In this document: positions 1 through 64,000 of the stretch, piece after piece | Layout: each line of letters begins with the position of its first letter | Numbering within the stretch: the stretch's first letter is position 1 | Assembly (NCBI GenBank): GCA_000320545.1 | Contig: ADNK01003345.1 | Span: 18,985 to 82,984 of the forward strand | Direction: 5' to 3' | Source of the DNA: Bigelowiella natans CCMP2755 | Lineage: Eukaryota > Protista > Cercozoa | Length of the DNA stretch: 64,000 nucleotides | Translations under genes and position numbers: made by a program | The notes under the pieces: generated by a model | Databases searched by the model: none | The model's input: only the letters and a program-made list of their open reading frames with translations | What the model was told of the DNA's origin: nothing

Positions 1-28
1 CACACACACACACACACACACACACTAG

Positions 29-1284
29 GACACGACGTCTCTGACGACAAATCGTGAGCATAATCGTGTGCCGGTGATTAAGGTTTATCGATGTCCACAA
101 TCCCACACATAATCAAATATATGTAAGTGCATACATTTCAATACAACAGAACTTTGCGGTGATACAATATGCACTGGGCATGAAATTTTACGTGGCTGCT
201 AATTAGCGAATAAAAAACTGCTGCTGAGATATTCATTATGAGTATTGATAGAGATGGTTACCATACACTATGCAGAACAGCAGCCTACAGTAGCAGCAGT
301 AAGTAGTGTACCACACATCACCAACCAACAACTAAAAACTCAGGTATTTGGTACAACACCAGCAGGACAGAAGGCATGCGTACACGTTCATGGGTAGTAA
401 GAATAATAGTAACAACATACACACACAGTAGATTAACCCGCCCTTTATACATACATTCATGTTATCTGAATTTTGAACTTCGTGGAGATAGATGATACTA
501 GCATTTACTGATTAATGTTCCACTTGCACTCTCCATTTCCAGTTACTTTCCATACTTCTTTGTTCTGATTGACGGGGCTTTGCTGGATGAAGATGAGAAA
601 GAGGTTTCAATTTAAGGAGAAAGTGAAGTAGACGATGACGATGGTGATGATAGAAATATAGATTGTGGATAGAGTCTACCACATATAAACCATGATTATT
701 CAAGCTGGCAGCAGCTTTCATGGTAAAGTATTTATAAGTGATTCCTAAGTATAGCTTGCTGCATATTGTTGTACAAAAAGATTGTGGCTACCATCTGTGC
801 ATCGTTGGAGTCAAATCTGAGTATCCTCTCTGAAAACTTATATGGGTAACAATAAAAGATTTGTAGCTGTAGTCTTACTTATAGACATAATGTAGATTTA
901 TAGCTAGCACACACTGTTTGTAGTATGGGTGGTTTAATTTGACCGTGTTGTTTGAAGACCAAGCTGTGATTGCTGTCCTACGTACTCTTCCCTTTCAGAT
1001 CTGCAAATGCTCGGAAGAATCATCATTGTCGTTATAAGCAAAGCCGCTCTTTTGTTCATTCTGCAGTCGTGGTGTCAAAGAGCACAATCTATGGGTTATC
1101 ATTAGTAATAATTGAGTGGAGAATACTGGCAGAATCAATGTTTCTTCCACTTGTTGCAGTGGTAGCAGCATTAGTATAAATGAGATCATTCGTTTGATAT
1201 TACTACTACGATAACGACGACTACATAGCCTCACATCAGTTTCAGTTTCTTAAAATATATGAGCACATATGTAAATTACACATA

Positions 1285-1318
<34 letters not shown>

Positions 1319-1441
1319 AAATATATCTACTAATTGCGGATAGAGAGTATTATCAACATGTGTTTTCTACGTCTATTTATGGATTAGTGTTTTCTTCTGC
1401 CCTCCTCCTCCTCCTCCTCCTCCTCCTCCTCCTTTCTTTCC

Positions 1442-1490
<49 letters not shown>

Positions 1491-1734
1491 ACATAGTATA
1501 CATACAAATGATGTACTACTACTACTCCCCTGCTGCTTCCTATCAGTTATTATCCGGAGCCTCAGAAATTCCTAAGAATAGAATTTGTTGACCCAAACAG
1601 CGTGCAGAGAGCTGCCGTGCTTTTTCAAGTCCTCTCCCCTCCCTGTTTGTCATAGATTAAAAATGAGTAGAAGCAGCAGGAGGTGGAGTATATGCTCTTG
1701 CCAATTATCATTCTTGGTTCCCATTTTCGTCGTT

Positions 1735-1770
<36 letters not shown>

Positions 1771-1880
1771 GCTATGTTGTTTCTGATGATTATTGTTCTT
1801 ACAGAAAGGGTGCATTCTCAACAGAAAGTTTCTCGTGTACCAAGCGCACATTCCGTATATCCTATCGTAATACTGCTGCT

Positions 1881-1913
<33 letters not shown>

Positions 1914-1915
1914 CC

Positions 1916-1947
<32 letters not shown>

Positions 1948-3300
1948 AACAGTCACAATGAAATGAAATAAAGAAGACAATAATAATATATTTGTACATA
2001 GATTACTAGTGATATACCCATCATGCTTTTTCTAGATGGATGACACTCTTAGACATACTTCGTGAAAACCATCAGTAGTAGTCTCCTCCTCAACAGCGTT
2101 TGTTAAGGTGGTAGTAGGTATCACATTATGTTGTTGTGGCTGTTGTTGTGGCTGTTGCTGTTGCTGTTGCTGCTTTAATTAGATTTTTAGCCGATCATAA
2201 TCTGGTCGGAATGGGTTACTTAGAAGCCGCAGTGTGGACATTTCGCCAGCCTCTCCCAGAGGCACCTCCCTTCCCCTTCTCTCGTTATCATCAACAACAA
2301 TATGGTTGCAGTAGTGACACTAAGCACGGGATAGAGAAGACATCATATAGAGAGGAAGTGAGGAGAGAAAGGGGACTAACTAGCATTCAACGAATGTGAC
2401 AATATTTCTTGCATTGCTATCATGTGTTTTAGGGTAATATCAATAATAATGTTGAAATATGCGTTGTATTGATGGATAGCTCATCATATCTCCTTATAAT
2501 AGGTAGTAAATCGAGCAGCAGCCCGTCTGTTGTTGTTGCTGCTGCTAATGTGTCGTTGTCGTTGTCTTCGATGTCAACTTCATCTTCTTTGGGCGAAGAA
2601 GAAAACGAAGACGAAGAAGAAGAGCAAGTTCCGTGGACGTCACGTAATACCCCGATTGCGTTTATTGACTCTCGCACAAAAGTGAAGGAAACACGGTGTG
2701 TCGTAAGTAGACAAGCTTTGTAGCATGTCCATCATACTTTTTTAGTTTATATTTTCTTCTTCTTAATTGATTATTATCATAGCAGTTCAGGTAGGTAGGT
2801 AGGTAGGTAGAGGTAGAGGTAGGTAGATGGTCGCTGCTGTTGCTGCAATTATAACCTCCATATTTTCCACTCACAGATGTGCTTTAGAGGCAGACGTAAA
2901 GGCCACAAACATTGTACTATTAGTAAGAAAAGAAGAAGAAGAAGAAGAAGAAGAAGAAGCGATGGTTAGCAATGATTAGCGATACGGACGATCATCGAAT
3001 ATTGAGCCCATTTTGCTCCCCTTCCTCTTCCTCGATGAACTTCCATCTTGTCCTACTTTCCTTATTCAATGTGTTAATTTCTAAAGCAGTATCGACTTAT
3101 TATCTTCTATTCAATGCTTCTTCTTCTTCCTTCTTTACTTTGACAGTTAAACCAGGCGAACATTCCAGCCGAGAAGCTCAGCCAATCTGATTTAGAGACA
3201 AAATTTGTAGGAAGTTTGGCCGTCATATGGGAAGGTATGCTGGTAAATATTGTATAATTGAGAATAGTTAATGAAGCAGCACCCATATGTGATTTATGAT

Positions 3301-3351
<51 letters not shown>

Positions 3352-3524
3352 CACTGCATAAACATTTTTCCTCCTCTCCCTTCTCCCCCCCCCCCTCTTC
3401 TTAACCCCTCTTTCTACAACATCTTCTGCACCATGGAAGAACATCGCCGAAATCGTCTGATGGCAGGCATTGCACCCCCCAACTCACAGTCTTCTTCTTC
3501 AAGCAAGAAAGAGAAAGAAGGGGG

Positions 3525-3560
<36 letters not shown>

Positions 3561-4043
3561 GAAGAACCACCGTATTATCAATAACAGCGATAAGCACATC
3601 AGTAGCAGTAGTAGTAGTCGTAACAGTTTCAAATGTAGTTATGCCAGCAGTAGCAGTAAGATGCTACCACCGTTCCAGGAGGAGGAGGAGGAGGAAGAGA
3701 AAACCAGTGAAAATAAAAATAAAAGCTACTATGTAAAGGATGATAATAGAAGTGATGAGAGAAATGAGGATAATGTTTATGATGAAAATGAAAAAACCAG
3801 GAGCAGCACCTGGAATAACGATGATGATGATGATAAAAAGGAGGGTGGCCTTCAGCTTCCTCCTCCCCCTCCTACTCCACCTCATCGTCCTATCCAAAAC
3901 CAAGCGCATGGTCCTGCTTCTTCTTCTTCTTCTAACCCACGACGAACATCGTCCTCCTTCATACTACCGAGAGCAGAGTTTCGATCTTCCAATGAGCATC
4001 TTCAGAGACTCAAAGATCTTCTCATGCTATGGGCAAAGTCTGC

Positions 4044-4078
<35 letters not shown>

Positions 4079-6302
4079 ATAGTAGGCCTGTTGCTGCAGG
4101 AGGAGGAGGAGGAGGAGGAGGAGGAGGAGGAGGCGGTGTGTCAGTAGTAGTAGGGAATAATACTAGTACCGACACTGAGAAAGACGACAAAGACTTGGAG
4201 GAGAAGGAAGAAGAAGAAGATGCCATGAAGGCGATTGAAAACACCCTTCGTGAACTCGTAGAAGTCAGTAGTACACGCAACCAAAAATATGGTGGTAATC
4301 TTGTGGTTAATGAAAATGATGATGATGATGGCGATCATAGTCACGTGGTAGAAAATGAAGAAGAAGAAGGAGAAAACGATGCAAACATAATAGCAGCAGC
4401 AGCTACGAAAAGAAAAAGGGATTTAGATGGAAAAAAACGGGAGGAGATAGAGGAAGAAGGTGACTCTGGTGCTACTCGAGGCAAAGACGGCGACCAGCAT
4501 TATGATGATGATAAAGATTGGAGAAGGATGAATTGGAAGAAGGAGGAAATAGAAGAGGAGTGGGACGATATTCTACAGGTATGTATGTATGTATGTGTGT
4601 GTGTGTGTGTGTATTGTACCCTTTTCTTCTTATTGGCACCTTTCCTTTACAACTACTGCTGCTGTTGCTGCTGCCGCTTCTGGCATAACGTGCACGATGA
4701 TCGTTTTTTTTTGCTTTTGTTCATATTGATCTAGTATCTGTTTCTGGTTATCCTTTTATATCATCATCATCATCATCATCATTATCGTCATCATAATCCT
4801 TTTCTTCTTCTACTTCTTCTTTTCTTCCTTGTCTTCTTCTGAATCCGATTAGGCCTCGCAGGAAGTACGACAAGGAGAGGAGGAGAACAAACCCAATGAA
4901 AATGAGAAAGAAGAAGAGAAGGAGGAGGAGGAGGTGTTTGAGGCTGCTGCTGCTGCTAATGATGACGACATTAGCAAAGATGATGAAGATGATGATGATG
5001 AAAACGATGATAGCTGTGGTCGGAAAGTTGGTGTTGAGATTTGGAGACCATCAGAGAAGGTAGTGGTAGTACCAGAAGTACACACCAGGAATATCACGAC
5101 AATGACGACGACGATGGGCAGTGAAAAGAAGAGAAAAGAGGAGGAGAGGAAACAAAAACGGAAGAACAGTACCGAACAGACAGTTGCATCAACTCTACAC
5201 ATATATGATGGTGATAATTATGATGATCGTCATTATCACATCAAGGAGGAGGGGGAGGAGCATGAGAAAAAAGAAGAGGAAGAAAGGGTGGTTAAACATC
5301 ATCATCATCATCATCAAACTGATCTTGGTGAGTATGATAGTATCAACAATAAAGAAGAAGAAGAACAAGAACAAGGAGAAGGGCGGCGACATCAGCCTTC
5401 TTCTGAGGGTGGTGGTGTAGTGAAGGATAGAAGACGTATGATGTCGTCAAGTGGTTGTATCAAAACCATTGCCAGCACTACCACCACCACCACCAGCAGC
5501 AGCAGTAGCAACAACAGCAGCAACAGCAGCAGGATCCCTTTGAATCACATCAGCAGTAGGAATAGTAGTAGTAGTAGTAGTAATAGCAGTGTGCATTTTG
5601 CTTTGGACCCACGTCCCCTTACGACAAGGACAGCAGCAGCAACAACAACAACAATAACAACAACAACAACAACTGCAACATCATCAAAAGGAATATCATC
5701 ATCATCATCCTCTTCGTCGTCTTCACGACCCTTATTCTCCCCCCCTTTGACAAAGTCAAAGGTGCTAGTGCATACTAGCAACCCCCTCAAGCTTCATCAT
5801 CATTATCATCATCCAAAGACTAAGAAGCGACGACGACTACGACTTGAAAATAGTAGTATCGATAATGTCAGCTTACACAGTAACATCCGTGGTAGTAGAA
5901 GTAGTAGTAGCAGTGGGAGGAGGAGGAGCTTTCCAACCACCACCACCACCACCACCACTACTAGCACCAACTGCAGCAGCACCTTTCCTTCCGCCTCTTC
6001 CTTCTCCTTCATCGCACCTAAGCGTCGTCGTTCCCCACCTCCATCTTGTGCTCCTCCTCCTCCTCACATGGACGAATTCACTACTAATAAAGAAGTGTTT
6101 TTGGACAACACAGCGGAAATGAATAAGAAGAAAGACGAAGAGAAGGTAAGGGAGGAGAAAGAGCGACGACGACGATCTTTGCTTCCATCTTCAATTGTTC
6201 TTGAAAAAGAAGCAGTCACATCAGTGTCATCATCATCATCAGCAGCAACGTCGTCCAGAAACTCCCCCCCCCTTCCACCATCGGCTCATATCACAAGAAA
6301 GT

Positions 6303-6339
<37 letters not shown>

Positions 6340-6980
6340 GCCTGTTGCTGCTGCTGCTTCTCAAAAGAGAAGGAGATTGGTTGAGAAGATGCAGCACGAG
6401 GAATTGAAGAGGCAATCATCAAAAACTCAGCGTGTAAGTATGATTGTAGTAGTAGTAGTAGTAGTAGTAGTAGTACATGTCGTCCTCTGCCCGACGACCG
6501 ATCCGCTAAATAGTGTGAATGTACATTGTTATTACATGTACATAATAATGATGTTGTCTAATCTAAGTATCCTCATCGTCCCAAAATGAAGATGAATTAT
6601 GTTTGTTGACTTATTGAACGATGTGATAAAAAGTGTGTATTACTACTATTTATGTTTGTAAATCCACAGCAGCAGAAGCCACCACTCTCTCACCACAATC
6701 TATCGGAAGAAGAAGAAGAAGAGATAAAGAACAAAAATGAATTACGGGCTGATGTGGGAGTAATAGGTCACGGCAAGAAGACTGAGGAGGACAAAATTAG
6801 GATGATGGATGATTGCACAAAGAAGAATATGGGGGAGGAGAAGAAAGAGAAAAGCGGGAGATATACAACCTGCGTGGAGACGAAGATGAAGAACACCATC
6901 ATCTCTGGCTCTTCTCTCATTGCTGCTGCTGCTGCTGTTGTTGCTGCAAAATCTAGGAAGGGAATGGGGACATTGGTTTG

Positions 6981-7013
<33 letters not shown>

Positions 7014-8431
7014 CCCAATTGTAGCAGCAGTAGAGAAAGATGATGGAGAAGAACCAGAAGAAAAAGACGAGGAAGTACCTATGCAAACCTTATCATCATC
7101 ATCATCATCATCATCATCATTACTACGAGCTGGGGCAACTGCTATTACTCATAATACCGATGATAATGATGGATCTGGCAACAACAATAGTATGATTGAA
7201 AATAACAACAACAACAACAACAGCAACGACAACTTGCTGCTTCTCTCCCAAGAGTCCATGCAGACATGGATAGCAACGCCTTCGCCACCCAGCAGTGCTC
7301 ATAAGCACACTAGTGGACACTGTACTGACCAAGGAGGAGGAGGAGGAGGAGGAGGAGGAGGAGGAGTAGGAGACCAGAATGACAACAAGATGATGAAAAA
7401 CAATCACCAGGAGAATGGAGGGCCTAGAGCTGCCGCTGTCGTCTTTGGTGGTACTACTGTTGGCAACCAACTACAATTTACACTCACTACTGAACAATCG
7501 TCAACAGGCAGTAGCGATACTCCTCCTCCTCCTAATGCTGCAATTACAGTAAATGCCACAAGCATCGTAGATGATGATGATAGGGGCATAGGCGATGATG
7601 ATGATCATGATGATGATGATATAAATGATATATATACTACAGAGTATCAAAACTCTATGTTCCCTTCACCCTCTCTTCATCCATCGACGCTATCATCATC
7701 GTCGTCTTTTCCGTTGTCAAATCCTCGTGTGGTACCTAATCCAGAGGAATTTGAGTCACCAGATCATCATCATCATCATCATCATCATCATCGTAATGGT
7801 CATGATGATAATAACAATAATACTAATAGTAATAATAATGCTCAAGGGGAAGGAGAAGGAGCGACAAGAAGAAGAAGTGGTATGAGACGAATGGATGACA
7901 TTAATCACCATCATCATCATCATCAACTTGGTAAGAAAGATGATAAATATAAACAAGAGCCAGAAAAAGGAACATTTGAGGAAGAGGAGGAGGAGGAAGA
8001 GGACCACAAAGACCAGCAGCTCGATATTGAAGGAAGAGGAGAGACTGATAATGACGATGAAAATGAAGATGAGGAGGATGATAATACCTCTTCGTCTAAC
8101 AGCTCTCTCTCCTCCCTTTCTCTTTCGCTAACGCCACCTACCCCCCTCCCCCCCATGATGATGATGATGACGACGACGCGTAACAACAACAACAATACTA
8201 CTACCACTACCACTACTATTGCTACTACTACTACTGCTGCTGTTACCGATGGTCTATCCGGAGAGTCATCGTCGCATGGGGAGGAGGAGGAGTCCAAAAT
8301 AGGAGAAGACCGAGGAGGAGGAAGAGGAGGTGAAGGAGGAGAAAATCCTAATAAATTGGCAAAGATGGTGGTTGATGACAACCACATCATCAACCAATAC
8401 AGGGCACCACTATCATCATCATCATCAACAA

Positions 8432-8466
<35 letters not shown>

Positions 8467-8982
8467 CATCCATATCCTGGCAGCAGCAGTAGCAGCAGAA
8501 GAAACTATACTACTGCTAGAAAGCCGCCATTCTTTGTTTACAAATTTGCGCGTAAGCCACCTACATTCGCGGGAAAATTCGATGATCTGGATATAAATGA
8601 GAGGCAAAAGGGCAGCCAAATTTGTGGTGGAGTTATGTATCAAGAGCCTTTCTTCTCAGACCCAAAACATCGCAATTTTAAGCCATATATCATCACCTCA
8701 TTTGCAAGAGCTCGGTTCAGGATAGGAGGGTGAGAGAATCATCAAGACAACGACAAATTCATATAATAAATATGAAATCATCTTAATATACAAAACATGT
8801 TTACAACTAATGTACAACAACTATCATGAAGTACAAACGATTCGGTGTCAGTTAGCGAATAATAATAAAGACTACATTTAGAAAGAGACGGCTCATTTGT
8901 TGTAAATGAAGAGGAATGATCATTCGTATTTTATATCTGTTTATGTGACCATTGTCAACATATATATACCAGCAGAGCACGA

Positions 8983-9014
<32 letters not shown>

Positions 9015-9745
9015 ACAAATGGATGATGATGATTATGAGACATTGATAGTAGTAGTAGTAGAAGAGGTCTCATGTTTGGACGACGTTTATATAATTGACA
9101 CACACACACACACACACACACATTCTATCCATCCATCCATCCATCCATCACACGACTACTACTACTTACTACCGTAGCAATCCATCATCATTATGCGTCG
9201 AATCAATGTTACTTTGGGCTGCTGACACTACTAAATTAACAATTATGCCACTTTGTAAGTATTAATTCTTCTTCTTCTTCCTTTTGTTGTTGTTGATGCT
9301 GTTGTTATCATTTACCTACTAAATACTACTATTATTCCTACTATTACTACCTACTACTATCAGTGGTTTGAACGATGCTGAGTCGTTACATTACTATCCA
9401 TCACCATGGAAAATAAAGCATCGATCCCATTTTCGTCAACAGCAGCAGCAACAACAGCGCTACTATCATCATCATCAGCAGCAAGAGGAGGAAGAGGTCA
9501 TCAAGGAGAATAAGAGCTCTTGTGAAAACAACATTGTGGATCCTCCTTTTCTTCCACCACAAGTATTACAGCAACGTCCTCCTCCTCACCATCCTATCAC
9601 TCAAAAATTAGCCGTTTTTATCCCACCTACCCCCTTTGCCGTTTCATCATCACGCCTCAAGACACGATTCTTTGGTGGAAAGTTGGAAGCTAAAGGAGGA
9701 GGAGGGCGACAACTACTACAACCACCACCCTGCACCACCACCACC

Positions 9746-9776
<31 letters not shown>

Positions 9777-11522
9777 TAATTGCACCATCCTCCTCCTCCT
9801 CCTCCTCCTCCTCCTCCTCTCATCATCATCATCCACTCTTCTTATCGCCACGCATGCAGAAACGTGCCCTTAATACAGTTTTCACATATATTCCTCGAAG
9901 ACTTCCCCCATCCTCTTCTTCAGTGCGACTACTGCAATCATGGCAAGATGAGGAGGATGATGAAATGGAAAAAGAGAGACATTCTCGACGATACAAAAAG
10001 GAGGACGGGGAGGGGGGTGTAGTAGTAGGTATAACAACATCCACTCTTACTGCAACTCCTAAGAATAATCCTCACGTGGGTAGTAAGAGGAGGAGAACAA
10101 GCAGCAGCAGCAGCAGCAACAACAGCCGTCCCCTCTCACCGAAATATGATGAAAGATTCGAAGTCCAACGACCGCCTTCACCGAAGTCAGTCCTCACTTA
10201 TTATACAATCAGTTTTTCCTAGAAGAAAGAAGAAGATGTGAATGAGAAATAAATGATCATGATCAAGTGTAGTATTGGGGGGGAGGGAGGAGGAAGGAGG
10301 GCAGTAATTGAGCGATGACTACAAAGATCAGCTCCACAATTATTCGCTCTTTTATGTATAGATATTCAATGATTGTAAGACCGGTGTGTAAATTAATTAC
10401 TAACCAACTCTCTTTTTGGGTGTGTGAGTGTGTGTTTTCTGATGGTTCCTCGTAGATATGATGAGCGATCTTTTTTCACACCAAGAACGCAACTTCCACA
10501 GCGGCGGAGGAGGAGGAGGAGGAGGAGGAGGGTGTCATCATCATCAAAACTGTTAACATCTGCAACTAGATCATCACTATTACTATCATCATCTTCATCA
10601 TCACCTCCCTTGGTGTCAGTAGCGACGGCGGTATCGATGACTCCTCCTCCTCCTCCTCCTTCTTCTCTTCCTCCTCCTCCTCCAGTGCTACTAACAACAA
10701 CAACACCAACACCCACTACTACTACTACTACTAGTAGCCCCCATCAGCAGCAGCATGATTATAATCGTGCTGTTGATCATCCTGCAATGAGAGGAAAAGG
10801 AGGAGCTAATTGGAGATTATTACCATCACCATCACCATCACCATCATCATCATCATCCTTATCCCAAAAAGGACTTCAGTATCAGCGATTAGTGCCTCCG
10901 CCCTCTCTTTCTATCTCGTCATCAGCATCTTTAGTTGGTAATAGTAATAATGATGATGATATTGATGATGGTGGAAACAAGAAAAAAGCTACGATCTTTC
11001 GTCATAGTAAAGGGGAGAAAGAATCATCGGTATTGCATCAAGCACTGCCACCTCATCGAGAAAAAGGAGGAGGAGGAGGAGGAGAAGCGCCATCGTATTA
11101 TCTTTCAGGATCATCATCATTATTGTCTCAATCATCGTCATCATCATCATCACATGCTGCTGCTGCTGCTGGTATGATTATGACGCCATCCCCACAAAGT
11201 AGTTTGCATGGACATCTACTATCTCCTTCGTCCCGTCTCCTCTACACATCGAAGAAATCATCATCATCTGCAGCTGCTGCTGCACATTCTTCAGGGGTAT
11301 GCAACATTACGCAGCAAGGTACTCCATTCTCGGGGAAAGGGGGGTTGTCATCGGAGACCACTACTAAAAACGGGTTAGGCGGTGGTAACAAGAAGAATTC
11401 TGCCAACAAGTTTGGCGGTGGTTGTGGTGGGAATAATAAAAGCAATAGTCTTACGATGTTGGGGCTCGAAGTTGTACCGGATAGTACCAATAATAAAACG
11501 TGTTCTTTTAAGGCAACAGCAT

Positions 11523-11556
<34 letters not shown>

Positions 11557-12788
11557 AAGTAACGATAGTAGTAATAGCTGTGGTAGTTGTACGATGAATA
11601 CTACTCGAAAGCGGGATGAGGGGGAGGAAGGGAAGGAGGAGAACAACGCGACAAGTAAGAGCAGCAGCAGCAACAACAACAACATGAATGGGAGTAGTCA
11701 TAGTAGTAGTAGTAGTAGTAGTAGTAGTAGGTACGAAGACCGCATGCCTGATCCCTCCAAAGATCGGATTCTGATGGTGGTTTACCGCTTAAGACACGAA
11801 ATCAATGCCCCAGGAGGCCCTGCAGATGCCTCTAATGACCAAATGGGAGTTATTATAAATATCAGCAGTAGTACGACGAGAAGTATGATGAGGACTGCGA
11901 CGACAAAAGGAAAGGAGGAGGAAGAAGAGGACAAGAAGAAGATCAAATTGAGGAGGGCTCATGTGATTCGAGAACGTCGGCGTCTAGGTCTTCGATCTGA
12001 CGTGAAGCTTAGTTTGGTTGTTGGTGAGAATGCTGTCTTACATGAAGTTGTCAAAGTGGTGTGGCAACATGATCCAGATATACTTTTAGGCTACGAAGTT
12101 ACCTCGAAGTCCTGGGGTTATCTTCTAATGAGAGCAGAACTCCTTGGATATCCGCTGCTTCGAAATATATCTAGAAACCTCAACGATAAGAACATGGGCA
12201 ACCAAGCCAGCCTGTCAAGTAAAAGGAGCAGAGCAGCAGCATCATCGTCTTCTTCCTTCTTGTCAAGAAATAGTAATAGCGTCGCCAATAAGCAGCACAT
12301 TAGTAGTAGTAGCAGCAAGTATGGCAGCAACGACAACAACAACAACAACTTTTCCATCCCTACCACCACCACCCCAGCTGCTGCTGGTGGTAGTTCTTCT
12401 TCTGCTTCTTCTTCCATGCCCTCCTCTTCTTCATCCTCTGGTGGTGGTGGTAGTGGTGATGCTGCTGCCAACTCGTGGAGAATGAAACGTGATGCTGGAT
12501 TTAAAGTCGCAGGTCGTATCGTCTTAAATACGTGGCAAGTGCTACGACAGGAGCTCAAACTCAGACACTACGGCTTTGAGTCCGTATGCTTGCATGTGTT
12601 GGGCAGAAAGACACCATACATTAGCCCTGCGACACTAGCACGTTGGTTTTCTCACCATCATCATCATCATCACAAGTCCTCGTCATCGTTGTCATCGAGC
12701 TACCGTAGTAATCTTACGACAACAAAGGAGGAGGAGGAGGAGGAGGAAGAGAAGGGTGGGGATAATAATGGCCTCCTAACAAGATTCC

Positions 12789-12820
<32 letters not shown>

Positions 12821-13470
12821 GGTGGTGCTATGTCGCACTACTACTTACTGCGGTGGCGAGTGGTTAAGTACATGTTCGGAAGGTTAGACGGGTTATTTTC
12901 CATCCTTGACCGTATGGACCTTATCTCAAGAACATGCGAGCTTGCAAAGGTATAAACAACAACAACAACAACAAGAGGGAAAAAACAAGTTGTAAAAGAA
13001 AACGCGCAGTTTAAGAGCAGTAGCAGATATTTAGAATAAAATAAAATGATAATTTATATGGACAACGCCTCGGTTTCCCTCCAACCCCCCGATCCCCCCC
13101 CCTCTCTCTCACTCTCTTTATAGATAAAAGTAGTAGTATCTGCTGCTGTTTCTACTACTATTGGTGCTCGGTGCACTACTATATGATTAGTATGTATTCA
13201 GGTCTTTGGAATTCGATTCATCTCTGTTTTGCAGCGTGGTTCACAGTACCGTGTGGAGTCTCTCCTCTTGCGTATTGCCATGACACAGAATCTTCTTCTC
13301 CACTCATGTTAGGAGATAATAATAATAATATATAGAATAGTATGTATGCATGTATGTGTGTATTGTTTGTTGTACCCTGCATATGCTCATCAATTCCTGT
13401 GGTACGTAATTTGTATTTGCTGACCATCACCAGATAATCCTCAACAAATGTGTTCATTGTCGTCGTTATC

Positions 13471-13502
<32 letters not shown>

Positions 13503-13875
13503 ATAGTACGTGTTTCTTCCTCGTTCTGTTTCTTCCTTCTCCTTTGTTTGTGTTTGACAACATCCAACCAATACTACTCCTCCTACCACTACTCTACTGT
13601 TCATAATAATGTCGATAAAGGCACCATAACTGAGAGGCAAAAGCAGCCAGCAATGGAGTGTATTCCATTAGTTTGTGAACCTGAAAGCAAGCTGTACACT
13701 AATCCTGTGATCGTCGTAGACTTTCAGTCTCTCTATCCCTCACTCATCATTGCGTAAGTTGCAAGTTGTTGCTGCTCCTAAGTGCTTGCAATGCTGCATT
13801 TGACCGATGAGAAGAGAGACTTTTCTATATTTAAGCAACCTCCTTTACAACGTACCTGTGGTTATTGCCGTAACT

Positions 13876-13943
<68 letters not shown>

Positions 13944-13957
13944 TGTTTAAAATTGTT

Positions 13958-13997
<40 letters not shown>

Positions 13998-14654
13998 ATT
14001 GTGCTCTTCTCCCTTGTTCTGCCCTTCTTATCCCTCTGCTCCTCCTCCTCCTCCCGTCGTTCCCCAGTCAGCAAAACTCAAAAGAAAAACAGTTATTTCA
14101 TTGTTGTTGTTATTAATTGTGTTGTTATTGCTCTTCTAACAGGTACAATATGTGCTTCTCGACTTGTCTGGGCCGTCTTCCTGCTCCCCCCCCCCCCGGT
14201 ACTTCCCAGAGCGAGCTTATCAGCAAGTTTCTGAACAGTAGCCGCAAGTTTGGAGTGACTACAATGCCGATGCGACCATTTCTGATGTCACGACTGATAA
14301 ATGAGGACAGAATATGGGTATCACCCAATGGTATAGCGTTCGTAACAGCAGAGGAAAGAGCTGGTGTATTGCCAAGAATGTTGGATGAAATTCTAACAAC
14401 AAGAGTAATGGTCAAGGAGGATTTACAGAATGTAAAGAAGGGTAAAATGTCGGGAGGGAAGAGCTATGAAAACACGCTTAATGCCCGTCAACTAGCGTTG
14501 AAGCTAGTTGCTAACGTCACCTATGGCTATACCTCTGCTGGTTTTTCGGGTACGTAATATGTTTATTGACTACGTTTCTGTAGTAGAAGAAGTAGTAGTA
14601 GTAGTAGTAGCAGTAGTAGTAGTACGTAATATGTTTATTGACTACGTTTCTGTA

Positions 14655-14687
<33 letters not shown>

Positions 14688-17340
14688 CGTAGTATGTTTA
14701 TTGACTACGTTTCTGTAGTAGTAGTAGTAGTAGTAGTAGTAGTACGTAGTATGTTTATTGACTACGTTTCTGTAGTACTAGTAGTAGTAGAAGTAGCAGT
14801 AGTAGTAGTAGCAGCATAGTAGACAATCGTAAGAATGATGATGATGATGATGATGATGATTACTATATCTAGGGCGCATGCCATGTGCCGAAATCGCTGA
14901 TGCAATAGTTGAAACCGGTCGTCGTACCCTGGAAGATGCTCGCAGATTCGTGGAAAGTGAGGAGAAATGGGGTGGTGCACGTGTTGTTTATGGAGACACT
15001 GATAGCTTGTTCATCCATCTTCCTGGACGCACATGGCAACAAGCAATATCTGTGGGAAAACAAATTTGTCAGGCTGTAACAGCACGTAATCCCCCGCCAA
15101 TCAAATTGAAATTCGAGAAGGTGTATCATCCTTGCCTTTTGGTCTCTAAGAAGCGGTATGTTGGCCACATGTATGAGGACTTGCAGCAGAAGACACCCCA
15201 ATTTGATGCAAAAGGAATTGAGACTGTGCGGCGGGATAGCTGTCCTCTTGTTGCAAAGCTGATGGGATCAAGTCTACGCATTCTCTTTAATACACTTGAC
15301 CTTTCGCAAGTATAAATCACATTAATGATGATGATGATGATGATGATGATGGTGATAGTGATGATGATGCATACCTGCTTTTATGAGAACTTGATGCTGA
15401 TTCAAATATTTGCTGCTAGTGTAGAAAAAAAAATGATGATCTCCTCTTCTTCTTCTTTTACCATGAGCACTGCCACCAAGTCGGACATTTCTTCCTCTCC
15501 CTATTATTATTATTATTACACCTACTCTATCTAATTTATGAAAAAGGTGCGGAGTTATTTGTGCGCGCAATTCAGCAAAATTTGGGCCGGAAAGGTTCCC
15601 GTGAGCGATTTCGTGTTTTCCAAGGAAGTTAGACTGGGAACTTACAGGTCGTCGATGTATAAATACAATACACAATACAATAAACATATTCGCTCGTAGA
15701 TAGATACATAGATAATATAGATAATAACATGCGCTGTAAATTCGTGAGTTACCACTCTTCCTCCTCCTCATTCTCTCCCTTTATTTCTACGATGACTCAA
15801 ACCTAGTCTTCTTTCCTTCCTTCCTTCATTTCTTAGAGGTCCAACTCTCCCTCCTGCAGCATGTGTTGCTAGAAAAATGATAAAGAAAGATCCAAACTCG
15901 AAACCTTTATTTGCCCAACGTGTACGGTATGTGGTTGTTGAGGGCGGTCGTTCAGCAAAGATGGAGGAGTTGGTAGTATGTCCCTCCCAGATTGTGCACA
16001 AAGGGGGGTCGCACCGACGACGAGTCAATGCACACTACTACATTACGCGGCAAGCAATACCTGCACTAGCACGGGTACTCAATCTGTGTGGAGGAATGGT
16101 ACGATCATGGTTTGAGACGATGCCAAAACCAAGGCGTTCCACACAGGTAGTAGTAGTAGTAGTAGTACATGAGGAGGAGGAAGAGGAGGAAGAGGATAGC
16201 ATCTAACTTAAAATAGAAGGAAACACTACTATAGATTACTACTACATGCTTTGCTCGTTTTTCTCTCTTTCTTTATCCACTGGAATCTTGACGACTCTTT
16301 TACTTACTACCACCAAAGTAAAGCCATTATCTCCGCTTTAACATCACTCTATCATATAATAATCACATCTCCTTCTTTCACCAACTATGTGGCCTGCTTA
16401 TGTTCGTCTCTTGCTGTTTTAGCTTATGGACAATGTGGGGTCTTCAGGCACTCTTCGCAGGTCTTGATAATGATATGATATCTATGTATAAATTGTGTGC
16501 AGTTTATACAAAACACACGAACTTTAAACTGACACAACACATCCACATTCGTATGGCCCACATCCAAATCCACATCCAAATCTACACACATACGCAGAGA
16601 GTGACACGCTCGATAAACACACCTTGTGTATTATTATATATATACATGCGTTTGATATTGCGTTCGTATATGAAAAATGATTGATGTTGATCAGTTACTA
16701 TTCCTCTACACATTGTATCGTCTGCGACAAGCAGGTCCTGCCAATGATTCTCTCGATGCTTAGTCTAGTTCGAATGCGACCAACACTCAGTTTCTCCATT
16801 GAATCACCTTTTCGTGCGAAAAATGAAATCAAGTTTCCCTCACATTTGGATAATAATGCTACCGTTGGGAACTTTATAAAACAGATAACAGGTTCAAGTA
16901 TGCACAGCAATTCACGCACCAGAATAAGCCAGAGCTTGTGTAAGACATGTCGCACTCGACCTGGTTTAGCTCAAATTGCTCTAATACGGCAACAACAGAG
17001 ACTAGAGAGACGGGCAGGAAAACTCGATTCCATTTGTATTAGCTGCTGTGAACTCAAAGCTGGCGGTCAATGTGCGGCGATTGCTCCGGTAGCGTATAAT
17101 GCGCGGGGTCAGGATCAGCATCAGCACCATCGTCAGCATGCTTCATGTGGCGTAGCAGCAGCAGGTTCAAGCACATGCACTGGATACGGAGTGGAGGATC
17201 CAATTCCTTGCGAATCACTCGCATGCCCCATCTTTTACGAGCGTCATGCCATCCGTTCTAGGCTTAGAAGTTTCGAAAAGAGCTGCGGGGCCACTGGTAT
17301 CGATACCTCGCCGTCGCCGGTAAGTGAATGGAATACCTAG
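29..17340 (+). CDS. REV3: DNA polymerase zeta catalytic subunit (family B), multi-exon; 5' end lies upstream of the window
   Basis: GT-AG exons spell REV3 motifs in order: 29-82 (RVPVIK), 344-393 (VFGTTPAGQKACVHVHG), ~1547-1628 (KFLRIEFVDPNSVQRAAVLFQ), 1805-1866 plus 2183 onward (QAHIPYILSFLADHNLVGM), YQEPFFSDP (~8640), DPDILLGYEV..SWGYL (~12070), 13202 onward (VFGIRFISVLQRGSQYRVES), 13621-13753 (DFQSLYPS), 14143-14549 (KLVANVTYGYTSAGFSG), 14873-15309 (YGDTDSLF, SKKRYVG, KGIETVRRD), 15547-15647, 15837-16146, 16423-16460 and 16695-17340 with the C-terminal Cys motifs (CIVC/CKTC, CISC/CESLAC). Internal exon boundaries between 3.4 and 10.5 kb are approximate. Confidence 0.96.
14550..14815 (+). 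repeat. Four tandem copies of a ~60-70 bp unit (gtacgtaatatgtttattgactacgtttctgtagtag + (GTA)n) in a REV3 intron; each unit starts with the 5' splice site
   Basis: Copies start at 14550, 14622, 14685 and 14742; the first coincides with the donor after AGFSG. Confidence 0.9.
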
Positions 17341-18443
17341 ATGGTGAGAAGATCAGAAGTTTGCATGCATGAAGATGAAGTGAATTTTCATATGACAGGG
17401 ATTAATGAATTACCATACTATCGAGTTGCTGCATGATGGGCTTACATTCAAATTTGCGTTTATGTTATAATGCAATGTAATGCAACCGCGCCTCATTTTC
17501 AGCGCTTGTACCGCTAGACCAGCATACACGTGATGATAATGTATGTGGCGAATTCCAATGCACCACATGCTACATGCACGCATTATTGCAATTGAATCTC
17601 GCGCATATATAACGCCCCTTTCAGATATGAGTGCAAGAACTCGGTTCGTCGCATGATTTGCTATGCTGAAAGTCAATCGATATCGATGATGTACGTAGAT
17701 TAAGCAAAATGCTAAAAATCTATACGTGCTAGCGTGTATCTTGTCAATCGCATCCTCCGATGCACACGCACATCAGGCGGTAACTGTGCATGTGTAGCAG
17801 ACGTAATGGGACGCCACAAGGCACAAAGGTAGCGACCTGCATAGCTGGTTAAATGTACATATTCCGATCTATCTCTACATCTGCTAGAGATCTGCGCGCA
17901 CGTGCGTGCTAGCGTGCGCGATGAGGATGAAATGTGCATCGATAGCTTTTTGACGCGACGACTACGCCAGTACGTTTCACACATGCATGCAATGCTTCTA
18001 CTAGAAGCTCCGAACGGCGCCACGCCGCCCGTGCGATGAGCTACAACATCTGGCTGTACATACATGCATCCTGTCCGTAACACGGTCAAACTGTATGCAA
18101 ATTCTACATTGAAACGATGCAGGTGCGCCCAACCCCAAGTAATTTACGTACAAGATCGCATTGATGCGTGGCGTGCCGGTGCAGACATGTCTAGATATAT
18201 AATTGTCAACCGCACCGCATGGCAATCTAGATCATGATAAACATTCGAACATGTGCGTTCACAGCTTTTTTCACACTGTAATCTGGTCCACACATTATTT
18301 AGGCAAACTGTGATCTGTCGCATCTAATTACTTTTTAACTGTCGCAGGAATAAAACCGGGCGGAAATAGAATGTTACGCGAAACGCCATACCACTCATTT
18401 GTCACTGTCATGGCAGTGCCCACATAGATTTTCCATATGATTA

Positions 18444-21400
18444 TCATTTCCGTTGAAAGAAGCTCAACATCGTTTTCACTTTTTTCTTTTTTTTCCCTGC
18501 AAGACACATAAATATGAAGGGGTTAAGTCTTCTTGAAATGATCAGAGAAATGAAATGTACCATCTTCTTGATCCTTGTTGCTGGCCTCTGTCTTGGATTT
18601 GGTTGCATTTGTTTTTTGGATTTCAGAAGAATTTGAGTCTTCAATGGACAATCTAGATTTCTTTGCTTTTTTGGTGTTCTTGGATTTCTTAGATCTCGTC
18701 CCAGATCCCCCCGATCCCTTTGCGCTGCCTCCTGATGCCTAGAAATGAAGAGTATTTAGTATTCACATCTTATCGCATTGCAAATTTCTTCACTTTCTCT
18801 CCAATCTCGAGCGTGGAAGTGTTCGGAGAATTTGCATCGTCAGCTGCCTTCTTATCTTTGTCTTGTAAACCTGGTATCTCGATTTCCTCTTCTTCATCAA
18901 CTTCCACGGTAACTTGCACAATAAATTGACTTTAGAAGATTACGACAACAGAAGATAACGGCAATATCCATTTATTATGTTCACCAACCGAGATATCCGT
19001 TTTCATCCATGTGGCTTTTGGTTACTTTCTTACAGACCTACAAAAAACGGTACTCAAGATCAATTGAATACCAACAATTTATTTAAACACCACACGATGT
19101 ATTTATATTTTCGGCACTACTAGTGCCATTTGAAGCGCCGTAACCTTCCTCTTAGATGCATTCTTCTTGAAGTAGCTCTTGAAATTTTGAGCTTCTGGAT
19201 CCTCTTCTTCTGAGAGATTTTCTTCTTCGAGCTCCTAAAATTTGTTTACTATGAATTACTTGCCTCTTTCTACATGTGTCTGAAATGGGCAAACCCTCTG
19301 TTTCCGTTCCTTTTCTTCAGCAATACAAGCTGCATGCCTTGCATTGATCGCATCAACCTTAAGATATGGAGCAAAATGCAACACTCAAACCGACGAGATT
19401 CTCATCATCTGAACCGATGTTCAGTTTTAGGGTGATTAAACATACCTCTTCTTGCATTTCTAGCTCTTCAATACTGGGGCCTAGATATAAGATGAATGAG
19501 AGAAAAAGCAAAGTCAAGGCATGATATTATAATAAGATACTGCATATATTATCTTCTCAACCAGCATAGTCAAGGCATGATATTATAAGAAGATGCTGCA
19601 TATATTATCTCCTTAACCAGCATAGTCATCTTCATCCGACTCTTCATCCGACTCCTCGATAACCTTCCTCTTCCTGTTCTTTCCCCTTTTCCTGCAACGT
19701 CAATTTTGAGCGCACCAAGATCTGACTTTCGTGCAGTTATTTGTGAACACCACCGATGGCCATTACCTTGTTATTGTGGCATCATCCTCCGCATGATCTT
19801 GTTTCTTTTTTGATTTTGACTTCCGCCTCTTTTTCTTAGGCTGTCCAGTATCATCAGGATTGTATGTATTATATGTTTTGACACCATCAAGTTTCAAAAT
19901 TTCATACCTTGACATCTTCCATAATATCACTCTCCGTTTGGATTTCATCTTCAATTAAATTTGTTTCATCCTGAAGTTGTAAGGGGGAACCAAACTGAGA
20001 TTACATGGGGCATTCACTGGAGAATGAGGATACCTCGTCACAAACTACATTATCTGCATCGCTCTCCTTATCATCCATTTGCTGTTTCGACTTTTTAGGT
20101 TTGCTGAATGCATGTAGTTGTTAAGGATTATTTACCAATGAATTTCAAATGTATGATGGTGCATACCTAGAAGCTGCTTTGAACATCATTGCAAGCCGGG
20201 TTCCAGTTGCTGAGGCTCCCTTAGATATCTTCGGCTGGGAAATCGAGTTTGAAGAATTTCTTTTCGATTCCAATTGAACCTTCCCAACACATTCGATAAA
20301 TTTGTGTTGTAGGCGACAACGATTACTTACATTAGTCTTTGGTTTCTCTGAAGATGGATTTGCAGCCTTCTTTGCAGAATTGCTGTTACCCTTAGAGGTT
20401 GAGGTTATTTTCTTCCCCCCTGTTTCGTTGTAAAATGACGGGTTTCTTCAAATTGAAAATAATCTACTCATACTAAAAGCGTAAAATTTTGCCTGCAGAT
20501 GCCTTTGCTTCAGATTTTTCAACCACTGGTTTGAAATGAAGTCCTGTGCTACTGGATTTTTTCGAAACTGGTTTACATTTACTCTTTCAATCCAAGTTGA
20601 ACGATTCAATAGATAATTAAATCATGAATTTATTGGTACCGTGTTTCCTCGGGCGTTTTGGCTCAACGCCTTCTTTTTGGAAAGAGATCTTGACCTGTGA
20701 CTCTTGTATTTTACTGTTGCTGACTATACTACACCTGTTCATGATGTCATCATCAAATAGTAGAGAAACAATTAATACGTTATATAGATTTTGATTGGTA
20801 ATATATACCAATTTAGACTGAAGCAGTTGGCCTTTTTGTCTTGGGTCTCTAATTGCTTTAGGCGGCGAAGATAGAATTCACGTTGTTGGGCTCCGTCAAG
20901 TGCAGCAAGAGTATCGTAGTATACGGACAGATCTTTACAATTTAAAAAATCAGCAGATCATCAAGCAGAGTTACGACCAACTTAAGCAAGTGATACCAAT
21001 CTTGGTGGCACTTTGTTTCTCCTTTTCTTCATTTCCTTGTTTATGCTTCTTGCGCAAGCTGTGAACGTGAATAGAATCCACTTCAGCTGTTTTCTTCAAT
21101 TCTGTGAAATCAAGGAAGATAGAAAAAAGATTAATTTAAATTATTATCAAAACCAGAAAGATTTGAATACTTACCCTCAAGCCTGTCCTGTTGAACCAAC
21201 TCAGCAAAGAGCGAGTGTGGATTGTCGTTCGCCCTACACGGAAAAAAATCTGAGCCATGGCATTGTAAAATTGTTTACATTTTGTACCTTCCCGATACGA
21301 AATAAATAGCTTCTAAATCAGCATTATTGCGACTGTAGAACTCAAAAAGGATCCTTTTCGAGAGGTTTGCTGGAGTTTGTAAGTGCATGGACAGCCACCG

Positions 21401-21549
21401 GTAAGAAACCTTTTCAAAGCCAAAAGTTAATGCCGTAACGATATGTCAATTGTCTCATCTATTCGAACCGGGGTTGCAGATTGCTTAACTCGAGAATCAA
21501 GCTCTTGAAAGATCTCATCAAGATCCAGGGAAGGGGACGTGATGGCCAT
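18444..21549 (-). CDS. POLD3: DNA polymerase delta/zeta accessory subunit 3 (Pol32/Cdc27/p66), multi-exon with short introns
   Basis: The spliced N-terminus reads MAITSPSLDLDEIFQELDSRVKQSATP|VSYRWLSMHLQTPANLSKRILFEFY..LEAIYFVSG|..LEELKKTAEVDSIHVHSLRK. This matches the POLD3 winged-helix motifs as I recall them (VTYKWLS, AKQMLY, TYLVSG, SIHVYSIQK). The middle is charged and low-complexity. The last exon ends KKKKKVKTMLSFFQRK*, a terminal PIP-box-like motif resembling human POLD3 QVSITGFFQRK*. Confidence 0.88.
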
Positions 21550-21669
21550 GATGCAAAGGTCTGGTGTTTCGAATGCACCGGAACGCTTTCCCGGGGCGCG
21601 AATTTAATTGTGAAAAAAAAATGTTCGGAATCACTTGGCATCTGTTCAAAAACCATTTGGTTTTAGCTC

Positions 21670-23250
21670 TGCGACAAATGCTGCGAGTCACAGATGGCCT
21701 TGAACAAAATCCGACCATCACATTGCACAAACACCAGAAACGCATCCCTTTTTGTTGTTGCGTCTCATTCATCAACACAATGAGGTCAAGTTCATCATTC
21801 ATTGTTTGTTCTTCAAGATGATCCAATCGCAGATCGTCGTGTGGACATGGCCTTCAGGAAGTTTTTGCTCAGAGTGGAGGTCTTGCGCCGTCAGAATTTT
21901 GCCGCCAGTGTCATTGCCTCTCAATGACCAAGTCATGCCATTTTGGCAAACCAGCTAGTTGATTTGCTAGTCACAGTCCTCACTGAAACCAGTTCGAGGC
22001 ACTGCACTTTGCACACTGCAAGTGTCTTGCAACACTTTGGAAGTGTAGTTCTTCATCATTGTTTCATTGTTTCATTGTTTCAAGTCCAACATCATTTTTG
22101 AACTTGAGGGAAAGTTGAAGCAGTGAAGCAGTCCAGCAAGCAGCCCAGCGCAGTCAAGCAGTCAGGTTGTGCTCATCACAGCACCAGAGCAGCCAACGTG
22201 TCACTTTTTGGTCCTCGTTGACATTTCAGCTCGAAGCACTGCGTTTCGCACTTTGCAAGTCACGCAACACTTTGGAAGTGTGGTCGATCACTAAGTTTCT
22301 TTCCTTGTTTGTTCGTTTCTCCCTTTCGAGCGATCCGAGACGAACCTTGACCTCGATCTCAACCACTCGTTCGTTCATCGTTCGTTCGTTCACACGCGCT
22401 TTTGCAATTTCGACTTTTTTGACGTGCAGCGGTCTTCAGCATTGCACTCATTGCTTTGCACGATGCCAGCTGGTTGCCATGCCAAAGTCAAAAAAGTTGT
22501 TTTTTTCAAAAAAATCATCAAGGTGAACTCAGAACTGGCTCCACCCGTGTCTTTGCTCTGGTGCTGCGCGCTGAAGCACGAAGAAAATCGAAACTTTTGT
22601 TCCTGAGAGTTGGCCATCAAAACTTCAATGGCCGGAAAACAAGTCATTTGGTTTGAGTTTTGCAAACAAAAAAGTTTCCAAGCGGCGCAGCCGATGTCGG
22701 CTAGTTGCGAGTGACCAAGCGCCAGAGCGTTCAAGCCAGCAAGTGGTCCTCGCGTTTGCCACCACCACGTGAAACGCTGGCATGAGGCGGAGCTTCCTCA
22801 CGCACGCTCCAGCGCTGGCAGCGCAGCACATGAGCACGTTGTCTGTTGGCTGTTCAGCTGTGCACCGCCGTGTCTCGAGTGCCAATCAGCGTGACATTTC
22901 ACTTGCTCGTTCACTCCACTTGCGCTCAATTGTGACAATGCGTGCGTGAAGCATTGATCATTGCAAGTTCTTTCACCACACTCGATCTGGCATTGCACGC
23001 AGGTTTTCCACACGTGCGTGCATGATCCTGGGCGGATCGATCGATCGATCAATTGTGATCCCATGGAGTGGGTTTCAATGACACGCACGCATTGGACATG
23101 CTGCAGAGACTTCGTGCGCCATCATTGAATTGATCGACGAATGAACACACGGAGCAACGATGTCACACATCACGCCATGCTACGTGCACCAGTGCACAAC
23201 TGCTGCTGTTCCAGCAACGCACAAACCAACACACCTGCAGAATGCTTCGT
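21670..23250. other. TpA-depleted intergenic block 1
   Basis: Manual count finds 6 TA in ~1.6 kb (21956, 21968, 22046, 22292, 22702, 23181), all in CTA or TAG context; CA, TG and CG are abundant. Confidence 0.92.
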
Positions 23251-23851
23251 CACATCTATTTTTTTTCAAAAGCATGCACACAGACGCATCATTCACCCGT
23301 TGATCCGTGCTCACACACGGACTCAAGCACTGCATTCTGATTGCAGTCACATTGATCTGATGAATGCTACCTTCTATTTTGTGTCTCTGCTGGCCAGGAT
23401 TTACAACAGGATGTTTTTTCGAAAGCGCATGTTCCTGGTCCACAGTCACAAAAACCTCGCATGATTCCTTCCAATTGTATTTCATGTCCCAGAGACCTAT
23501 GGCATCTTTGTAACAAGCATTACCGCATCTGAATAGGGTTACTGTTGCAATCCACCTCGTCCCCCCCCCTCTCCCTAGATACAACTTCATCAAACCGATT
23601 TAAATAACATGAAAACACATCAATTCCTTGCAACTAATTTGACGCGGTAACGTATGCTTCACAGAGCTCAATGGTAATTTCTATTTAAAATATCTCATCG
23701 ATAGTACCTAAAAGCGCACACGGAGCATAATGTAGCATCAACTCTCATTTTACATGTTTTGCAAGTATAAAGATACCTAAATGAAATAAGTGACATTAAT
23801 TAATATGTTTGATCATGTCAGTTTGTCAGTAAAATTCGTCATATATGTACA

Positions 23852-23929
<78 letters not shown>

Positions 23930-24022
23930 TATAAATATGAAGTTATAAATTCAAATACGATTCAATTGCAATACTTAAATTAGAAAGATGGAACAAAATG
24001 GTTGCTTCATTGTATCAATTGA

Positions 24023-25758
24023 TTACTGCGCTGTAGCTTTAAATCCCGTAACAAATGTGGTACAGAAAGATGAAGACCTGACAGTTGACATTTAATTTAT
24101 TCACATTTCCAAGCATGATAACATCAAAAAAGAAGAAAAGCAATCTTTTCAGTTAATATCCAATATGCTACTACAACCTCGTCACGTTAGAATACTTCCT
24201 AACGATGTCAGGACTGCACTTCAATTCCGATATGAATTCATTTGAAACATATCTAACAAGAAGAACCAAATCATAGTGCAAATTATATGACAGAAAGGTA
24301 TTGATGCTTCTTAGTATAATTGTAGGAAGCCGCCATATCTTGAATTATTTCCCATTTTTATCAATTATTCACATGTACTTGAGGGACCGCCTTGTATTCA
24401 ACTATCGACAATAAGACTTCTCGATGCATGAGAAAGTCTGAAAGCTTGTTAGACATTATTTCTACGTAAAGACATCAGATATACTACCTTTGATTGACCC
24501 TCCTTAAGAGCTTTGATTTAGCAGCTTGCCTCAGTCTATGTGAGATACACAAGGTAGATACATTTACATACAACTGTGACGGATAATTCTGAATCAAGTA
24601 GCTTCTTTCTATTCTGACAGTGTGTTTCTATATCCCTAAAAAATCATAAATTTGTGTGATCACTTCGCATTATTACATCCTCATCAATTGGTGCGATGTA
24701 ATGTTTTAATGATACCTCCGCATTTGTTTCTCTGTGGATGGGGCATATCTATATTCCATCCACAACAATGAAATTTATTTAACTAATTAATTGTAAAAGT
24801 ACGACGTAAAAGTGCATAAAAACCAATTTTCTGCAGTAATTATTAACGGTACGACGATTTTGATTGCACATCGGCCGCCACAAAAAAGGCAGTCATTTTG
24901 GTTAGAAGTTTCGTGAATTTTATTATTCCTTTTGGTCTATTTTTTTGTGAATTTCATGACACTGAGATTCGTACGAGTCGTATAATATGTTTGCTGAAAC
25001 CGTCTGTGTGCAAAAAATACTTCGACGACAAAAAAGGTCATTTGTTTCGTCGTAGTATTTTTGCTAAACCTATCTGCTATATTATCTACTTTCAATTTAT
25101 AGAGGAGATAACTAATGAATATGATATCATAGTATGATTCTGTCTAACACCTGCATTCATTAAGAGAAACGTCCACAAGATATTTCAGCTTATCCCTAAG
25201 TGAGCAGGAAATGAGGAAGAAGAAAGGAGAAAGTAGAATTTCTTGAAATATTAAGTTATCATGGATAACGATGTAACATAATGATAGCTATTCTCAATCA
25301 AAAGTAATTAAATGATTTTACATATATATTATATATATATAATATGTGCATATACATATATCAATTTCTCTGCCATAATTAAGCTAATATCAACATCATC
25401 ATCATAAGCACCATCATGTTGAAAACTTATTCCTATCTCCTACTTTATATTTTCAACACTCTGAACTGTAATATCTGATAGTCCTCTCAAATCCAAAAAG
25501 TGTAGCTTCTGCAAGGAATTTAAAGTCAATCAAAACAAACATTTTGGTCAAATTCAGTGAGAAGGACGGAAAATATGCTGTATCCCAGAAGAGAAAGAAA
25601 AGAGAAAAGAGACAAATAATTATGTATTAGACATATCGAGTGAGTGAGAGTTTTCTGTATATTGGCATAAAAGATTCACACCAATATTTATAGATAATAA
25701 ATAAAATCTCTGGCATTTTCGCTTCACTACGATTCCTCTCTGACTTCTCACCTCTCAC

Positions 25759-25790
<32 letters not shown>

Positions 25791-26032
25791 GATTAACAAA
25801 AGTGATTCATTGTGTACTCACGTCTGTACCGGGCAACATTCTATAACTTTGCTTATATCTTCATCAGAAATATTTCTCAAATCCCTCAGACTAAGGTATC
25901 TAAAGAAGGATTATTGTGTGAAAGTAGTATTAGGATAGATACCGGAAGATACCATGTGATGTTGGTAATACTAATAGTCGTTTACATATTATGGTACATA
26001 TGCAATTTTGAGTAATGGTGGCTGTAATGATA

Positions 26033-26064
<32 letters not shown>

Positions 26065-26713
26065 GATGATAATGAAGATGATGATGATCAGAATATGATT
26101 ACGATGATTAATATAAAGTTTATATTCCATACATATATGCATGCATGACATGTATGTGGTCAAATTTTCTCGAAGATGAGCACAACCACCTGATTTCGGT
26201 CGGAAACATAGGATTCAAAACTATTTGACCGCAAGATTGTATTGAAAGCTACAAAAAATCATAGATCATGAATTCAATGCGTGAATTTATTAAGAATCAA
26301 TACCCACTTCCATTCTACTGCTGCTGCTGCTGCTGCTGCTGCTACTTACTGCTGCTGCTACTACCATTTTAAGATGACGGAATGGTGTGTGTAGGATATA
26401 TTCACAGTGAAATGGGGAACCTGTGATGTAGCAATTTGTTTTTAATTCGAGTTCTATTATGTATCTCTACGATTCGAGAATGTATAATTTAGTATTTGAA
26501 GCACATCCTGTCAATTCCAGCTCTTCCAAACAAGTGAACTGAAAACACAATCATCGAAATTGCAATTATTTATTAAATAAGGTAGAATTATAGTTTCAGA
26601 TACTTATGTTGCCCAAATTGCATGAACCATGATTGTTGTGCATTTTATTTTTATTTACCATTGGGTGATGAGTCTCTCCCAATTCTTTGCAATCGAAAGC
26701 TGATTTCCATATT

Positions 26714-26750
<37 letters not shown>

Positions 26751-26879
26751 ATGTATATAACATATATACATATATACATTTATATTTAAAATTTACATAC
26801 CTTAGAAAAATTGAGTACAGGTAATTTATATATGTGATTTCTTTCTATATCTTTTTTTTACTGACTCACGTAGAGCCGG

Positions 26880-26925
<46 letters not shown>

Positions 26926-27047
26926 ACATCACTGCCAGTTTACACACGTATGTCTGTAGCCCGAAAGTGTTTAATCGTCTCTTGAAGATTCCCTGGACAA
27001 TAAGACGACAGAGGAGAAAGACAGAGAGAAAGAAAGAGAGAATACGT

Positions 27048-27086
<39 letters not shown>

Positions 27087-30000
27087 TGAAAGCACACAGG
27101 AATATGTATGGTTTACACTAATAAATGTAAAAACTCAATAATTTCCCCTCTCTTCTCCTCTATATAAACGGTGAAGCCTGAGATGAATGATTCACAAGCT
27201 AAATTTCTTACATAGAATGTTGGACGCAGAAGATGCAAATGTAACAGTAGCAGCATCGGCAGCATGGTATCTAAGGAATATATTGATTAGCAGTAATAAG
27301 TTTTTCGCTTGTTTCCAAAGAACTCTTTCTTTTTATCATTACCACCCTAATACGACGTCATCTTACTCTTTCCAAATATGTTATTATGCATAGCAGCTAC
27401 TACTATGTATGATTCTGAATTTGGAAGTTGATAAATACGAGTAAAGTGATGAACATTTAACGGAGTATGTTTTTAGAATTATCGAGTAACAAAAATAGAA
27501 TATGACAACCTTCTTCTGGTGCTACGATGATTGCTGCTAGTGTGTGTAATGAAAGCCATATCCAAGTATGCTAGTTTCTTGCAGCTTCTCACTATCATCA
27601 TAGTCACAATAATCACTCAGTATACACTACAACCAACACATCCTGATGTTATTATCATAATTAGTTAGTTTATTGTCATGATAACATTAATTACAGTTTT
27701 TGGGAATGTACCTTTATTTAGATTCGTAAAGTAAGTTCATGTTTGTATTCAACATTATAATAATCTGGAAAAATTAATTTAGCATGTACCTGCTCTCAAG
27801 CCCGTACTATTTATTGTCTTACAACCCGCTATTGACAAACCTTCGAGACTCGAACTGCGGACGATGTTGATGATAACAGTAATGAGAATAATTATTCAAC
27901 AAGAAGTCGTAGTTAATTGCTGTGTGTGGGAATAAGCGATAAACAGAAATGTAGCATTTTCTAGTAGGGTTACTTCCACTTCTCATAATAATACACTGCT
28001 TTCTCAGAAAACAAAAAATGCAAAAGAAAGGGATTCTAGGTGCATGTGGTGACAAAAGAACACTGGTAAATGTCAGTGATGGTACTTGCAACGATGTAAA
28101 ATCTTTGAAAGGGCTATATTTGAAAGCTTTTTCAAACCTAGGAAGAAGAATACAAAGAGTAACTTTTCATTATTTATTTACTTATCAATAATTACTTTTA
28201 TTATTTTAATTAATATATGGTGGAATTAGGAGGGGACGGAAGAATGATAGTTCCAAATTTCGAGAAAAGATGAGAAGATATTCATGCTCGCTTGTTAATA
28301 TTATTCGTTTAGAATGCTGATTTTCAATACGCTATCATTTATTTCTTTCGTGTGGGAGTTATATGTGTGTGTGAGTGTGTGTGTGTACACAAAGAATGTG
28401 TTCATCATGTTCTTTTTCATTACTTGCCGCCTACGCACCTGTGAGATCAAGAAATCTCAGTCCACGTGGCACTAGCTCGCACCAACTCTGAAAGAGAGAG
28501 GGAGAAAGAGAGAAAGGGTTTAATGTGTAATATTTCGTTTCTGATGTGTGAAAAATTAGTCATTCATTTTTTCAGGTTTCTGAGTATGCACGGGAGGTCG
28601 TAGTAGCAAAGTGTAATGATGGTATTGACCATCGTGTGTGGTCAATGTCATCAACTATCATCCACACACGGCAAAATCCCTCACGCACCTCTCCAGTCAC
28701 GTTGACGCTAACGTTAGCGATGTAAAGTTTCTCAAGCGTATCATTCTCAAGAGAACACCCACAGCATGAGAGAATTAAAAACAATCCTTTGTCTACATAT
28801 TTGCACAAATTGTGATGAAGCAGATCATATGTTGTAAGTAGCAAGATGAATGGGGAAAGTCACTACATGAAATATCTGAGCAGTGAGAGAGCTGAGAATA
28901 ATTCAATTGTTAGCAGGGAGGAGGAGGAGGAGGAGGAGGAGGAGGAGGAGGAGGGAGACACATTTCATCCACAATTTGCACACAAATACACACACCCTAT
29001 GCACACACACATACACACATATTGCATACATGTACATGTACACACATTTTAAACATGCTTTGTTTTGCTAGTAAGTTTTACTCGATAAATAATGCATGTC
29101 ACCACCACCATCTACGAATGATTAGTTTCACTATTGGTGTGGTGTTCATCACATGAATGAACATTGATACCGTCTATTCTACGAAGTCCGCTAAGATTTA
29201 GAGAGCGTAAGTGAACTGCAGGTGTTAGAATATATCAATAATGTCAACACACTGCATAAACACAACCACCAACACAGATAGCAGCTATTTTTTTACTATT
29301 TTCTTCATTGATCTACCAACTACTATGCGGTAGCAGAGTGATCTAGTTTACATAATGATTAATTAATTATTATTCATGATAAATGCTGCCATAACATCTA
29401 CTCAAACAATGTCACCTCACACTGTTGCTGCTGCTACCACACGAAATGATGATTATGCATGATGAATTAAAAAAATAATGGAATGGTTATGTTATCGAAA
29501 TGTGCAAGATGTGTGTAGGTTCGCTTATATACTAGTAGTATTAGTAGTATTAGTATTAGTAGTAGGTAGCAGTAGTATAAAAATTATTATTTTTGAATGA
29601 TTATCAACTAACCAACCAATCGCCATCTTCTCTTCTTCTTATTCTTATTCTTCTTCTACCAAAACTTCAAAAATTCTATTTGCCTTGTGGATGGATTATT
29701 CTCAAAACACTAGAGCCTACAATATGATGATGATGATAGATAGATAGATAGATGATGAAATCCACAGTGAAATGTTAAATTATTGTCTGTAAAACTACTA
29801 ACGCGACAATGATGATAACAAACGACAACCATGACAATAGCTTGGGTAGCATAGTAAGGGATTGATTCTACTTCGTTCTTAAAATGGTAGTAATCGTGTT
29901 ATTGCATTACTTATTATTTCTATTTCAATCAGTGTCATTTTCTAATTGCGAAACGATGATGATGATGATGATGATGTTTCAAAAATGACTTTGGAAAGAA

Positions 30001-30115
30001 AGAAGGAAAGAAAGAAAGAAAGAAGCAGGATATCCTATGTGTGCCTGTCCTCTTTAATTTCTTGAAAACAACCTCCTTGTAGTCTTTATTAATCACGATG
30101 CAATAAGGACTACTG

Positions 30116-30150
<35 letters not shown>

Positions 30151-31044
30151 ACTACAACTGCGACTGCCCTACTGCTCTATGAGTTTTTCTTACTTGTAAG
30201 TCTGGAACACATCGAAACGTCAAGATCGGTAATCATTCTGCTGCGTCTATTCTAAAGAATGTTTATTTAAAATATGATGACTCACAGCAGTAACAGCAGT
30301 AGCCGATTCATTTTTATTAAATCTAACATAAAGCTAATTCCGAGTAGCAACAAACGTTTTCTCAATTATTCATTTCATACTTACAATTAACGTCACCCCA
30401 TATCTCTCCAACATATATGCTACATTACCGTTAGCAGCGGGAAAACAACGAACCCTTGGTCTGTAACCTCATGAAGATGTCTCAGCTGTAGACGAATTTG
30501 TGAGTAGGAAGATAACGATGAAGGTGATGATGACGATGATGACGATGCTGTGGCTTTAGCAGTTGTTGATGGTGGTGGTAATGAAGTAAATAGCTGGCAA
30601 TGATCGGAGAATGCCATCTTTAGAAGCCCTTTCAATCTACTGTTGGTTAATTTTAAGCGATCTTTCGCCTAACACAGATAATAAGGGAAATAGATTATAC
30701 AAATAAGAAACGGCGGATTCCGTTGTCACGAATGCCTTTTCATTATGTGCCCGACTTTATGAAAATGGTAGTATAAACTTGTTAATTTACCGGAAATTGT
30801 TCGATCCGAATATCCGACATGTATGAAACAACGTCGCTTGCCTACACGAGGGGGGTGGGAAAAGGGGCTTTGGATTATCACGGGAAGCGGTTTATGTTGA
30901 TATTTCTTATGATTATTTCCTTGATTGACCATTGATTTCCATTGGTTTGACACTGCAGAGACGCAACAGAGGTCCTAAAATGTATGTGGCAAGAAGAATC
31001 CATCAATGAAGAAGACATCTCGAGAAGATTAATGTGAAACTGTG

Positions 31045-31079
<35 letters not shown>

Positions 31080-31634
31080 GTTGTCGTCAAAAAATATGAT
31101 GATGGCGTATCGACCTTAATAGTCAGAAATGATAGTATACCCTCTCTCCCTGGAAAATGACGGCAGGATGATGATGATGATGATGATGACGACGACGACG
31201 ACGATGGTGATGATGAGGGGTGATGATGATGATGACAATGGAGAGATTCGATTCCAAGACGCAAAGAAATGATAACATCACTGGCGATAATGTCTGCAAG
31301 TATCTGACCTACTATGATAACTAATACCTGCCAGAATTGCCGTGCCGATTTGGGAAGCAGCAGCATCAGCAGTAGCAGAATCTGTTGTTCTGATAGAAAT
31401 TCTCTTTCGCGATTTCTTACTTACTCCGTAATAATTTTGAGATGAACGAGAGGGAAGCAAAATTGGACATTGCCCTCCTCCTCCTTGTTGTAGTTCCGTG
31501 TCCTCCTCCTCCTCCTCCTCCTGTTCTTGCCTATCTCTTGCTCTCTTATTCCCAATCATCATCTCTTTATTTATTACCGGGAGTGAGTCTCGTGGGTAGG
31601 AGGAATGGGTTGTCGTTGTTTGTCTTGTCTGCAT
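24023..31634 (-). CDS. F-box/leucine-rich-repeat (FBXL-like) protein, many short exons
   Basis: F-box split over exons at ~31110-31170 and ~30900-30960 (EGILSFLTIK|DLCCVSAVSNQWKSMVN). LRR exons include ITDLDVSMCSRLT (~30200), HLRSLNLSGLRRID (~29190), GLRFLDLTG (~28450), LEGLSIAGCKTI (~27830), LEELELTGC (~26510), YLSLRDLRNISDEDI (~25870) and LHFLDLRGLSDIT (~25480). Start and stop positions are approximate. Confidence 0.82.
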
Positions 31635-31639
31635 GTGTC

Positions 31640-32880
31640 GCAGGTGTTGAGTTGCAGGTAGATTTGGTGCATTGCAGGGTGGGTTTTAGTTGTCGCACCA
31701 GCTGTTTGTGATGGTGCAGCTGGCAATTTTGCTCCTTCAAAATTTTGTGAAACGAGGTCGACTTCGGTCGGCACTGCTTTCATTCATTCATTCGTCATCA
31801 GCGCTGCGTGCTGTCTGTGCATCGTGTCGAAAAACAAATTGTGATCAACGTTTCAATGTTTCAATGTTCTGCTCGTTGTTCTTCTTCGTCTAGTGCAACA
31901 AAATGTCACCGGGTTTGACCGTGTTGTGAAAATTGTGACGCCAACTGCACGACCGTCTGCGTCTCACTCTGGCACTCGTGACGTTTCACCATGGTCAAAT
32001 GCTGACACGCACGCATCCGTTTGAAGTGGATGGGACAGAACAACTTCAATTTCTCACAGCTCTTCTTGCAGCGAACTTTGGACCAGTGGAACTCATGCTA
32101 GAGGCAAGCATGCACTAGTTCTGGAGTTCAGTGAAGGGCTTTCATGCGGGCTAGCGCTAGACCTAGCTAACAGTGTGCGTGCGTGCCTAGGTGCCAGCGT
32201 GCCAGCGACCGCCCTGTTCATCACGCCCATCGTCACAGCTAGACAGTGTCGATCTTGTTGTGCTCAAACAACGCAAATGACAGCGCGGTTGTGCATTGTG
32301 GCGTGCAGATGGACTTGAAACATCCTTCACAACTAGACAAACTAGACGAACGCCATGGTGCTTGGTGGAAAGTGTCCATCACATTCGGCGGCACTCCATG
32401 CATTTCACACATCCAAACAGAAAGCCAATGCACAGTTCAGCGCGCACGTTTGTGCACGAGGGGGAGAACAATGAAAAATGGGGTTGCAGAGGGCTCATGT
32501 CATGCGTCGATCAATTTCTTGATGAGTTTGCTATTATCATCATTGTCAATGAGAGGACACGCATGCATTTTTGCAATCATGACGATGATGTCTCATTCCA
32601 CCTTTGACCCTTTGAGTTTGCGCGTGGTGAATTCTTGGCATCTGCCACTCATCGGATGAGTCGCTCGTCTAGAAAGGCAACAGCATCATCAGTGTGTAAC
32701 AAAAACAAGCCTACAAATTGTTGTCATCACTGCACACACGATAAGCTTCATCAAATTGTGTAGATGCCTTTCACTACAAACAACATCCAATCATTGCAGA
32801 GAACAAAAAGAAATGCATTTGATTCTGACCTTCCCCCAAGTATGAGCACGAAAAACTTTTTGATGGCTCTGAAATGATGC
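31640..32880. other. TpA-depleted intergenic block 2
   Basis: Manual count for 31700-32690 finds 14 TA, of which 11 are CTAG. Confidence 0.9.
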
Positions 32881-32881
32881 A

Positions 32882-33583
32882 TCACATGTCAAAAACCATG
32901 CATGCTAGGAATGGAAGGCAATGTTCAGGTTGGGATTTGTCTTCTTCCTCTTCTGTCGAATTAGACACTGTGCAGGGACAATGCGGGCTAACAATGATGA
33001 TGGTGAGTGAAATAGTGATTGGCAGGTTTGTCGTAGGCTTTGGAAAGAGATGAATCACATAAGTGACGCGCAGTATACCTTTGTCCTAATTTTGTTCGGC
33101 TGACAGCAAATCCAACGAACAGAATTGGAACACCTTAACACACACACACACACACACACATCCATCATGAAGAAGCCCAATGTGAACAATGTGACGATGA
33201 TTTGTTGATGTGAGCGCATTCATTACCAAGGAAGAATATGAGGTGAGGAATTTCTTGTGCAGGATGATAAAATTCAAATCCTGTCAAAATATCATCATGA
33301 TCATCATCGTTATGATCACATGGGCTGACACATGTCACCATCATCATCATCACCATCATCATTCTCATGGTCATCACAATGACAAACACATCATTACCTT
33401 CAGGGCCTAAATCAGCTTCCATCGTTTCGTGGAAAGCTTTATGCAGGCCCTTTGACTGCAATTGTACATCCTGGTGAATGGGTGAATGGATGAATGGAAG
33501 AAAACAAGCAAGCGACTTCATAGTAGTTTGTAAGTAAGTAAGCAAGCTCTCTAATGTGCACTTTAAACTTGTCGCAGAAAGAG

Positions 33584-33624
<41 letters not shown>

Positions 33625-34362
33625 ATTTTCACGCATTCACATATCTACATACCGCTTTCCAATGACTCGTCAACGGAAGAAGATGCACATAAATATTTCG
33701 TAGTACCCATTCGAACTGAGTGTTAAGATTGAGAATTTAGATATAGAGATCCTTTCTCTAATGCGATTACATGTAAGGTAGACTTACAGGCCATGGTAGA
33801 TCAAATCTCGGGATGTCGCAGAATAGGATAGCTCGAGACCTTAAGGTGATGATGATGATTGAAATGGCTATAATGCCGACGATGTTGACAACGATGTTAA
33901 TGATGATCTTAATGGCGATCACCTATTTACTCTGTTTTGCACATAATGCAGATATCCATCATCAAAAAGAAGGTCTTCTCCATTTGTCCACTCCATTCTA
34001 ACATGTCATTTGAAAATAGCTGCACGTTGTTGTTTCATGTGTAACGTTTGATATGTGATGGGTGTAAATTATGTGCTATGCTCTTCTATACAATGCATGA
34101 GATGCGAGTTCACGCATCATTATTTAATTTCATTTGTCAAGTATCATTATGAAGGTAAGCGGTCCTCAGTGGTGATAATGAATGATGCATGTATTAGTAG
34201 TAGACAAAATGGGGTGGTGACCATGATAACAACAACAAAAACTGCAACAATAATGATGATGATGATGATGATAATGATGGAGATGGTATGACGTTTGGCA
34301 ACGAAAAAGAATATGATTGTAACGATACTAATTTAAAGAATATCATAAGATGATAATGATGG

Positions 34363-34393
<31 letters not shown>

Positions 34394-35501
34394 TACCGAA
34401 CAGGTTCCATCTGCTTCGAAATTTCCTCCTTGTACACTTTGAACCCATTTTGGACATCGAGAAATACTTCCCTATATTTGTATGTGAGAAGAAAACAAAA
34501 CGAAAATACTCTTTTTATTATTTTCATCGTATATTATCATTATCTTTAGATTCTCCACACCGTCGTCGCAAATAACAATCATAAATCACGATCATCATTA
34601 TTATTGTCATAATCATAGCAACGATAATAATCGTGTAAAATGATGGGGAATCTGACCTGTGTTTTCTGAAAGGCCATGATCCTAGCATTCCTCCCCTAAA
34701 TGGAATTTTATCGTATACACCTGGAATAATTAATGATGACGGCGAAAGTGAGGTCTAGTTTGATAGAATGATATGAACGATGATAAAAGGGGATGGTTGG
34801 TTACCCAAATGAACAGGAGCAAATCTTCCTGTTCCAACAATAGGCTTCCCAAATTCCTTCTCTGACGATATTAAATAAAGTGTGTACGCACGTTTGGTAT
34901 TGTTTGGATATATTTCTTCATGAACATTTGTGTCAAAATTACGTGCTTTATAGTGATACCGCTACTAATAATACTACTATTAATACTACATATACTACTA
35001 CCACCTGAGTATTCAGGTATATCAATCGCTAAATGGTATCTGATATATCGTTACGAATAGGAGAAACAATAACCATCATTATCATCATATCAACATCATC
35101 ATCATCATCATCAGATAACTGATCTTCGTTGTTTTTAATTGGGTTTGACTTAGTGGTAAAGTGTGTACAAAGCAGCAGCAGAACCTTAATATGCCTTTAA
35201 ACTCTCCATAGTGGAGTCCTATTTCTTTTCCTACAACGGAGAGAACGACGTGTGGGAGGTGGGTGTTACATTGTGATGATGATAAGACCACATACAAAAC
35301 ACATCATATAATAATAACGAACCTGGTCCTACGATCGAAATCATCGCATGGACAATTGGGGTGGGTCGGATAAGATCTAGAGTCTGAAGATCATGATGCA
35401 GACGATGATGATAATGATGATAATAATGATAGTGATTATAATAAGATGTTATTGTTGATGATGATAGACACGACAATGATGATAGTAAGGATTTAATGAC
35501 A

Positions 35502-35537
<36 letters not shown>

Positions 35538-35873
35538 GTGATGAAGCACCTTGGGGAAATACTTCTTTAAATTGATATTATCCCTTCCCCCATGATAAAA
35601 TGTAACTTGGTTCCAATTTGGACGCCCGTATAGATTCGACTAAGCACACGTTACACACACGCGCGCGCGCACACAACGATACACACACAATACACATTTA
35701 CATACCACATAACACACACACACACACACACACAGACAGACACAAACACAACACAAACAGAACACACACAACATACACCACATTCACCTACCCATAATAG
35801 CAAATCTGCATTATTCTTTAATGCCATGTATTCGTCTCGAATCACTAAATATCCATATGATAATAAAGTAATA

Positions 35874-35906
<33 letters not shown>

Positions 35907-36573
35907 AATGATCGATTTTTAAAAAGGGAAGACTATTCGATAGCATCATCATCAAAATTTAATTATCGGTTGACCATGCCAGTTATCCCTCAGATTCTGA
36001 GTCCACCAATTCACACGTGGATCGCTACAGAACACAAACAATGATAACTATCCCTCAGATTCTGAGTCCACTAATTCACACGTGGATCGCAATAAAACAC
36101 AAACAATGATGACTAGTCCAAGTCGCTACAGAGTCTACAATGATGGTGATGGTGAGGTGATGTAAGTACAACCTAGTGCTCCATACGCCATCATTCGGAC
36201 TAATATACCATAGAAACGAGTTGATTATATTGCCTGGAGGAAGATGATAGAAAAAACAATCTATCATACTCCTCGCAACACTTGTCTGAATGGGGGTAAA
36301 ACAAAAATCACCTGCTTCGACAATCTCAGATATGACATGTCGTCACACCGACATATCATCCTCTCATAGCATGTATCACACATCAATTTCTCATGCATCG
36401 TCACACATTCTTATTATAACCACAATTCACACACCGCATCACCCAAGTCTGAACCTTGAACGTTTTTTCCATTGAGAAACAGCATCACAGTCTTAAATAA
36501 TAAACCTCTGCGCGTGTATGTGTGAAATATGTGTATGCGTGCAGTATGTGTATTTGTGTGCGTATTTTTGCGC

Positions 36574-36607
<34 letters not shown>

Positions 36608-36714
36608 ATGGTTATTAGCGGTGTATGTAAATAGGAGGGAGGAGTGCATGTGCGTGCGAGAGCCCATACATGGCACTGTGTGTTTGTTTGTGGGGTGTGT
36701 ATCTTCGTCATTAT

Positions 36715-36753
<39 letters not shown>

Positions 36754-37218
36754 TCCAATCTGAATGTTTCTTTTTCTGCCTATCTGTGTCATAGTGCTGT
36801 GCTTTTTATTGAAATATGAATACTTGTTATCCGGGTCATATGAATTCCAGTCGGTATATAAAGGGGCTACAATTATGGTGATATGTGTATGACCATCATA
36901 CACAGTTTGTATTGTAGTACAATGTGTACATTTATCTGTGTGGTATGATAGTTACTTATGCACGTCAAAGCTATAATGATACAAGACCAGAGTAGAGTCG
37001 TGTAGAGCATCCACTTGCATATTCTGATCAAAACTTCGTAAGACACACTTCCAAAAAATCTAATGTTAGCACTTAAACCCCCTCGCCCCCGCCCCCATAA
37101 CCTCCCACACATAACACTCAATATACATTCTTAAGATGCATATAGTTGTGATTCGTATCCGTTCCATTGACAAAAAGTTGCCGCCTCGTGAGGGGAAAGA
37201 ATCTGTAGCATCACCCAT
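32882..37218 (-). CDS. Aspartyl/asparaginyl beta-hydroxylase family Fe(II)/2-oxoglutarate dioxygenase (LpxO-like), probably membrane-anchored
   Basis: Spliced exons give WWTQNLRDNWHVIRDEY, WNQVTFYHGG..YFPKTLDLI, AMISIVGPG|KEIGLHYGEFKGILR|YHLAIDIP, EWTNGEDLLFDDGYLHYVQNR and RAILFCDIPR, the family's motif series including the iron-binding His residues. Hydrophobic segments lie near both ends. The start codon is uncertain. Confidence 0.85.
35983..36135. repeat. ~65 bp tandem duplication copying an acceptor plus most of an exon of the hydroxylase gene, with a third partial copy
   Basis: tatccctcagattctgagtccac(c/t)aattcacacgtggatcgc..acacaaacaatgat occurs twice. On the minus strand only the lower-coordinate copy keeps the AG acceptor and the TGG codon; the other has TG and TAG. 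Confidence 0.8.
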
Positions 37219-37645
37219 GACTCAATGTTTTGTTTGGCTGATCCCCACAAAGGGCAATGAGGCAATTGGAAGAATACGAGGAGAAATTTTAGTTAAGGAA
37301 GTTGCATGCTATTTTCATTATGCGACAACAAATCATCGATGTAAGGATACTATTTTCATCCTACGACATCATAAATCTATAAAAACAGCAAAACCCTCCA
37401 TATTTATCTCGGCACGGAGAATTTCTCTGAAAGAATTCGCCGAAGCGGGTCGCGGACTCCAGACCGAGCTTTGGAATAAACACAAATAATATTCGAAAAT
37501 TTTATAATTAGGTGTATATTACAAAATTACGACATGGAATGAATGTTGTCTCTACTCAAAAACAAAAGGGTTTTCAACTAGCTTTACATCACTGTCAACA
37601 CTTACTTTACCAAGAAGCTAACCCCACCTCAGACAAGCATTCAAG

Positions 37646-38395
37646 ATGGCTCTCGTCGTGGATGCAAAGGACTTCTCCCACATGCACCGTATCCTGGGAA
37701 CTAACATTGACGGTAACAGGAAGGTCCCTTTTGCACTCACCAAGATCCGTGGTGTTGGCCGCCGATTTGCCACCCTAGTCTGCAAGAGTGCCGATATCGA
37801 TATCAACAAAAGGTAATTCAAGCCATGATGTTCCAACCATGATTTTAGTATTATTTGGGAAGCAGCGGGTGGGATGAATGGTGCTATACTTAAGCTGAAA
37901 CAGTTGTCCAACAAGATTATGTGCATGATGTTGCGGAGGTTCAGAGACCGAGGGATTGCATGCATAAAATACTTAGGAGAATGTAAGAATGTAGTTCCAA
38001 GAATGTAGCTTCTGGTTGGGAGACGTTGTATTTCATGTTCATTAATGCGGATGACTATGCGACATGACTAACCTATACAAATGTTTTTTATCAGGGCGGG
38101 AGAACTCACCAGTGATGAGATCGATCAGATTGTGACTATTCTTCAAAACCCCGACCAGTTCGACATTCCAGACTGGTTCCTCAACAGGCAACGTGATCGC
38201 AAGACCAACAAGATGATGCAGTGCGTTTCCAATGAACTCGTACAGAAAATGCGTGAAGACTTCGAGCGTATGAAGAAGATTCGTCTCCACAGAGCTCTTC
38301 GCCACATCTGGGGTATTAAGGTCCGTGGACAGCACACGAAGACCACCGGACGTAAAGGAAGAAACTTGGGTATTCCTGGCATTGTTTGTAAGTAA
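37646..38395 (+). CDS. RPS18: 40S ribosomal protein S18 (uS13), two exons: 37646-37812 and 38095-38395
   Basis: [43 protein letters not shown]|[43 protein letters not shown], with a canonical GT-AG intron; 155 aa. Confidence 0.98.
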
Positions 38396-39584
38396 AGAAG
38401 TTGTGTAAGCGACCTTCAAGTAAATGCCAGACACCTTTGTCAATCCACCCCCGCCGCTTCCCTCCGCATCTGCCATAACCACCTTTCCATCTAGCAGCGG
38501 GAATATTCCTCAACTTAGAATCTGCATTTCCTTCTTGGCAAAAGGGTGCTCTGTGTTACCTTCGTGCAGACTAGATGCACGCAGCATTTGCGAATGATGA
38601 TTGTACGCGAGTATGTTATAATCCCATTCTCCCTTCTGAGAGAATGTGGTTTTGAACAAGATTTGCCACCATCATTCAAAATCAACTGCCTCCTGTGATA
38701 TTTTTAAATTTGAGATGCATTAACTTTTACAAAACTCCCCTCTCTCTCTCCCTCTCTCTCTTTTCCTTAAGAATGGGTTCCCTTAATTTATCATGACAAA
38801 GTGCACCACAAACTCACTTCTCGCTTGCACTATCTGCTCCCTCAATAATCTTATCTTTAGTCCACATCCTCCGTTCCACTTCTTTCTCTTTCTGTTTTTT
38901 CTTTCCTCCTCTTCAATTCTATTCTCCCGGTGTTATTTCTGCTTCCCTCTGTTGTTTTTTTCGCTCTTCCGAAAGCAATGTACATGTCACATTGTGGCGG
39001 CATACTATACATCCTACGATAATAACATATAGCTTGCGCTTATATCTAACATGTACTGATACATCTCTAGTCTCGTCTATGTGGATGAGCACGCACATAT
39101 ATTAGCTGTGCGATGCAGATTTGGACGCGTGTATTTGCAGCCATGCAAGCGCACGCATGTGCATCGGATATGGATTCGTCATCAACAATTTATATTCATC
39201 GTGACGTAGTCTCTAGCTATTTCGACTTTCGATCGTCATGTTTTTATTCCTGCCCAATTACATTATGCTGATCTTGGCAAGCAGTACCCATATGAGGCGC
39301 TTCGTGCATGCAAGTAGGGATCGTAGCTAGGCAATTGTGGAGACATATTTTTGCGCATGCGCTGTGCTAGAATTCATCATTATATATATGAGATTATGAG
39401 CTAGGCGGATGGCATGGCAACAATCGCGATGGAGCCGATCGAAGATTATTTGCCGAGTGCATGTACATTGTGATGGCTCTGTTACGACATTCGTAGCACA
39501 GCAAACACGCTAGCACGGACCCAGCTAGTTCCAAAGTGCTACATTAGCACCCTGTTTTTCCATTCTTATTACGTTCCTCCTTCA

Positions 39585-40640
39585 TCAAAAGTCATAATTA
39601 TTTGCATCGTTACGATCCACATTCGCTTTTCCGATGGAAGAAGAGTTGATGGCACCACTGCCTTGAATGCTTCCAGCCGCCACCTTCAGATCGTCGTTGA
39701 CGATGCTGCCTGGAACTTTCGCCCCAGCAGGGAACATGTCGTCATCATCACCCTCTTCAGCATCGTTCGACAGAAAGGCCTTTTTCTCTTCGTTGTCTCC
39801 ATGCTCTTCTTCTTGCTCCCCTTCCCCTACAAGGCTTCCTTCTTCATTTGGGCGTGCGTCCGGGATAAGGTAAGGTAGCAGTACGAGCGGTAAGCATGGT
39901 AGTATAGAAGTGATAAGTGCGACTAGCCAGAGGTTCTTGAATTGATCTCCTTCATCAGTGGACCCATTGGGCCGCACGCCCATGACGTCTAGGAGGAACG
40001 CTCCTGAGTAGTTTGATATGTTGCTTCCGAGATTCGAAGCAGAAGCGAGAAGAGCAAACATCGTCGCCTCGAGTCCCTTGGGGCATAGTCGCGACAAAAT
40101 CATGACGGCTGGCATATAGTTGAATTCCTTAATCACAGTCTGAAGTGCCGCCGAGCCTAGGACGAAGACACGATCAGATAGCCCCCATTGTTTGTTCCAT
40201 CGAAGGAAGACGATGATGTTGAAAAGGGACAATCCAGAGTATACCAATGTAGACCAGAGGAAGATCGTTCGGTATTTCATGTTGCTCAAGTAGCGGTTGA
40301 AGATGAAGATCCCAATGATTGCCGTACCAGAAGCAACAAGTCCTATAGCAGTGGTGTAGAACCAATCGGAGAAATGGGGGCCTTCCGGATACTGCTGGGG
40401 ACCATCTGTGAAAAAATAAAAAGTGGCTCCCTCGATAGACATTGAAAAAAGCGTCTGGATCAATGTGTAAGCGTTCACTTTCGCAATAATCGGTGGTGTC
40501 CAGCGAAAGAAGCCTAAATGAAGAAGATATTCAAGAGTTATTGATGCTACATAAAGATTGACTAAAAACCATCCACGATCAACAGAACTAGATATGGCGC
40601 TCATTGTCTCTTCTCTCCTTTCTTTCAGATAACCCCCCCC

Positions 40641-40687
<47 letters not shown>

Positions 40688-41989
40688 GCTACATGAGTGT
40701 AAATATAAATTTATACACATACATACATGTGTGCACATATTATAAAGTATCATATGCTCACTTATATTTTAATATATCAATCCTCCCCGCCCCCCCCGTA
40801 ACTACTACGTACCTAGGATAGTGATGAAACCGCACATGAGAGCAAGAATGAGGTTAAAACGGATGTTCTTAAACCAGACACCAGATTGGGCCAAACCCAA
40901 ACTGAGGACAGTAATAAGAATGGCCAGGTATGTGTAGTCGGAACCCCTTGTCCTCATCACAGTACGATTGTATTGTATGCATTGGTTTCCTCCGCGCACG
41001 CGCTTATCATCCAGAGCGTTCATCACCACGGGAATAGTGCCCAGAAAGATCTGGTTGATGAGAATAATGATGATGATAATGACCACGAGGAACACAACAA
41101 TTCATCATCCATAAAGTAGTGGTAGTTGTAGTAGTAGTAGTGATAAAATACTACCGGTATGCAGCATATTGCAAAGACATAACGTGATCCCAGGCGCTCG
41201 ATAACAATCCCCACTGTGCCAACTGCTAGTAACGACATGCATGACATCCCCCCCCAGATGTAAGATACAAGATCCGCGTTGATGGATGGGTGCTGCTGGA
41301 TCTTCTCAGAATATTTCGCCTCAACAAGAAGATCATTCAATGCAATGTGCATCTGCGCAGCAAAGAGACATGAGAGTCCCACTCCAATTGAAATCTGGTT
41401 GACAGGTGTCGTCCCAATGGCTGCCAGAGCTATTATTGCACAGAAGGAAGTCGTGAGCATGTATGGAATTTTGTGATACCCAAATAATGCTATCGTGTCA
41501 CTCCCGATTCCCATGAGACCCTTCAAGGCCCATGGTGTCATTACAACTGACAAATAAATCTGAAGTGTAGATGCATCTATACCGCCCCGGTCACGGAAGT
41601 AGAATGAGATAGTGTTGTTGATGTATGATTGTACGAGGCCTTTTTGAAGGTGCTGAAAAAAACGGGAATATAAATTCATCAGTTTTTGAAATAGTAACGA
41701 TTCAGATTAGCTTGGGAGATCAATCCTATGGTATTTATTGAACAAAGCTTCTGATATACTTACATCACCCACATACACAGAGGCAGAAAGAGATATTACT
41801 AAATGTGTTGAGCACACGTTGTACCTGTACAGCGAAGATAGTTACAAGCAAGCCTGTTGTTGCAGTCTTCGAAAGCTCAATAATCCATGTTACGAAGTAG
41901 CTGATTCCAAATACTGACCAGTAGCATGGATTATACTTCCAGTAGATAGGTAACTCTCCCCTTTTTGTCTTGCTCTGTGAATCATCCAT
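39585..41989 (-). CDS. BT1 family folate/biopterin transporter (MFS-related)
   Basis: Family motifs PWALKGLMGIGSDTIALFGYHKIPY, LNDLLVEAKYSE and MPAVMILSRLCPKGLEATMFALLAS, with about 12 hydrophobic segments across ORFs 41023-41679, 40805-41095 and 39585-40649. Confidence 0.93.
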
Positions 41990-42943
41990 CGCCTTCTCAG
42001 CCGAGAACTTCTTTCGAATGAAGGCTCTAAACTAGTACTACGAAGAATGGAATCCCTACACGCTACGGTCAAGGAATCGCCTTCGAGATCCTGATCTAGC
42101 TATGAGGAAGCCAACAACGGCGAGCGATGCAACGAGAGGCGGAAATGAGAACAGTTTAAGATCCAATAAGAACACATTGTAAAGTTGGACATGTTATTAT
42201 TGAATATATTGTACTACTATCCATATCATACGACATGCAAATTATAGAATTATTTCCACATATAGTAAAATTTTGCTTTTATAGACTCGGCATGAGGTCT
42301 TGATTTATTGCGAAAAAAATTCGATGGGTGTTTCTTTTGTTAATTTATACAAATTGCCATGTCTTATGTGATTTATGGCATCCATCCATCCTAAAACAAC
42401 AATGATAAGTTTTTTGAATACAAAAGCCTCCTTTGATTCGCATGTCGCTCATCATGAGGCTGGTCATCCAACAGTTTAAAACCCCGTATTTATTCTTACG
42501 ACATGAACTTATGCATGTCGTATTACTCGATTTAAATAAAATTATCAGCTGTCCAAAAATTGTACCAAGAATTACTGAGTTGAGGAATAATTCCAGGCGT
42601 TATATCTAACGGCCTAACCACCTACGAGCGTTACCTAGGAACCCTACGACTACTCCCAATCCCCCCACCTATACAGTCGTAGCTTCTTGTTCCTGTCTGA
42701 TTTCAAGAACGGGAAGATTTAATACAACCCAAAAGCCCTCACTGCTATATACCCTAGTGCATTAGAGGTACAGCCTCCCGTCCCATTGCTTTGCGTGAAA
42801 AGACCTTTTCTCACCCTGCTGTAAATGAATGCAACTTCCGTCAAAAACTATGATCCCATGTGATCCATGCTTTGTGCTCGGTATTACTGTTGCGTAGGAG
42901 CTCGCCGTATCTATTTTGTATAGAGAAACCCAGGGTATCTGCT

Positions 42944-43133
42944 ATGAGTAGTGATATAGCTAATGCCACAAAGCTGCCGCAAGGTCTCCGGCCTGAACGC
43001 GCTATTATCCACACTCTCCATACCAATGGTAAATGGACGAAGAAGTCGACTCAAGTTGCAATAGAAGCAAAACCTTTTGCTGAAGGTTTGTAGTGAATAG
43101 TGAGACAAGCCCATGTTCATGTTTACGTATGTG

Positions 43134-43169
<36 letters not shown>

Positions 43170-43470
43170 AGAGTTTCTGCTAGTAAGGATATGCTCTATA
43201 TCAATTAACAATAAACTTGAAAATATCTCTAGATAGACATGGTAATTTACAACATTTACAGGATCATTTAGAAGAGCATACATATCGTATCTACTGCGAG
43301 ACAATCAGTGGCAAAAGTTTGTGTGTAAATTTGCCAAGGACAAGAACACACCGAGGCAGCTTTATTTCAAAGGTAGAGACTTTCTCCATGACCACAATGT
43401 GTGACAACCTTAGCGGCAAATGAAATATTTTTCCTTCCGATACAAACACACACACACAAACACCAACACA

Positions 43471-43507
<37 letters not shown>

Positions 43508-44989
43508 CACATACATTGTATGCATTACAAATAACAGACATCGAGGCACAGGTGTTCGCAATGGTGTGGGCCAAAAAATACAACAAGTACGATCCTCCCA
43601 AAAGAGTGGAATTTGCACTTTGCTTTGTACTGGTGGGTGCACATCTTCTCTTATACTCCATGCTTCAAAGTGACGTATCAGTAAACTGCATAGTCCTGCT
43701 AAACATATGACTTTGGCCCAATGACATCAATGTTTGAAAATATTTAACTTTTAAATTATAGTTGCTATAAGTATTAAATGTACTTTAGTAGTAATGATGG
43801 TGGTGATAGTGGTGATGGTAGTGGTAGATTTGCATCGAAAAAGTGACTGTATATATTCCTGAATTAGGAACTAGTAGACCGCCCCGGACGACCTGTATGT
43901 GGTTCAGAGATTTACATCAGTGGCCAATTCATGAAACACAACAACAATGTTGGTGCCGTTTGTACAGGAGGTAAGTAAGAGAGGTTAAAGAGGAGTGACT
44001 CTCTCTACAACAAGCACATAATCCACACATTCACGAATATACCTAACAAGAAAGGTAGAGAGAATGGTCATGTTGTATATGATAAAATCACGACTGTATT
44101 AAATGGTTGTTAACATTGTGTTGTGCTATGCTACTTGCAGCAGCGGGAGGGCCTGCAGTTGAGCCCGCTGTCGAAATGGATAGGAAGACAGCACAGGCAT
44201 TCAGCCACTTCACTTACGACGCCTCGCAAGGGCAGATATTGATTTGTGACATTCAAGGTGGAGAACCGCGCTCTTTTCCCCATTTAGTATCATATTTAAT
44301 AGCAGCAGGCAGAAACACACATGCACATTTCACCTTAAATAAGAGAGCAGATCAGAACGACGTTGTCACTTGCAGGTGTCCAAGGCATCTATACAGACCC
44401 ACAAATCCACACTGTGAACGGGAAGGGATTTGGAAGTGGTAATTTAGGACATACAGGTATCCGAGCGTTTCTCCTCCGCCATGTATGCAACGAAGTGTGC
44501 CGTGCAGTAGGGCTGGAGAAGATCCAGGCTAAAGCACTGTCATCAGGAAAGGTAGTCGATCGTAAAGGTGCGTCATTCAAATTTACGACGTTATCAGACG
44601 GGACAAATAAGCAGCAACAGTCCAGCATAGTACCCCGTGGTCAGAGCAAAAGAAGCATGACGAGCTCTACTTCTTCCTCGTCATCAATATTGACAAACCA
44701 TACATCAGCCGCTGCTGGTAACACCAGCGCCTCAAAGAGAACAGCAAAGAGCTCCAATGGTGCCAGCAATATTCAGAGTCATTCAGTAACATCTTCTGTA
44801 TCGTTACCGAACCGACCCTCGTTATCATCATCGTCGAAATCTATAGAGGAATCCAGGACAAAGTCAACGGCTACAGCATCTCTTACAATACAACCACCGC
44901 CTCGTAACAAGGACACGCGTAGCCCTAGCATAATGGACGAGGCAGATGAAAAGCTGATGAATTCGATATTAAATGGGCTTTCTATGTAG
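42944..44989 (+). CDS. Alpha-kinase (eEF2K/myosin heavy chain kinase family) with a Ser/Thr-rich C-terminal tail
   Basis: Spliced: KPFAEG|SFRRAY..FVCKF..|DIEAQVFAMVWAKKYN..|EIYISGQFMKHNNNVG|..QAFSHFTY..ICDIQG|VQGIYTDPQIH..FGSGNLG..FLLRHVCNEVC (C-terminal zinc finger). Confidence 0.95.
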
Positions 44990-45869
44990 TACAAGCTAGT
45001 TGGCAAATGCGCATTCTAGACACATGCTAGACATGCAACGTGTGAAATGGGTCGGTCCATCCACGATATCGCAGGTGCTGGTCATTTCATTGTTCGTCAG
45101 CAGCGAATTGGAGTTTGTGTATCGCGCACACCATCATTCATTGGTAGTGGGCTGGCACAATGGGTCGGTACGAATATACGTGCAAAGCTCAACGTCCAAC
45201 GTCCCAATGCGTGTGTGCGTGCAAGACATGTGTGCCTGATTGACGCGTGCCGCAACCATTTTCGATGTCATAATATGTGTGCGCGTGCATGTGTCTGGCT
45301 GGACTGTGTGTGTGTGTGTGTGTGTGGCATGCGCATCGATGCCGTGGCATGATTCGCTGCATTATAGCATGATCGAAGAAATTACATGCATGCGTAGTTA
45401 TTCATCAGTGTACGTTGCATGGGTAACTAGTAGTAGGTCACCCCATGGAGACACTGTGTACGCGTGTGACGTACATCTACCAATGACTTTCTATCACCAT
45501 GTGTGCGTGGCCCTTTTTCTATGTACATGCACATGCTCTTTCACATCTACACAGCGTACCAAGTGAACCCACTCGGATGTTCCACGCATCCATTATTGCA
45601 ACACGCAGCATGCTACACATGTGCTGAAACAATGTACATGTACGTATAGAGACATGTTTCTATGACACTCGTAATAGCTTGTGACAATAAAATTGCTATA
45701 CAATCTCAATTCGACCCAACCATCGTGTAATGGCTAGCAAGTTTGCATAGTAGGCTATGAACTCCGCTTCTTCTTCTTCTTTTTGTGCAACTCAGCAAAA
45801 GTGATTCCATTTTCAAACTGCGAACAATTCAACACATTGATGAGTCAAGCTAGTCACACCTTAGCGCAT

Positions 45870-47030
45870 TGTATTTATATTTAACTTGTAAATTTAACTA
45901 CCTCTTGGATAAGTCGCAGGTTCTTTCTTTTATTTTTGTAATAATAATCACTGGTTTTTATTGTTCTGCGCCGCATGTCGTATATACGTTCCCTCTATCA
46001 ACATATGATTTATTATATAAACTTGTCAACACGATTGTAACGGAAACGATGACGATAAGCCACCTTTTTCATTTCGGCTTCTGTACGTTTTTTCTTCAAT
46101 CGACCACGCTTTACACCACCACTATTTCTTCCTACAAAATATTTTCATCGTGGTTATTAGATATAGCAGATCAGGCAGTTTGCTTGAACGGGAAGTCCAT
46201 TCATTTATGTGTAATATACCTGCTGCTGACATATAACGAACGTAACTATTCTTTACGATGTGAATCCTACTCTGAGAGGATAATAATGATGATGATGATG
46301 ATGATTTTGATTATGATTATGATTATGATGATGATGATGATGATGACGATGACGAGGAGGGAGATGAGGGTCAGGATGATGTACGATATTATCAGCATGT
46401 GCTGTTTAACGATAGTGAGATAGGATGGGGTGATGGTTCGCACCAAAAAGTTGATGACATTCATCTATCCCCCACGAAAATTGATTGTTACACCAAAGTA
46501 GGTATAATATTTCACTCTTGTGGGCTGCTGCTGTTTTATATCTTGTATCTATGGAAGCTGGATGGACAGAGAGTAGAGAGAGAGAGAGAAGTGAGGAGGG
46601 GCATTCGATTCAGGTCATCTCCGAGATGATGGGAACTATACATATATATGTTGTCGCACCCTAAGAATACAAGACGTTTATGTTTCCCCGAGAGAGAATG
46701 GGAAATAAGCAAAGTGGAGTGTTATAAACTTTGTCGCACCCTAAGAATAAAGAGCGTTTGTGTGTTGTTGCTTCTGCTTGCCCCTTCTCTACGCCCCCCT
46801 CTCTTCTCCAGCAATAATATCCCATCTACGACCTACTTTCTGGATTCCCAGTTGTAGTAGTACTAGCACATTGGGGACGGAACGATGGGTTTGTGCCATC
46901 CATAAAGCGTTCAAAACGATGCATCATTATTCGTAGAGTTTATGATAAAGGCCGAATACTCACACACAGACTTATGACTTTACTTCCTCCAGGCGGTTCC
47001 CAGAATAGCAAGCTCGTCGTCCAGAGGCAT
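45870..47030 (-). CDS. Probable small multi-exon gene of unknown function
   Basis: Several minus-strand segments flanked by AG/GT have open, protein-like frames: MPLDDELAILGTAWRK (~47025), DTRYKTAAAHKSEILYLLWCNNQFSWGIDECHQLF (~46500) and GRNSGGVKRGRLKKKRTEAEMKK (~46100). I recognise no family, and the boundaries are approximate. Confidence 0.4.
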
Positions 47031-47239
47031 ACTAATGTGAGAAAGGGAGAGGAGAGTGAATCCGATAAATAAGAATAGTAGCACTGGCAAATTCTGTTGT
47101 TAACAACAGTTACTACAAGTATATGTATCGGATTTATTCGAATTTAATAATAATGGGTTGCGACCGTGATGACAGTATACAAATAACAAGTATATGTATT
47201 CGATTTATTGGAATTCAATAATAATGGGTTGCATGCGTG

Positions 47240-48242
47240 ATGATTCGTAGGTTTCTTCTTCGACACTATTTCGTTTGCTTGCAATTCCAGTGCTATCGTG
47301 CGTCCCCTTTACTTTATTCTGGATCTATAAAGAATATAGCCCTAGTTGGAAGAATTTACACAGTAGCAGCAGGTAGGTACCGTTGCTATTTAATGATGAT
47401 GATGGATAGAATGACTGATATCCATAATTACTGACTACTGCTGGCATTTGTTCTAGGAAAATAACTTCTCCAATTATTCTAGTGGTAGACTCAAAAAATG
47501 ATGAAGACCTCTTCCACGAAATACTAGAGAGCGAGATACCAGAAACCAAAACAATAATAGGTGATTTATTGCACTGCGACATCATTGGCATGTATCATCA
47601 TCATTATCATCACCACCACCACCACCATCATCTTCATCTTCCCCAGCATCATCATCATAGAGCTCTTTCTTACCGACAAACAATAGTTGGATTTGACACT
47701 GAATGGGGTCGGGATAGCGATTGCGTGTCAGTCATTCAGCTAGCTTTCCCATCTGGGAAAACGTTAGTGATAAAAGCCTCCCCTGGTATTATTCTTAAGT
47801 ATTGTTACTGAATTTAGAAGAAGTAGAATGATAAGAAATCAGCAATATTGATTCGTGTTGTGGCCATTCATTCGAGATACTAGTAAACATAAGAAATGGC
47901 TATTTTATATACTTGTAGATAGAGACTAAATTTGATCTTCTGTATAGGGCGGTGTGCTGTTTTGTCATTGAGTGACCGAATTACACCATGATAAATACTA
48001 CTACTGTTACTACTACAACTACTACTGCTACAACTACTACTACTACTATTACTACTGATTTGATGACCGAATTAGAATATGTCAAATACTACTACTACTA
48101 ATAATAACAATAATAATAATAATAGTGCAATTACTAATTTGATGACGACCGACGTGATAGGACCTGTCGCACCGTCTCTAAAAGCAATCCTGGATCACCA
48201 AAGAGTGTACAAGGTGCTCAATCCTGCATTCCCACAATATGA

Positions 48243-48299
<57 letters not shown>

Positions 48300-48445
48300 T
48301 TTATGTTATGTGTGTGTGTGTGTTTGCGTGTCTGTCTGTGTGTTGGGACGAGTAGTTCGATAATGATCTGTTGTTCAATCGCCATTTGCACAATATGATG
48401 AGACACAATAATTACTATACACATATATCTATATATGTACATATA

Positions 48446-48499
<54 letters not shown>

Positions 48500-48946
48500 G
48501 TAGGAGTTGCTTTGAGAGGAGACTTACGACGTCTACATCTTGGGCATGGTAGTAAGCGAGTAGAGAGTAGTAGGGACATGATGATGATGATGATGATAAT
48601 GATGATGATCAAAAGGAGGAAGGAAGGAAGCTACCCTGCTGTTGATGTCCTGCTATCTCGTCGTTGTTTTTTTAGACAATCCATAGTGGATAATATCGAA
48701 CATTCAAACAATACTGATTGAACGGGGACTTGTTTTCTTTCGTCTTCTTCAAGGCGTTTTTCTTTCATTCTCTCTCTTTTGTTTTTTACATTCCTGTTTT
48801 GATGTGATGCTGTTCCTACTACTACTGCTACTACTACTACTACTATTGCTACTACTATTGCTACTAAGGAGTCGACGTGGCCCCCTGCATAGATCTTCAG
48901 GATCTGGTCGAAGTAGTAGTAATCAAATCAAATCAAATCAACACTT

Positions 48947-48981
<35 letters not shown>

Positions 48982-49362
48982 GATACTTGTACTTCTGATC
49001 GATCATTCTCGTTAAAGCGATAGCATGTCCATTGATACAAAGATCGGTGTGCCATCTATAAATAAGCATAGTACAACAATAACAACTACTACTTACTACT
49101 GCTACTACCATTACTATTACTATTTAACAACGACTAGATCAAGATCGCTATACCTCCTAATAATGACCCTATTCGAGAAAGTCTCTCTCTCCGCACTATC
49201 ACCTACTTCCTCACTGGTTATTTATGATGATCAAGATAACAATAATGTTATATATTGACGACGACGATGATGATGATGGTAACAATGATGATGCTGCTGC
49301 TGCTGCTGCTGCTGTGGTCTCTGCTTCAGTTACACGTATATATATAAAAAAAATTACATATT

Positions 49363-49405
<43 letters not shown>

Positions 49406-51699
49406 CTTAATATATTAATAATCTACATATCATTTATTGATAGAAGCGACGTATGGGGTTGCTATTCCCCCTTATCCCCCTCCATCTCCCCCCCCCCTCC
49501 TCCTCTCTCTTTTGGTTCAATTTGTTCTCCTTCCCACCTTCTACAATTGTTTGATGGTCATAGGATATTTGCTTGAGAAAGACGATAGTGTACGGTGCGG
49601 TAGGTGCCACGATTAGTAGTGTACGACAAGTAACTATACGTGATTTGTAATATACTAAGAATGACATACAATACAACACCAAGGAACGAATAAGCAAATG
49701 AGGGAGTAGTTGCATTGTAAACATCATCATCATTTTTTATGTAATTAGCCTACAAACAAACAAACAAACAAACCGACATGGTCCTTCGTAGATAATTATA
49801 GGATGTATATGAAAGAAAGGAGTCAATCGAGAAGAAAATGGGAAAAAATTATGTTTGATGAATATGTTTTTAAATTTCTATAGTACTGCTCTATATGATT
49901 ATGATGTTGGTTTGCGCCAACAATGACTACTGTTTTTTCTTTTCTGTTTACTGTTATTATTATTTCATCGTAGTGCAGATTGTTTACCTTTGTTTGTGAG
50001 AAACATTAGAGTTTGATTATGATTAGTGAATATCAATAAATCTTATTCAGGAAACAACTGGTTATGATTAGTGAGTATCAATAACTCTTATTATTCAGGA
50101 AACTGGGATGCAAAACAATTGAATAGTCGCCAGCTCAATTATGCGGTTGTTAAAGAAAAAGAAGAAAGAGAATAGGATGATGATGATGATGATGATGATG
50201 GCAATGGTGATGGTGATGAAGTAAATCATCATATTAAGAAGAATAAATGTCGCCGTTGTGTGTCGTCGAATCACTTTGTCATCGTCCTTCGTCGTTTTTA
50301 TTCATCACTTTATATCAGTACTTATTAACGTTGGTACGTACTAACTACTATCAAAGGCTCTAGATGCATATTGTGCTCGAGAATGTCTGATAAAGTTGTG
50401 GAATTATGCAACTACAATCGATGAAAGGAAGACATCAGGTAGTAAAAAGAAATATGGCTATCCACTTTTCCGGTAAAAGACTGCCGCTGTGGTGGTATAC
50501 GAATAATGCTCTATCTCTGCTTGATATGATGTATATATGTATCATCTTCTAAGTAACAGATGATGATTCAACTAGCTCCTCTTCCTCCTACTACTACGAC
50601 ATGTAAATATGACGGTGTGTGTCGTTATCATCATCATGCAGGTATCGAATCGTGGCTTAAAAGCATCACAAATCACAACTTTGGCAGAGGAGGAGGAGGA
50701 GGAGGAAGGAACAACAATAAAAAAAAGAAACATAGAGTTCGTAGCAGCAATAGTAGTACTACTAGCAATTTAGAAGACGACAAGCACCTTAACCATCAAC
50801 ATCATCATCATCAGCAGCAGCAGCAGCAGCACAAGGTACTACATCGACGAGTGTCAAACACATCATTAGTCACAACAAGGACCACGACATCATCGATGAT
50901 GTCAACGACGAGAGAACAACTAGACGATATTGAAATAATACATTTGGAAGAAGAAGAAGAAGAAGAAGAGAAGGACAGAATATATAACAAGATGCAAGAG
51001 TCACTACTCGGAATAGAACGAGCGAAACGATGTAATCTGCTGCAATTAGAGGTGAGTAGGAACACGAATATATTGAGTTAATGGTGGTAATGAATGATAA
51101 CAACAACAACATAATGATGAGGATGATGAGGATGATGAGGATGGATGCGACTTATGTAATTTATTATATACTTTCAGCATAATGAGGATGATGAGAATTG
51201 ATTATATACTTAGAGCAGCCAATGTAGTAAATACCTACTACCCAATGCTGCTGCTGCTGCAGCTCCTACTGCGCAAATACTAATGTAATACGTATACTAA
51301 TGCAATATATTCATAGCCAATGGAATACCCCCTATGCGTGGTGAGCAATCCCCGGGTAGTACCTGGAATCAAGATACAATGTAGTTCCTACGCAGTTGCA
51401 AAGAACAAGGGAAGGAGGAAGAAGAGAAAAGGATCTTCTACCAAATATCAAAGAAAGTCTGGACTAATGAAAGACGATAGAGGTAGTAGCAGCAGTAGTC
51501 ATTATCATCAACGTCATCATCGTCATCATTATCATCATCATCATCATCATCACCATCATCCAGTGACGAAGAAAAATACGATGAACGCCCTACTATTGCT
51601 CCCATCATCATCATCACCACCACCACCAAGATTAGATCAGTGTCTGGAGGTAATAATGATAATAATATTAATACGAATGGGGTATAACTACGTTTGTAG

Positions 51700-51738
<39 letters not shown>

Positions 51739-53880
51739 TACTACACACATACATATACTTCTATGATGATGATGTTTAGCCTACCATCGTGCTACATGTA
51801 AGAACAACTGTACATTTACGAACATGTCCCTACATTGTTGTCACAGCCTACACACACGTCATCATTATCATCATTATCACCATTAACACCCATAGGCCCT
51901 ACAGCCTACACACACGTCATCATCATCATCATCATCATCACCATTAACACCCATAGGCCCTACAACTTGAAAAGTAGTACTAGTCCTCCTATCTATCTAC
52001 ATTGTCGTCGTGTACATCATCTTGTTTTTTGTCACTCTGATCGGCCATCGTCATGATCAACCACCCCTTTTCGCATTGTCTGATTTTCTCCACGGTGCTG
52101 TGATTGTCATTTTGATCATATTGTTATAATTATTATTCTGGCTGCTGTAAATGTGATAATAGGAGTTCTCCACTGGAATTCCAAAGTGGGTGATGACGAT
52201 GATGACGATGACGACGACCTCCACGCTCAAGGAAGAAGAAGAACAACAAAAAAAACAACAACAACAGCAACAACAACAAGGAGAAATGAAAGGGGGGAAA
52301 GCGAAGGAGAAGAGGAAGGACAAAGGAAAAATAGGGAAGGGGTTACTAGCATCGGAGATCAATTGTGCTGGATCAACGACAAAGCCGATTAGTCATTATT
52401 CTGCTGCTGCTAGATCATCATCATCCACAAAAGCGATTAGTCATTATTCTGCTGCTGCTAGATCATCATCATCCACAAAAGAAGCGGATGATGTTTCGAC
52501 TTTGTCGTCATCATCACTAGAATTGTCATCAAATCTTCCCTCCTCCTCCTCCTCCTTATCATCATCATTATCATCATCATCTTCTTCTTCTTCTTCCAAA
52601 ATCGACTACCTACCACGGTACCTTCTGGATCACAAGGAATGGAGGTCTCCATACTACTGGAAATCATTGAAAGCAACCGAACATCTCATTCGTCTTGAAT
52701 TTCCTACACCACTTACAATCTGTGGATATGCTCTCAGAGCGACTGCAAACAGGTGGTCATCGTCGTCGTTGTTTGTCGTTGTTGATGATGATTCTAAATG
52801 ATTGTGTAATTATGATGATGGTGATGATTGATGGTGGAGCACAGTTCTTGCTATCGAGAAGCTCCCCAAAGATGGCGATTTGAGGTTCTCCACGGTCAAC
52901 AACAAGGAGAAGAAGGCAAAGAAGGAGAAAAGAAGAAGAGAAGCCACAGTAACGAATGGCAATGTATAGATTATGTTTCAAACTTTGATAAATGGTCGTA
53001 TTCGAGCCCACAGCTCGGTTTGCATCCGAATCAGGTAGAGGATAGCTAGTAGTAGTAGTAGTAGTAGTAGATAGCAATACTAGCAGAAGGTTAACTATCG
53101 TCAGTGCCTGTCATCATCTTTGGCCCTGCTGCTACTGCTGCTGGTGGTTTCTGGTCATGGTGATGGAACTGTTGTGCGTCTGTCGCTATCTTTGTTGTAT
53201 TCTTCTTATTCTTAATCTCTCCATATTCACCAAGAGAAGAAGATCAAATGGGGGATATTGTCGTTTTCATCATTATTTTCATTAAATAATGCAGTTAATA
53301 ATGTGTAGGTTCCTGGCGATTATCGTTCTTTTTCCTTCGTAGAACCTCAAAAGAACGTTTCGCAAGTGCAAATACGTATTTTGCCTCCTCTCATTCCATT
53401 TATGAATGAAACAACAGGAAAAGAAAGAACATCATCATCACCAGCAGCATCACCATTTGTCACAAGTCTGTCTTCATTTATTGTGATTGGGAGAATCACA
53501 AAGACAACATCTAATCATCTTTTTTCGGCCAGAAAGTAAATAGATGATATTATCCATGATGATGATGATGATGATAAGTTGTTTCTCATCATTGTTAAAT
53601 GCAAACATCTGATCAAGTGACGTTTTTGTATGGTTTTAGGTACGGGCATGGACATCATGGAGGTTTGCAGCATGGAGACCTCCTTGATGAGAATAATAAT
53701 GATATCAGAGATGATCGCAGCCCCCTTCGCCGACGACAACGACATCGTGATCATTCAATTTACTACAACACAAAGAAGTTGAGGGTGTTTGGAGGGAGGA
53801 GCAGATATAACGTAGCGGAGAGGGTCAACTTCAATTCACAAGATTTTTCTAGATTCATTCGTGTGATGAGCGGTAATTGA
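47240..53880 (+). CDS. DnaQ-like 3'-5' exonuclease (WRN-exo/EXD2-like) followed by low-complexity sequence and a discoidin/F5-8 type C-like domain
   Basis: ExoI IVGFDTEWG..VSVIQLA (47683), ExoII VGVALRGDLRRL (48500), ExoIII GNWDAKQLNSRQLNYA|ALDAY (50099-50146 and 50357). Downstream: EHLIRLEFPTPLTICGYALRATAN, YREAPQRWRFEV, VPGDYRSFSF and GGLQ..KLRVFG. The 3' end is uncertain; a possible donor at ~53872 could continue the gene. Confidence 0.75.
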
Positions 53881-54697
53881 TAACCAAATAATCATATTGT
53901 CATCATGTTCGCAAGTTGCACAGTACTATCCATGTCCACTCTCATCATATTGCATACTAGAAGTGTATTGTGTCATCACGCTGCTCGCTGGTGTTTGTTG
54001 TGTTGTGGAATATAAATTTCGTCGTCGTCGTCTCTTTCTCCTTCTTCTTCTTCTTCTTCTTCTTCTTCTTCATCATCATGACCATCACCTAGAGAGTTTA
54101 GGAGGGCGGAACAATCAATGCTATATGCCTCAGAGAGTAAGTAGTAGTAATTATAACAATTAAAACAATGCTGTAGTAGTAATGACAACAATTAAAACAA
54201 TGCTGTGCTCGTCAGAGAAGAAGTTATAATAATAATAATAGTAATAATAATAATAGTAATAATGCTACGTGCCTCCTCAGAGGGTACACAAGAAGAAGAA
54301 GAAGAAGAAGAAGAAATAAAAGAAGAAAAAGTTGATATTCTTACATCATCCTTAGCTATTTTTTTCTCTCCTACCTTTTCTTTTCTTCGTCATCATCCTG
54401 TTCTTCTGTACTTGCTCATGCGTATGATACTACCTAAAATAACAATAATTATTGTTGTTTTCCAACCCATCCTTGTCACAATTTACATCATTATAATCAT
54501 CATCATCATCATCATCATTATCATGTTTGGTTTTGTTCTTCTACCTCTTCATCATTCTTTAAATCTCAAAAAAAGTTTTACTCCTACCTACTTTTTCTAT
54601 TTCTTCTACTACTACTACTGCTACTTCTCTACTACTACTACTACCACTACTTCTACTACTACTACTTCTACTACTACTACTGCTACTACTACTACTG

Positions 54698-54732
<35 letters not shown>

Positions 54733-54759
54733 GTTTGCAAATGAATACTGGCATCAGGT

Positions 54760-55785
54760 CCTAGGAGATGCATGGACGCGGGATGAGACGTTCAGAATGG
54801 GACTTCGAAAGTAGAGAGTTGTCACATAGTAGTAGTACTAGTAGTATGAATGGTGCTATTGTATGCTCCTGTTTTTTATTTGTTTTTTCCTTCTTTTTGT
54901 GCGTTTATCTATTCATTGTAAAGAACACTAGGCTTGAACATTGTAGAAGTACAGAATCATATTCTTCTTTTTGCTGTTTGTGTGTGTGAGTCGTATGTGT
55001 GTACGATGACGACTAGTGATGATGATGATGAGGATGATAATGATTATGATATGGTTCCCCTATGTTCAGATTGCACTGGATCGCCATACAATTTCCTTGC
55101 CGCGTTCGAATAACAAGTATTACTTACAACATTACTAATATCAATTATCATCAACATCACCATCTTCATCATCATTCATTGTAGTGATTTATTGAAGGAG
55201 ATCTAATCTGTTTACTAAATAAACAATATTGTGTCCCATAATACCTCCTAGTCTGACAGGGTGTTCTTATCGGTCGTAAACGACTAATTATTAGAAATAA
55301 TGAAACATATTCTACAATTATTGCTACTACTGCTTCTTTCTACCGAATTATCTTTTGTCTGTTGTCGTCCATTTTGTAATTGTGCTATACTGTATTAATC
55401 ACTTCTTTTCTTCTTCTTCTCCTTACTATTATTATTATCATTATTATTATTATCATCGACAGACTACTCGATACGTACAAGACCAGATGAGCAAGCAGGG
55501 TATGACCAACAGCGTGAAAATAAAGATGATTGAAATGATGATGATGATGATGATGCTGTGTATTATTATACGATATATTGAGGAGGTGATGCTTTACAGT
55601 ATCTTCTACCATTTCATCACTACAACGAATTTCAAAAACGTCATCATCATCATCCTCATCTACATCATCATGATCATCTACATCATCATCATCCTTATCA
55701 TTGCTATCATATACAATCTTCATTTTCTCTTTGTTTCGATTGCAGAGCTACTGGTCCTCGATCATGGTTTCTGCAAGGTTCACAG

Positions 55786-55820
<35 letters not shown>

Positions 55821-55966
55821 ATGAAAGTAGGAGGAGGAGGAGGAGGAGGAGGAGGAGGAGGAGGGCATCGAATGGTGGTAGTGGTACTAGTAGAAAGTTA
55901 CTGCAGATGGTCCTACTAATCTCCTTCACTGGCTCCTTATATGTCATCATCATTATCTTACTACTG

Positions 55967-55997
<31 letters not shown>

Positions 55998-56669
55998 ATA
56001 ATAATAATAATAATACAAAGGAGGAGGAGGTGATGATGATGATGATAGCCCAACAACCAAGAGTTGGGGTCATCATCGTAATCATTATCATACACCTCCT
56101 TGGACTCTACTTCATTCAGAAAAAGATGCCAAAAAGTGGAGGTAGATTTCTTTTTCATATGAGAATGATAATAATATTATAACAGTATTTTTCCTACTTG
56201 GCACCACTATCATCATCATCAGCAGCATCATCATCACCATCGCTGCTCTCACCATCATAATCGTCATTACATCATCATCGTTATCAGTATAATATTTTCT
56301 CTTACATATGTATTCAGATATCCTGGAAAGGTTCGTGATGAAGTACCTGGAGAAATTAGGTAGTAGTAGTAGTGGTAGTAAATAAGTAGCAGTAGTATTT
56401 GTACCGTATTCTACATTTTATTTGTACAATAAATATACACTAAAATTTCCTTCTATCCTATTTTCTTTCTCTTCTCCTCACTTCGTTCATCAGAGACTTT
56501 GATATATCAAAAAGTAGCGGCCAGTACAATATTTATCGGTAGTGATGATTTGTTTATGTAGAAAGTTATTCCTTCATCTATGATCAAGATAATATTAATC
56601 AATCACATCATCCTCGGCTTAATCCATCGACTTAGCTCTCCTGATCAACGGATACGAGTATACCTATTT

Positions 56670-56701
<32 letters not shown>

Positions 56702-57285
56702 TTTTACTATTTATATTTACGATGTTTAGATGGGTCTTTGTCAGAGGATTTACAAAGGAGAAATTTCGACTTTCCATTTCGCAATTAAGGTTTTGTTTCT
56801 AGCATGAGGCTAAGAAGAAGAAGAATTAGATGTTGGGGAGGGGGAGGAGAAGGTGGTGTTAGGCGACTGCTGAGTCTACTAATGCATTCGTGAGGAGGAT
56901 GCTGTGTTGTCGTCGTTGTCGTTGTACACTTGGCTTTCAGTTTGAACGATTTCCTTTCCTCCTCATTCTTATGAGTATCCATCAGTAAATATGTGATGTT
57001 GAGAACAACAAACAGCTATCCATTTGTGCTTATAAATGCTCATATGCTTTTAATTGTCATAATTCTATGTTACCACAATTGATTATTCTAGGTTGCAAGG
57101 ATTCACATACAATCAGGAATGCTGCATTATAGAGTGTTTAGATATTTATTTGGGTAATTGTATTAATTATAACATGTTGTAATTTTGGAAACCAATGAGC
57201 TTTGTTGTACTTGTTCTGAGAATGTTTCACCACTGCTACTATGCTGATGGTAACGACCTGCATATATAGGCGCAGTATCAATATG

Positions 57286-57325
<40 letters not shown>

Positions 57326-58107
57326 GAATATGGCTATTAGCTATCCTACTGCTGTTAAGATTGCTAAATCCACCGTCATTGCGATGATGAAAGAATAACG
57401 ATGTCGACTGATCTAATAATAACATTACAGGAGAGGAAGCGAAACATCGTCATCATGCTGAAGAAGAAGCATCTTCCTCAGAAGTAATAGCACATAATAC
57501 TCCTTACTGCTGCGAGGATGATGATTCTGGTACTACTACTACTACTACTACTACTCAAGTGAGGATTGGAAGAATACAAAATTAAGAACATACGCTGATG
57601 ATCATTACAATGTGATAATGATTGCTATTCTTTCCTCACATGTCGTTGGTATAATTCTCAAAGAATATCTGCGTAAGCAGCTGAAATGTGAACAGCGTTA
57701 ATATTAATGTCTTTTCCGATGGTTTTGATCATGAATTTATGTCGCGAACAGCAGATGAGAACAGCATAGAAGGAGATCACACAAGTTTGATAACAGGCTC
57801 TACTACGACAACACGGATGACTACACCGATAATTGGAGGTGCTGTTAATGACATTGTGAGAAGAGATCACGATGATAGTTTGGATAGTGAGATCATTGGT
57901 AAGACTACTTCTGAGGTCAGAACAGAAGATGAAACTTCGAATGATGTGAACGAACCACAGCACTACGACAACCACTTGGCTTCTTCGCTGAGAGAGTTGA
58001 GCACTACGACATGCCACAACATTGATGATTTGAAAAGGCCAGTAGGAGAGGTTCCATCTCAATCTGAATTTGATTCTTTGTCTCACCTTGTGTTGACATA
58101 CATTTGA
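54760..58107 (+). CDS. Exons encoding a second discoidin/F5-8 type C-like domain and a probable terminal exon; either a continuation of the exonuclease gene or a separate gene
   Basis: In-phase GT-AG exons 55070-55116, 55463-55499 and 55746 onward give LHWIAIQFPCRVRITNYSIRTRPDEQAGATGPRSWFLQG. Further exons give WTLLHSEKDAKKWRYPG..VPGEIRDFDIS..FRLSISQL, paralleling the first domain. ORF 57688-58107 may be the last exon. Confidence 0.6.
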
Positions 58108-58119
58108 TCTACAACTTGA

Positions 58120-59063
58120 CGAGACAGGAAAATGTCTTGGCAATTCTGTGGCACACCATTGTTCTCTGAGCGTTTTTGCTTGAGTTGCATGCCCAGCATG
58201 TGTGACATTGCAAATCAAACACAAGCTAACAAGGCATTGCCACTTGTGCGTTGTGTTCACGACAAATCGGATGTGACTTCTGCGCAAAATCAAAATTGCG
58301 AAGAGCACATTGCTTGCGAATGAATCCATCGCCGAGCAAAAAACCTGGTGCGCACTTGTGACTGCTCCCATCAAGCACGATGCAAAGACAAAAAAGGAGC
58401 GCAGGGTTGGGGTTGAAGTTGCAAATGCACGATGTTGACAAAGATGATGATGTTGGTGACAATGATGATCACGATGACGATCATGATGTGGAAAATCGTG
58501 AAATCCAGCCAGAGTTGTCCAACAAGTGACAGTGATGTCACTTCTTGTGCACTCCACAACAGCTTCTTCTTCTGCAATGCCTTCTTCTTCTTTTCAACAT
58601 CAAAGGGGTGATGACACTGCAGACTGATCCTTCTTGGTGGAGAATTCAAGTTCAAGGAAACACGGACGACGATGATGATGTCTCTGGCAGTGCTTCACAA
58701 GAAAACGAGCGAACGACGGAAGAAGAAGGTGCAGGAGGAAAACATCACCAGCAAGCTTCAGCGTCACCACCACCCTCATCATCACCATCGTCAGGAAACC
58801 TCCCTCCCAGAAAAGGCGGTGCGTCGTGGCCAGCAACAGCGACGATTCGTGCACAACGTGTGAATCAAGTCTCAACGACATTCGTCTTGATTGCTGACAT
58901 CGCCACATTGCCATCATCCTCATCATTGCCACCACCATTGCTGCTGCTGTGTTGCCACTGCTGCCACTTGCCAACAAGGCGACCGACTCGCTGCACCTGA
59001 AGTGAGGTCTCCATTGGAGGTGAAACCACTGCCACTGCTTCCACTGCGACTTCAGTTTGCATG

Positions 59064-59115
<52 letters not shown>

Positions 59116-62100
59116 GGTTCGTCGTGTCGCTCATCCTTTTTCATCGTGCATGGAAAAAGTTGGCATCACTTGATTCCTCAAGGTTCTCCGGGGCTCTGGG
59201 GCTGTGAACACAACCAGGATCATCAACGAAATGCCCAGCGCATCGAGAGAGATTCTTGAGCTTGGAGAGTGGAGCACGCGCATCCCAACACCTTGAAGAA
59301 GAGACACTGCTGCTGCCACTTCTGCTGCTGCCACTGCCACCACTGCCACTTTGCAGACACACGATGAAGAACAAAAGACACGATCTTCTTGCGGATCAAG
59401 AGCAAGTTGTCAGTTCATTGCGACAATCATGACAGCGCAACGCTGCGATCATCACCACAACGTGGACACAACGTGTGGCAGCAAGTTCGCAGCAGCATCA
59501 AGTCACACACGTGTGGGTGAAAGCACGATGCATGCGATGATGGATGTGATGAACGATCAAAACCATGAAATTGCAACAAGTCGACAGCAGACAAAGCACA
59601 CAACAACGCACATCACGACGTTGTGCAATCACGCGCAAGCAGTCTTTCACGTGTGTCAATTGGTGCAATCTTGCACTTCATTGCACCCGCATTGTGCAGA
59701 TGTGGCAACGTCTGAGACGTGTGTGTGTGCGCGCATGCCAGCATGCCATCGTGTGTGGATTCGCATGTTGCATGTCCATCACTTGATGAAAGCAGGGTTA
59801 CACGTTGCTCGCGCGCACGCTGGAATGCGCGCAGGGCACATTGTCAGCCAGACTGGCAGAACGTGCACGTGCACAATGACACTGCCAAGTGCATCACGGG
59901 AGCGCGGCCACAGCACAAGTGGAGATCAGCGTCATTCTTCATTCAATGACAAGCTTCGCAAGTTTGCGCACGTGACAATGGCACTCATCGCACAGTGCCA
60001 ATGTGAGTGTGCAACAACGTGGCTGCTGCCATTGCCACGAGTGGTCATCCAGCGACGAACCGTCACGTTTCGCACAATCGCATCACCACGTTGTTTTCGT
60101 GCAATCCAAGCAACTGTCAACGATTCAACAACAGGCAAAACAGGTGATGACTCAACAATCAACACACGTCCTGTGCTTGCCGACCTCCGGAAAAATTGCA
60201 CAAAAACAATTCGTCATGCCAGCACACGTGCACGTGCACACCTCCGCTGCATTGCACAGCCAACAACACATTGGGATGACCATTGAAAAAGTTTGAACAC
60301 TTCGTTGCATCCGTCTCACACACAAGAGACAAACAGGTGCAACTTGAGCGCTGCAGCCGCTGCGTTGCACAGCCACATTGGGATGACCATTGAAAAAATT
60401 TGAACTCTTCATTGCATCCGTCTCACACATCAGCCAATGGCCAGAAGAGAAGACTGACTGGGGCTCCTCCTCGTGGCAGCAATGCAGACAAAAAACGTCC
60501 TGCGTGTGACACTGAAAGCACAACCTTCGTGTGACCAAAGACAAAGCACCCTTCTGGCCTTCTTGGCGGGGGAGGGGGTGGATTTGAGCCCTTGGATTTT
60601 CGCAAAAAGGGCGATGGCGACGGGGACTCATCCGCTGTTTGAGACAAAAGATTGCGATCAGAGTGAGAGTTGTTGCAAGTGCCAATCTTGCACAAATCGA
60701 CAGGACAACATGTCAATGAGAAAGCAAACCCATGGTAGCCGTGCAGATGAAGACGTTGAGAACTGCAAGTGCGTTGTGGCAGATCTGATGATGCACTTCC
60801 TTCCACCTTCTCCTCCAGACCACTGTTTGTCCACGGTGGCCATTGCAAGCATCCCACCTTCCACAAACAGATCAGTTGTGTTGCAATTGTTGTCAACATT
60901 CATGAAGAGGATTTCTAGATGTGTCCGGCATGCATTTGGTGCTGACATTCCACAAACAGATCGGTTGTGTTGTGATTGTTGTCATCATTCATCGGCTTTT
61001 CGATCGAACCACCCTCGCAGGATCCTTCAAGTTGAGGGATTGGGGTTGTCGCAGAACAAAAACATCCTGTGATTCTTCTTGTGCGCGTTGGTGCACTCAA
61101 AACTCATCACTCACACTCATTCTTGTTGCACACACAAGTGCTTTGCTTCCTTTGCTTGCGTGCTGCTCAAGATGAAAAGATCGAAGCACACAAAGGAGGA
61201 ATGCACAGGGAGAACAAAGAGATCAAGATTGCACGAAGCCGCACAGGTCATTGGTGAGAGGTGTTCGTGGTGGGGTCTGGACTGGTGAAGCACAGGCCCT
61301 CATCGGCTTCCATCATGAGCAGATGGCGAGAAAATGAAAACATGCGACTGTTCCTTCGTTTCTGTTCTCATGCCAATGAGCATCAATCATTTGGAGAGCC
61401 ACTTTGAGATGGATGAAATCCGCATTTCACCTCTGGATCACAGGAAATGGATGAGCACACAAGAGAGGCAGCTACGCAAGACAAGGACGATGTGCAATGA
61501 AGAGATGACACATCGTGTTCTGAAAAGCCATGGTGTTGCTGTGGTTGATGTGATGATGCTGCTGACAAAATGTGCCAGAATTGCAAGGATGCTGCTGTCA
61601 TGACACCATTTCATTGATGTGATCCATTTTCATTTCTGGATTGGAATGACCGCAAAGCAGCAGTTGATGGTGGCGAAGGATCCATGGTGCAAGATGTTCC
61701 GCAAGATTTTTGAGGCTGATCAGGGAAGTGAAGTGCATTTCATGCATTGTTGCGGGTTGGTGGCGAATGACAAAATGAAGGGAAGGTTGCAGTGCATTCG
61801 ACTTTTTTCTCCCCTTGAAAATGGTGTTGATGGGAGGTGGATGATGCGGAGCAAGGTTGCAAAACTGAATCAAACAACACACCTGGCTCGATTCCGGTCA
61901 ACTGATTGAAACACAATTCACATGTGACATCAATGCATTGAAATGTTTTTGAATGATCAGGAAACGACCGGAAAAGTGAGCAGTGCAATTTTGTTCATGG
62001 AGAAAGCCACACTGCCACTGCGTTCCATGAGAATTCTCTCCATTCCTGTCTTTCTTTGAACCACCATCGCCTCATCTCAACATTTTCAAACAAATCGTGA

Positions 62101-63870
62101 TTGATGGCAGGGCCACGACGAAGGAAAGGACCTTGAAGATTGGTCAAAGGATGAAGTGAAAGCGTGGTTAGGATTCTTGCAAAACAAGGGGGAGTTCGAA
62201 TTCAAAATCGAGAAAGTTGCTTGCCCGGGAGAATTTTTTGCTGCGATGACCAAAGCAGACCTGTTGAGACGTGCACCGAGCTGCGGGGACCACATCTCCA
62301 ATGCGAAAGAGGCGCTTCTCAGCAAGCAAAAAGGTGGTGTGCATGCTAGCTCAACAGACGTCTCACGCGTGTTCTCTGTTGCATGCTTTGTCATCGATCG
62401 ATGTGGAACAATGCCCACAGATGTTGCACGCAAACATCCAAGAGAATTCATTTTCATGGATGCGCACATGAGTGAGTGTGCATGTCAGCTCAACAATCGT
62501 CTCACGCCATTTGTGCAACACATGCAACATGATCATCATCTCTCAATTTCGTTTTCTCAATTTTGGTGTTGCATTGCAAGAGTTTCAATGGACTGTGACC
62601 TTGAGCACATTGTGTTGCAAGATTTCACAAATGATGGCCTTCATTTTGTTTTGCAATTGTCAGCACCTTCTTCTCCCGAAAGACAACCTGGTGAACATCA
62701 ATCCCCTTGAAATTCTCCCTTGCGTCCAGTTCATGTGTGCGTTCACTGTCAATGGTGCCACACAACACTCACACATGCACATGTGGCAAATTCAAATTTG
62801 ATTTTGTTTCAGCAAAACGCCCTTTCGAAATTCACAGACCGACAGAAACGAAAGTCGAATTGGGAGAGCTCACACTGGAGGGGGGAAACAATCAGGAGAT
62901 TGGATGTGCAGAAGAAATGAAGGAGGGAGATTTTTTCCATGTCGACGGAATGATTCACGCAGGTTTGAAGGAAAAGCAGTTGAGCAAAGAAGCCGATGAC
63001 AGAGTGTTGCTGCATCTACGCGCTGAGGGTTGTCAACACTTGAGGAGGCTCGAAGAAGTGGAAGGTGGAAATGCACTTCTTGTGGATGGACCCAAAGGAT
63101 CTGGAAAATCTGTGACATCTTGGACTTGGGCAAGGCCAAAAGCAAAACAGGGGAAATCTGTGTTGTGGATGCACGTGGATGATTTTGCGACTTCTCATGT
63201 TGCGATTTTGAAGCTTTTCAAGGATGACATTCGACGTGTCTGTTTCGGAGATGAACCAATTGAGTTTCAGCAACTCGTCAAAAGCGATCACGTGCTTGAT
63301 GCTCCCGAGGACATCATCATCTTGGACGGATTCCACAGGAAAGACCATGAGGAAATTTTGACACAGTTGTGGGACACCATTGATGATCTCGCACCAACTC
63401 GGATCAGCATCGTTGTTTCGTCAATGACGGCTACCTTTTCTGCACAAGAATTGAAGATGGCCCGTGCCAAGAAACATCGCATGGCATCTTGGACATTCAA
63501 GGAGTGCAAGGAGGTTGTTGAAAACAGGGCATTTCATCGACAAGTGGAATCAAAATTGGGAGGTCATGGTGACAAGAACGCCAAGTTGTTGCACAAATTT
63601 TGCTGCTCAGGCATTTCTGCCCGTTTTGCTTTTCATTTTGCGGTTGAAGAAGTGAAGGAAGAGATCAAAAGGGGTGCGATGAGCGTTGGAAATTTGTCAG
63701 ACACAGCAGAAGGAAGTGTGACTTCAGCAAATGAAAATGCAGTGAATGCACTGTGCGGAGGAGTGCGATCACCAAGTGGGGAAGCACGAGATGTCTTCGT
63801 GAGTCAATGTGCTCATGGACCAATTTTTTCCGATCAGGGTCAGGATCTAGGTTGAAACCACAACCGCGTT
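58120..63870. other. TpA-depleted subtelomeric block 3
   Basis: Manual count finds 10 TA in ~5.75 kb where several hundred would be expected from base composition. None of the ORF-track proteins I read wholly within this block contains Tyr. Confidence 0.95.
62110..63855 (+). pseudogene. Crinkler/RHS-like spliced gene: SAM/Pointed-like header plus P-loop NTPase, hypermutated and truncated at the telomere
   Basis: Exon ~62110-62333 encodes LEDWSKDEVKAWLG..MTKADLLRRAPSCGD (SAM/PNT-like). A micro-exon lies at ~62664-62690. Exon 62813-63855 has Walker A ALLVDGPKGSGKS, Walker B IIILDG, and SWTFKEC, KFCCSGISARFAF and VSQCA, which become CRN-like SWTFKEY, KFYYSGISARF and VSQYA when C is read back to Y. 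The family call is pattern recognition, not a database hit. Confidence 0.7.
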
Positions 63871-63874
63871 CAGG

Positions 63875-63946
63875 TCAGGGTTGGGGTCAGGGTTGGGGTC
63901 AGGGTTGGGGTCAGGGTTGGGGTCAGGGTTGGGGTCAGGGTTGGGG
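63875..63946 (+). repeat. Proximal telomere-variant array (TCAGGG TTGGGG) x6
   Basis: Six exact 12-bp dimers read directly from the sequence. Confidence 0.97.
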
Positions 63947-64000
63947 TTAGGGTTAGGGTTAGGGTTAGGGTTAGGGTTAGGGTTAGGGTTAGGGTTAGGT
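63947..64000 (+). repeat. Telomere (TTAGGG)n; chromosome end
   Basis: Eight perfect TTAGGG units plus a terminal TTAGGT, G-rich strand pointing to the window end. Confidence 0.97.

Follow-up and report, generated by a model that had tools for sequence, protein, structure and literature searches.

The three TA-poor blocks found where scaffold_114 of Bigelowiella natans ends in a telomere are probably tracts of this organism's TpA hypermutation that have come close to saturation, in which C/G flanks slow the mutation of the whole TA site and so give rise to the spectrum of residual TA sites, with a supply of CTAG adding to it. The window, i.e., the whole stretch of 64,000 nucleotides of contig ADNK01003345.1 that was analysed here, corresponds to this scaffold end. 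TpA to CpA/TpG hypermutation of B. natans was first reported by Mettrop et al. (bioRxiv 10.64898/2026.01.13.699255) in 2026, and mutation-accumulation lines gave a TpA to TpG/CpA rate of ~6e-7 per site and generation; the targets were framed as integrated viral and other foreign DNA, and an ADAT2 homologue, Bn78255, was proposed as the enzyme. Flanking context, CTAG, telomeres, and insertion scars are not mentioned in the text of that preprint, which tabulates three-nucleotide contexts only (bioRxiv 10.64898/2026.01.13.699255). The process seen in the window shares with it the organism, the assembly, and the signature (TA to TG or CA only, clustered TA loss with CA and TG gain), and the advance made here is incremental, since it adds a property and loci to a system already known and does not amount to a new one. 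The features concerned are as follows.

Positions 21670 to 23250: block 1, an interstitial TA-erased island with 6 TA sites in 1581 bp (three CTAG and three one-flank sites).
Positions 31700 to 32690: block 2, an interstitial TA-erased island with 14 TA sites, 11 of them CTAG, and a CTAG cluster at 32099-32343.
Positions 58120 to 63870: block 3, a subtelomeric TA-erased tract with a sharp inner edge at ~58.1 kb and 10 TA sites in 5751 bp.
Positions 61110 to 63829, plus strand: one copy, TA-erased and truncated by the telomere, of a multi-copy P-loop NTPase gene (jgi|Bigna1|146458, aug1.114_g21166), with exon matches at 61110-61247, 61439-61491, 61645-61897, 61957/62116-62333, 62662-62690, and 62812-63829.
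Positions 63875 to 63946, plus strand: a proximal telomere array, (TCAGGG TTGGGG)x6, made of the two TA-erasure products of TTAGGG.
Positions 63947 to 64000, plus strand: distal canonical TTAGGG telomere repeats.

TA density amounts to ~78 per kb outside the blocks, compared with 1-12 per kb across the 5.75 kb of block 3, where TA-free gaps reach 1572 bp and where CA (620) and TG (580) together make up ~209 per kb; loss of TpA with gain of CpA/TpG extends over at least three consecutive kb-scale windows of this block. Blocks 1 and 2 are depleted of TA like block 3, but their lengths are just 1.6 and 1.0 kb. In the blocks, AA, AT, and TT still occur at 50-115 per kb, and TA alone is depleted. 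This specificity, together with the de novo appearance of the change in mutation-accumulation lines, bears out the view of the initial annotation that targeted mutation, and not drift or GC-biased conversion, was at work. BLAST searches of the blocks against each other and against the remaining window revealed microsatellites and short local duplications as the only homology, and no TA-intact copies of the blocks elsewhere in the window, while no Pfam, Rfam, or tRNA match was obtained in the block 1 and block 2 islands.

Thirty TA sites are left in the three blocks. CTAG, with C directly 5' of T as well as G directly 3' of A, accounts for 17 of them, 11 carry either the one or the other (hereafter one-flank sites; CTAC 4, CTAA 3, CTAT 1, GTAG 2, and TTAG 1), and two have neither (unflanked; TTAC at 59799 and TTAT at 32535). 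Our recount thus reproduces exactly the figures first noticed, and the CTAG excess is significant in each block (block 1, 3/6, p=4e-4; block 2, 11/14, p=3e-15; block 3, 3/10, p=2e-3). Outside the blocks, the window has 4354 TA sites in 55.7 kb, 124 of them CTAG (Fisher p=1.3e-18 for blocks versus remaining window), and a 5' C or 3' G is present at 28 of the 30 block sites (p=2e-10 versus remaining window). A single repeat family had been named as a possible source of such an enrichment, which is at odds with the lack of mutual homology between the blocks beyond microsatellites and short local duplications. Expressed as block to normal-DNA density ratios, 0.92 of CTAG, 0.048 of one-flank, and 0.005 of unflanked sites are left, normal-DNA density being an imperfect stand-in for the ancestral composition of the blocks. 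Block 2, with its length of 1 kb, contributes 11 of the 17 residual CTAGs, and three of these 11 are stereotyped 8-bp insertion scars (see below). For blocks 1 and 2, TA-intact relatives of which are probably untranscribed, survival of CTAG is gauged from density and scars only. Balancing NCAN plus NTGN gains against NTAN losses is uninterpretable, as the ancestral composition of the blocks differs from that of the microsatellite-rich normal DNA. GTAC likewise has G:C pairs on either side and yet is unprotected (none found versus ~23 expected by density, and 0/7 in the paralogue comparison below), implying that the flank effect is base-specific. General duplex stability was considered as the cause of protection as well and is ruled out by the same behaviour of GTAC.

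For the P-loop NTPase gene copy in block 3, the ancestral state of TA sites could be read from TA-intact cDNAs. Its open reading frame in the window is 100% identical to P0125 (= jgi|Bigna1|146458), and it encodes His or Cys where the expressed TA-intact paralogues P0126-P0134 have Tyr. Among 92 ancestral TA sites, 43 have turned into CA, 43 into TG, and 2 into CG, while 4 were kept; A>G and T>C changes are thus confined to TpA, with 86/92 ancestral sites now CA or TG, and only 20 non-TA substitutions were counted in 1870 aligned bases of the same comparison, the divergence of the gene copy at non-TA sites being ~0.5-1%. Along the gene, CA products are randomly interleaved with TG products (40 runs versus 44 expected; runs test z=-0.87). 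Survival depends on context, as 4 of 36 one-flank sites but none of 56 unflanked sites persisted (p=0.02); all survivors of known ancestral state are therefore one-flank sites, and the neighbour effect suspected at the outset is real. The paralogue-aligned part includes no ancestral CTAG, the mutability of which was tested via the scars alone, their original core being inferred. The authors of the preprint had already recognised this locus of the same organism, as Bigna1 146458 appears in the low-TpA list of their Table S6 and in a second table of TpA-depleted genes (bioRxiv 10.64898/2026.01.13.699255).

A further line of evidence comes from the de novo TpA events listed in Table S2 of the preprint, where a C 5' of the mutated T or a G 3' of the mutated A is found in 23 of 235 cases (9.8%, CI 6-14%). 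In normal B. natans DNA, which served as comparison base in place of scaffold_10:336000-521500 itself, ~17-20% of TA flanks are C/G flanks of that kind, and the de novo support vanishes if CTA/TAG account for only ~12% of flanks in that interval. The events are also asymmetric, with 19 CTA (T>C) versus 4 TAG (A>G) changes (p=0.003), the latter being 4 of 106 A>G events.

According to the initial annotation, the residual sites reflect a strand-specific enzyme with a three-base motif, which disfavours C-T-A or T-A-G on the strand acted on and leaves CTAG as the sole doubly shielded site. An additive two-strand hazard of this type fits ~0.005 for unflanked and 0.048 for one-flank sites and predicts ~0.46 for CTAG, and it is in line with the under-representation of de novo changes abutting a C/G flank as well as with the particular rarity of A>G at TAG. 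However, such an enzyme is expected to place ~87% of the changes at one-flank sites on the open side, whereas in the small sample of 32 informative changes 19 affected the base adjoining the C/G flank and 13 the far base (p~1e-9 versus 13%; p=5e-4 versus 30%). CTAA was changed to CCAA in 6/6 cases, and telomeric TTAG was converted to TCAGGG and TTGGGG equally, six each. A mirror-image rule that reads the base two positions away fails too, as it expects ~87% of changes on the other side. Strand-specific shielding is thus unlikely, and the flank effect shows no bias towards either side of the site.

Part of the residual CTAG sites belong to insertion scars, which we define as 8-bp insertions of the form XXXX-CTAG-XXXX with a perfect 4-bp duplication, the core of which now reads CTAG, CCAG, or CTGG. 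The scars and the spacers in which they were also observed are listed below.

Block 1: six scars, at 22180, 22554, 22718, 22732, 22805, and 23185, every core mutated.
Block 2: six scars, with intact CTAG at 32183-32194, 32235-32246, and 32329-32340, and mutated cores at 31965, 32079, and 32117.
Block 3: four scars, at 59192, 59734, 59849, and 60550, every core mutated.
Positions 16681 to 17340: the zf-C4pol C-terminus of a DNA polymerase gene.
Positions 17000 to 18400: a CTAG-rich, TA-normal spacer 3' of the DNA polymerase gene end, with scars at 17725 and 17905 (CTAG) and 17963 (CCAG), and with ~7 CTAG per kb at 35-80 TA per kb.
Positions 39000 to 40000: a CTAG-rich, TA-normal region at the 3' end of a minus-strand BT1 transporter gene, the 3' UTR of which includes a scar (39506-39517).

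Inside the blocks, 3 of the scars carry CTAG, 7 CCAG, and 6 CTGG; with 13 of 16 cores mutated, CTAG survival in this small sample is 0.19 (CI 0.04-0.46). CTAG is hence slowed and not, as had been proposed, protected, and it is by no means immune. Duplication-flanked copies make up ~20% of all such tetramers (CTAG/CCAG/CTGG) in the blocks versus 1.3% for other cores (p~1e-7), and scar density is ~25-fold higher in the blocks (16 in 8.9 kb) than outside (4 in 55 kb; 3 CTAG and 1 CCAG). A search for scar duplications differing only by TA to CA/TG, which could date the scars, yielded one candidate in the blocks, at background level. The scars are transposon-like, and no element was seen in the blocks. 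Besides, the CTAA at 58227 lies within a scar-like CAAG-CTAA-CAAG.

These scars raise the question of whether supply could account for the pattern with no context preference at all, the surviving CTAGs simply being the youngest TA sites, derived from scars or from a CTAG-rich spacer origin. The enrichment of scars in the blocks, the 3 of 17 CTAGs that are perfect scars, and the scar-like CTAA are all compatible with this, as are the TA-normal spacers (17.0-18.4 kb and 39-40 kb) with 7-10 CTAG per kb and the 11 CTAG per kb of block 2, as against at most 9 in any 1 kb of normal DNA in the window. Yet a 4-bp duplication is present at only 3 of the 17 CTAGs, and since 13 mutated scars keep perfect duplications, decay of the duplications cannot conceal many more. 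In addition, the four residual TA sites of the gene copy are ancestral, not inserted, and all of the one-flank type; supply leaves this class, 11 of the 13 non-CTAG survivors, unexplained, and the de novo flank counts favour protection. Supply as the sole cause is accordingly improbable, and part of the CTAG excess in blocks 1 and 2 stems from scars and CTAG-rich spacers instead of survival, at variance with the initial annotation. An origin of CTAG by ordinary C>T at CCAG/CTGG (a mutational sink) was considered too and is ruled out, the gene copy with its ~0.5-1% non-TA divergence being far too young for CTAGs to have arisen by point mutation at the rates of the preprint.

The reading that we prefer, flank-slowed hypermutation near saturation plus supply, would work as follows. 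TA would be turned into CA or TG, a single change per site destroying the target, until the tracts are close to saturation. A C directly 5' of T or a G directly 3' of A would make the duplex TA site as a whole less mutable, about two-fold each and whichever of the two bases changes, so that the doubly flanked CTAG would mutate at ~0.17-0.3 of the unflanked TA rate. An exposure that erases ~99.5% of ordinary TA would then leave ~5-10% of one-flank sites and ~20-40% of CTAG, which matches the pattern of 17, 11, and 2; a modest preference would thus be amplified by the near-saturation of the tracts. In an arithmetic fit, rt was set to 2.65 and the flank factors to ~0.5-0.7 (adjacent) and ~0.35-0.45 (far); this returns survival of 0.05-0.11 for one-flank sites and 0.18-0.41 for CTAG, and the share of adjacent-flank events expected among de novo changes is ~14%. 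From these figures we infer the numerical rates as well as a site-level, two-fold symmetric mode of recognition; the 19 versus 4 asymmetry in Table S2 is not predicted by a strand-symmetric model of this kind. As the second source, the spacer type of the islands may gather XXXX-CTAG-XXXX scars, the islands being CTAG-rich from the start or still receiving CTAG. Judged by density, non-scar CTAGs lie far above the 19% of the scars (block 1, 3 versus 3.5 expected; block 2, 11 versus 2.2 expected), suggesting that either the islands were originally very CTAG-rich or some CTAGs were kept for another reason.

One such reason could be that CTAG, and partly CTA/TAG, is shielded at the duplex level by a mark (N6-methyladenine or a cytosine mark) or a factor bound at spacer elements, or kept by selection as a functional motif of the islands. 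Protection with no side bias matches a site-level block, and the non-scar CTAGs of blocks 1 and 2 outlast the scar CTAGs. Nevertheless, CTAG is ordinary in normal DNA (observed/expected 0.70), scar CTAGs do mutate, and in a gene copy that is truncated and decaying, one-flank survivors cannot be put down to selection, which leaves this explanation highly unlikely. An artefact of base-calling or assembly of a modified base at TpA, for which the resemblance of the inner TCAGGG/TTGGGG repeats to a miscalled base-J-like mark might speak, or an untargeted process such as GC-biased conversion or drift near the telomere can practically be dismissed: there is an exact match between the sequence and the 2012 JGI gene model, BT1 Illumina RNA-seq cDNA is 100% identical to the window in 3 of 4 exon matches (one mismatch and a 5-nt indel in the fourth), the same change arises de novo in Illumina mutation-accumulation lines mapped to the reference, with no flood of G/C to A/T differences in the reference-versus-T0 comparison (bioRxiv 10.64898/2026.01.13.699255), and GC-biased conversion would not have limited the changes to TA and left AA, AT, and TT untouched.

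Among known systems, fungal RIP resembles the B. natans process in producing regional, dinucleotide-specific, near-saturating transitions in selected DNA, with products symmetric on both strands. RIP, however, creates TA from CpA and makes stop codons, whereas the process described here destroys TA and cannot yield an in-frame stop; a link to duplication or meiosis is not among the features seen in the window. Moreover, the C>T at CpA in duplicated DNA that is typical of RIP is the reverse of what we found, as it is the intact, expressed copy that is rich in TA, and the polarity is borne out by the telomere repeats. APOBEC-type kataegis likewise represents enzyme-like local hypermutation with a neighbour-base signature and a proposed role in defence, but it consists of C>T at TpC in strand-coordinated runs, in contrast to A:T>G:C at TpA with interleaved products.

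The outcome A>G is shared with ADAR and ADAT (TadA) deaminases, candidates for the enzyme being an adenine deaminase and a thymine oxidase. ADARs prefer a 5' U/T neighbour and favour a 3' G, and U33-A34 is invariant in ADAT substrates. The obligatory 5' T agrees with an ADAR-like signature, while a 3' G preference was not observed; on the contrary, a 3' G disfavours change in B. natans, with few A>G events at TAG and survivors rich in TAG/CTA. ADAR and ADAT also act on one strand or on RNA, unlike the flank effect seen here, which has neither strand nor side bias, and the DNA-editing ADAT2 of amphioxus prefers GAA for adenine, whereas TA is the target in B. natans. The flank rule may therefore serve as a fingerprint for candidate enzymes (5' C and 3' G slow, CTAG slowest, GTAC unprotected, no side bias), and it argues against an ADAR-like preference as well as against the GAA preference of the one studied DNA-editing ADAT2. 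The scars, whose original core was presumably CTAG, provide an internal, clock-like control. In thymine hydroxylation of kinetoplastid telomeres (base J, JBP), the T of TpA is modified in TTAGGG repeats, on both strands, and also in silent or subtelomeric DNA, and an oxidised thymine of this sort could mispair and lead to T>C; base J itself is an epigenetic mark that leaves the inherited sequence as it is, and searching the literature for a connection of Bigelowiella with JBP/TET gave no result.

More tentatively, and with considerable doubt on our part, the mutator may read the duplex TA step as a two-fold symmetric site, and the TA-erased islands may be former landing pads of a cut-and-paste element. 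A defence would then have marked the neighbourhood of the element, and the CTAG footprints, later edited to CCAG/CTGG, would record repeated insertion and excision. If this is true, symmetric reading would set the DNA-editing enzyme or complex apart from the known single-strand deaminases and from anything described so far. The targets found here also differ from those of Mettrop et al.: they comprise a truncated copy of a P-loop NTPase family with expressed members, be the family of host or foreign origin, inner telomere repeats, and two non-coding islands. Telomere repeats and a truncated copy of an expressed gene family as targets would widen the framing as foreign DNA towards a target defined by chromatin or domain.

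G+C is 41% over the window, and across most of it TA occurs ~78 times per kb; TA is nearly absent in three stretches, where successive TAs lie up to 1572 bp apart:

21670-23250, block 1, interstitial island
31700-32690, block 2, interstitial island
58120-63870, block 3, subtelomeric tract

Listing every TA in these blocks reproduced exactly the census of the initial annotation, namely 30 residual sites comprising 17 CTAG, 11 one-flank sites with only the 5' C or only the 3' G (CTAC 4, CTAA 3, CTAT 1, GTAG 2, TTAG 1) and two unflanked, or open, sites (TTAC at 59799 and TTAT at 32535). CTAG makes up 124 of the 4354 TA sites in the remaining 55.7 kb of the window, so that its excess in the blocks is highly significant (Fisher p = 1.3e-18), as is the share of TAs carrying a C/G flank (28/30; p = 2e-10 vs the rest of the window). 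The CTAG enrichment holds in each block (p = 4e-4, 3e-15 and 2e-3 for blocks 1, 2 and 3), and densities relative to normal window DNA are 0.92 for CTAG, 0.048 for one-flank and 0.005 for unflanked sites. Compared within the window, the blocks are not copies of each other or of other window sequence, and the enrichment thus does not stem from a single repeat family. On the inner side of the subtelomeric tract, at 58100-58230, TA density falls from ~80 to ~1 per kb within ~100 bp, starting just past an ORF that ends at 58107; such abruptness suggests a domain boundary rather than a gradient.

The following features lie at the distal end of the window:

61110-63829 (+), gene copy from a multi-copy P-loop NTPase family, truncated by the telomere
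62707-63855, ORF 100% identical to the Bigelowiella natans JGI gene model Bigna1 146458 (aug1.114_g21166)
63875-64000, telomere: six (TCAGGG TTGGGG) pairs, then canonical TTAGGG repeats

With a telomere at its terminus, the window is the end of scaffold_114. The inner array is a perfect (TCAGGG TTGGGG)x6, and since perfect alternation is improbable for independent hits (~5e-4 by our arithmetic), amplification of a 12-bp unit or phasing of the hits is suggested. Elsewhere, the ORF of a BT1 transporter matches chlorarachniophyte proteins, and three of its four exon matches to L001, a public transcriptome cDNA, are 100% identical, the fourth differing only in a single mismatch plus a 5-nt indel. 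These differences, at 39535 and 39915 in the 3' exon (minus strand; the indel is TTCAG on the transcript strand, in the 3' UTR), are strain or allele polymorphism, as the remaining exons are identical.

Hypermutation at TpA has already been described in this species. In mutation-accumulation lines, two integrated viral regions mutate ~1000-fold faster than the remaining genome, almost exclusively by A>G or T>C, with practically every change at TpA; genome-wide, 324 low-TpA genes, among whose tables gene 146458 is included, and 124 TpA-depleted, CpA+TpG-enriched clusters were reported, and an ADAT2-like adenine deaminase was proposed as the candidate enzyme (Mettrop et al., bioRxiv 10.64898/2026.01.13.699255). 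The text of this preprint makes no mention of CTAG, flanking context or telomeres, and its tables give 3-nt contexts only, so the flank context rule appears not to have been described; it adds new detail to a known system, as do the mutated scars and the presence of a telomere and a gene copy among the targets. Four viral-region T>C events in its Table S2 fall outside TpA (ATG x3, ATT x1), although the text places all of them at TpA.

The loss of TA in the blocks is a real, directed change. Taking the closest cDNA (L006 or L008, both P-loop NTPase paralogues) as the ancestor of each exon, we found that the 92 ancestral TAs of the gene copy had become CA (43), TG (43) or CG (2) or were unchanged (4), with only 20 non-TA substitutions in 1870 aligned bases. 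The other family copies are expressed and encode Tyr at every position where the window copy encodes His or Cys. The order of CA and TG products along the copy is random (runs test z = -0.87), and strand-coordinated bursts are thus absent. Product choice varies with the 5' base: at T-TA, TG outnumbered CA 19 to 7, at C-TA and G-TA together CA outnumbered TG 23 to 10, and CTAA became CCAA in 6/6 cases. The telomere cuts the copy at about residue 450 of a roughly 650-residue family protein, and its reading frame is still open; because TA to CA or TG can never create an in-frame stop, the open frame is no evidence of function. A base-calling artefact of modified thymine, the first suspicion, is excluded by exact agreement with the gene model of 2012, by the de novo events in Illumina mutation-accumulation lines, by the modest count of reference-versus-T0 differences and by RNA-seq identity in the BT1 gene. 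GC-biased conversion is likewise excluded, as AA, AT and TT are unaffected in the blocks.

All four TAs surviving in the gene copy are ancestral and one-flank (three CTAC, one TTAG), giving a survival of 4/36 for one-flank vs 0/56 for unflanked sites of known ancestry (p = 0.02). With G or C as the next base, CTAC survived in 3/4 cases, against 0/3 for CTACT, which hints at wider context effects. GTAC is unprotected (0 vs ~23 expected in the blocks; 0/7 with known ancestors), and the flank effect is therefore base-specific rather than a matter of duplex stability. The de novo events of Table S2 were also tallied by trinucleotide, with counts verified by word search (T>C: ATA 40, CTA 19, GTA 32, TTA 38; A>G: TAA 36, TAC 25, TAG 4, TAT 41). 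The mutated base adjoined a 5' C or 3' G in 23 of 235 events (9.8%, CI 6-14%), below the share that such flanks have among all TA flanks, ~20% in normal DNA of the window (p = 2e-5) and 17% in family cDNAs (p = 2e-3); this deficit supports the context rule in a suggestive manner only, the baseline being window DNA and cDNAs rather than the viral region itself.

The initial annotation had read the survivors as the work of a strand-specific enzyme, with CTAG shielded on both strands. This reading is supported in part: the neighbour effect and enzymatic targeting stand, the former borne out by the survivors of known ancestry, whereas strand-specific shielding and CTAG immunity do not. In both possible forms, a strand-specific three-base rule would place one-flank changes nearly always on one side. 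In the gene copy, 19 adjoin the C/G flank and 13 lie on the far side, a split not different from 50:50 and far removed from either the 13% or the 87% that the survival data would demand; besides, telomeric TTAG became TCAG and TTGG equally often. In our own joint fit of block densities and known-ancestor counts, either change would be slowed by each unfavourable flank to roughly 0.35-0.7 of its rate, and CTAG would change at ~0.17-0.3 of the rate of an open site. An exposure leaving 0.5% of open TAs would then leave 5-11% of one-flank sites and 18-41% of CTAGs, and in the same fit adjacent-flank events would make up close to 14% of de novo changes; the data are compatible with each of these three predictions. 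The extreme survivor spectrum is thus a modest preference amplified by near-saturation. The asymmetry in Table S2 between CTA (T>C, 19) and its strand mirror TAG (A>G, 4; p = 0.003) is not predicted by this symmetric model. ADARs favour a 3' G, the opposite of the process in B. natans. For amphioxus ADAT2, cited in the preprint, the adenine preference is GAA. Thymine oxidation and adenine deamination would be indistinguishable on sequence alone.

The mutability of CTAG was assessed through insertion scars, defined by a perfect 4-bp duplication flanking the core (XXXX-CTAG-XXXX; 8 bp inserted).

Scars with intact or mutated cores in the window
Block 1: 22180-22191, 22554-22565, 22718-22729, 22732-22743, 22805-22816, 23185-23196
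Block 2: 31965-31976, 32079-32090, 32117-32128, 32183-32194, 32235-32246, 32329-32340
Block 3: 59192-59203, 59734-59745, 59849-59860, 60550-60561
Outside blocks: 17725-17736, 17905-17916, 17963-17974, 39506-39517

Perfect duplications flank 6 of the 141 CTAGs in the window vs 0.55 expected (141/256). Inside the blocks they also flank 7 CCAG and 6 CTGG, the very two tetramers into which erasure turns CTAG, and scars make up ~20% of all CTAG/CCAG/CTGG tetramers there vs 1.3% across the remaining 253 cores (p ~1e-7). Intact cores number 3/16 in the blocks (19%, CI 4-46%), all in block 2; the cores outside are CTAG x3 and CCAG x1. If the scars were born as CTAG, 13 of 16 have since mutated, and CTAG is mutable in the blocks rather than protected. 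Scar density is ~25-fold higher in the blocks than elsewhere in the window. The scars look like excision footprints of a putative cut-and-paste element with 4-bp target duplications, for which the TA-erased islands may once have served as landing pads.

Supply also contributes to the CTAG excess. Block 2 holds 11 CTAGs per kb vs a maximum of 9 in any normal 1-kb stretch, and two spacers next to gene 3' ends (17.0-18.4 kb and 39-40 kb) combine normal TA with 7-10 CTAG per kb and scars. Given these densities and that of the scars, the interstitial islands were probably CTAG-rich from the outset, which would inflate the apparent full protection by density. Supply is not the whole explanation, since the duplication is present in only 3 of 17 CTAGs, yet kept by all 13 mutated scars, and since the one-flank survivors are ancestral sites. 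Non-scar CTAGs in blocks 1 and 2 seem to outlast scar CTAGs. In a further scar, ATGT-CTAG-ATAT at 18187-18198, one TA to TG change separates the two copies of the duplication.

Follow-up and report, generated by a model that had tools for sequence, protein, structure and literature searches.

Near-complete loss of TpA from a telomere-proximal tract carrying a host gene copy in Bigelowiella natans

Results

A TA-free tract with sharp edges

How does a stretch of nearly 6 kb beside a telomere come to hold almost no TA dinucleotides? The question arises at the right end of the 64-kb window, the whole stretch of DNA analyzed here. Positions 58120-63870 contain exactly 10 TA against 382 expected from base composition (observed/expected [o/e], 0.03), in agreement with a first-pass annotation that had counted about 10 in 5.75 kb. 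Other dinucleotides were said there to be still plentiful, and they are: AA (o/e 1.14), TT (1.24), AT (0.98), and CG (0.71) are ordinary, and CA (1.68) and TG (1.67) are raised. Outside the tract in the same window, o/e is 0.84 for TA and about 1.24 for CA/TG. We delimited the tract and its flank as follows.

58111-63946, no strand: TpA-erased tract; 10 TA in 5836 bp, rho(TA) 0.026, rho(CA+TG) 1.67, GC 48.6%
55300-58110, no strand: unaffected left flank; TA-rich, low complexity, many (TAC)n/(GTA)n/(ATT)n microsatellites, abrupt transition to the TA-free state

The tract starts directly after the TA at 58110, and at this edge TA density falls from normal to zero over about 250-500 bp; TA-free gaps within it reach 1572 bp. 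The flank is TA-rich, as first described, but genes were also placed there, and 55.3-58.1 kb is microsatellite laden and not demonstrably genic. GC content is 48.6% in the tract versus 40.3% elsewhere in the window, and this gain of about 8 points is the amount expected from ~440 conversions of TA to CA or TG.

Published cluster thresholds (rho TA of ≤0.43 and rho CA+TG of ≥1.52 in 1-kb windows, with a 3-kb cluster rule) were passed by five consecutive 1-kb windows, 58001-62001, with rho TA of 0.01-0.07 and rho CA+TG of 1.57-1.79. Within the window, then, a sliding-window check of the kind proposed earlier places TA strongly below background (rho TA 0.01-0.07 versus 0.84 outside). Stop codon triplets in the tract number 1 TAA, 5 TAG, and 159 TGA. 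Because TAA and TAG have been lost, the long open reading frames (ORFs) in 58.1-61.1 kb are expected by-products; neither they nor the left-flank ORFs matched Pfam, and ORFs of 58-61 kb showed no viral or transposable element (TE) domains. With 10 TA left, hardly any TA remains in the tract for further mutation.

Two interstitial islands, both sharp-edged like the tract, lie elsewhere in the window.

21605-23181, no strand: interstitial island with the same TA-loss signature; 6 TA left, 6/6 in CTA/TAG context, 3 in CTAG
31687-32670, no strand: second interstitial island, in which erasure is less complete; 13 TA remain, 10 in CTAG

The first falls below the published 3-kb cluster rule, being too short. 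We also considered long intronless ORFs at 3-13 kb as an unmutated viral insert and rejected this, as PHROGs gave no match. A pol-delta/zeta-type C4 zinc finger and the exonuclease domain of a family-B polymerase are encoded there, which makes a large host polymerase gene the likeliest identity.

A truncated NTPase gene copy polarizes the changes

The right part of the tract carries a gene copy whose exons we mapped from paralogue transcripts.

61110-63829, + strand: telomere-truncated, Tyr-free copy of a multi-copy, uncharacterized P-loop NTPase gene (Bigna1|146458)
61110-61247, 61439-61491, 61645-61897, 62116-62333, 62662-62690, 62812-63829, + strand: exons of the NTPase copy

DNA identity to a JGI transcript of 99.5-99.8%, across introns, identifies the source species as B. 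natans, and the tract protein is 100% identical to JGI model Bigna1|146458. The introns (approximate limits, 1011 bp in total) contain 1 TA. Intact paralogues extend ~210 residues beyond the point of truncation.

Internal repeats of the tract comprise only three short pairs, in which one site is CA versus TG (implying ancestral TA), one is TA versus TG, and the other differences are mostly of CpG type. These were too few to polarize changes, so we used paralogue transcripts instead. At the 73 TA of one transcript (L002), the tract copy has 36 TG, 34 CA, 3 TA, and no CG. These sites account for 70 of the 93 mismatches between the two; the remaining 23 lie elsewhere. For the last exon, 59 TA common to three transcripts correspond to 29 TG, 28 CA, and 2 TA in the tract copy, and only 3 of 900 non-TA positions show tract-specific changes. 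Distant homologues, used as outgroups, have Tyr or Phe where the tract copy has His or Cys, and its 36 specific residue changes are nearly all of the types predicted by TA-to-CA/TG conversion (the exception is N>S). Alignment to paralogues thus yields the excess of TA-to-CA/TG changes that the first-pass annotation had named as a check, and upholds its claim of a TpA-specific conversion of A:T to G:C that affects both strands.

At least two Bigna1 paralogues and several transcripts retain 19-23 Tyr and normal TA; they differ from the tract copy by <1% at non-TA positions and from one another by 0-0.4%. Exon 1 of one expressed paralogue is TA-poor (1 TA in 138 nucleotides), so transcription alone does not protect. 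The tract copy itself is probably silent, as no transcript-derived protein matched it. A metagenome scan for relatives of the NTPase gave no confirmed locus.

Strand choice is random and CTAG is spared longest

Along the 70 converted NTPase sites, the order of TG and CA forms 35 runs versus 36 expected at random, by which we rejected strand-coordinated (kataegis-like) clustering. The strands are balanced across the tract (628 CA versus 587 TG, P = 0.25) and within the gene (36 TG versus 34 CA), with no sense-strand bias. This absence of bias, near the telomere and in the gene alike, suggests that the substrate is duplex DNA or that the two strands are equally accessible. This speaks against a single strand exposed by transcription or replication, the replication-direction argument presuming that no origin lies distal to the tract.

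Surviving TA (n = 29) sit in CTA/TAG context in 27 cases (37.5% in the background) and in CTAG in 16 (2.9% in the background). CTA/TAG sites are somewhat slower to convert and CTAG is slowest, the CTAG effect being drawn from these 29 survivors. An additive rule in which C at -2 blocks editing was not supported, as one-sided CTA/TAG sites resolve as predicted 13 versus 8; the CTAG effect is therefore relative. In our own tally of a published scaffold-10 list (Mettrop et al. 2026, bioRxiv 10.64898/2026.01.13.699255), G follows the edited A in 20 of 206 TpA hits, a count not normalized to background.

Microsatellites and telomere repeats carry the same change

The signature extends into simple repeats and to the chromosome end.

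58953-58967, 59305-59319, 59323-59349, + strand: mixed TGC/CAC trinucleotide arrays, within 58953-59349
63830-63874, + strand: junction where paralogue homology stops, then degenerate telomere-like hexamers; one surviving TA (CTAG) at 63848
63875-63946, + strand: telomere-proximal variant array (TCAGGG TTGGGG) x6, made solely of the two TA-conversion products of TTAGGG
63947-64000, + strand: canonical TTAGGG telomere repeats that keep their TA; 8 full units, then TTAGGT as the window ends

We read the mixed arrays as probable remnants of (TAC)n microsatellites, every TA of which would have turned to TG or CA. They are confined to the tract, with none elsewhere in the window, and (TAC)n/(GTA)n arrays of at least four units number 38 outside the tract and 0 inside. 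In the telomere-proximal array, the strict alternation of TCAGGG and TTGGGG implies that a 12-bp unit was amplified, rather than hit independently at each hexamer. The same 12-mer array also occurs in >120 unrelated GC-rich marine contigs, which weakens it as proof by itself.

Discussion

A known signature in a new setting

The signature itself is already known, and its discovery belongs to a 2026 preprint. Mettrop et al. 2026 described TpA-to-TpG/CpA hypermutation of integrated viral DNA in B. natans, so the earlier impression that no characterized system had this signature no longer stands; our literature search found it described nowhere else. They showed de novo hypermutation by mutation accumulation with Illumina reads: in hypermutable regions 230 of 231 mutations were A>G or T>C; almost all of them fell at TpA, and they arose in some lines only. 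These data give independent support, from the same species, for A:T-to-G:C change at TpA. Bigna1|146458 is present in their lists of TpA-depleted coding sequences. Their main target is single copy, their interpretation is defense against foreign (NCLDV, virophage, or TE) DNA, and their candidate enzyme is ADAT2, proposed by homology only, with its match to 5'-TpA discussed. The preprint makes no mention of telomeres, subtelomeres, flanking context, or strand tests.

The tract resembles that system in species, dinucleotide, both products, the depletion-plus-enrichment signature, and passage of the cluster thresholds. It departs from the framing of the preprint in being a copy of a multi-copy host gene at a chromosome end, mutated to saturation with its expressed paralogues spared, and it shows a strand symmetry and a CTAG penalty that are absent from the published account. 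Foreign origin is the interpretation of Mettrop et al. rather than a defining criterion; what we find here is an intron-bearing host NTPase of an expressed family, microsatellite-bearing noncoding DNA, and telomere-like repeats, not viral or transposon DNA.

A proposed process

We consider it very probable that this subtelomeric 5.8 kb, a domain holding a TpA-mutated host gene copy, is the saturated end product of a DNA-level TpA-to-TpG/CpA process. Such a process would make A:T-to-G:C transitions at TpA and nothing else, affecting exons, introns, intergenic DNA, (TAC)n microsatellites, and internalized telomere repeats alike. It would act site by site with the strand chosen at random, at a rate at least a few hundred times above background substitution. 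Each site would be finished once its TA is gone, and because the process stops there, no CG double products arise. The NTPase copy would owe its missing 3' end to breakage of the chromosome, with a telomere then added to heal the break, and the terminal TTAGGG repeats probably stay intact because telomerase renews them. Targeting would follow the state of the domain, most likely silent telomere-proximal chromatin, and not repeat status or foreign origin as such.

As to chemistry, a plausible but tentative scheme is that a TadA/ADAT-like enzyme, or another nucleic acid deaminase, is recruited to such domains and deaminates the adenine of 5'-TpA, in either strand, to hypoxanthine, which the next round of replication would read as G. 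ADAT2 is a housekeeping tRNA enzyme in essentially all eukaryotes, so its presence explains nothing specific. A somewhat bolder reading, which we regard as possible, is that the mutator is directed neither at foreign DNA nor at repeats as such but at the state of the chromatin, in sharp-edged domains that are silent, telomere-proximal, or otherwise heterochromatic; it would act symmetrically on duplex TpA, slowly at CTAG, through a dedicated DNA-modifying enzyme in place of housekeeping ADAT2/3.

Alternative explanations

Block exchange is common among subtelomeres, and the tract could have been hypermutated elsewhere or earlier and then moved to this chromosome end, making the 58.11-kb edge a recombination junction and not the edge of a chromatin domain. 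The abruptness of that edge (about 250-500 bp) would fit, as would the TA-poor exon 1 of the expressed paralogue, which suggests that part of the erasure predates the paralogue split. However, conversion also affects the telomere-proximal repeats, which were added once the gene had been truncated; the process therefore acted at this end later than the break, and the two small interstitial islands are similarly sharp-edged. We judge such a transfer rather unlikely.

A thymine-directed chemistry is a little less probable still. Here the enzyme would be a TET/JBP-type dioxygenase working in silent or telomeric chromatin. It would oxidize the thymine of TpA to 5hmU, 5fU, or a J-like base, whose mispairing with G would then fix T-to-C on either strand. 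Because TpA is palindromic, A-directed and T-directed chemistries give identical products, strand symmetry included, and identical flank correlations; the three chemistries first put forward (TadA/ADAT-type deaminase, TET/JBP oxidation, and processing of a methylated adenine) look the same in the window sequence for this reason. The process reaches up to and into telomere-like repeats, and there are precedents: in kinetoplastid telomeres both strands carry base J at the T of TpA, and TpA is also the favored site of 5hmU in dinoflagellates. On the other side, 5hmU is only weakly mutagenic, and a literature search found no such base or enzyme in chlorarachniophytes. The terminal TTAGGG is unmutated, though telomerase renewal accounts for that in either model.

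Targeting by homology, as in repeat-induced point mutation (RIP), would have the tract mutated as a duplicated sequence. The NTPase gene does belong to a multi-copy family. RIP would mutate all copies, however, and the near-identical paralogues keep their Tyr codons and TA content; the main target in the preprint, moreover, is single copy (Mettrop et al. 2026). We find this improbable. The term "reverse RIP" in the first-pass annotation is thus apt for the direction of change and not for the targeting.

A sequencing or assembly artefact is effectively refuted. It was considered because a ~50:50 split of CA and TG could mimic strand-specific miscalls of a modified base at TpA, and we found no support for it. 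Polymerase-based sequencing reads 6mA as A and 5hmU as T, and the JGI gene model of 2012 gives exactly the same protein, without Tyr, the B. natans reference genome being presumably Sanger sequenced. De novo changes were moreover called from Illumina reads of mutation-accumulation lines (Mettrop et al. 2026). ADAR prefers a 5' U. That preference, discussed in the preprint (Mettrop et al. 2026), would suit RNA hyperediting with retro-copying, but the erasure is in place and runs without a break through introns, upstream noncoding DNA, microsatellites, and telomere-like repeats. Both strands are affected equally with near-absolute TA specificity, which counts against this and against selection or compositional avoidance of TA; the loss of Tyr at conserved positions speaks against selection, and either reading is negligible.

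Significance

A natural, domain-restricted A:T-to-G:C mutator of nuclear DNA is rare biology. It opposes the usual GC-to-AT bias and recodes genes without stop codons (Tyr to His or Cys), and the enzyme to which it may lead, a natural DNA adenine editor or thymine modifier, would be of basic and biotechnological interest. This locus adds a host gene copy erased to saturation at a healed chromosome end in contrast to untouched expressed sister copies, which argues against foreignness or homology, and for chromatin state, as the trigger. If that is right, the process would hit chromosome ends constitutively in nature, and they could serve as a convenient read-out in the search for the machinery. 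The equal effect on both strands constrains the substrate, and the CTAG penalty offers a concrete specificity test for candidate enzymes.

Comparison with known systems

ADAR activity would be limited to transcribed, double-stranded RNA-forming sequence that is reverse transcribed back, and the tract includes DNA well beyond that. Like the tract, AID/APOBEC activity involves short sequence contexts, clustered tracts, and enzymatic base deamination used or proposed as defense (for the tract, a candidate chemistry). AID/APOBEC enzymes, however, convert C to U on single-stranded DNA in strand-coordinated clusters with transcription or replication strand bias, whereas the tract shows A:T-to-G:C change with a random strand at adjacent sites.

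Fungal RIP is likewise a dinucleotide-specific transition hypermutation of discrete genomic tracts that degrades gene copies. It is premeiotic and acts via the cytosine methyltransferase homologues RID/DIM-2. RIP changes C to T at CpA, making TpA and stop codons; the tract runs in the opposite direction, making new in-frame stops impossible. RIP also needs duplicated sequence and mutates every copy, unlike the tract process with its spared paralogues. Kinetoplastid base J, made through JBP, occupies the T of TpA in both strands of the TTAGGG repeats and also occurs in silent subtelomeric domains. Base J is, however, an epigenetic mark not known to erase genomic TpA, and our literature search gave no evidence of J or JBP in chlorarachniophytes.

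Laboratory adenine base editors derive from TadA, and we know of no established natural, genome-scale, domain-restricted DNA activity of TadA/ADAT. Unlike the tract DNA, their natural substrate is the tRNA anticodon loop, and ADAT2 is also found in eukaryotes without this signature. TadA and ADAT2-ADAT3 nevertheless deaminate an A that follows U or T (U33-A34), with A-to-G as the outcome, and this fits the 5'-TpA requirement of the tract, as the preprint also discusses.

TpA depletion in the subtelomere

The window is B. natans nuclear DNA that terminates in a TTAGGG telomere. Its transporter gene at 39.4-41.8 kb shares 99.5-99.8% DNA identity with a JGI transcript from which the introns are spliced out, and the ORF at 62812-63852 matches JGI gene model Bigna1|146458 at 100% identity. 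The first-pass annotation had counted about 10 TA in 5.75 kb by eye; an exact count of 58120-63870 gave 10, against 382 predicted by base composition (observed/expected 0.03). It was also right that AA, TT, AT, CA, TG and CG remain plentiful: AA, TT, AT and CG are at ordinary levels, and CA (1.68) and TG (1.67) are raised.

The erased tract begins directly after a TA at 58110, and normal TA density falls to zero over ~250-500 bp at this edge. Across 58111-63946, rho(TA) is 0.026 and rho(CA+TG) is 1.67, with a longest TA-free gap of 1572 bp. GC is 48.6% in the tract versus 40.3% in the remainder of the window, and putting back ~440 TA at flank density returns it to the flank value. Thus, the compositional shift is quantitatively that predicted for conversion of TA to CA or TG. 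Stop-type trinucleotides number 1 TAA, 5 TAG and 159 TGA; this conversion cannot give rise to new in-frame stops, hence the tract's long open frames.

Anatomy of the tract

The distal part of the tract and the chromosome end contain the following features:

61110-63829, + strand: NTPase gene copy with six exons, mapped with paralogue transcripts L002, L003 and L004
after 63829, up to the array at 63875: degenerate telomere-like hexamers
63875-63946: (TCAGGG TTGGGG) x6 array
63947 to the window end: canonical TTAGGG

The gene belongs to an uncharacterised P-loop NTPase family, for which AAA_16 and STAND-like matches were all sub-threshold and a search of 1.8 billion cluster representatives returned 593 homologues (E-value <=0.001). 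Homology to the paralogues ends at 63829, and intact paralogues run ~210 residues further; this copy was cut by a terminal break, which telomere addition then healed. The gene model of the erased copy (62707-63855, +) reads past the truncation into the degenerate telomere-like repeats, with a TGA at 63853-63855, so its C terminus is not gene-derived.

No recognisable coding content was found in 58.1-61.1 kb. This segment holds mixed TGC/CAC trinucleotide arrays, seen nowhere else in the window, and pure (TAC)n/(GTA)n arrays number 38 outside the tract and none inside. We read the mixed arrays as former (TAC)n microsatellites, every TA of which turned independently into TG or CA.

Direction of change

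TA content is normal in transcript L002 (observed/expected 0.59), which aligns with the window without gaps. Its 73 TA appear in the window as TG (36), CA (34) or TA (3), and never as CG; these changes make up 70 of the 93 mismatches, leaving only 23 others. The paralogue alignment thus bears out the earlier proposal that A:T is converted to G:C at TpA on both strands. In the last exon (1018 bp), the window keeps 2 of the 59 TA common to all three transcripts, and window-specific changes at non-TA sites number 3 in 900. Saturation of the tract makes this several hundred-fold rate excess at TA a minimum estimate.

The protein carries the same imprint. The window copy has no Tyr, compared to 14-23 in eight intact paralogue proteins (19-23 except in one short fragment). 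Twelve paralogue Tyr positions are His or Cys in the window, and Tyr or Phe prevails there among distant homologues in other organisms. Of the 36 window-specific residue changes, nearly all are of types that TA-to-CA/TG conversion would give (Y>H/C, I>M/T, V>A, L>P/S, as well as A>G at a first position following a T-ending codon), the lone exception being an N>S from a non-TA A>G. Together, the transcripts, the distant homologues and the kinds of residue change identify TA as the ancestral state.

Published hypermutation in B. natans

The first-pass annotation knew of no characterised system with this signature. This does not stand, as a literature search on the TpA-loss signature returned a single directly relevant paper, a preprint that already describes it in B. 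natans. In mutation-accumulation lines sequenced by Illumina, two integrated viral regions mutated ~1000x faster than the remaining genome; 230 of the 231 mutations of these regions were A>G or T>C, with TpA as the site of nearly all, and only some lines carried them (bioRxiv 10.64898/2026.01.13.699255). The authors report 124 clusters genome-wide with a depletion of TpA and an enrichment of CpA+TpG, put forward an ADAT2 homologue as candidate enzyme, and include Bigna1|146458 in their tables of TpA-depleted CDS (bioRxiv 10.64898/2026.01.13.699255). TpA erasure is therefore known for B. natans, down to a listing of this gene, and the tract passes the preprint's cluster thresholds in five consecutive 1-kb windows. 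The preprint makes no mention of telomeres, subtelomeres, heterochromatin or flanks beyond TpA.

Table S2 of the preprint also lists four de novo T>C changes in ATG/ATT triplets, outside TpA, at scaffold_10 positions 402688, 416158, 431449 and 450385 (bioRxiv 10.64898/2026.01.13.699255), the last with a canonical hit 2 nt away in the same line. These changes, which the preprint does not discuss, possibly reflect low-level off-target or locally processive action.

Strand and flank properties

No CG was found among the 70 converted sites, so second hits on the TG or CA products are absent and both bases of TA are strictly needed. The order of TG and CA along the gene (sense strand +) gave 35 runs, with 36 expected in a runs test; strand choice is thus random. 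Strand bias is absent both within the gene (TG 36 versus CA 34) and over the whole tract (CA 628 versus TG 587, p=0.25). The telomere-adjacent tract is presumably copied by a fork heading toward the chromosome end, and with such a fork the strand symmetry argues against a mutator favouring one transcription- or replication-exposed single strand. We infer that there is no such preference.

In the window's three TA-poor tracts, 27 of 29 surviving TA lie in CTA or TAG versus 37.5% in background, and 16 of 29 lie in CTAG versus 2.9%. In the subtelomere, survivors amount to ~3 of 13 expected CTAG and 7 of ~450 other TA, which suggests that CTAG is converted about three-fold more slowly. We tallied triplets in the preprint's scaffold-10 list as TAA 32, TAC 22, TAG 3 and TAT 34 on the 3' side and ATA 33, CTA 17, GTA 30 and TTA 35 on the 5' side. 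G follows the edited A in only 20 of 206 TpA hits, a raw count that does not factor in background composition but agrees in direction with the TAG/CTAG effect. A simple one-sided flank rule was not supported, its predicted direction being ahead by only 13 to 8.

Other regions of the window

Two sharp-edged, interstitial islands at 21605-23181 and 31687-32670 bear the same TA-erasure signature as the subtelomere. Both are shorter than the preprint's 3-kb cluster rule, and no Pfam content was found in either. Island 31687-32670 retains 10 CTAG within ~450 bp, ~4x background density, so CTAG is locally enriched there besides being spared.

The left part of the window shows no TA depletion (3271-17340) and holds the following features:

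3271-17340, + strand: run of very long ORFs, apparently intronless, with (GTA)n/(TAC)n/(CAT)n/(TGA)n arrays throughout
10424-12955, + strand: family-B DNA polymerase exonuclease domain
16681-17340, + strand: pol-delta/zeta-type C4 zinc finger

This run is probably one giant REV3-like host polymerase gene with low-complexity inserts.

Telomere junction

The proximal array consists solely of the two hexamers that TA conversion makes from TTAGGG, a composition that fits the conversion process, and the distal TTAGGG repeats are unmutated, presumably through telomerase renewal. Strict alternation across 12 units is impossible by independent random hits, which implies that a 12-bp unit was amplified after mutation. 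The 30-mer (TCAGGGTTGGGG)x2.5 has exact matches in >120 marine metagenome contigs that are GC-rich (60-72% GC), normal in TA and not B. natans, and the array by itself is therefore weak evidence.

In the marine contigs (e.g., L016:1370-1480, L012:1-130, L041, L009/L029, and L081 at both ends) the arrays are interstitial, usually after ...CCTGG, and several lie between direct duplications, 14-18 bp long, of host sequence (14 bp in L009/L029, 18 bp in L041). The C-rich strand in L016 is the sense strand of a Na+/H+ exchanger-like gene, where deleting one duplicate and the array between GT and the conserved ...AACCAG end gives a continuous ...GLRGGVAFALA.... These arrays look like intron-generating insertions, built of telomere-like repeats, of a GC-rich picoeukaryote; a literature search found no description of such insertions.

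Targeting and mechanism

The erased material, neither viral nor transposon in nature, comprises a copy of a host gene together with non-coding DNA and telomere-like repeats. TA is normal in at least two paralogues of the genome and in several transcripts, which are <1% from the window copy at non-TA positions, so duplication is insufficient and repeat-induced targeting is contradicted. Of the transcript-derived proteins, six match the intact cluster and none the erased copy, weakly suggesting that the latter is silent. We infer that targeting follows the state of a domain, with silent chromatin near the telomere as the likeliest; the sharp tract edge could instead mark a recombination junction.

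A further caveat is that exon 1 of L004, an expressed and otherwise TA-normal paralogue, has 1 TA in 138 nt (L004:1-138, window 61110-61247), with 97.8% identity to the erased copy. The erasure may in part be older than the split of the paralogues, or the 5' ends of intact copies may be bordered by erased domains as well.

The data require a DNA-level, TpA-specific process that converts A:T to G:C on both strands, putatively by a TadA/ADAT-type enzyme deaminating the adenine of 5'-TpA. We tentatively regard this as the most economical chemistry, because TadA/ADAT enzymes take A following U. The presence of ADAT2 does not discriminate, as this housekeeping enzyme is, to our knowledge, universal. 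Thymine oxidation at TpA by a TET/JBP-type enzyme would leave the same products, the site being palindromic, and is a less likely alternative. RNA editing with retro-copying is contradicted by erasure of introns (1 TA in 1011 bp between mapped exon blocks), non-coding DNA and telomere-like repeats. The data also contradict selection against TA as the cause of the tract, and the window and preprint data contradict a sequencing or assembly artefact.

Beyond the preprint, this locus adds a subtelomeric host gene copy as target with its sister copies spared, equal hits on both strands, an absence of double hits, and slower loss of CTAG. APOBEC-type clusters are strand-coordinated, whereas the TG/CA order here is random; and duplication suffices for RIP, but not for the process that erased this B. 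natans tract and spared its paralogues.

Follow-up and report, generated by a model that had tools for sequence, protein, structure and literature searches.

The stretch of DNA analysed in this study, hereafter the window, comprises 64,000 nucleotides from the nuclear genome of the chlorarachniophyte alga Bigelowiella natans, and its right end corresponds to a chromosome end. Close to this end lies an open reading frame (ORF) of 382 codons, starting from TTG, whose product does not contain a single tyrosine. A sequence-only reading of this region had described such a Tyr-free frame with an intact Walker A motif and with Cys or His in place of expected aromatic residues, and these traits were confirmed in translation. 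The product carries KFCCSG, SWTFKEC and VSQCA; its Walker A motif, GPKGSGKS, corresponds to GPPGTGKS in the family consensus, and a Walker B-like motif, IIILDG, to DIxIxDG. The exon map was obtained by aligning the transcript contigs L001–L003 to the window, which resulted in six blocks. The features of this chromosome end are the following, in window positions:

57950–63946, no strand: TpA-free zone, composed of intergenic DNA, exons, introns and proximal telomere variants, up to the canonical repeats
61110–61247, + strand: exon A, 5′ region of the mutated copy (L003 1–138, 97.8%)
61439–61491, + strand: exon B (L003 133–185)
61645–61897, + strand: exon C (L001 34–286, L003 186–438)
62116–62333, + strand: exon D, SAM-like N-terminal domain (transcript alignment; one transcript begins the block at 61957)
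62662–62690, + strand: exon E, 29 nt (100% identity, all three transcripts)
62707–63855, + strand: Tyr-free ORF, 382 aa, made of an intron read-through (62707–62811), then exon F, then a telomere-like tail of 26 nt that closes with TGA
62812–63829, + strand: exon F, P-loop NTPase and helical region (L001/L002 alignment; paralogue homology stops at 63829)
63088–63111, + strand: Walker A motif, intact
63830–63874, + strand: junction after the truncation point, with degenerate telomere-like hexamers (TCAGGG, TCAGGA, TCTAGG and others) and a short unique stretch
63875–63946, + strand: twelve proximal telomere repeats, TCAGGG and TTGGGG in strict alternation
63947–64000, + strand: canonical TTAGGG telomere repeats, up to the window end

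The splice sites that had been proposed from the letters alone (62333/62664 and 62690/62813), as well as an exon start at 62813, match three paralogous transcripts within 1–2 nt. The first 35 codons of the ORF (62707–62811) correspond to an intron that is read through, and its final residues and TGA stop codon fall within the degenerate telomere-like hexamers. The ORF product is matched at 100% by the JGI gene model P0001 (jgi|Bigna1|146458|aug1.114_g21166), which has 491 aa and is devoid of Tyr over its entire length. Considering the family median of 2.7% Tyr, about 10 of these residues would be expected per 382 aa, and the chance of finding none is approximately 2e-5. The length of the frame was compared with 500 first-order Markov simulations of the island, in which the longest ORF averaged 194 codons, with a 95th percentile of 260; since only 0.2% of the runs reached 382 codons or more, the ORF exceeds what chance would produce. 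In the ab initio model P0001, the frame adopted through exon C (61619–61909, residues 1–70) differs from that of the intact paralogues, and this wrong-frame start is a by-product of stop-free hypermutated DNA, which misleads gene finders.

The ORF is embedded in a zone of about 5.9 kb in which the TA dinucleotide has almost disappeared, with 11 occurrences left between 58101 and 63860. In 1-kb windows from 58001 to 63000, the observed/expected ratio of TA was 0.01–0.07, while those of CA and TG rose to 1.56–1.86 and 1.51–1.87, respectively. The left edge of the zone is sharp, with a TA found about every 12 bp until 57906 and chiefly in resistant contexts such as CTAC/GTAG from there on, and the introns and flanks within it are TA-free to the same degree as the exons. 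No viral or transposon domain was found when the ORFs of the island were searched with Pfam. The zone also contains an ORF of 311 aa (59351–60286, + strand; 329 codons from stop to stop), for which a homologue search and Pfam returned nothing; given that about 1% of simulated TA-free sequences yield an ORF of this length, it probably either reflects the lack of stops in this DNA or is what remains of a gene decayed past recognition.

Other TpA-poor islands were observed in the window, at 21501–23301, 31640–32880 and approximately 52190–52800. When three TpA-poor islands were compared with the window by BLAST, only microsatellites were recovered, and the islands were not seen as repeats of each other. 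In the island at 31.6–32.9 kb, 22 TA persist and around half lie within CTAG, which fits CTAG being a resistant context. Regarding the remaining gene content, two ORFs on the minus strand (39585–41679) match the BT1 folate/biopterin transporter family, with E values of 1e-51 and 3e-30, and are probably a single split gene with normal TpA content, while a row of long ORFs of 487, 551, 693, 284 and 843 aa (3271–12955, + strand) suggests a large mobile element or polyprotein.

The origin of the TA-free composition became evident from the paralogues, which the sequence-only reading had proposed to look for and which were indeed found. A protein search retrieved a cluster of proteins at least 90% identical to P0002, a protein of 657 aa that is 89% identical to the window ORF. 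The cluster is formed by the gene models Bigna1 91461 (scaffold 101, EST-extended) and Bigna1 84512 (scaffold 144), whose chromosomal place and flanks were taken solely from the models, together with six transcript-derived proteins. In the protein alignment, every member of this cluster shows Tyr at the positions occupied by His or Cys in the window copy. The family has at least three genomic copies in B. natans, which are more than 95% identical outside TpA sites. Along 1868 aligned nucleotides, the paralogues contain 92 TpA sites, and in the window 43 of them read TG, 43 read CA, two read CG and four are unchanged, so that 88/92 (96%) were converted, versus 20 other substitutions of mixed type, a background divergence of about 1%. 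What the locus itself demonstrates is how the bases were substituted, in which direction, and that intact paralogues exist.

The coding effects of these changes can be followed in exon F, which differs from L001 and L002 at 62 of 1018 nt; 57 of the mismatches are of the TpA type (22 synonymous and 35 non-synonymous) and five are not, and neither an indel nor a new stop was found against the paralogue transcripts. The prediction that A→G and T→C changes would recode a gene while leaving it open was supported, the process being specific to TpA. All 12 Tyr codons of the paralogues became Cys (seven) or His (five), ATA was changed to ATG or ACA, GTA to GCA or GTG, and CTA and TTA to CCA, TCA, CTG or TTG. 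No stop was created, because A→G and T→C cannot turn a sense codon into a stop. Since the same changes destroy TAG and can open TAA, TGA is almost the sole stop remaining in the island, with 168 occurrences against one TAA and six TAG. The lack of Tyr is not a trait of the wider family, as residues at seven of the 12 positions are aromatic in at least 56% of 48 distant homologues, and four of the 12 are aromatic in 87–100% of them, almost without His or Cys. The refutation foreseen in the sequence-only reading, that homologues would also be Tyr-free at these positions, therefore does not apply.

The two strands were altered equally (43:43), and the choice was unclustered along the sequence (runs test z = –0.87). 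Among the 11 surviving TpA in the island, 10 have CTA on one strand, compared with a background of 37.5% (p = 4e-4), and CTAG and CTAC are the main survivor contexts in the other islands of the window too. On the edited strand, a weak preference for T-T-A or T-A-C was detected at the locus (p = 0.02).

It could be argued that the TA-free composition is native, resulting from selection against UA in RNA or from foreign DNA with an unusual composition, or that it arose by RNA editing followed by retro-copying. TpA is in fact mildly under-represented in most coding DNA, and even the intact paralogues have an observed/expected ratio of 0.58–0.59. However, near-identical paralogues have TA at the 92 sites, both strands were altered equally and interleaved site by site, and telomere repeats are affected as well, which makes this the least probable of the explanations considered, one with hardly any credibility. 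A processed retro-copy of edited RNA was rejected, given that the introns are kept and are TA-free too. More generally, the unclustered 43:43 strand distribution and the retained introns argue against processive single-strand, transcription-coupled and cDNA-mediated routes.

A hypermutation process that matches this pattern has already been described in B. natans, converting TpA to TpG or CpA (Mettrop et al., bioRxiv 10.64898/2026.01.13.699255). That mutation accumulation study recovered 302 new point mutations in the nuclear genome, and two regions, one derived from an NCLDV and the other from a virophage, accounted for 231 of them. Of these 231, 230 were A→G or T→C, all 230 on TpA, with a rate about 1000-fold over background and with mutations in some lines only. 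The same preprint reported 124 TpA-depleted clusters and proposed an ADAT2-like adenine deaminase, Bn78255, as the enzyme, and it lists Bigna1 146458 among low-TpA genes in its Table S6 (324 genes) and Table S8 (470 genes) (bioRxiv 10.64898/2026.01.13.699255). When its main text was searched for telomeres, tyrosine, stop codons, paralogues or the context of the altered sites, nothing was found. The present tract shares with it the organism, the nearly exclusive A→G/T→C changes on TpA, and the loss of TpA with gain of CpA and TpG clustered in 1-kb windows. On the other hand, the preprint stresses viral and foreign targets, whereas here the mutated copy lies next to a telomere and belongs to a CR-type family, cellular or selfish, without viral or transposon domains, and conversion reached 96%, while TpA is just 1.8-fold depleted in the active NCLDV region of that study. 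That the process is an ongoing germ-line mutation of DNA is taken from the preprint (bioRxiv 10.64898/2026.01.13.699255).

A sequencing artefact could also mimic such a pattern if a modified base at TpA were misread in cloning or sequencing and the true DNA still had TA. A modified T or A at the palindromic TpA would yield CA or TG and rarely CG, and telomeric TpA is a known site of base J in kinetoplastids. Nevertheless, the paralogues in the same assembly keep TA, and the boundary of the zone is sharp and its survivors lie in a specific context. Furthermore, in the Illumina data of the preprint, these changes arise de novo relative to the 2012 reference, are stable and line-specific, and occur in some lines only (bioRxiv 10.64898/2026.01.13.699255), and an artefact is consequently regarded as extremely unlikely. 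Nanopore miscalling in particular was rejected, as the reference assembly dates from 2012 (JGI) and the same change is seen to arise de novo in the Illumina data of the preprint.

The second feature that distinguishes the window copy is its truncation, likewise demonstrated at the locus. Homology to the paralogues breaks at 63829/63830, and their transcripts run about 700 nt past this point, so that the window copy lacks around 210 C-terminal residues, including the whole C-terminal domain. What follows the break is telomere-like. The twelve proximal repeats, TCAGGG and TTGGGG, are the two possible TpA-conversion products of TTAGGG, the canonical repeat found beyond them. The strict alternation of these two products over 12 repeats would occur about once in 2000 if the strand were chosen independently in each repeat, and could be due either to amplification of a mutated 12-mer or to a strand choice tied to helical phase, since the 6-bp spacing corresponds to about half a turn.

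Subtelomeric multi-copy families can be cut by chromosome breakage followed by telomere healing, as in the case of the yeast Y′ elements and the fungal TLH helicase genes. Similarly, a member of the present family abuts the telomere, with its coding sequence ending abruptly in telomere repeats; unlike Y′ and TLH, the family is of an NTPase-nuclease type, and a subtelomeric place for other copies is hinted at only by the tail of Bigna1 84512. In the protein of this otherwise intact model (P0154, scaffold 144), the last ~100 residues lack Tyr and abound in Gln, Gly, Trp and Asp (…DQGQ…GLGVW…SGLG), and they resemble translated TpA-converted telomere-like repeats, which hints that, judging from the protein sequence, the 84512 copy may also be telomere-adjacent.

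As for the identity of the family, the sequence-only reading had called the product a Crinkler-like NTPase, which proved correct in part. All Pfam matches of the ORF (62707–63855) were to P-loop families and sub-threshold, and an exhaustive search gathered 210 family representatives, among which the NTPase of P0011 (residues 178–379) is homologous to the query with an E value of 2.8e-16. The family is thus widespread, although scanning metagenome contigs with P0002 returned no related locus. P0011, a distant homologue, has a true Crinkler N-terminal domain (PF20147, 58.8 bits) ahead of the homologous NTPase. This PF20147 header was absent from the window ORF and from the B. natans paralogues, which instead present a weakly SAM-like N-terminus (SAM_PNT on paralogue P0157:1–125, E 0.0035, under the Pfam cut-off). 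In the AlphaFold model of an intact paralogue (pLDDT 79.7), the N-terminus is poorly modelled and is followed by a P-loop domain, a helical region and an alpha/beta C-terminal domain. The P-loop domain has fold matches in RFC, in STAND proteins (Avs5, NLRC4 and CED-4) and in mS29, and a profile search of solved structures returned generic P-loop matches only.

The nuclease part of the Crinkler-like assignment depends on the C-terminal domain (P0002:478–657), which was folded alone with a pLDDT of 90.8 and is missing from the truncated copy. Its best Foldseek E value was 0.15 and its best VIA-align Z was 4.9, both weak, although the VIA-align list is dominated by PD-(D/E)xK nucleases, including NucS, EcoT38I, McrC, Can2, SdaI and HamA. 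One Asp of this domain does not vary, and one Thr and one His are each kept in at least 90% of the members. The full-length protein can be modelled as a CR-type or STAND-like P-loop NTPase followed by a helical region, with a possible SAM-like N-terminus and a possible nuclease-like C-terminus, both of these end domains being weak assignments.

CR proteins, in the summary of Zhang et al. 2016 given in PMC5289972, combine a header with a P-loop NTPase, an HTH and an REase. The B. natans family resembles them in that its NTPase module is homologous to one fused to the Pfam Crinkler N-terminal domain in P0011, that the domain order of the intact paralogue (NTPase, helical, alpha/beta C-terminal) fits the commonest CR architecture (PMC5289972), and that the best fold matches of its C-terminal domain are PD-(D/E)xK nucleases, though weak (Z ≤ 4.9). 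It departs from them in having a weak SAM-like domain instead of the Crinkler Ubl header and in belonging to a free-living alga. Thus, the B. natans protein is related to the CR proteins of the NTPase(+HTH)+REase class and would work like them, but it lacks the Crinkler header.

The sequence-only reading had left two outcomes for the mutated gene, silencing by missense load or diversification of an effector repertoire. According to the latter, the mutator would generate diversity in an effector-like gene family, and the Tyr-free ORF would be one of its diversified, functional alleles, a possibility that agrees with the open frame, the intact Walker A and B motifs and the fast evolution of CR-type families (PMC5289972). 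However, the conversion approaches saturation irrespective of coding effect, including at positions that are 87–100% aromatic family-wide, introns and intergenic DNA were converted equally, and with only two outcomes per site little diversity is possible. Moreover, the copy is devoid of the whole C-terminal domain as a result of the telomeric truncation, and only 11 differences separate the expressed paralogues over 1.7 kb, just one of them of the TpA type. A role in diversification is accordingly considered very unlikely and found no support, whereas the evidence supports decay. The protein search returned no protein of the mutated type derived from a transcript, which is weak negative evidence, and the 90% cluster of the mutated copy consists of the ab initio gene model alone.

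Altogether, the ORF is best interpreted as a dead, telomere-truncated copy of a multi-copy B. natans gene, hypermutated at TpA, a reading to which a probability of roughly 0.9 can be assigned. A residual truncated product may still be made from the Tyr-free copy, because both Walker motifs, A and B, are preserved and no stop interrupts the frame along the aligned exons. In the sequence of events proposed, a gene copy at a chromosome end was truncated at 63829/63830 and capped by telomere repeats, after which the telomere-proximal 5.9 kb, comprising exons and introns as well as intergenic DNA and the innermost repeats of the telomere, would have been driven near saturation by TpA→TpG/CpA hypermutation. 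Each TpA would have been altered once, with either strand equally likely and independently of its neighbours. The replacement of TAY by CAY or TGY removed Tyr, and the recoding of ATA, TTA, CTA and GTA and the long open frames are an arithmetic outcome of the same process. The rate excess at TpA would amount to at least a few hundred-fold, because 96% of the TpA were converted against a background divergence of about 1%. From the 211 mutations, 3132 generations and 6169 TpA given in the preprint (bioRxiv 10.64898/2026.01.13.699255), a rate of about 1e-5 per TpA per generation was estimated, from which saturation would take around 3e5 generations.

The candidate enzyme would be an adenine deaminase acting on double-stranded DNA, as the preprint proposes. 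TadA/ADAT2 and ADAR resemble such an activity in performing A→G changes with a 5′ U/T preference, but the known enzymes act on RNA or on single strands, while the pattern at this locus requires that both strands of the chromosomal DNA be edited, one site at a time and with no strand-coordinated runs.

The process is also reminiscent of fungal RIP, another dinucleotide-specific, regional transition hypermutation of DNA in which genes are inactivated by substitution load. Nevertheless, RIP converts CpA to TpA, creates TA and stops, is triggered by duplication and affects all copies, whereas at the B. natans locus TA is lost and CA/TG gained, stops are impossible and intact paralogues coexist. 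It could still be supposed that the window copy was targeted for being a duplicate, as the family has several copies nearly identical outside TpA sites and the preprint itself likens the process to RIP (bioRxiv 10.64898/2026.01.13.699255). Against this, Bigna1 91461 and 84512, equally repeated, keep all their Tyr codons, the island reaches about 3 kb upstream into DNA without a detectable homologue and outward into telomere repeats, and the main target in the preprint, the NCLDV region, is single-copy (bioRxiv 10.64898/2026.01.13.699255). Because equally repeated paralogues are untouched, the targeting does not seem RIP-like, and repeat recognition is judged improbable. Targeting by location or by silent chromatin would be a better fit to the locus, and it can be tentatively proposed, at less than even odds, that the mutator follows telomere-proximal or silent chromatin and takes no cue from foreignness or repetition.

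The mutator is not new, since it was published in 2026 and the gene is already on the lists of that preprint (bioRxiv 10.64898/2026.01.13.699255). It represents a regional, dinucleotide-specific DNA mutator in a eukaryote, with a direction opposite to the usual GC→AT bias. In this context, the locus works as a natural experiment, as the copy and its untouched paralogues differ almost solely at TpA, and it adds to the published description the near-complete saturation (96%), the strand symmetry, the resistant CTA context and the independence from repetition. It also exposes an annotation hazard, since TA-free DNA is nearly stop-free and leads gene finders to call long spurious or wrong-frame ORFs.

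Finally, the finding of a cellular CR-type gene at a telomere as a target bears on the interpretation of the process as a defence against foreign DNA (bioRxiv 10.64898/2026.01.13.699255). If the mutator were indeed directed by chromatin, every chromosome end would have a TpA-free zone of variable length, which would advance inward through host gene copies and include the innermost telomere repeats, while transcribed paralogues elsewhere would be spared. In that case, the survival of CTAG and CTAC and the alternation of TCAGGG and TTGGGG would report the sequence and helical-face preferences of the enzyme.
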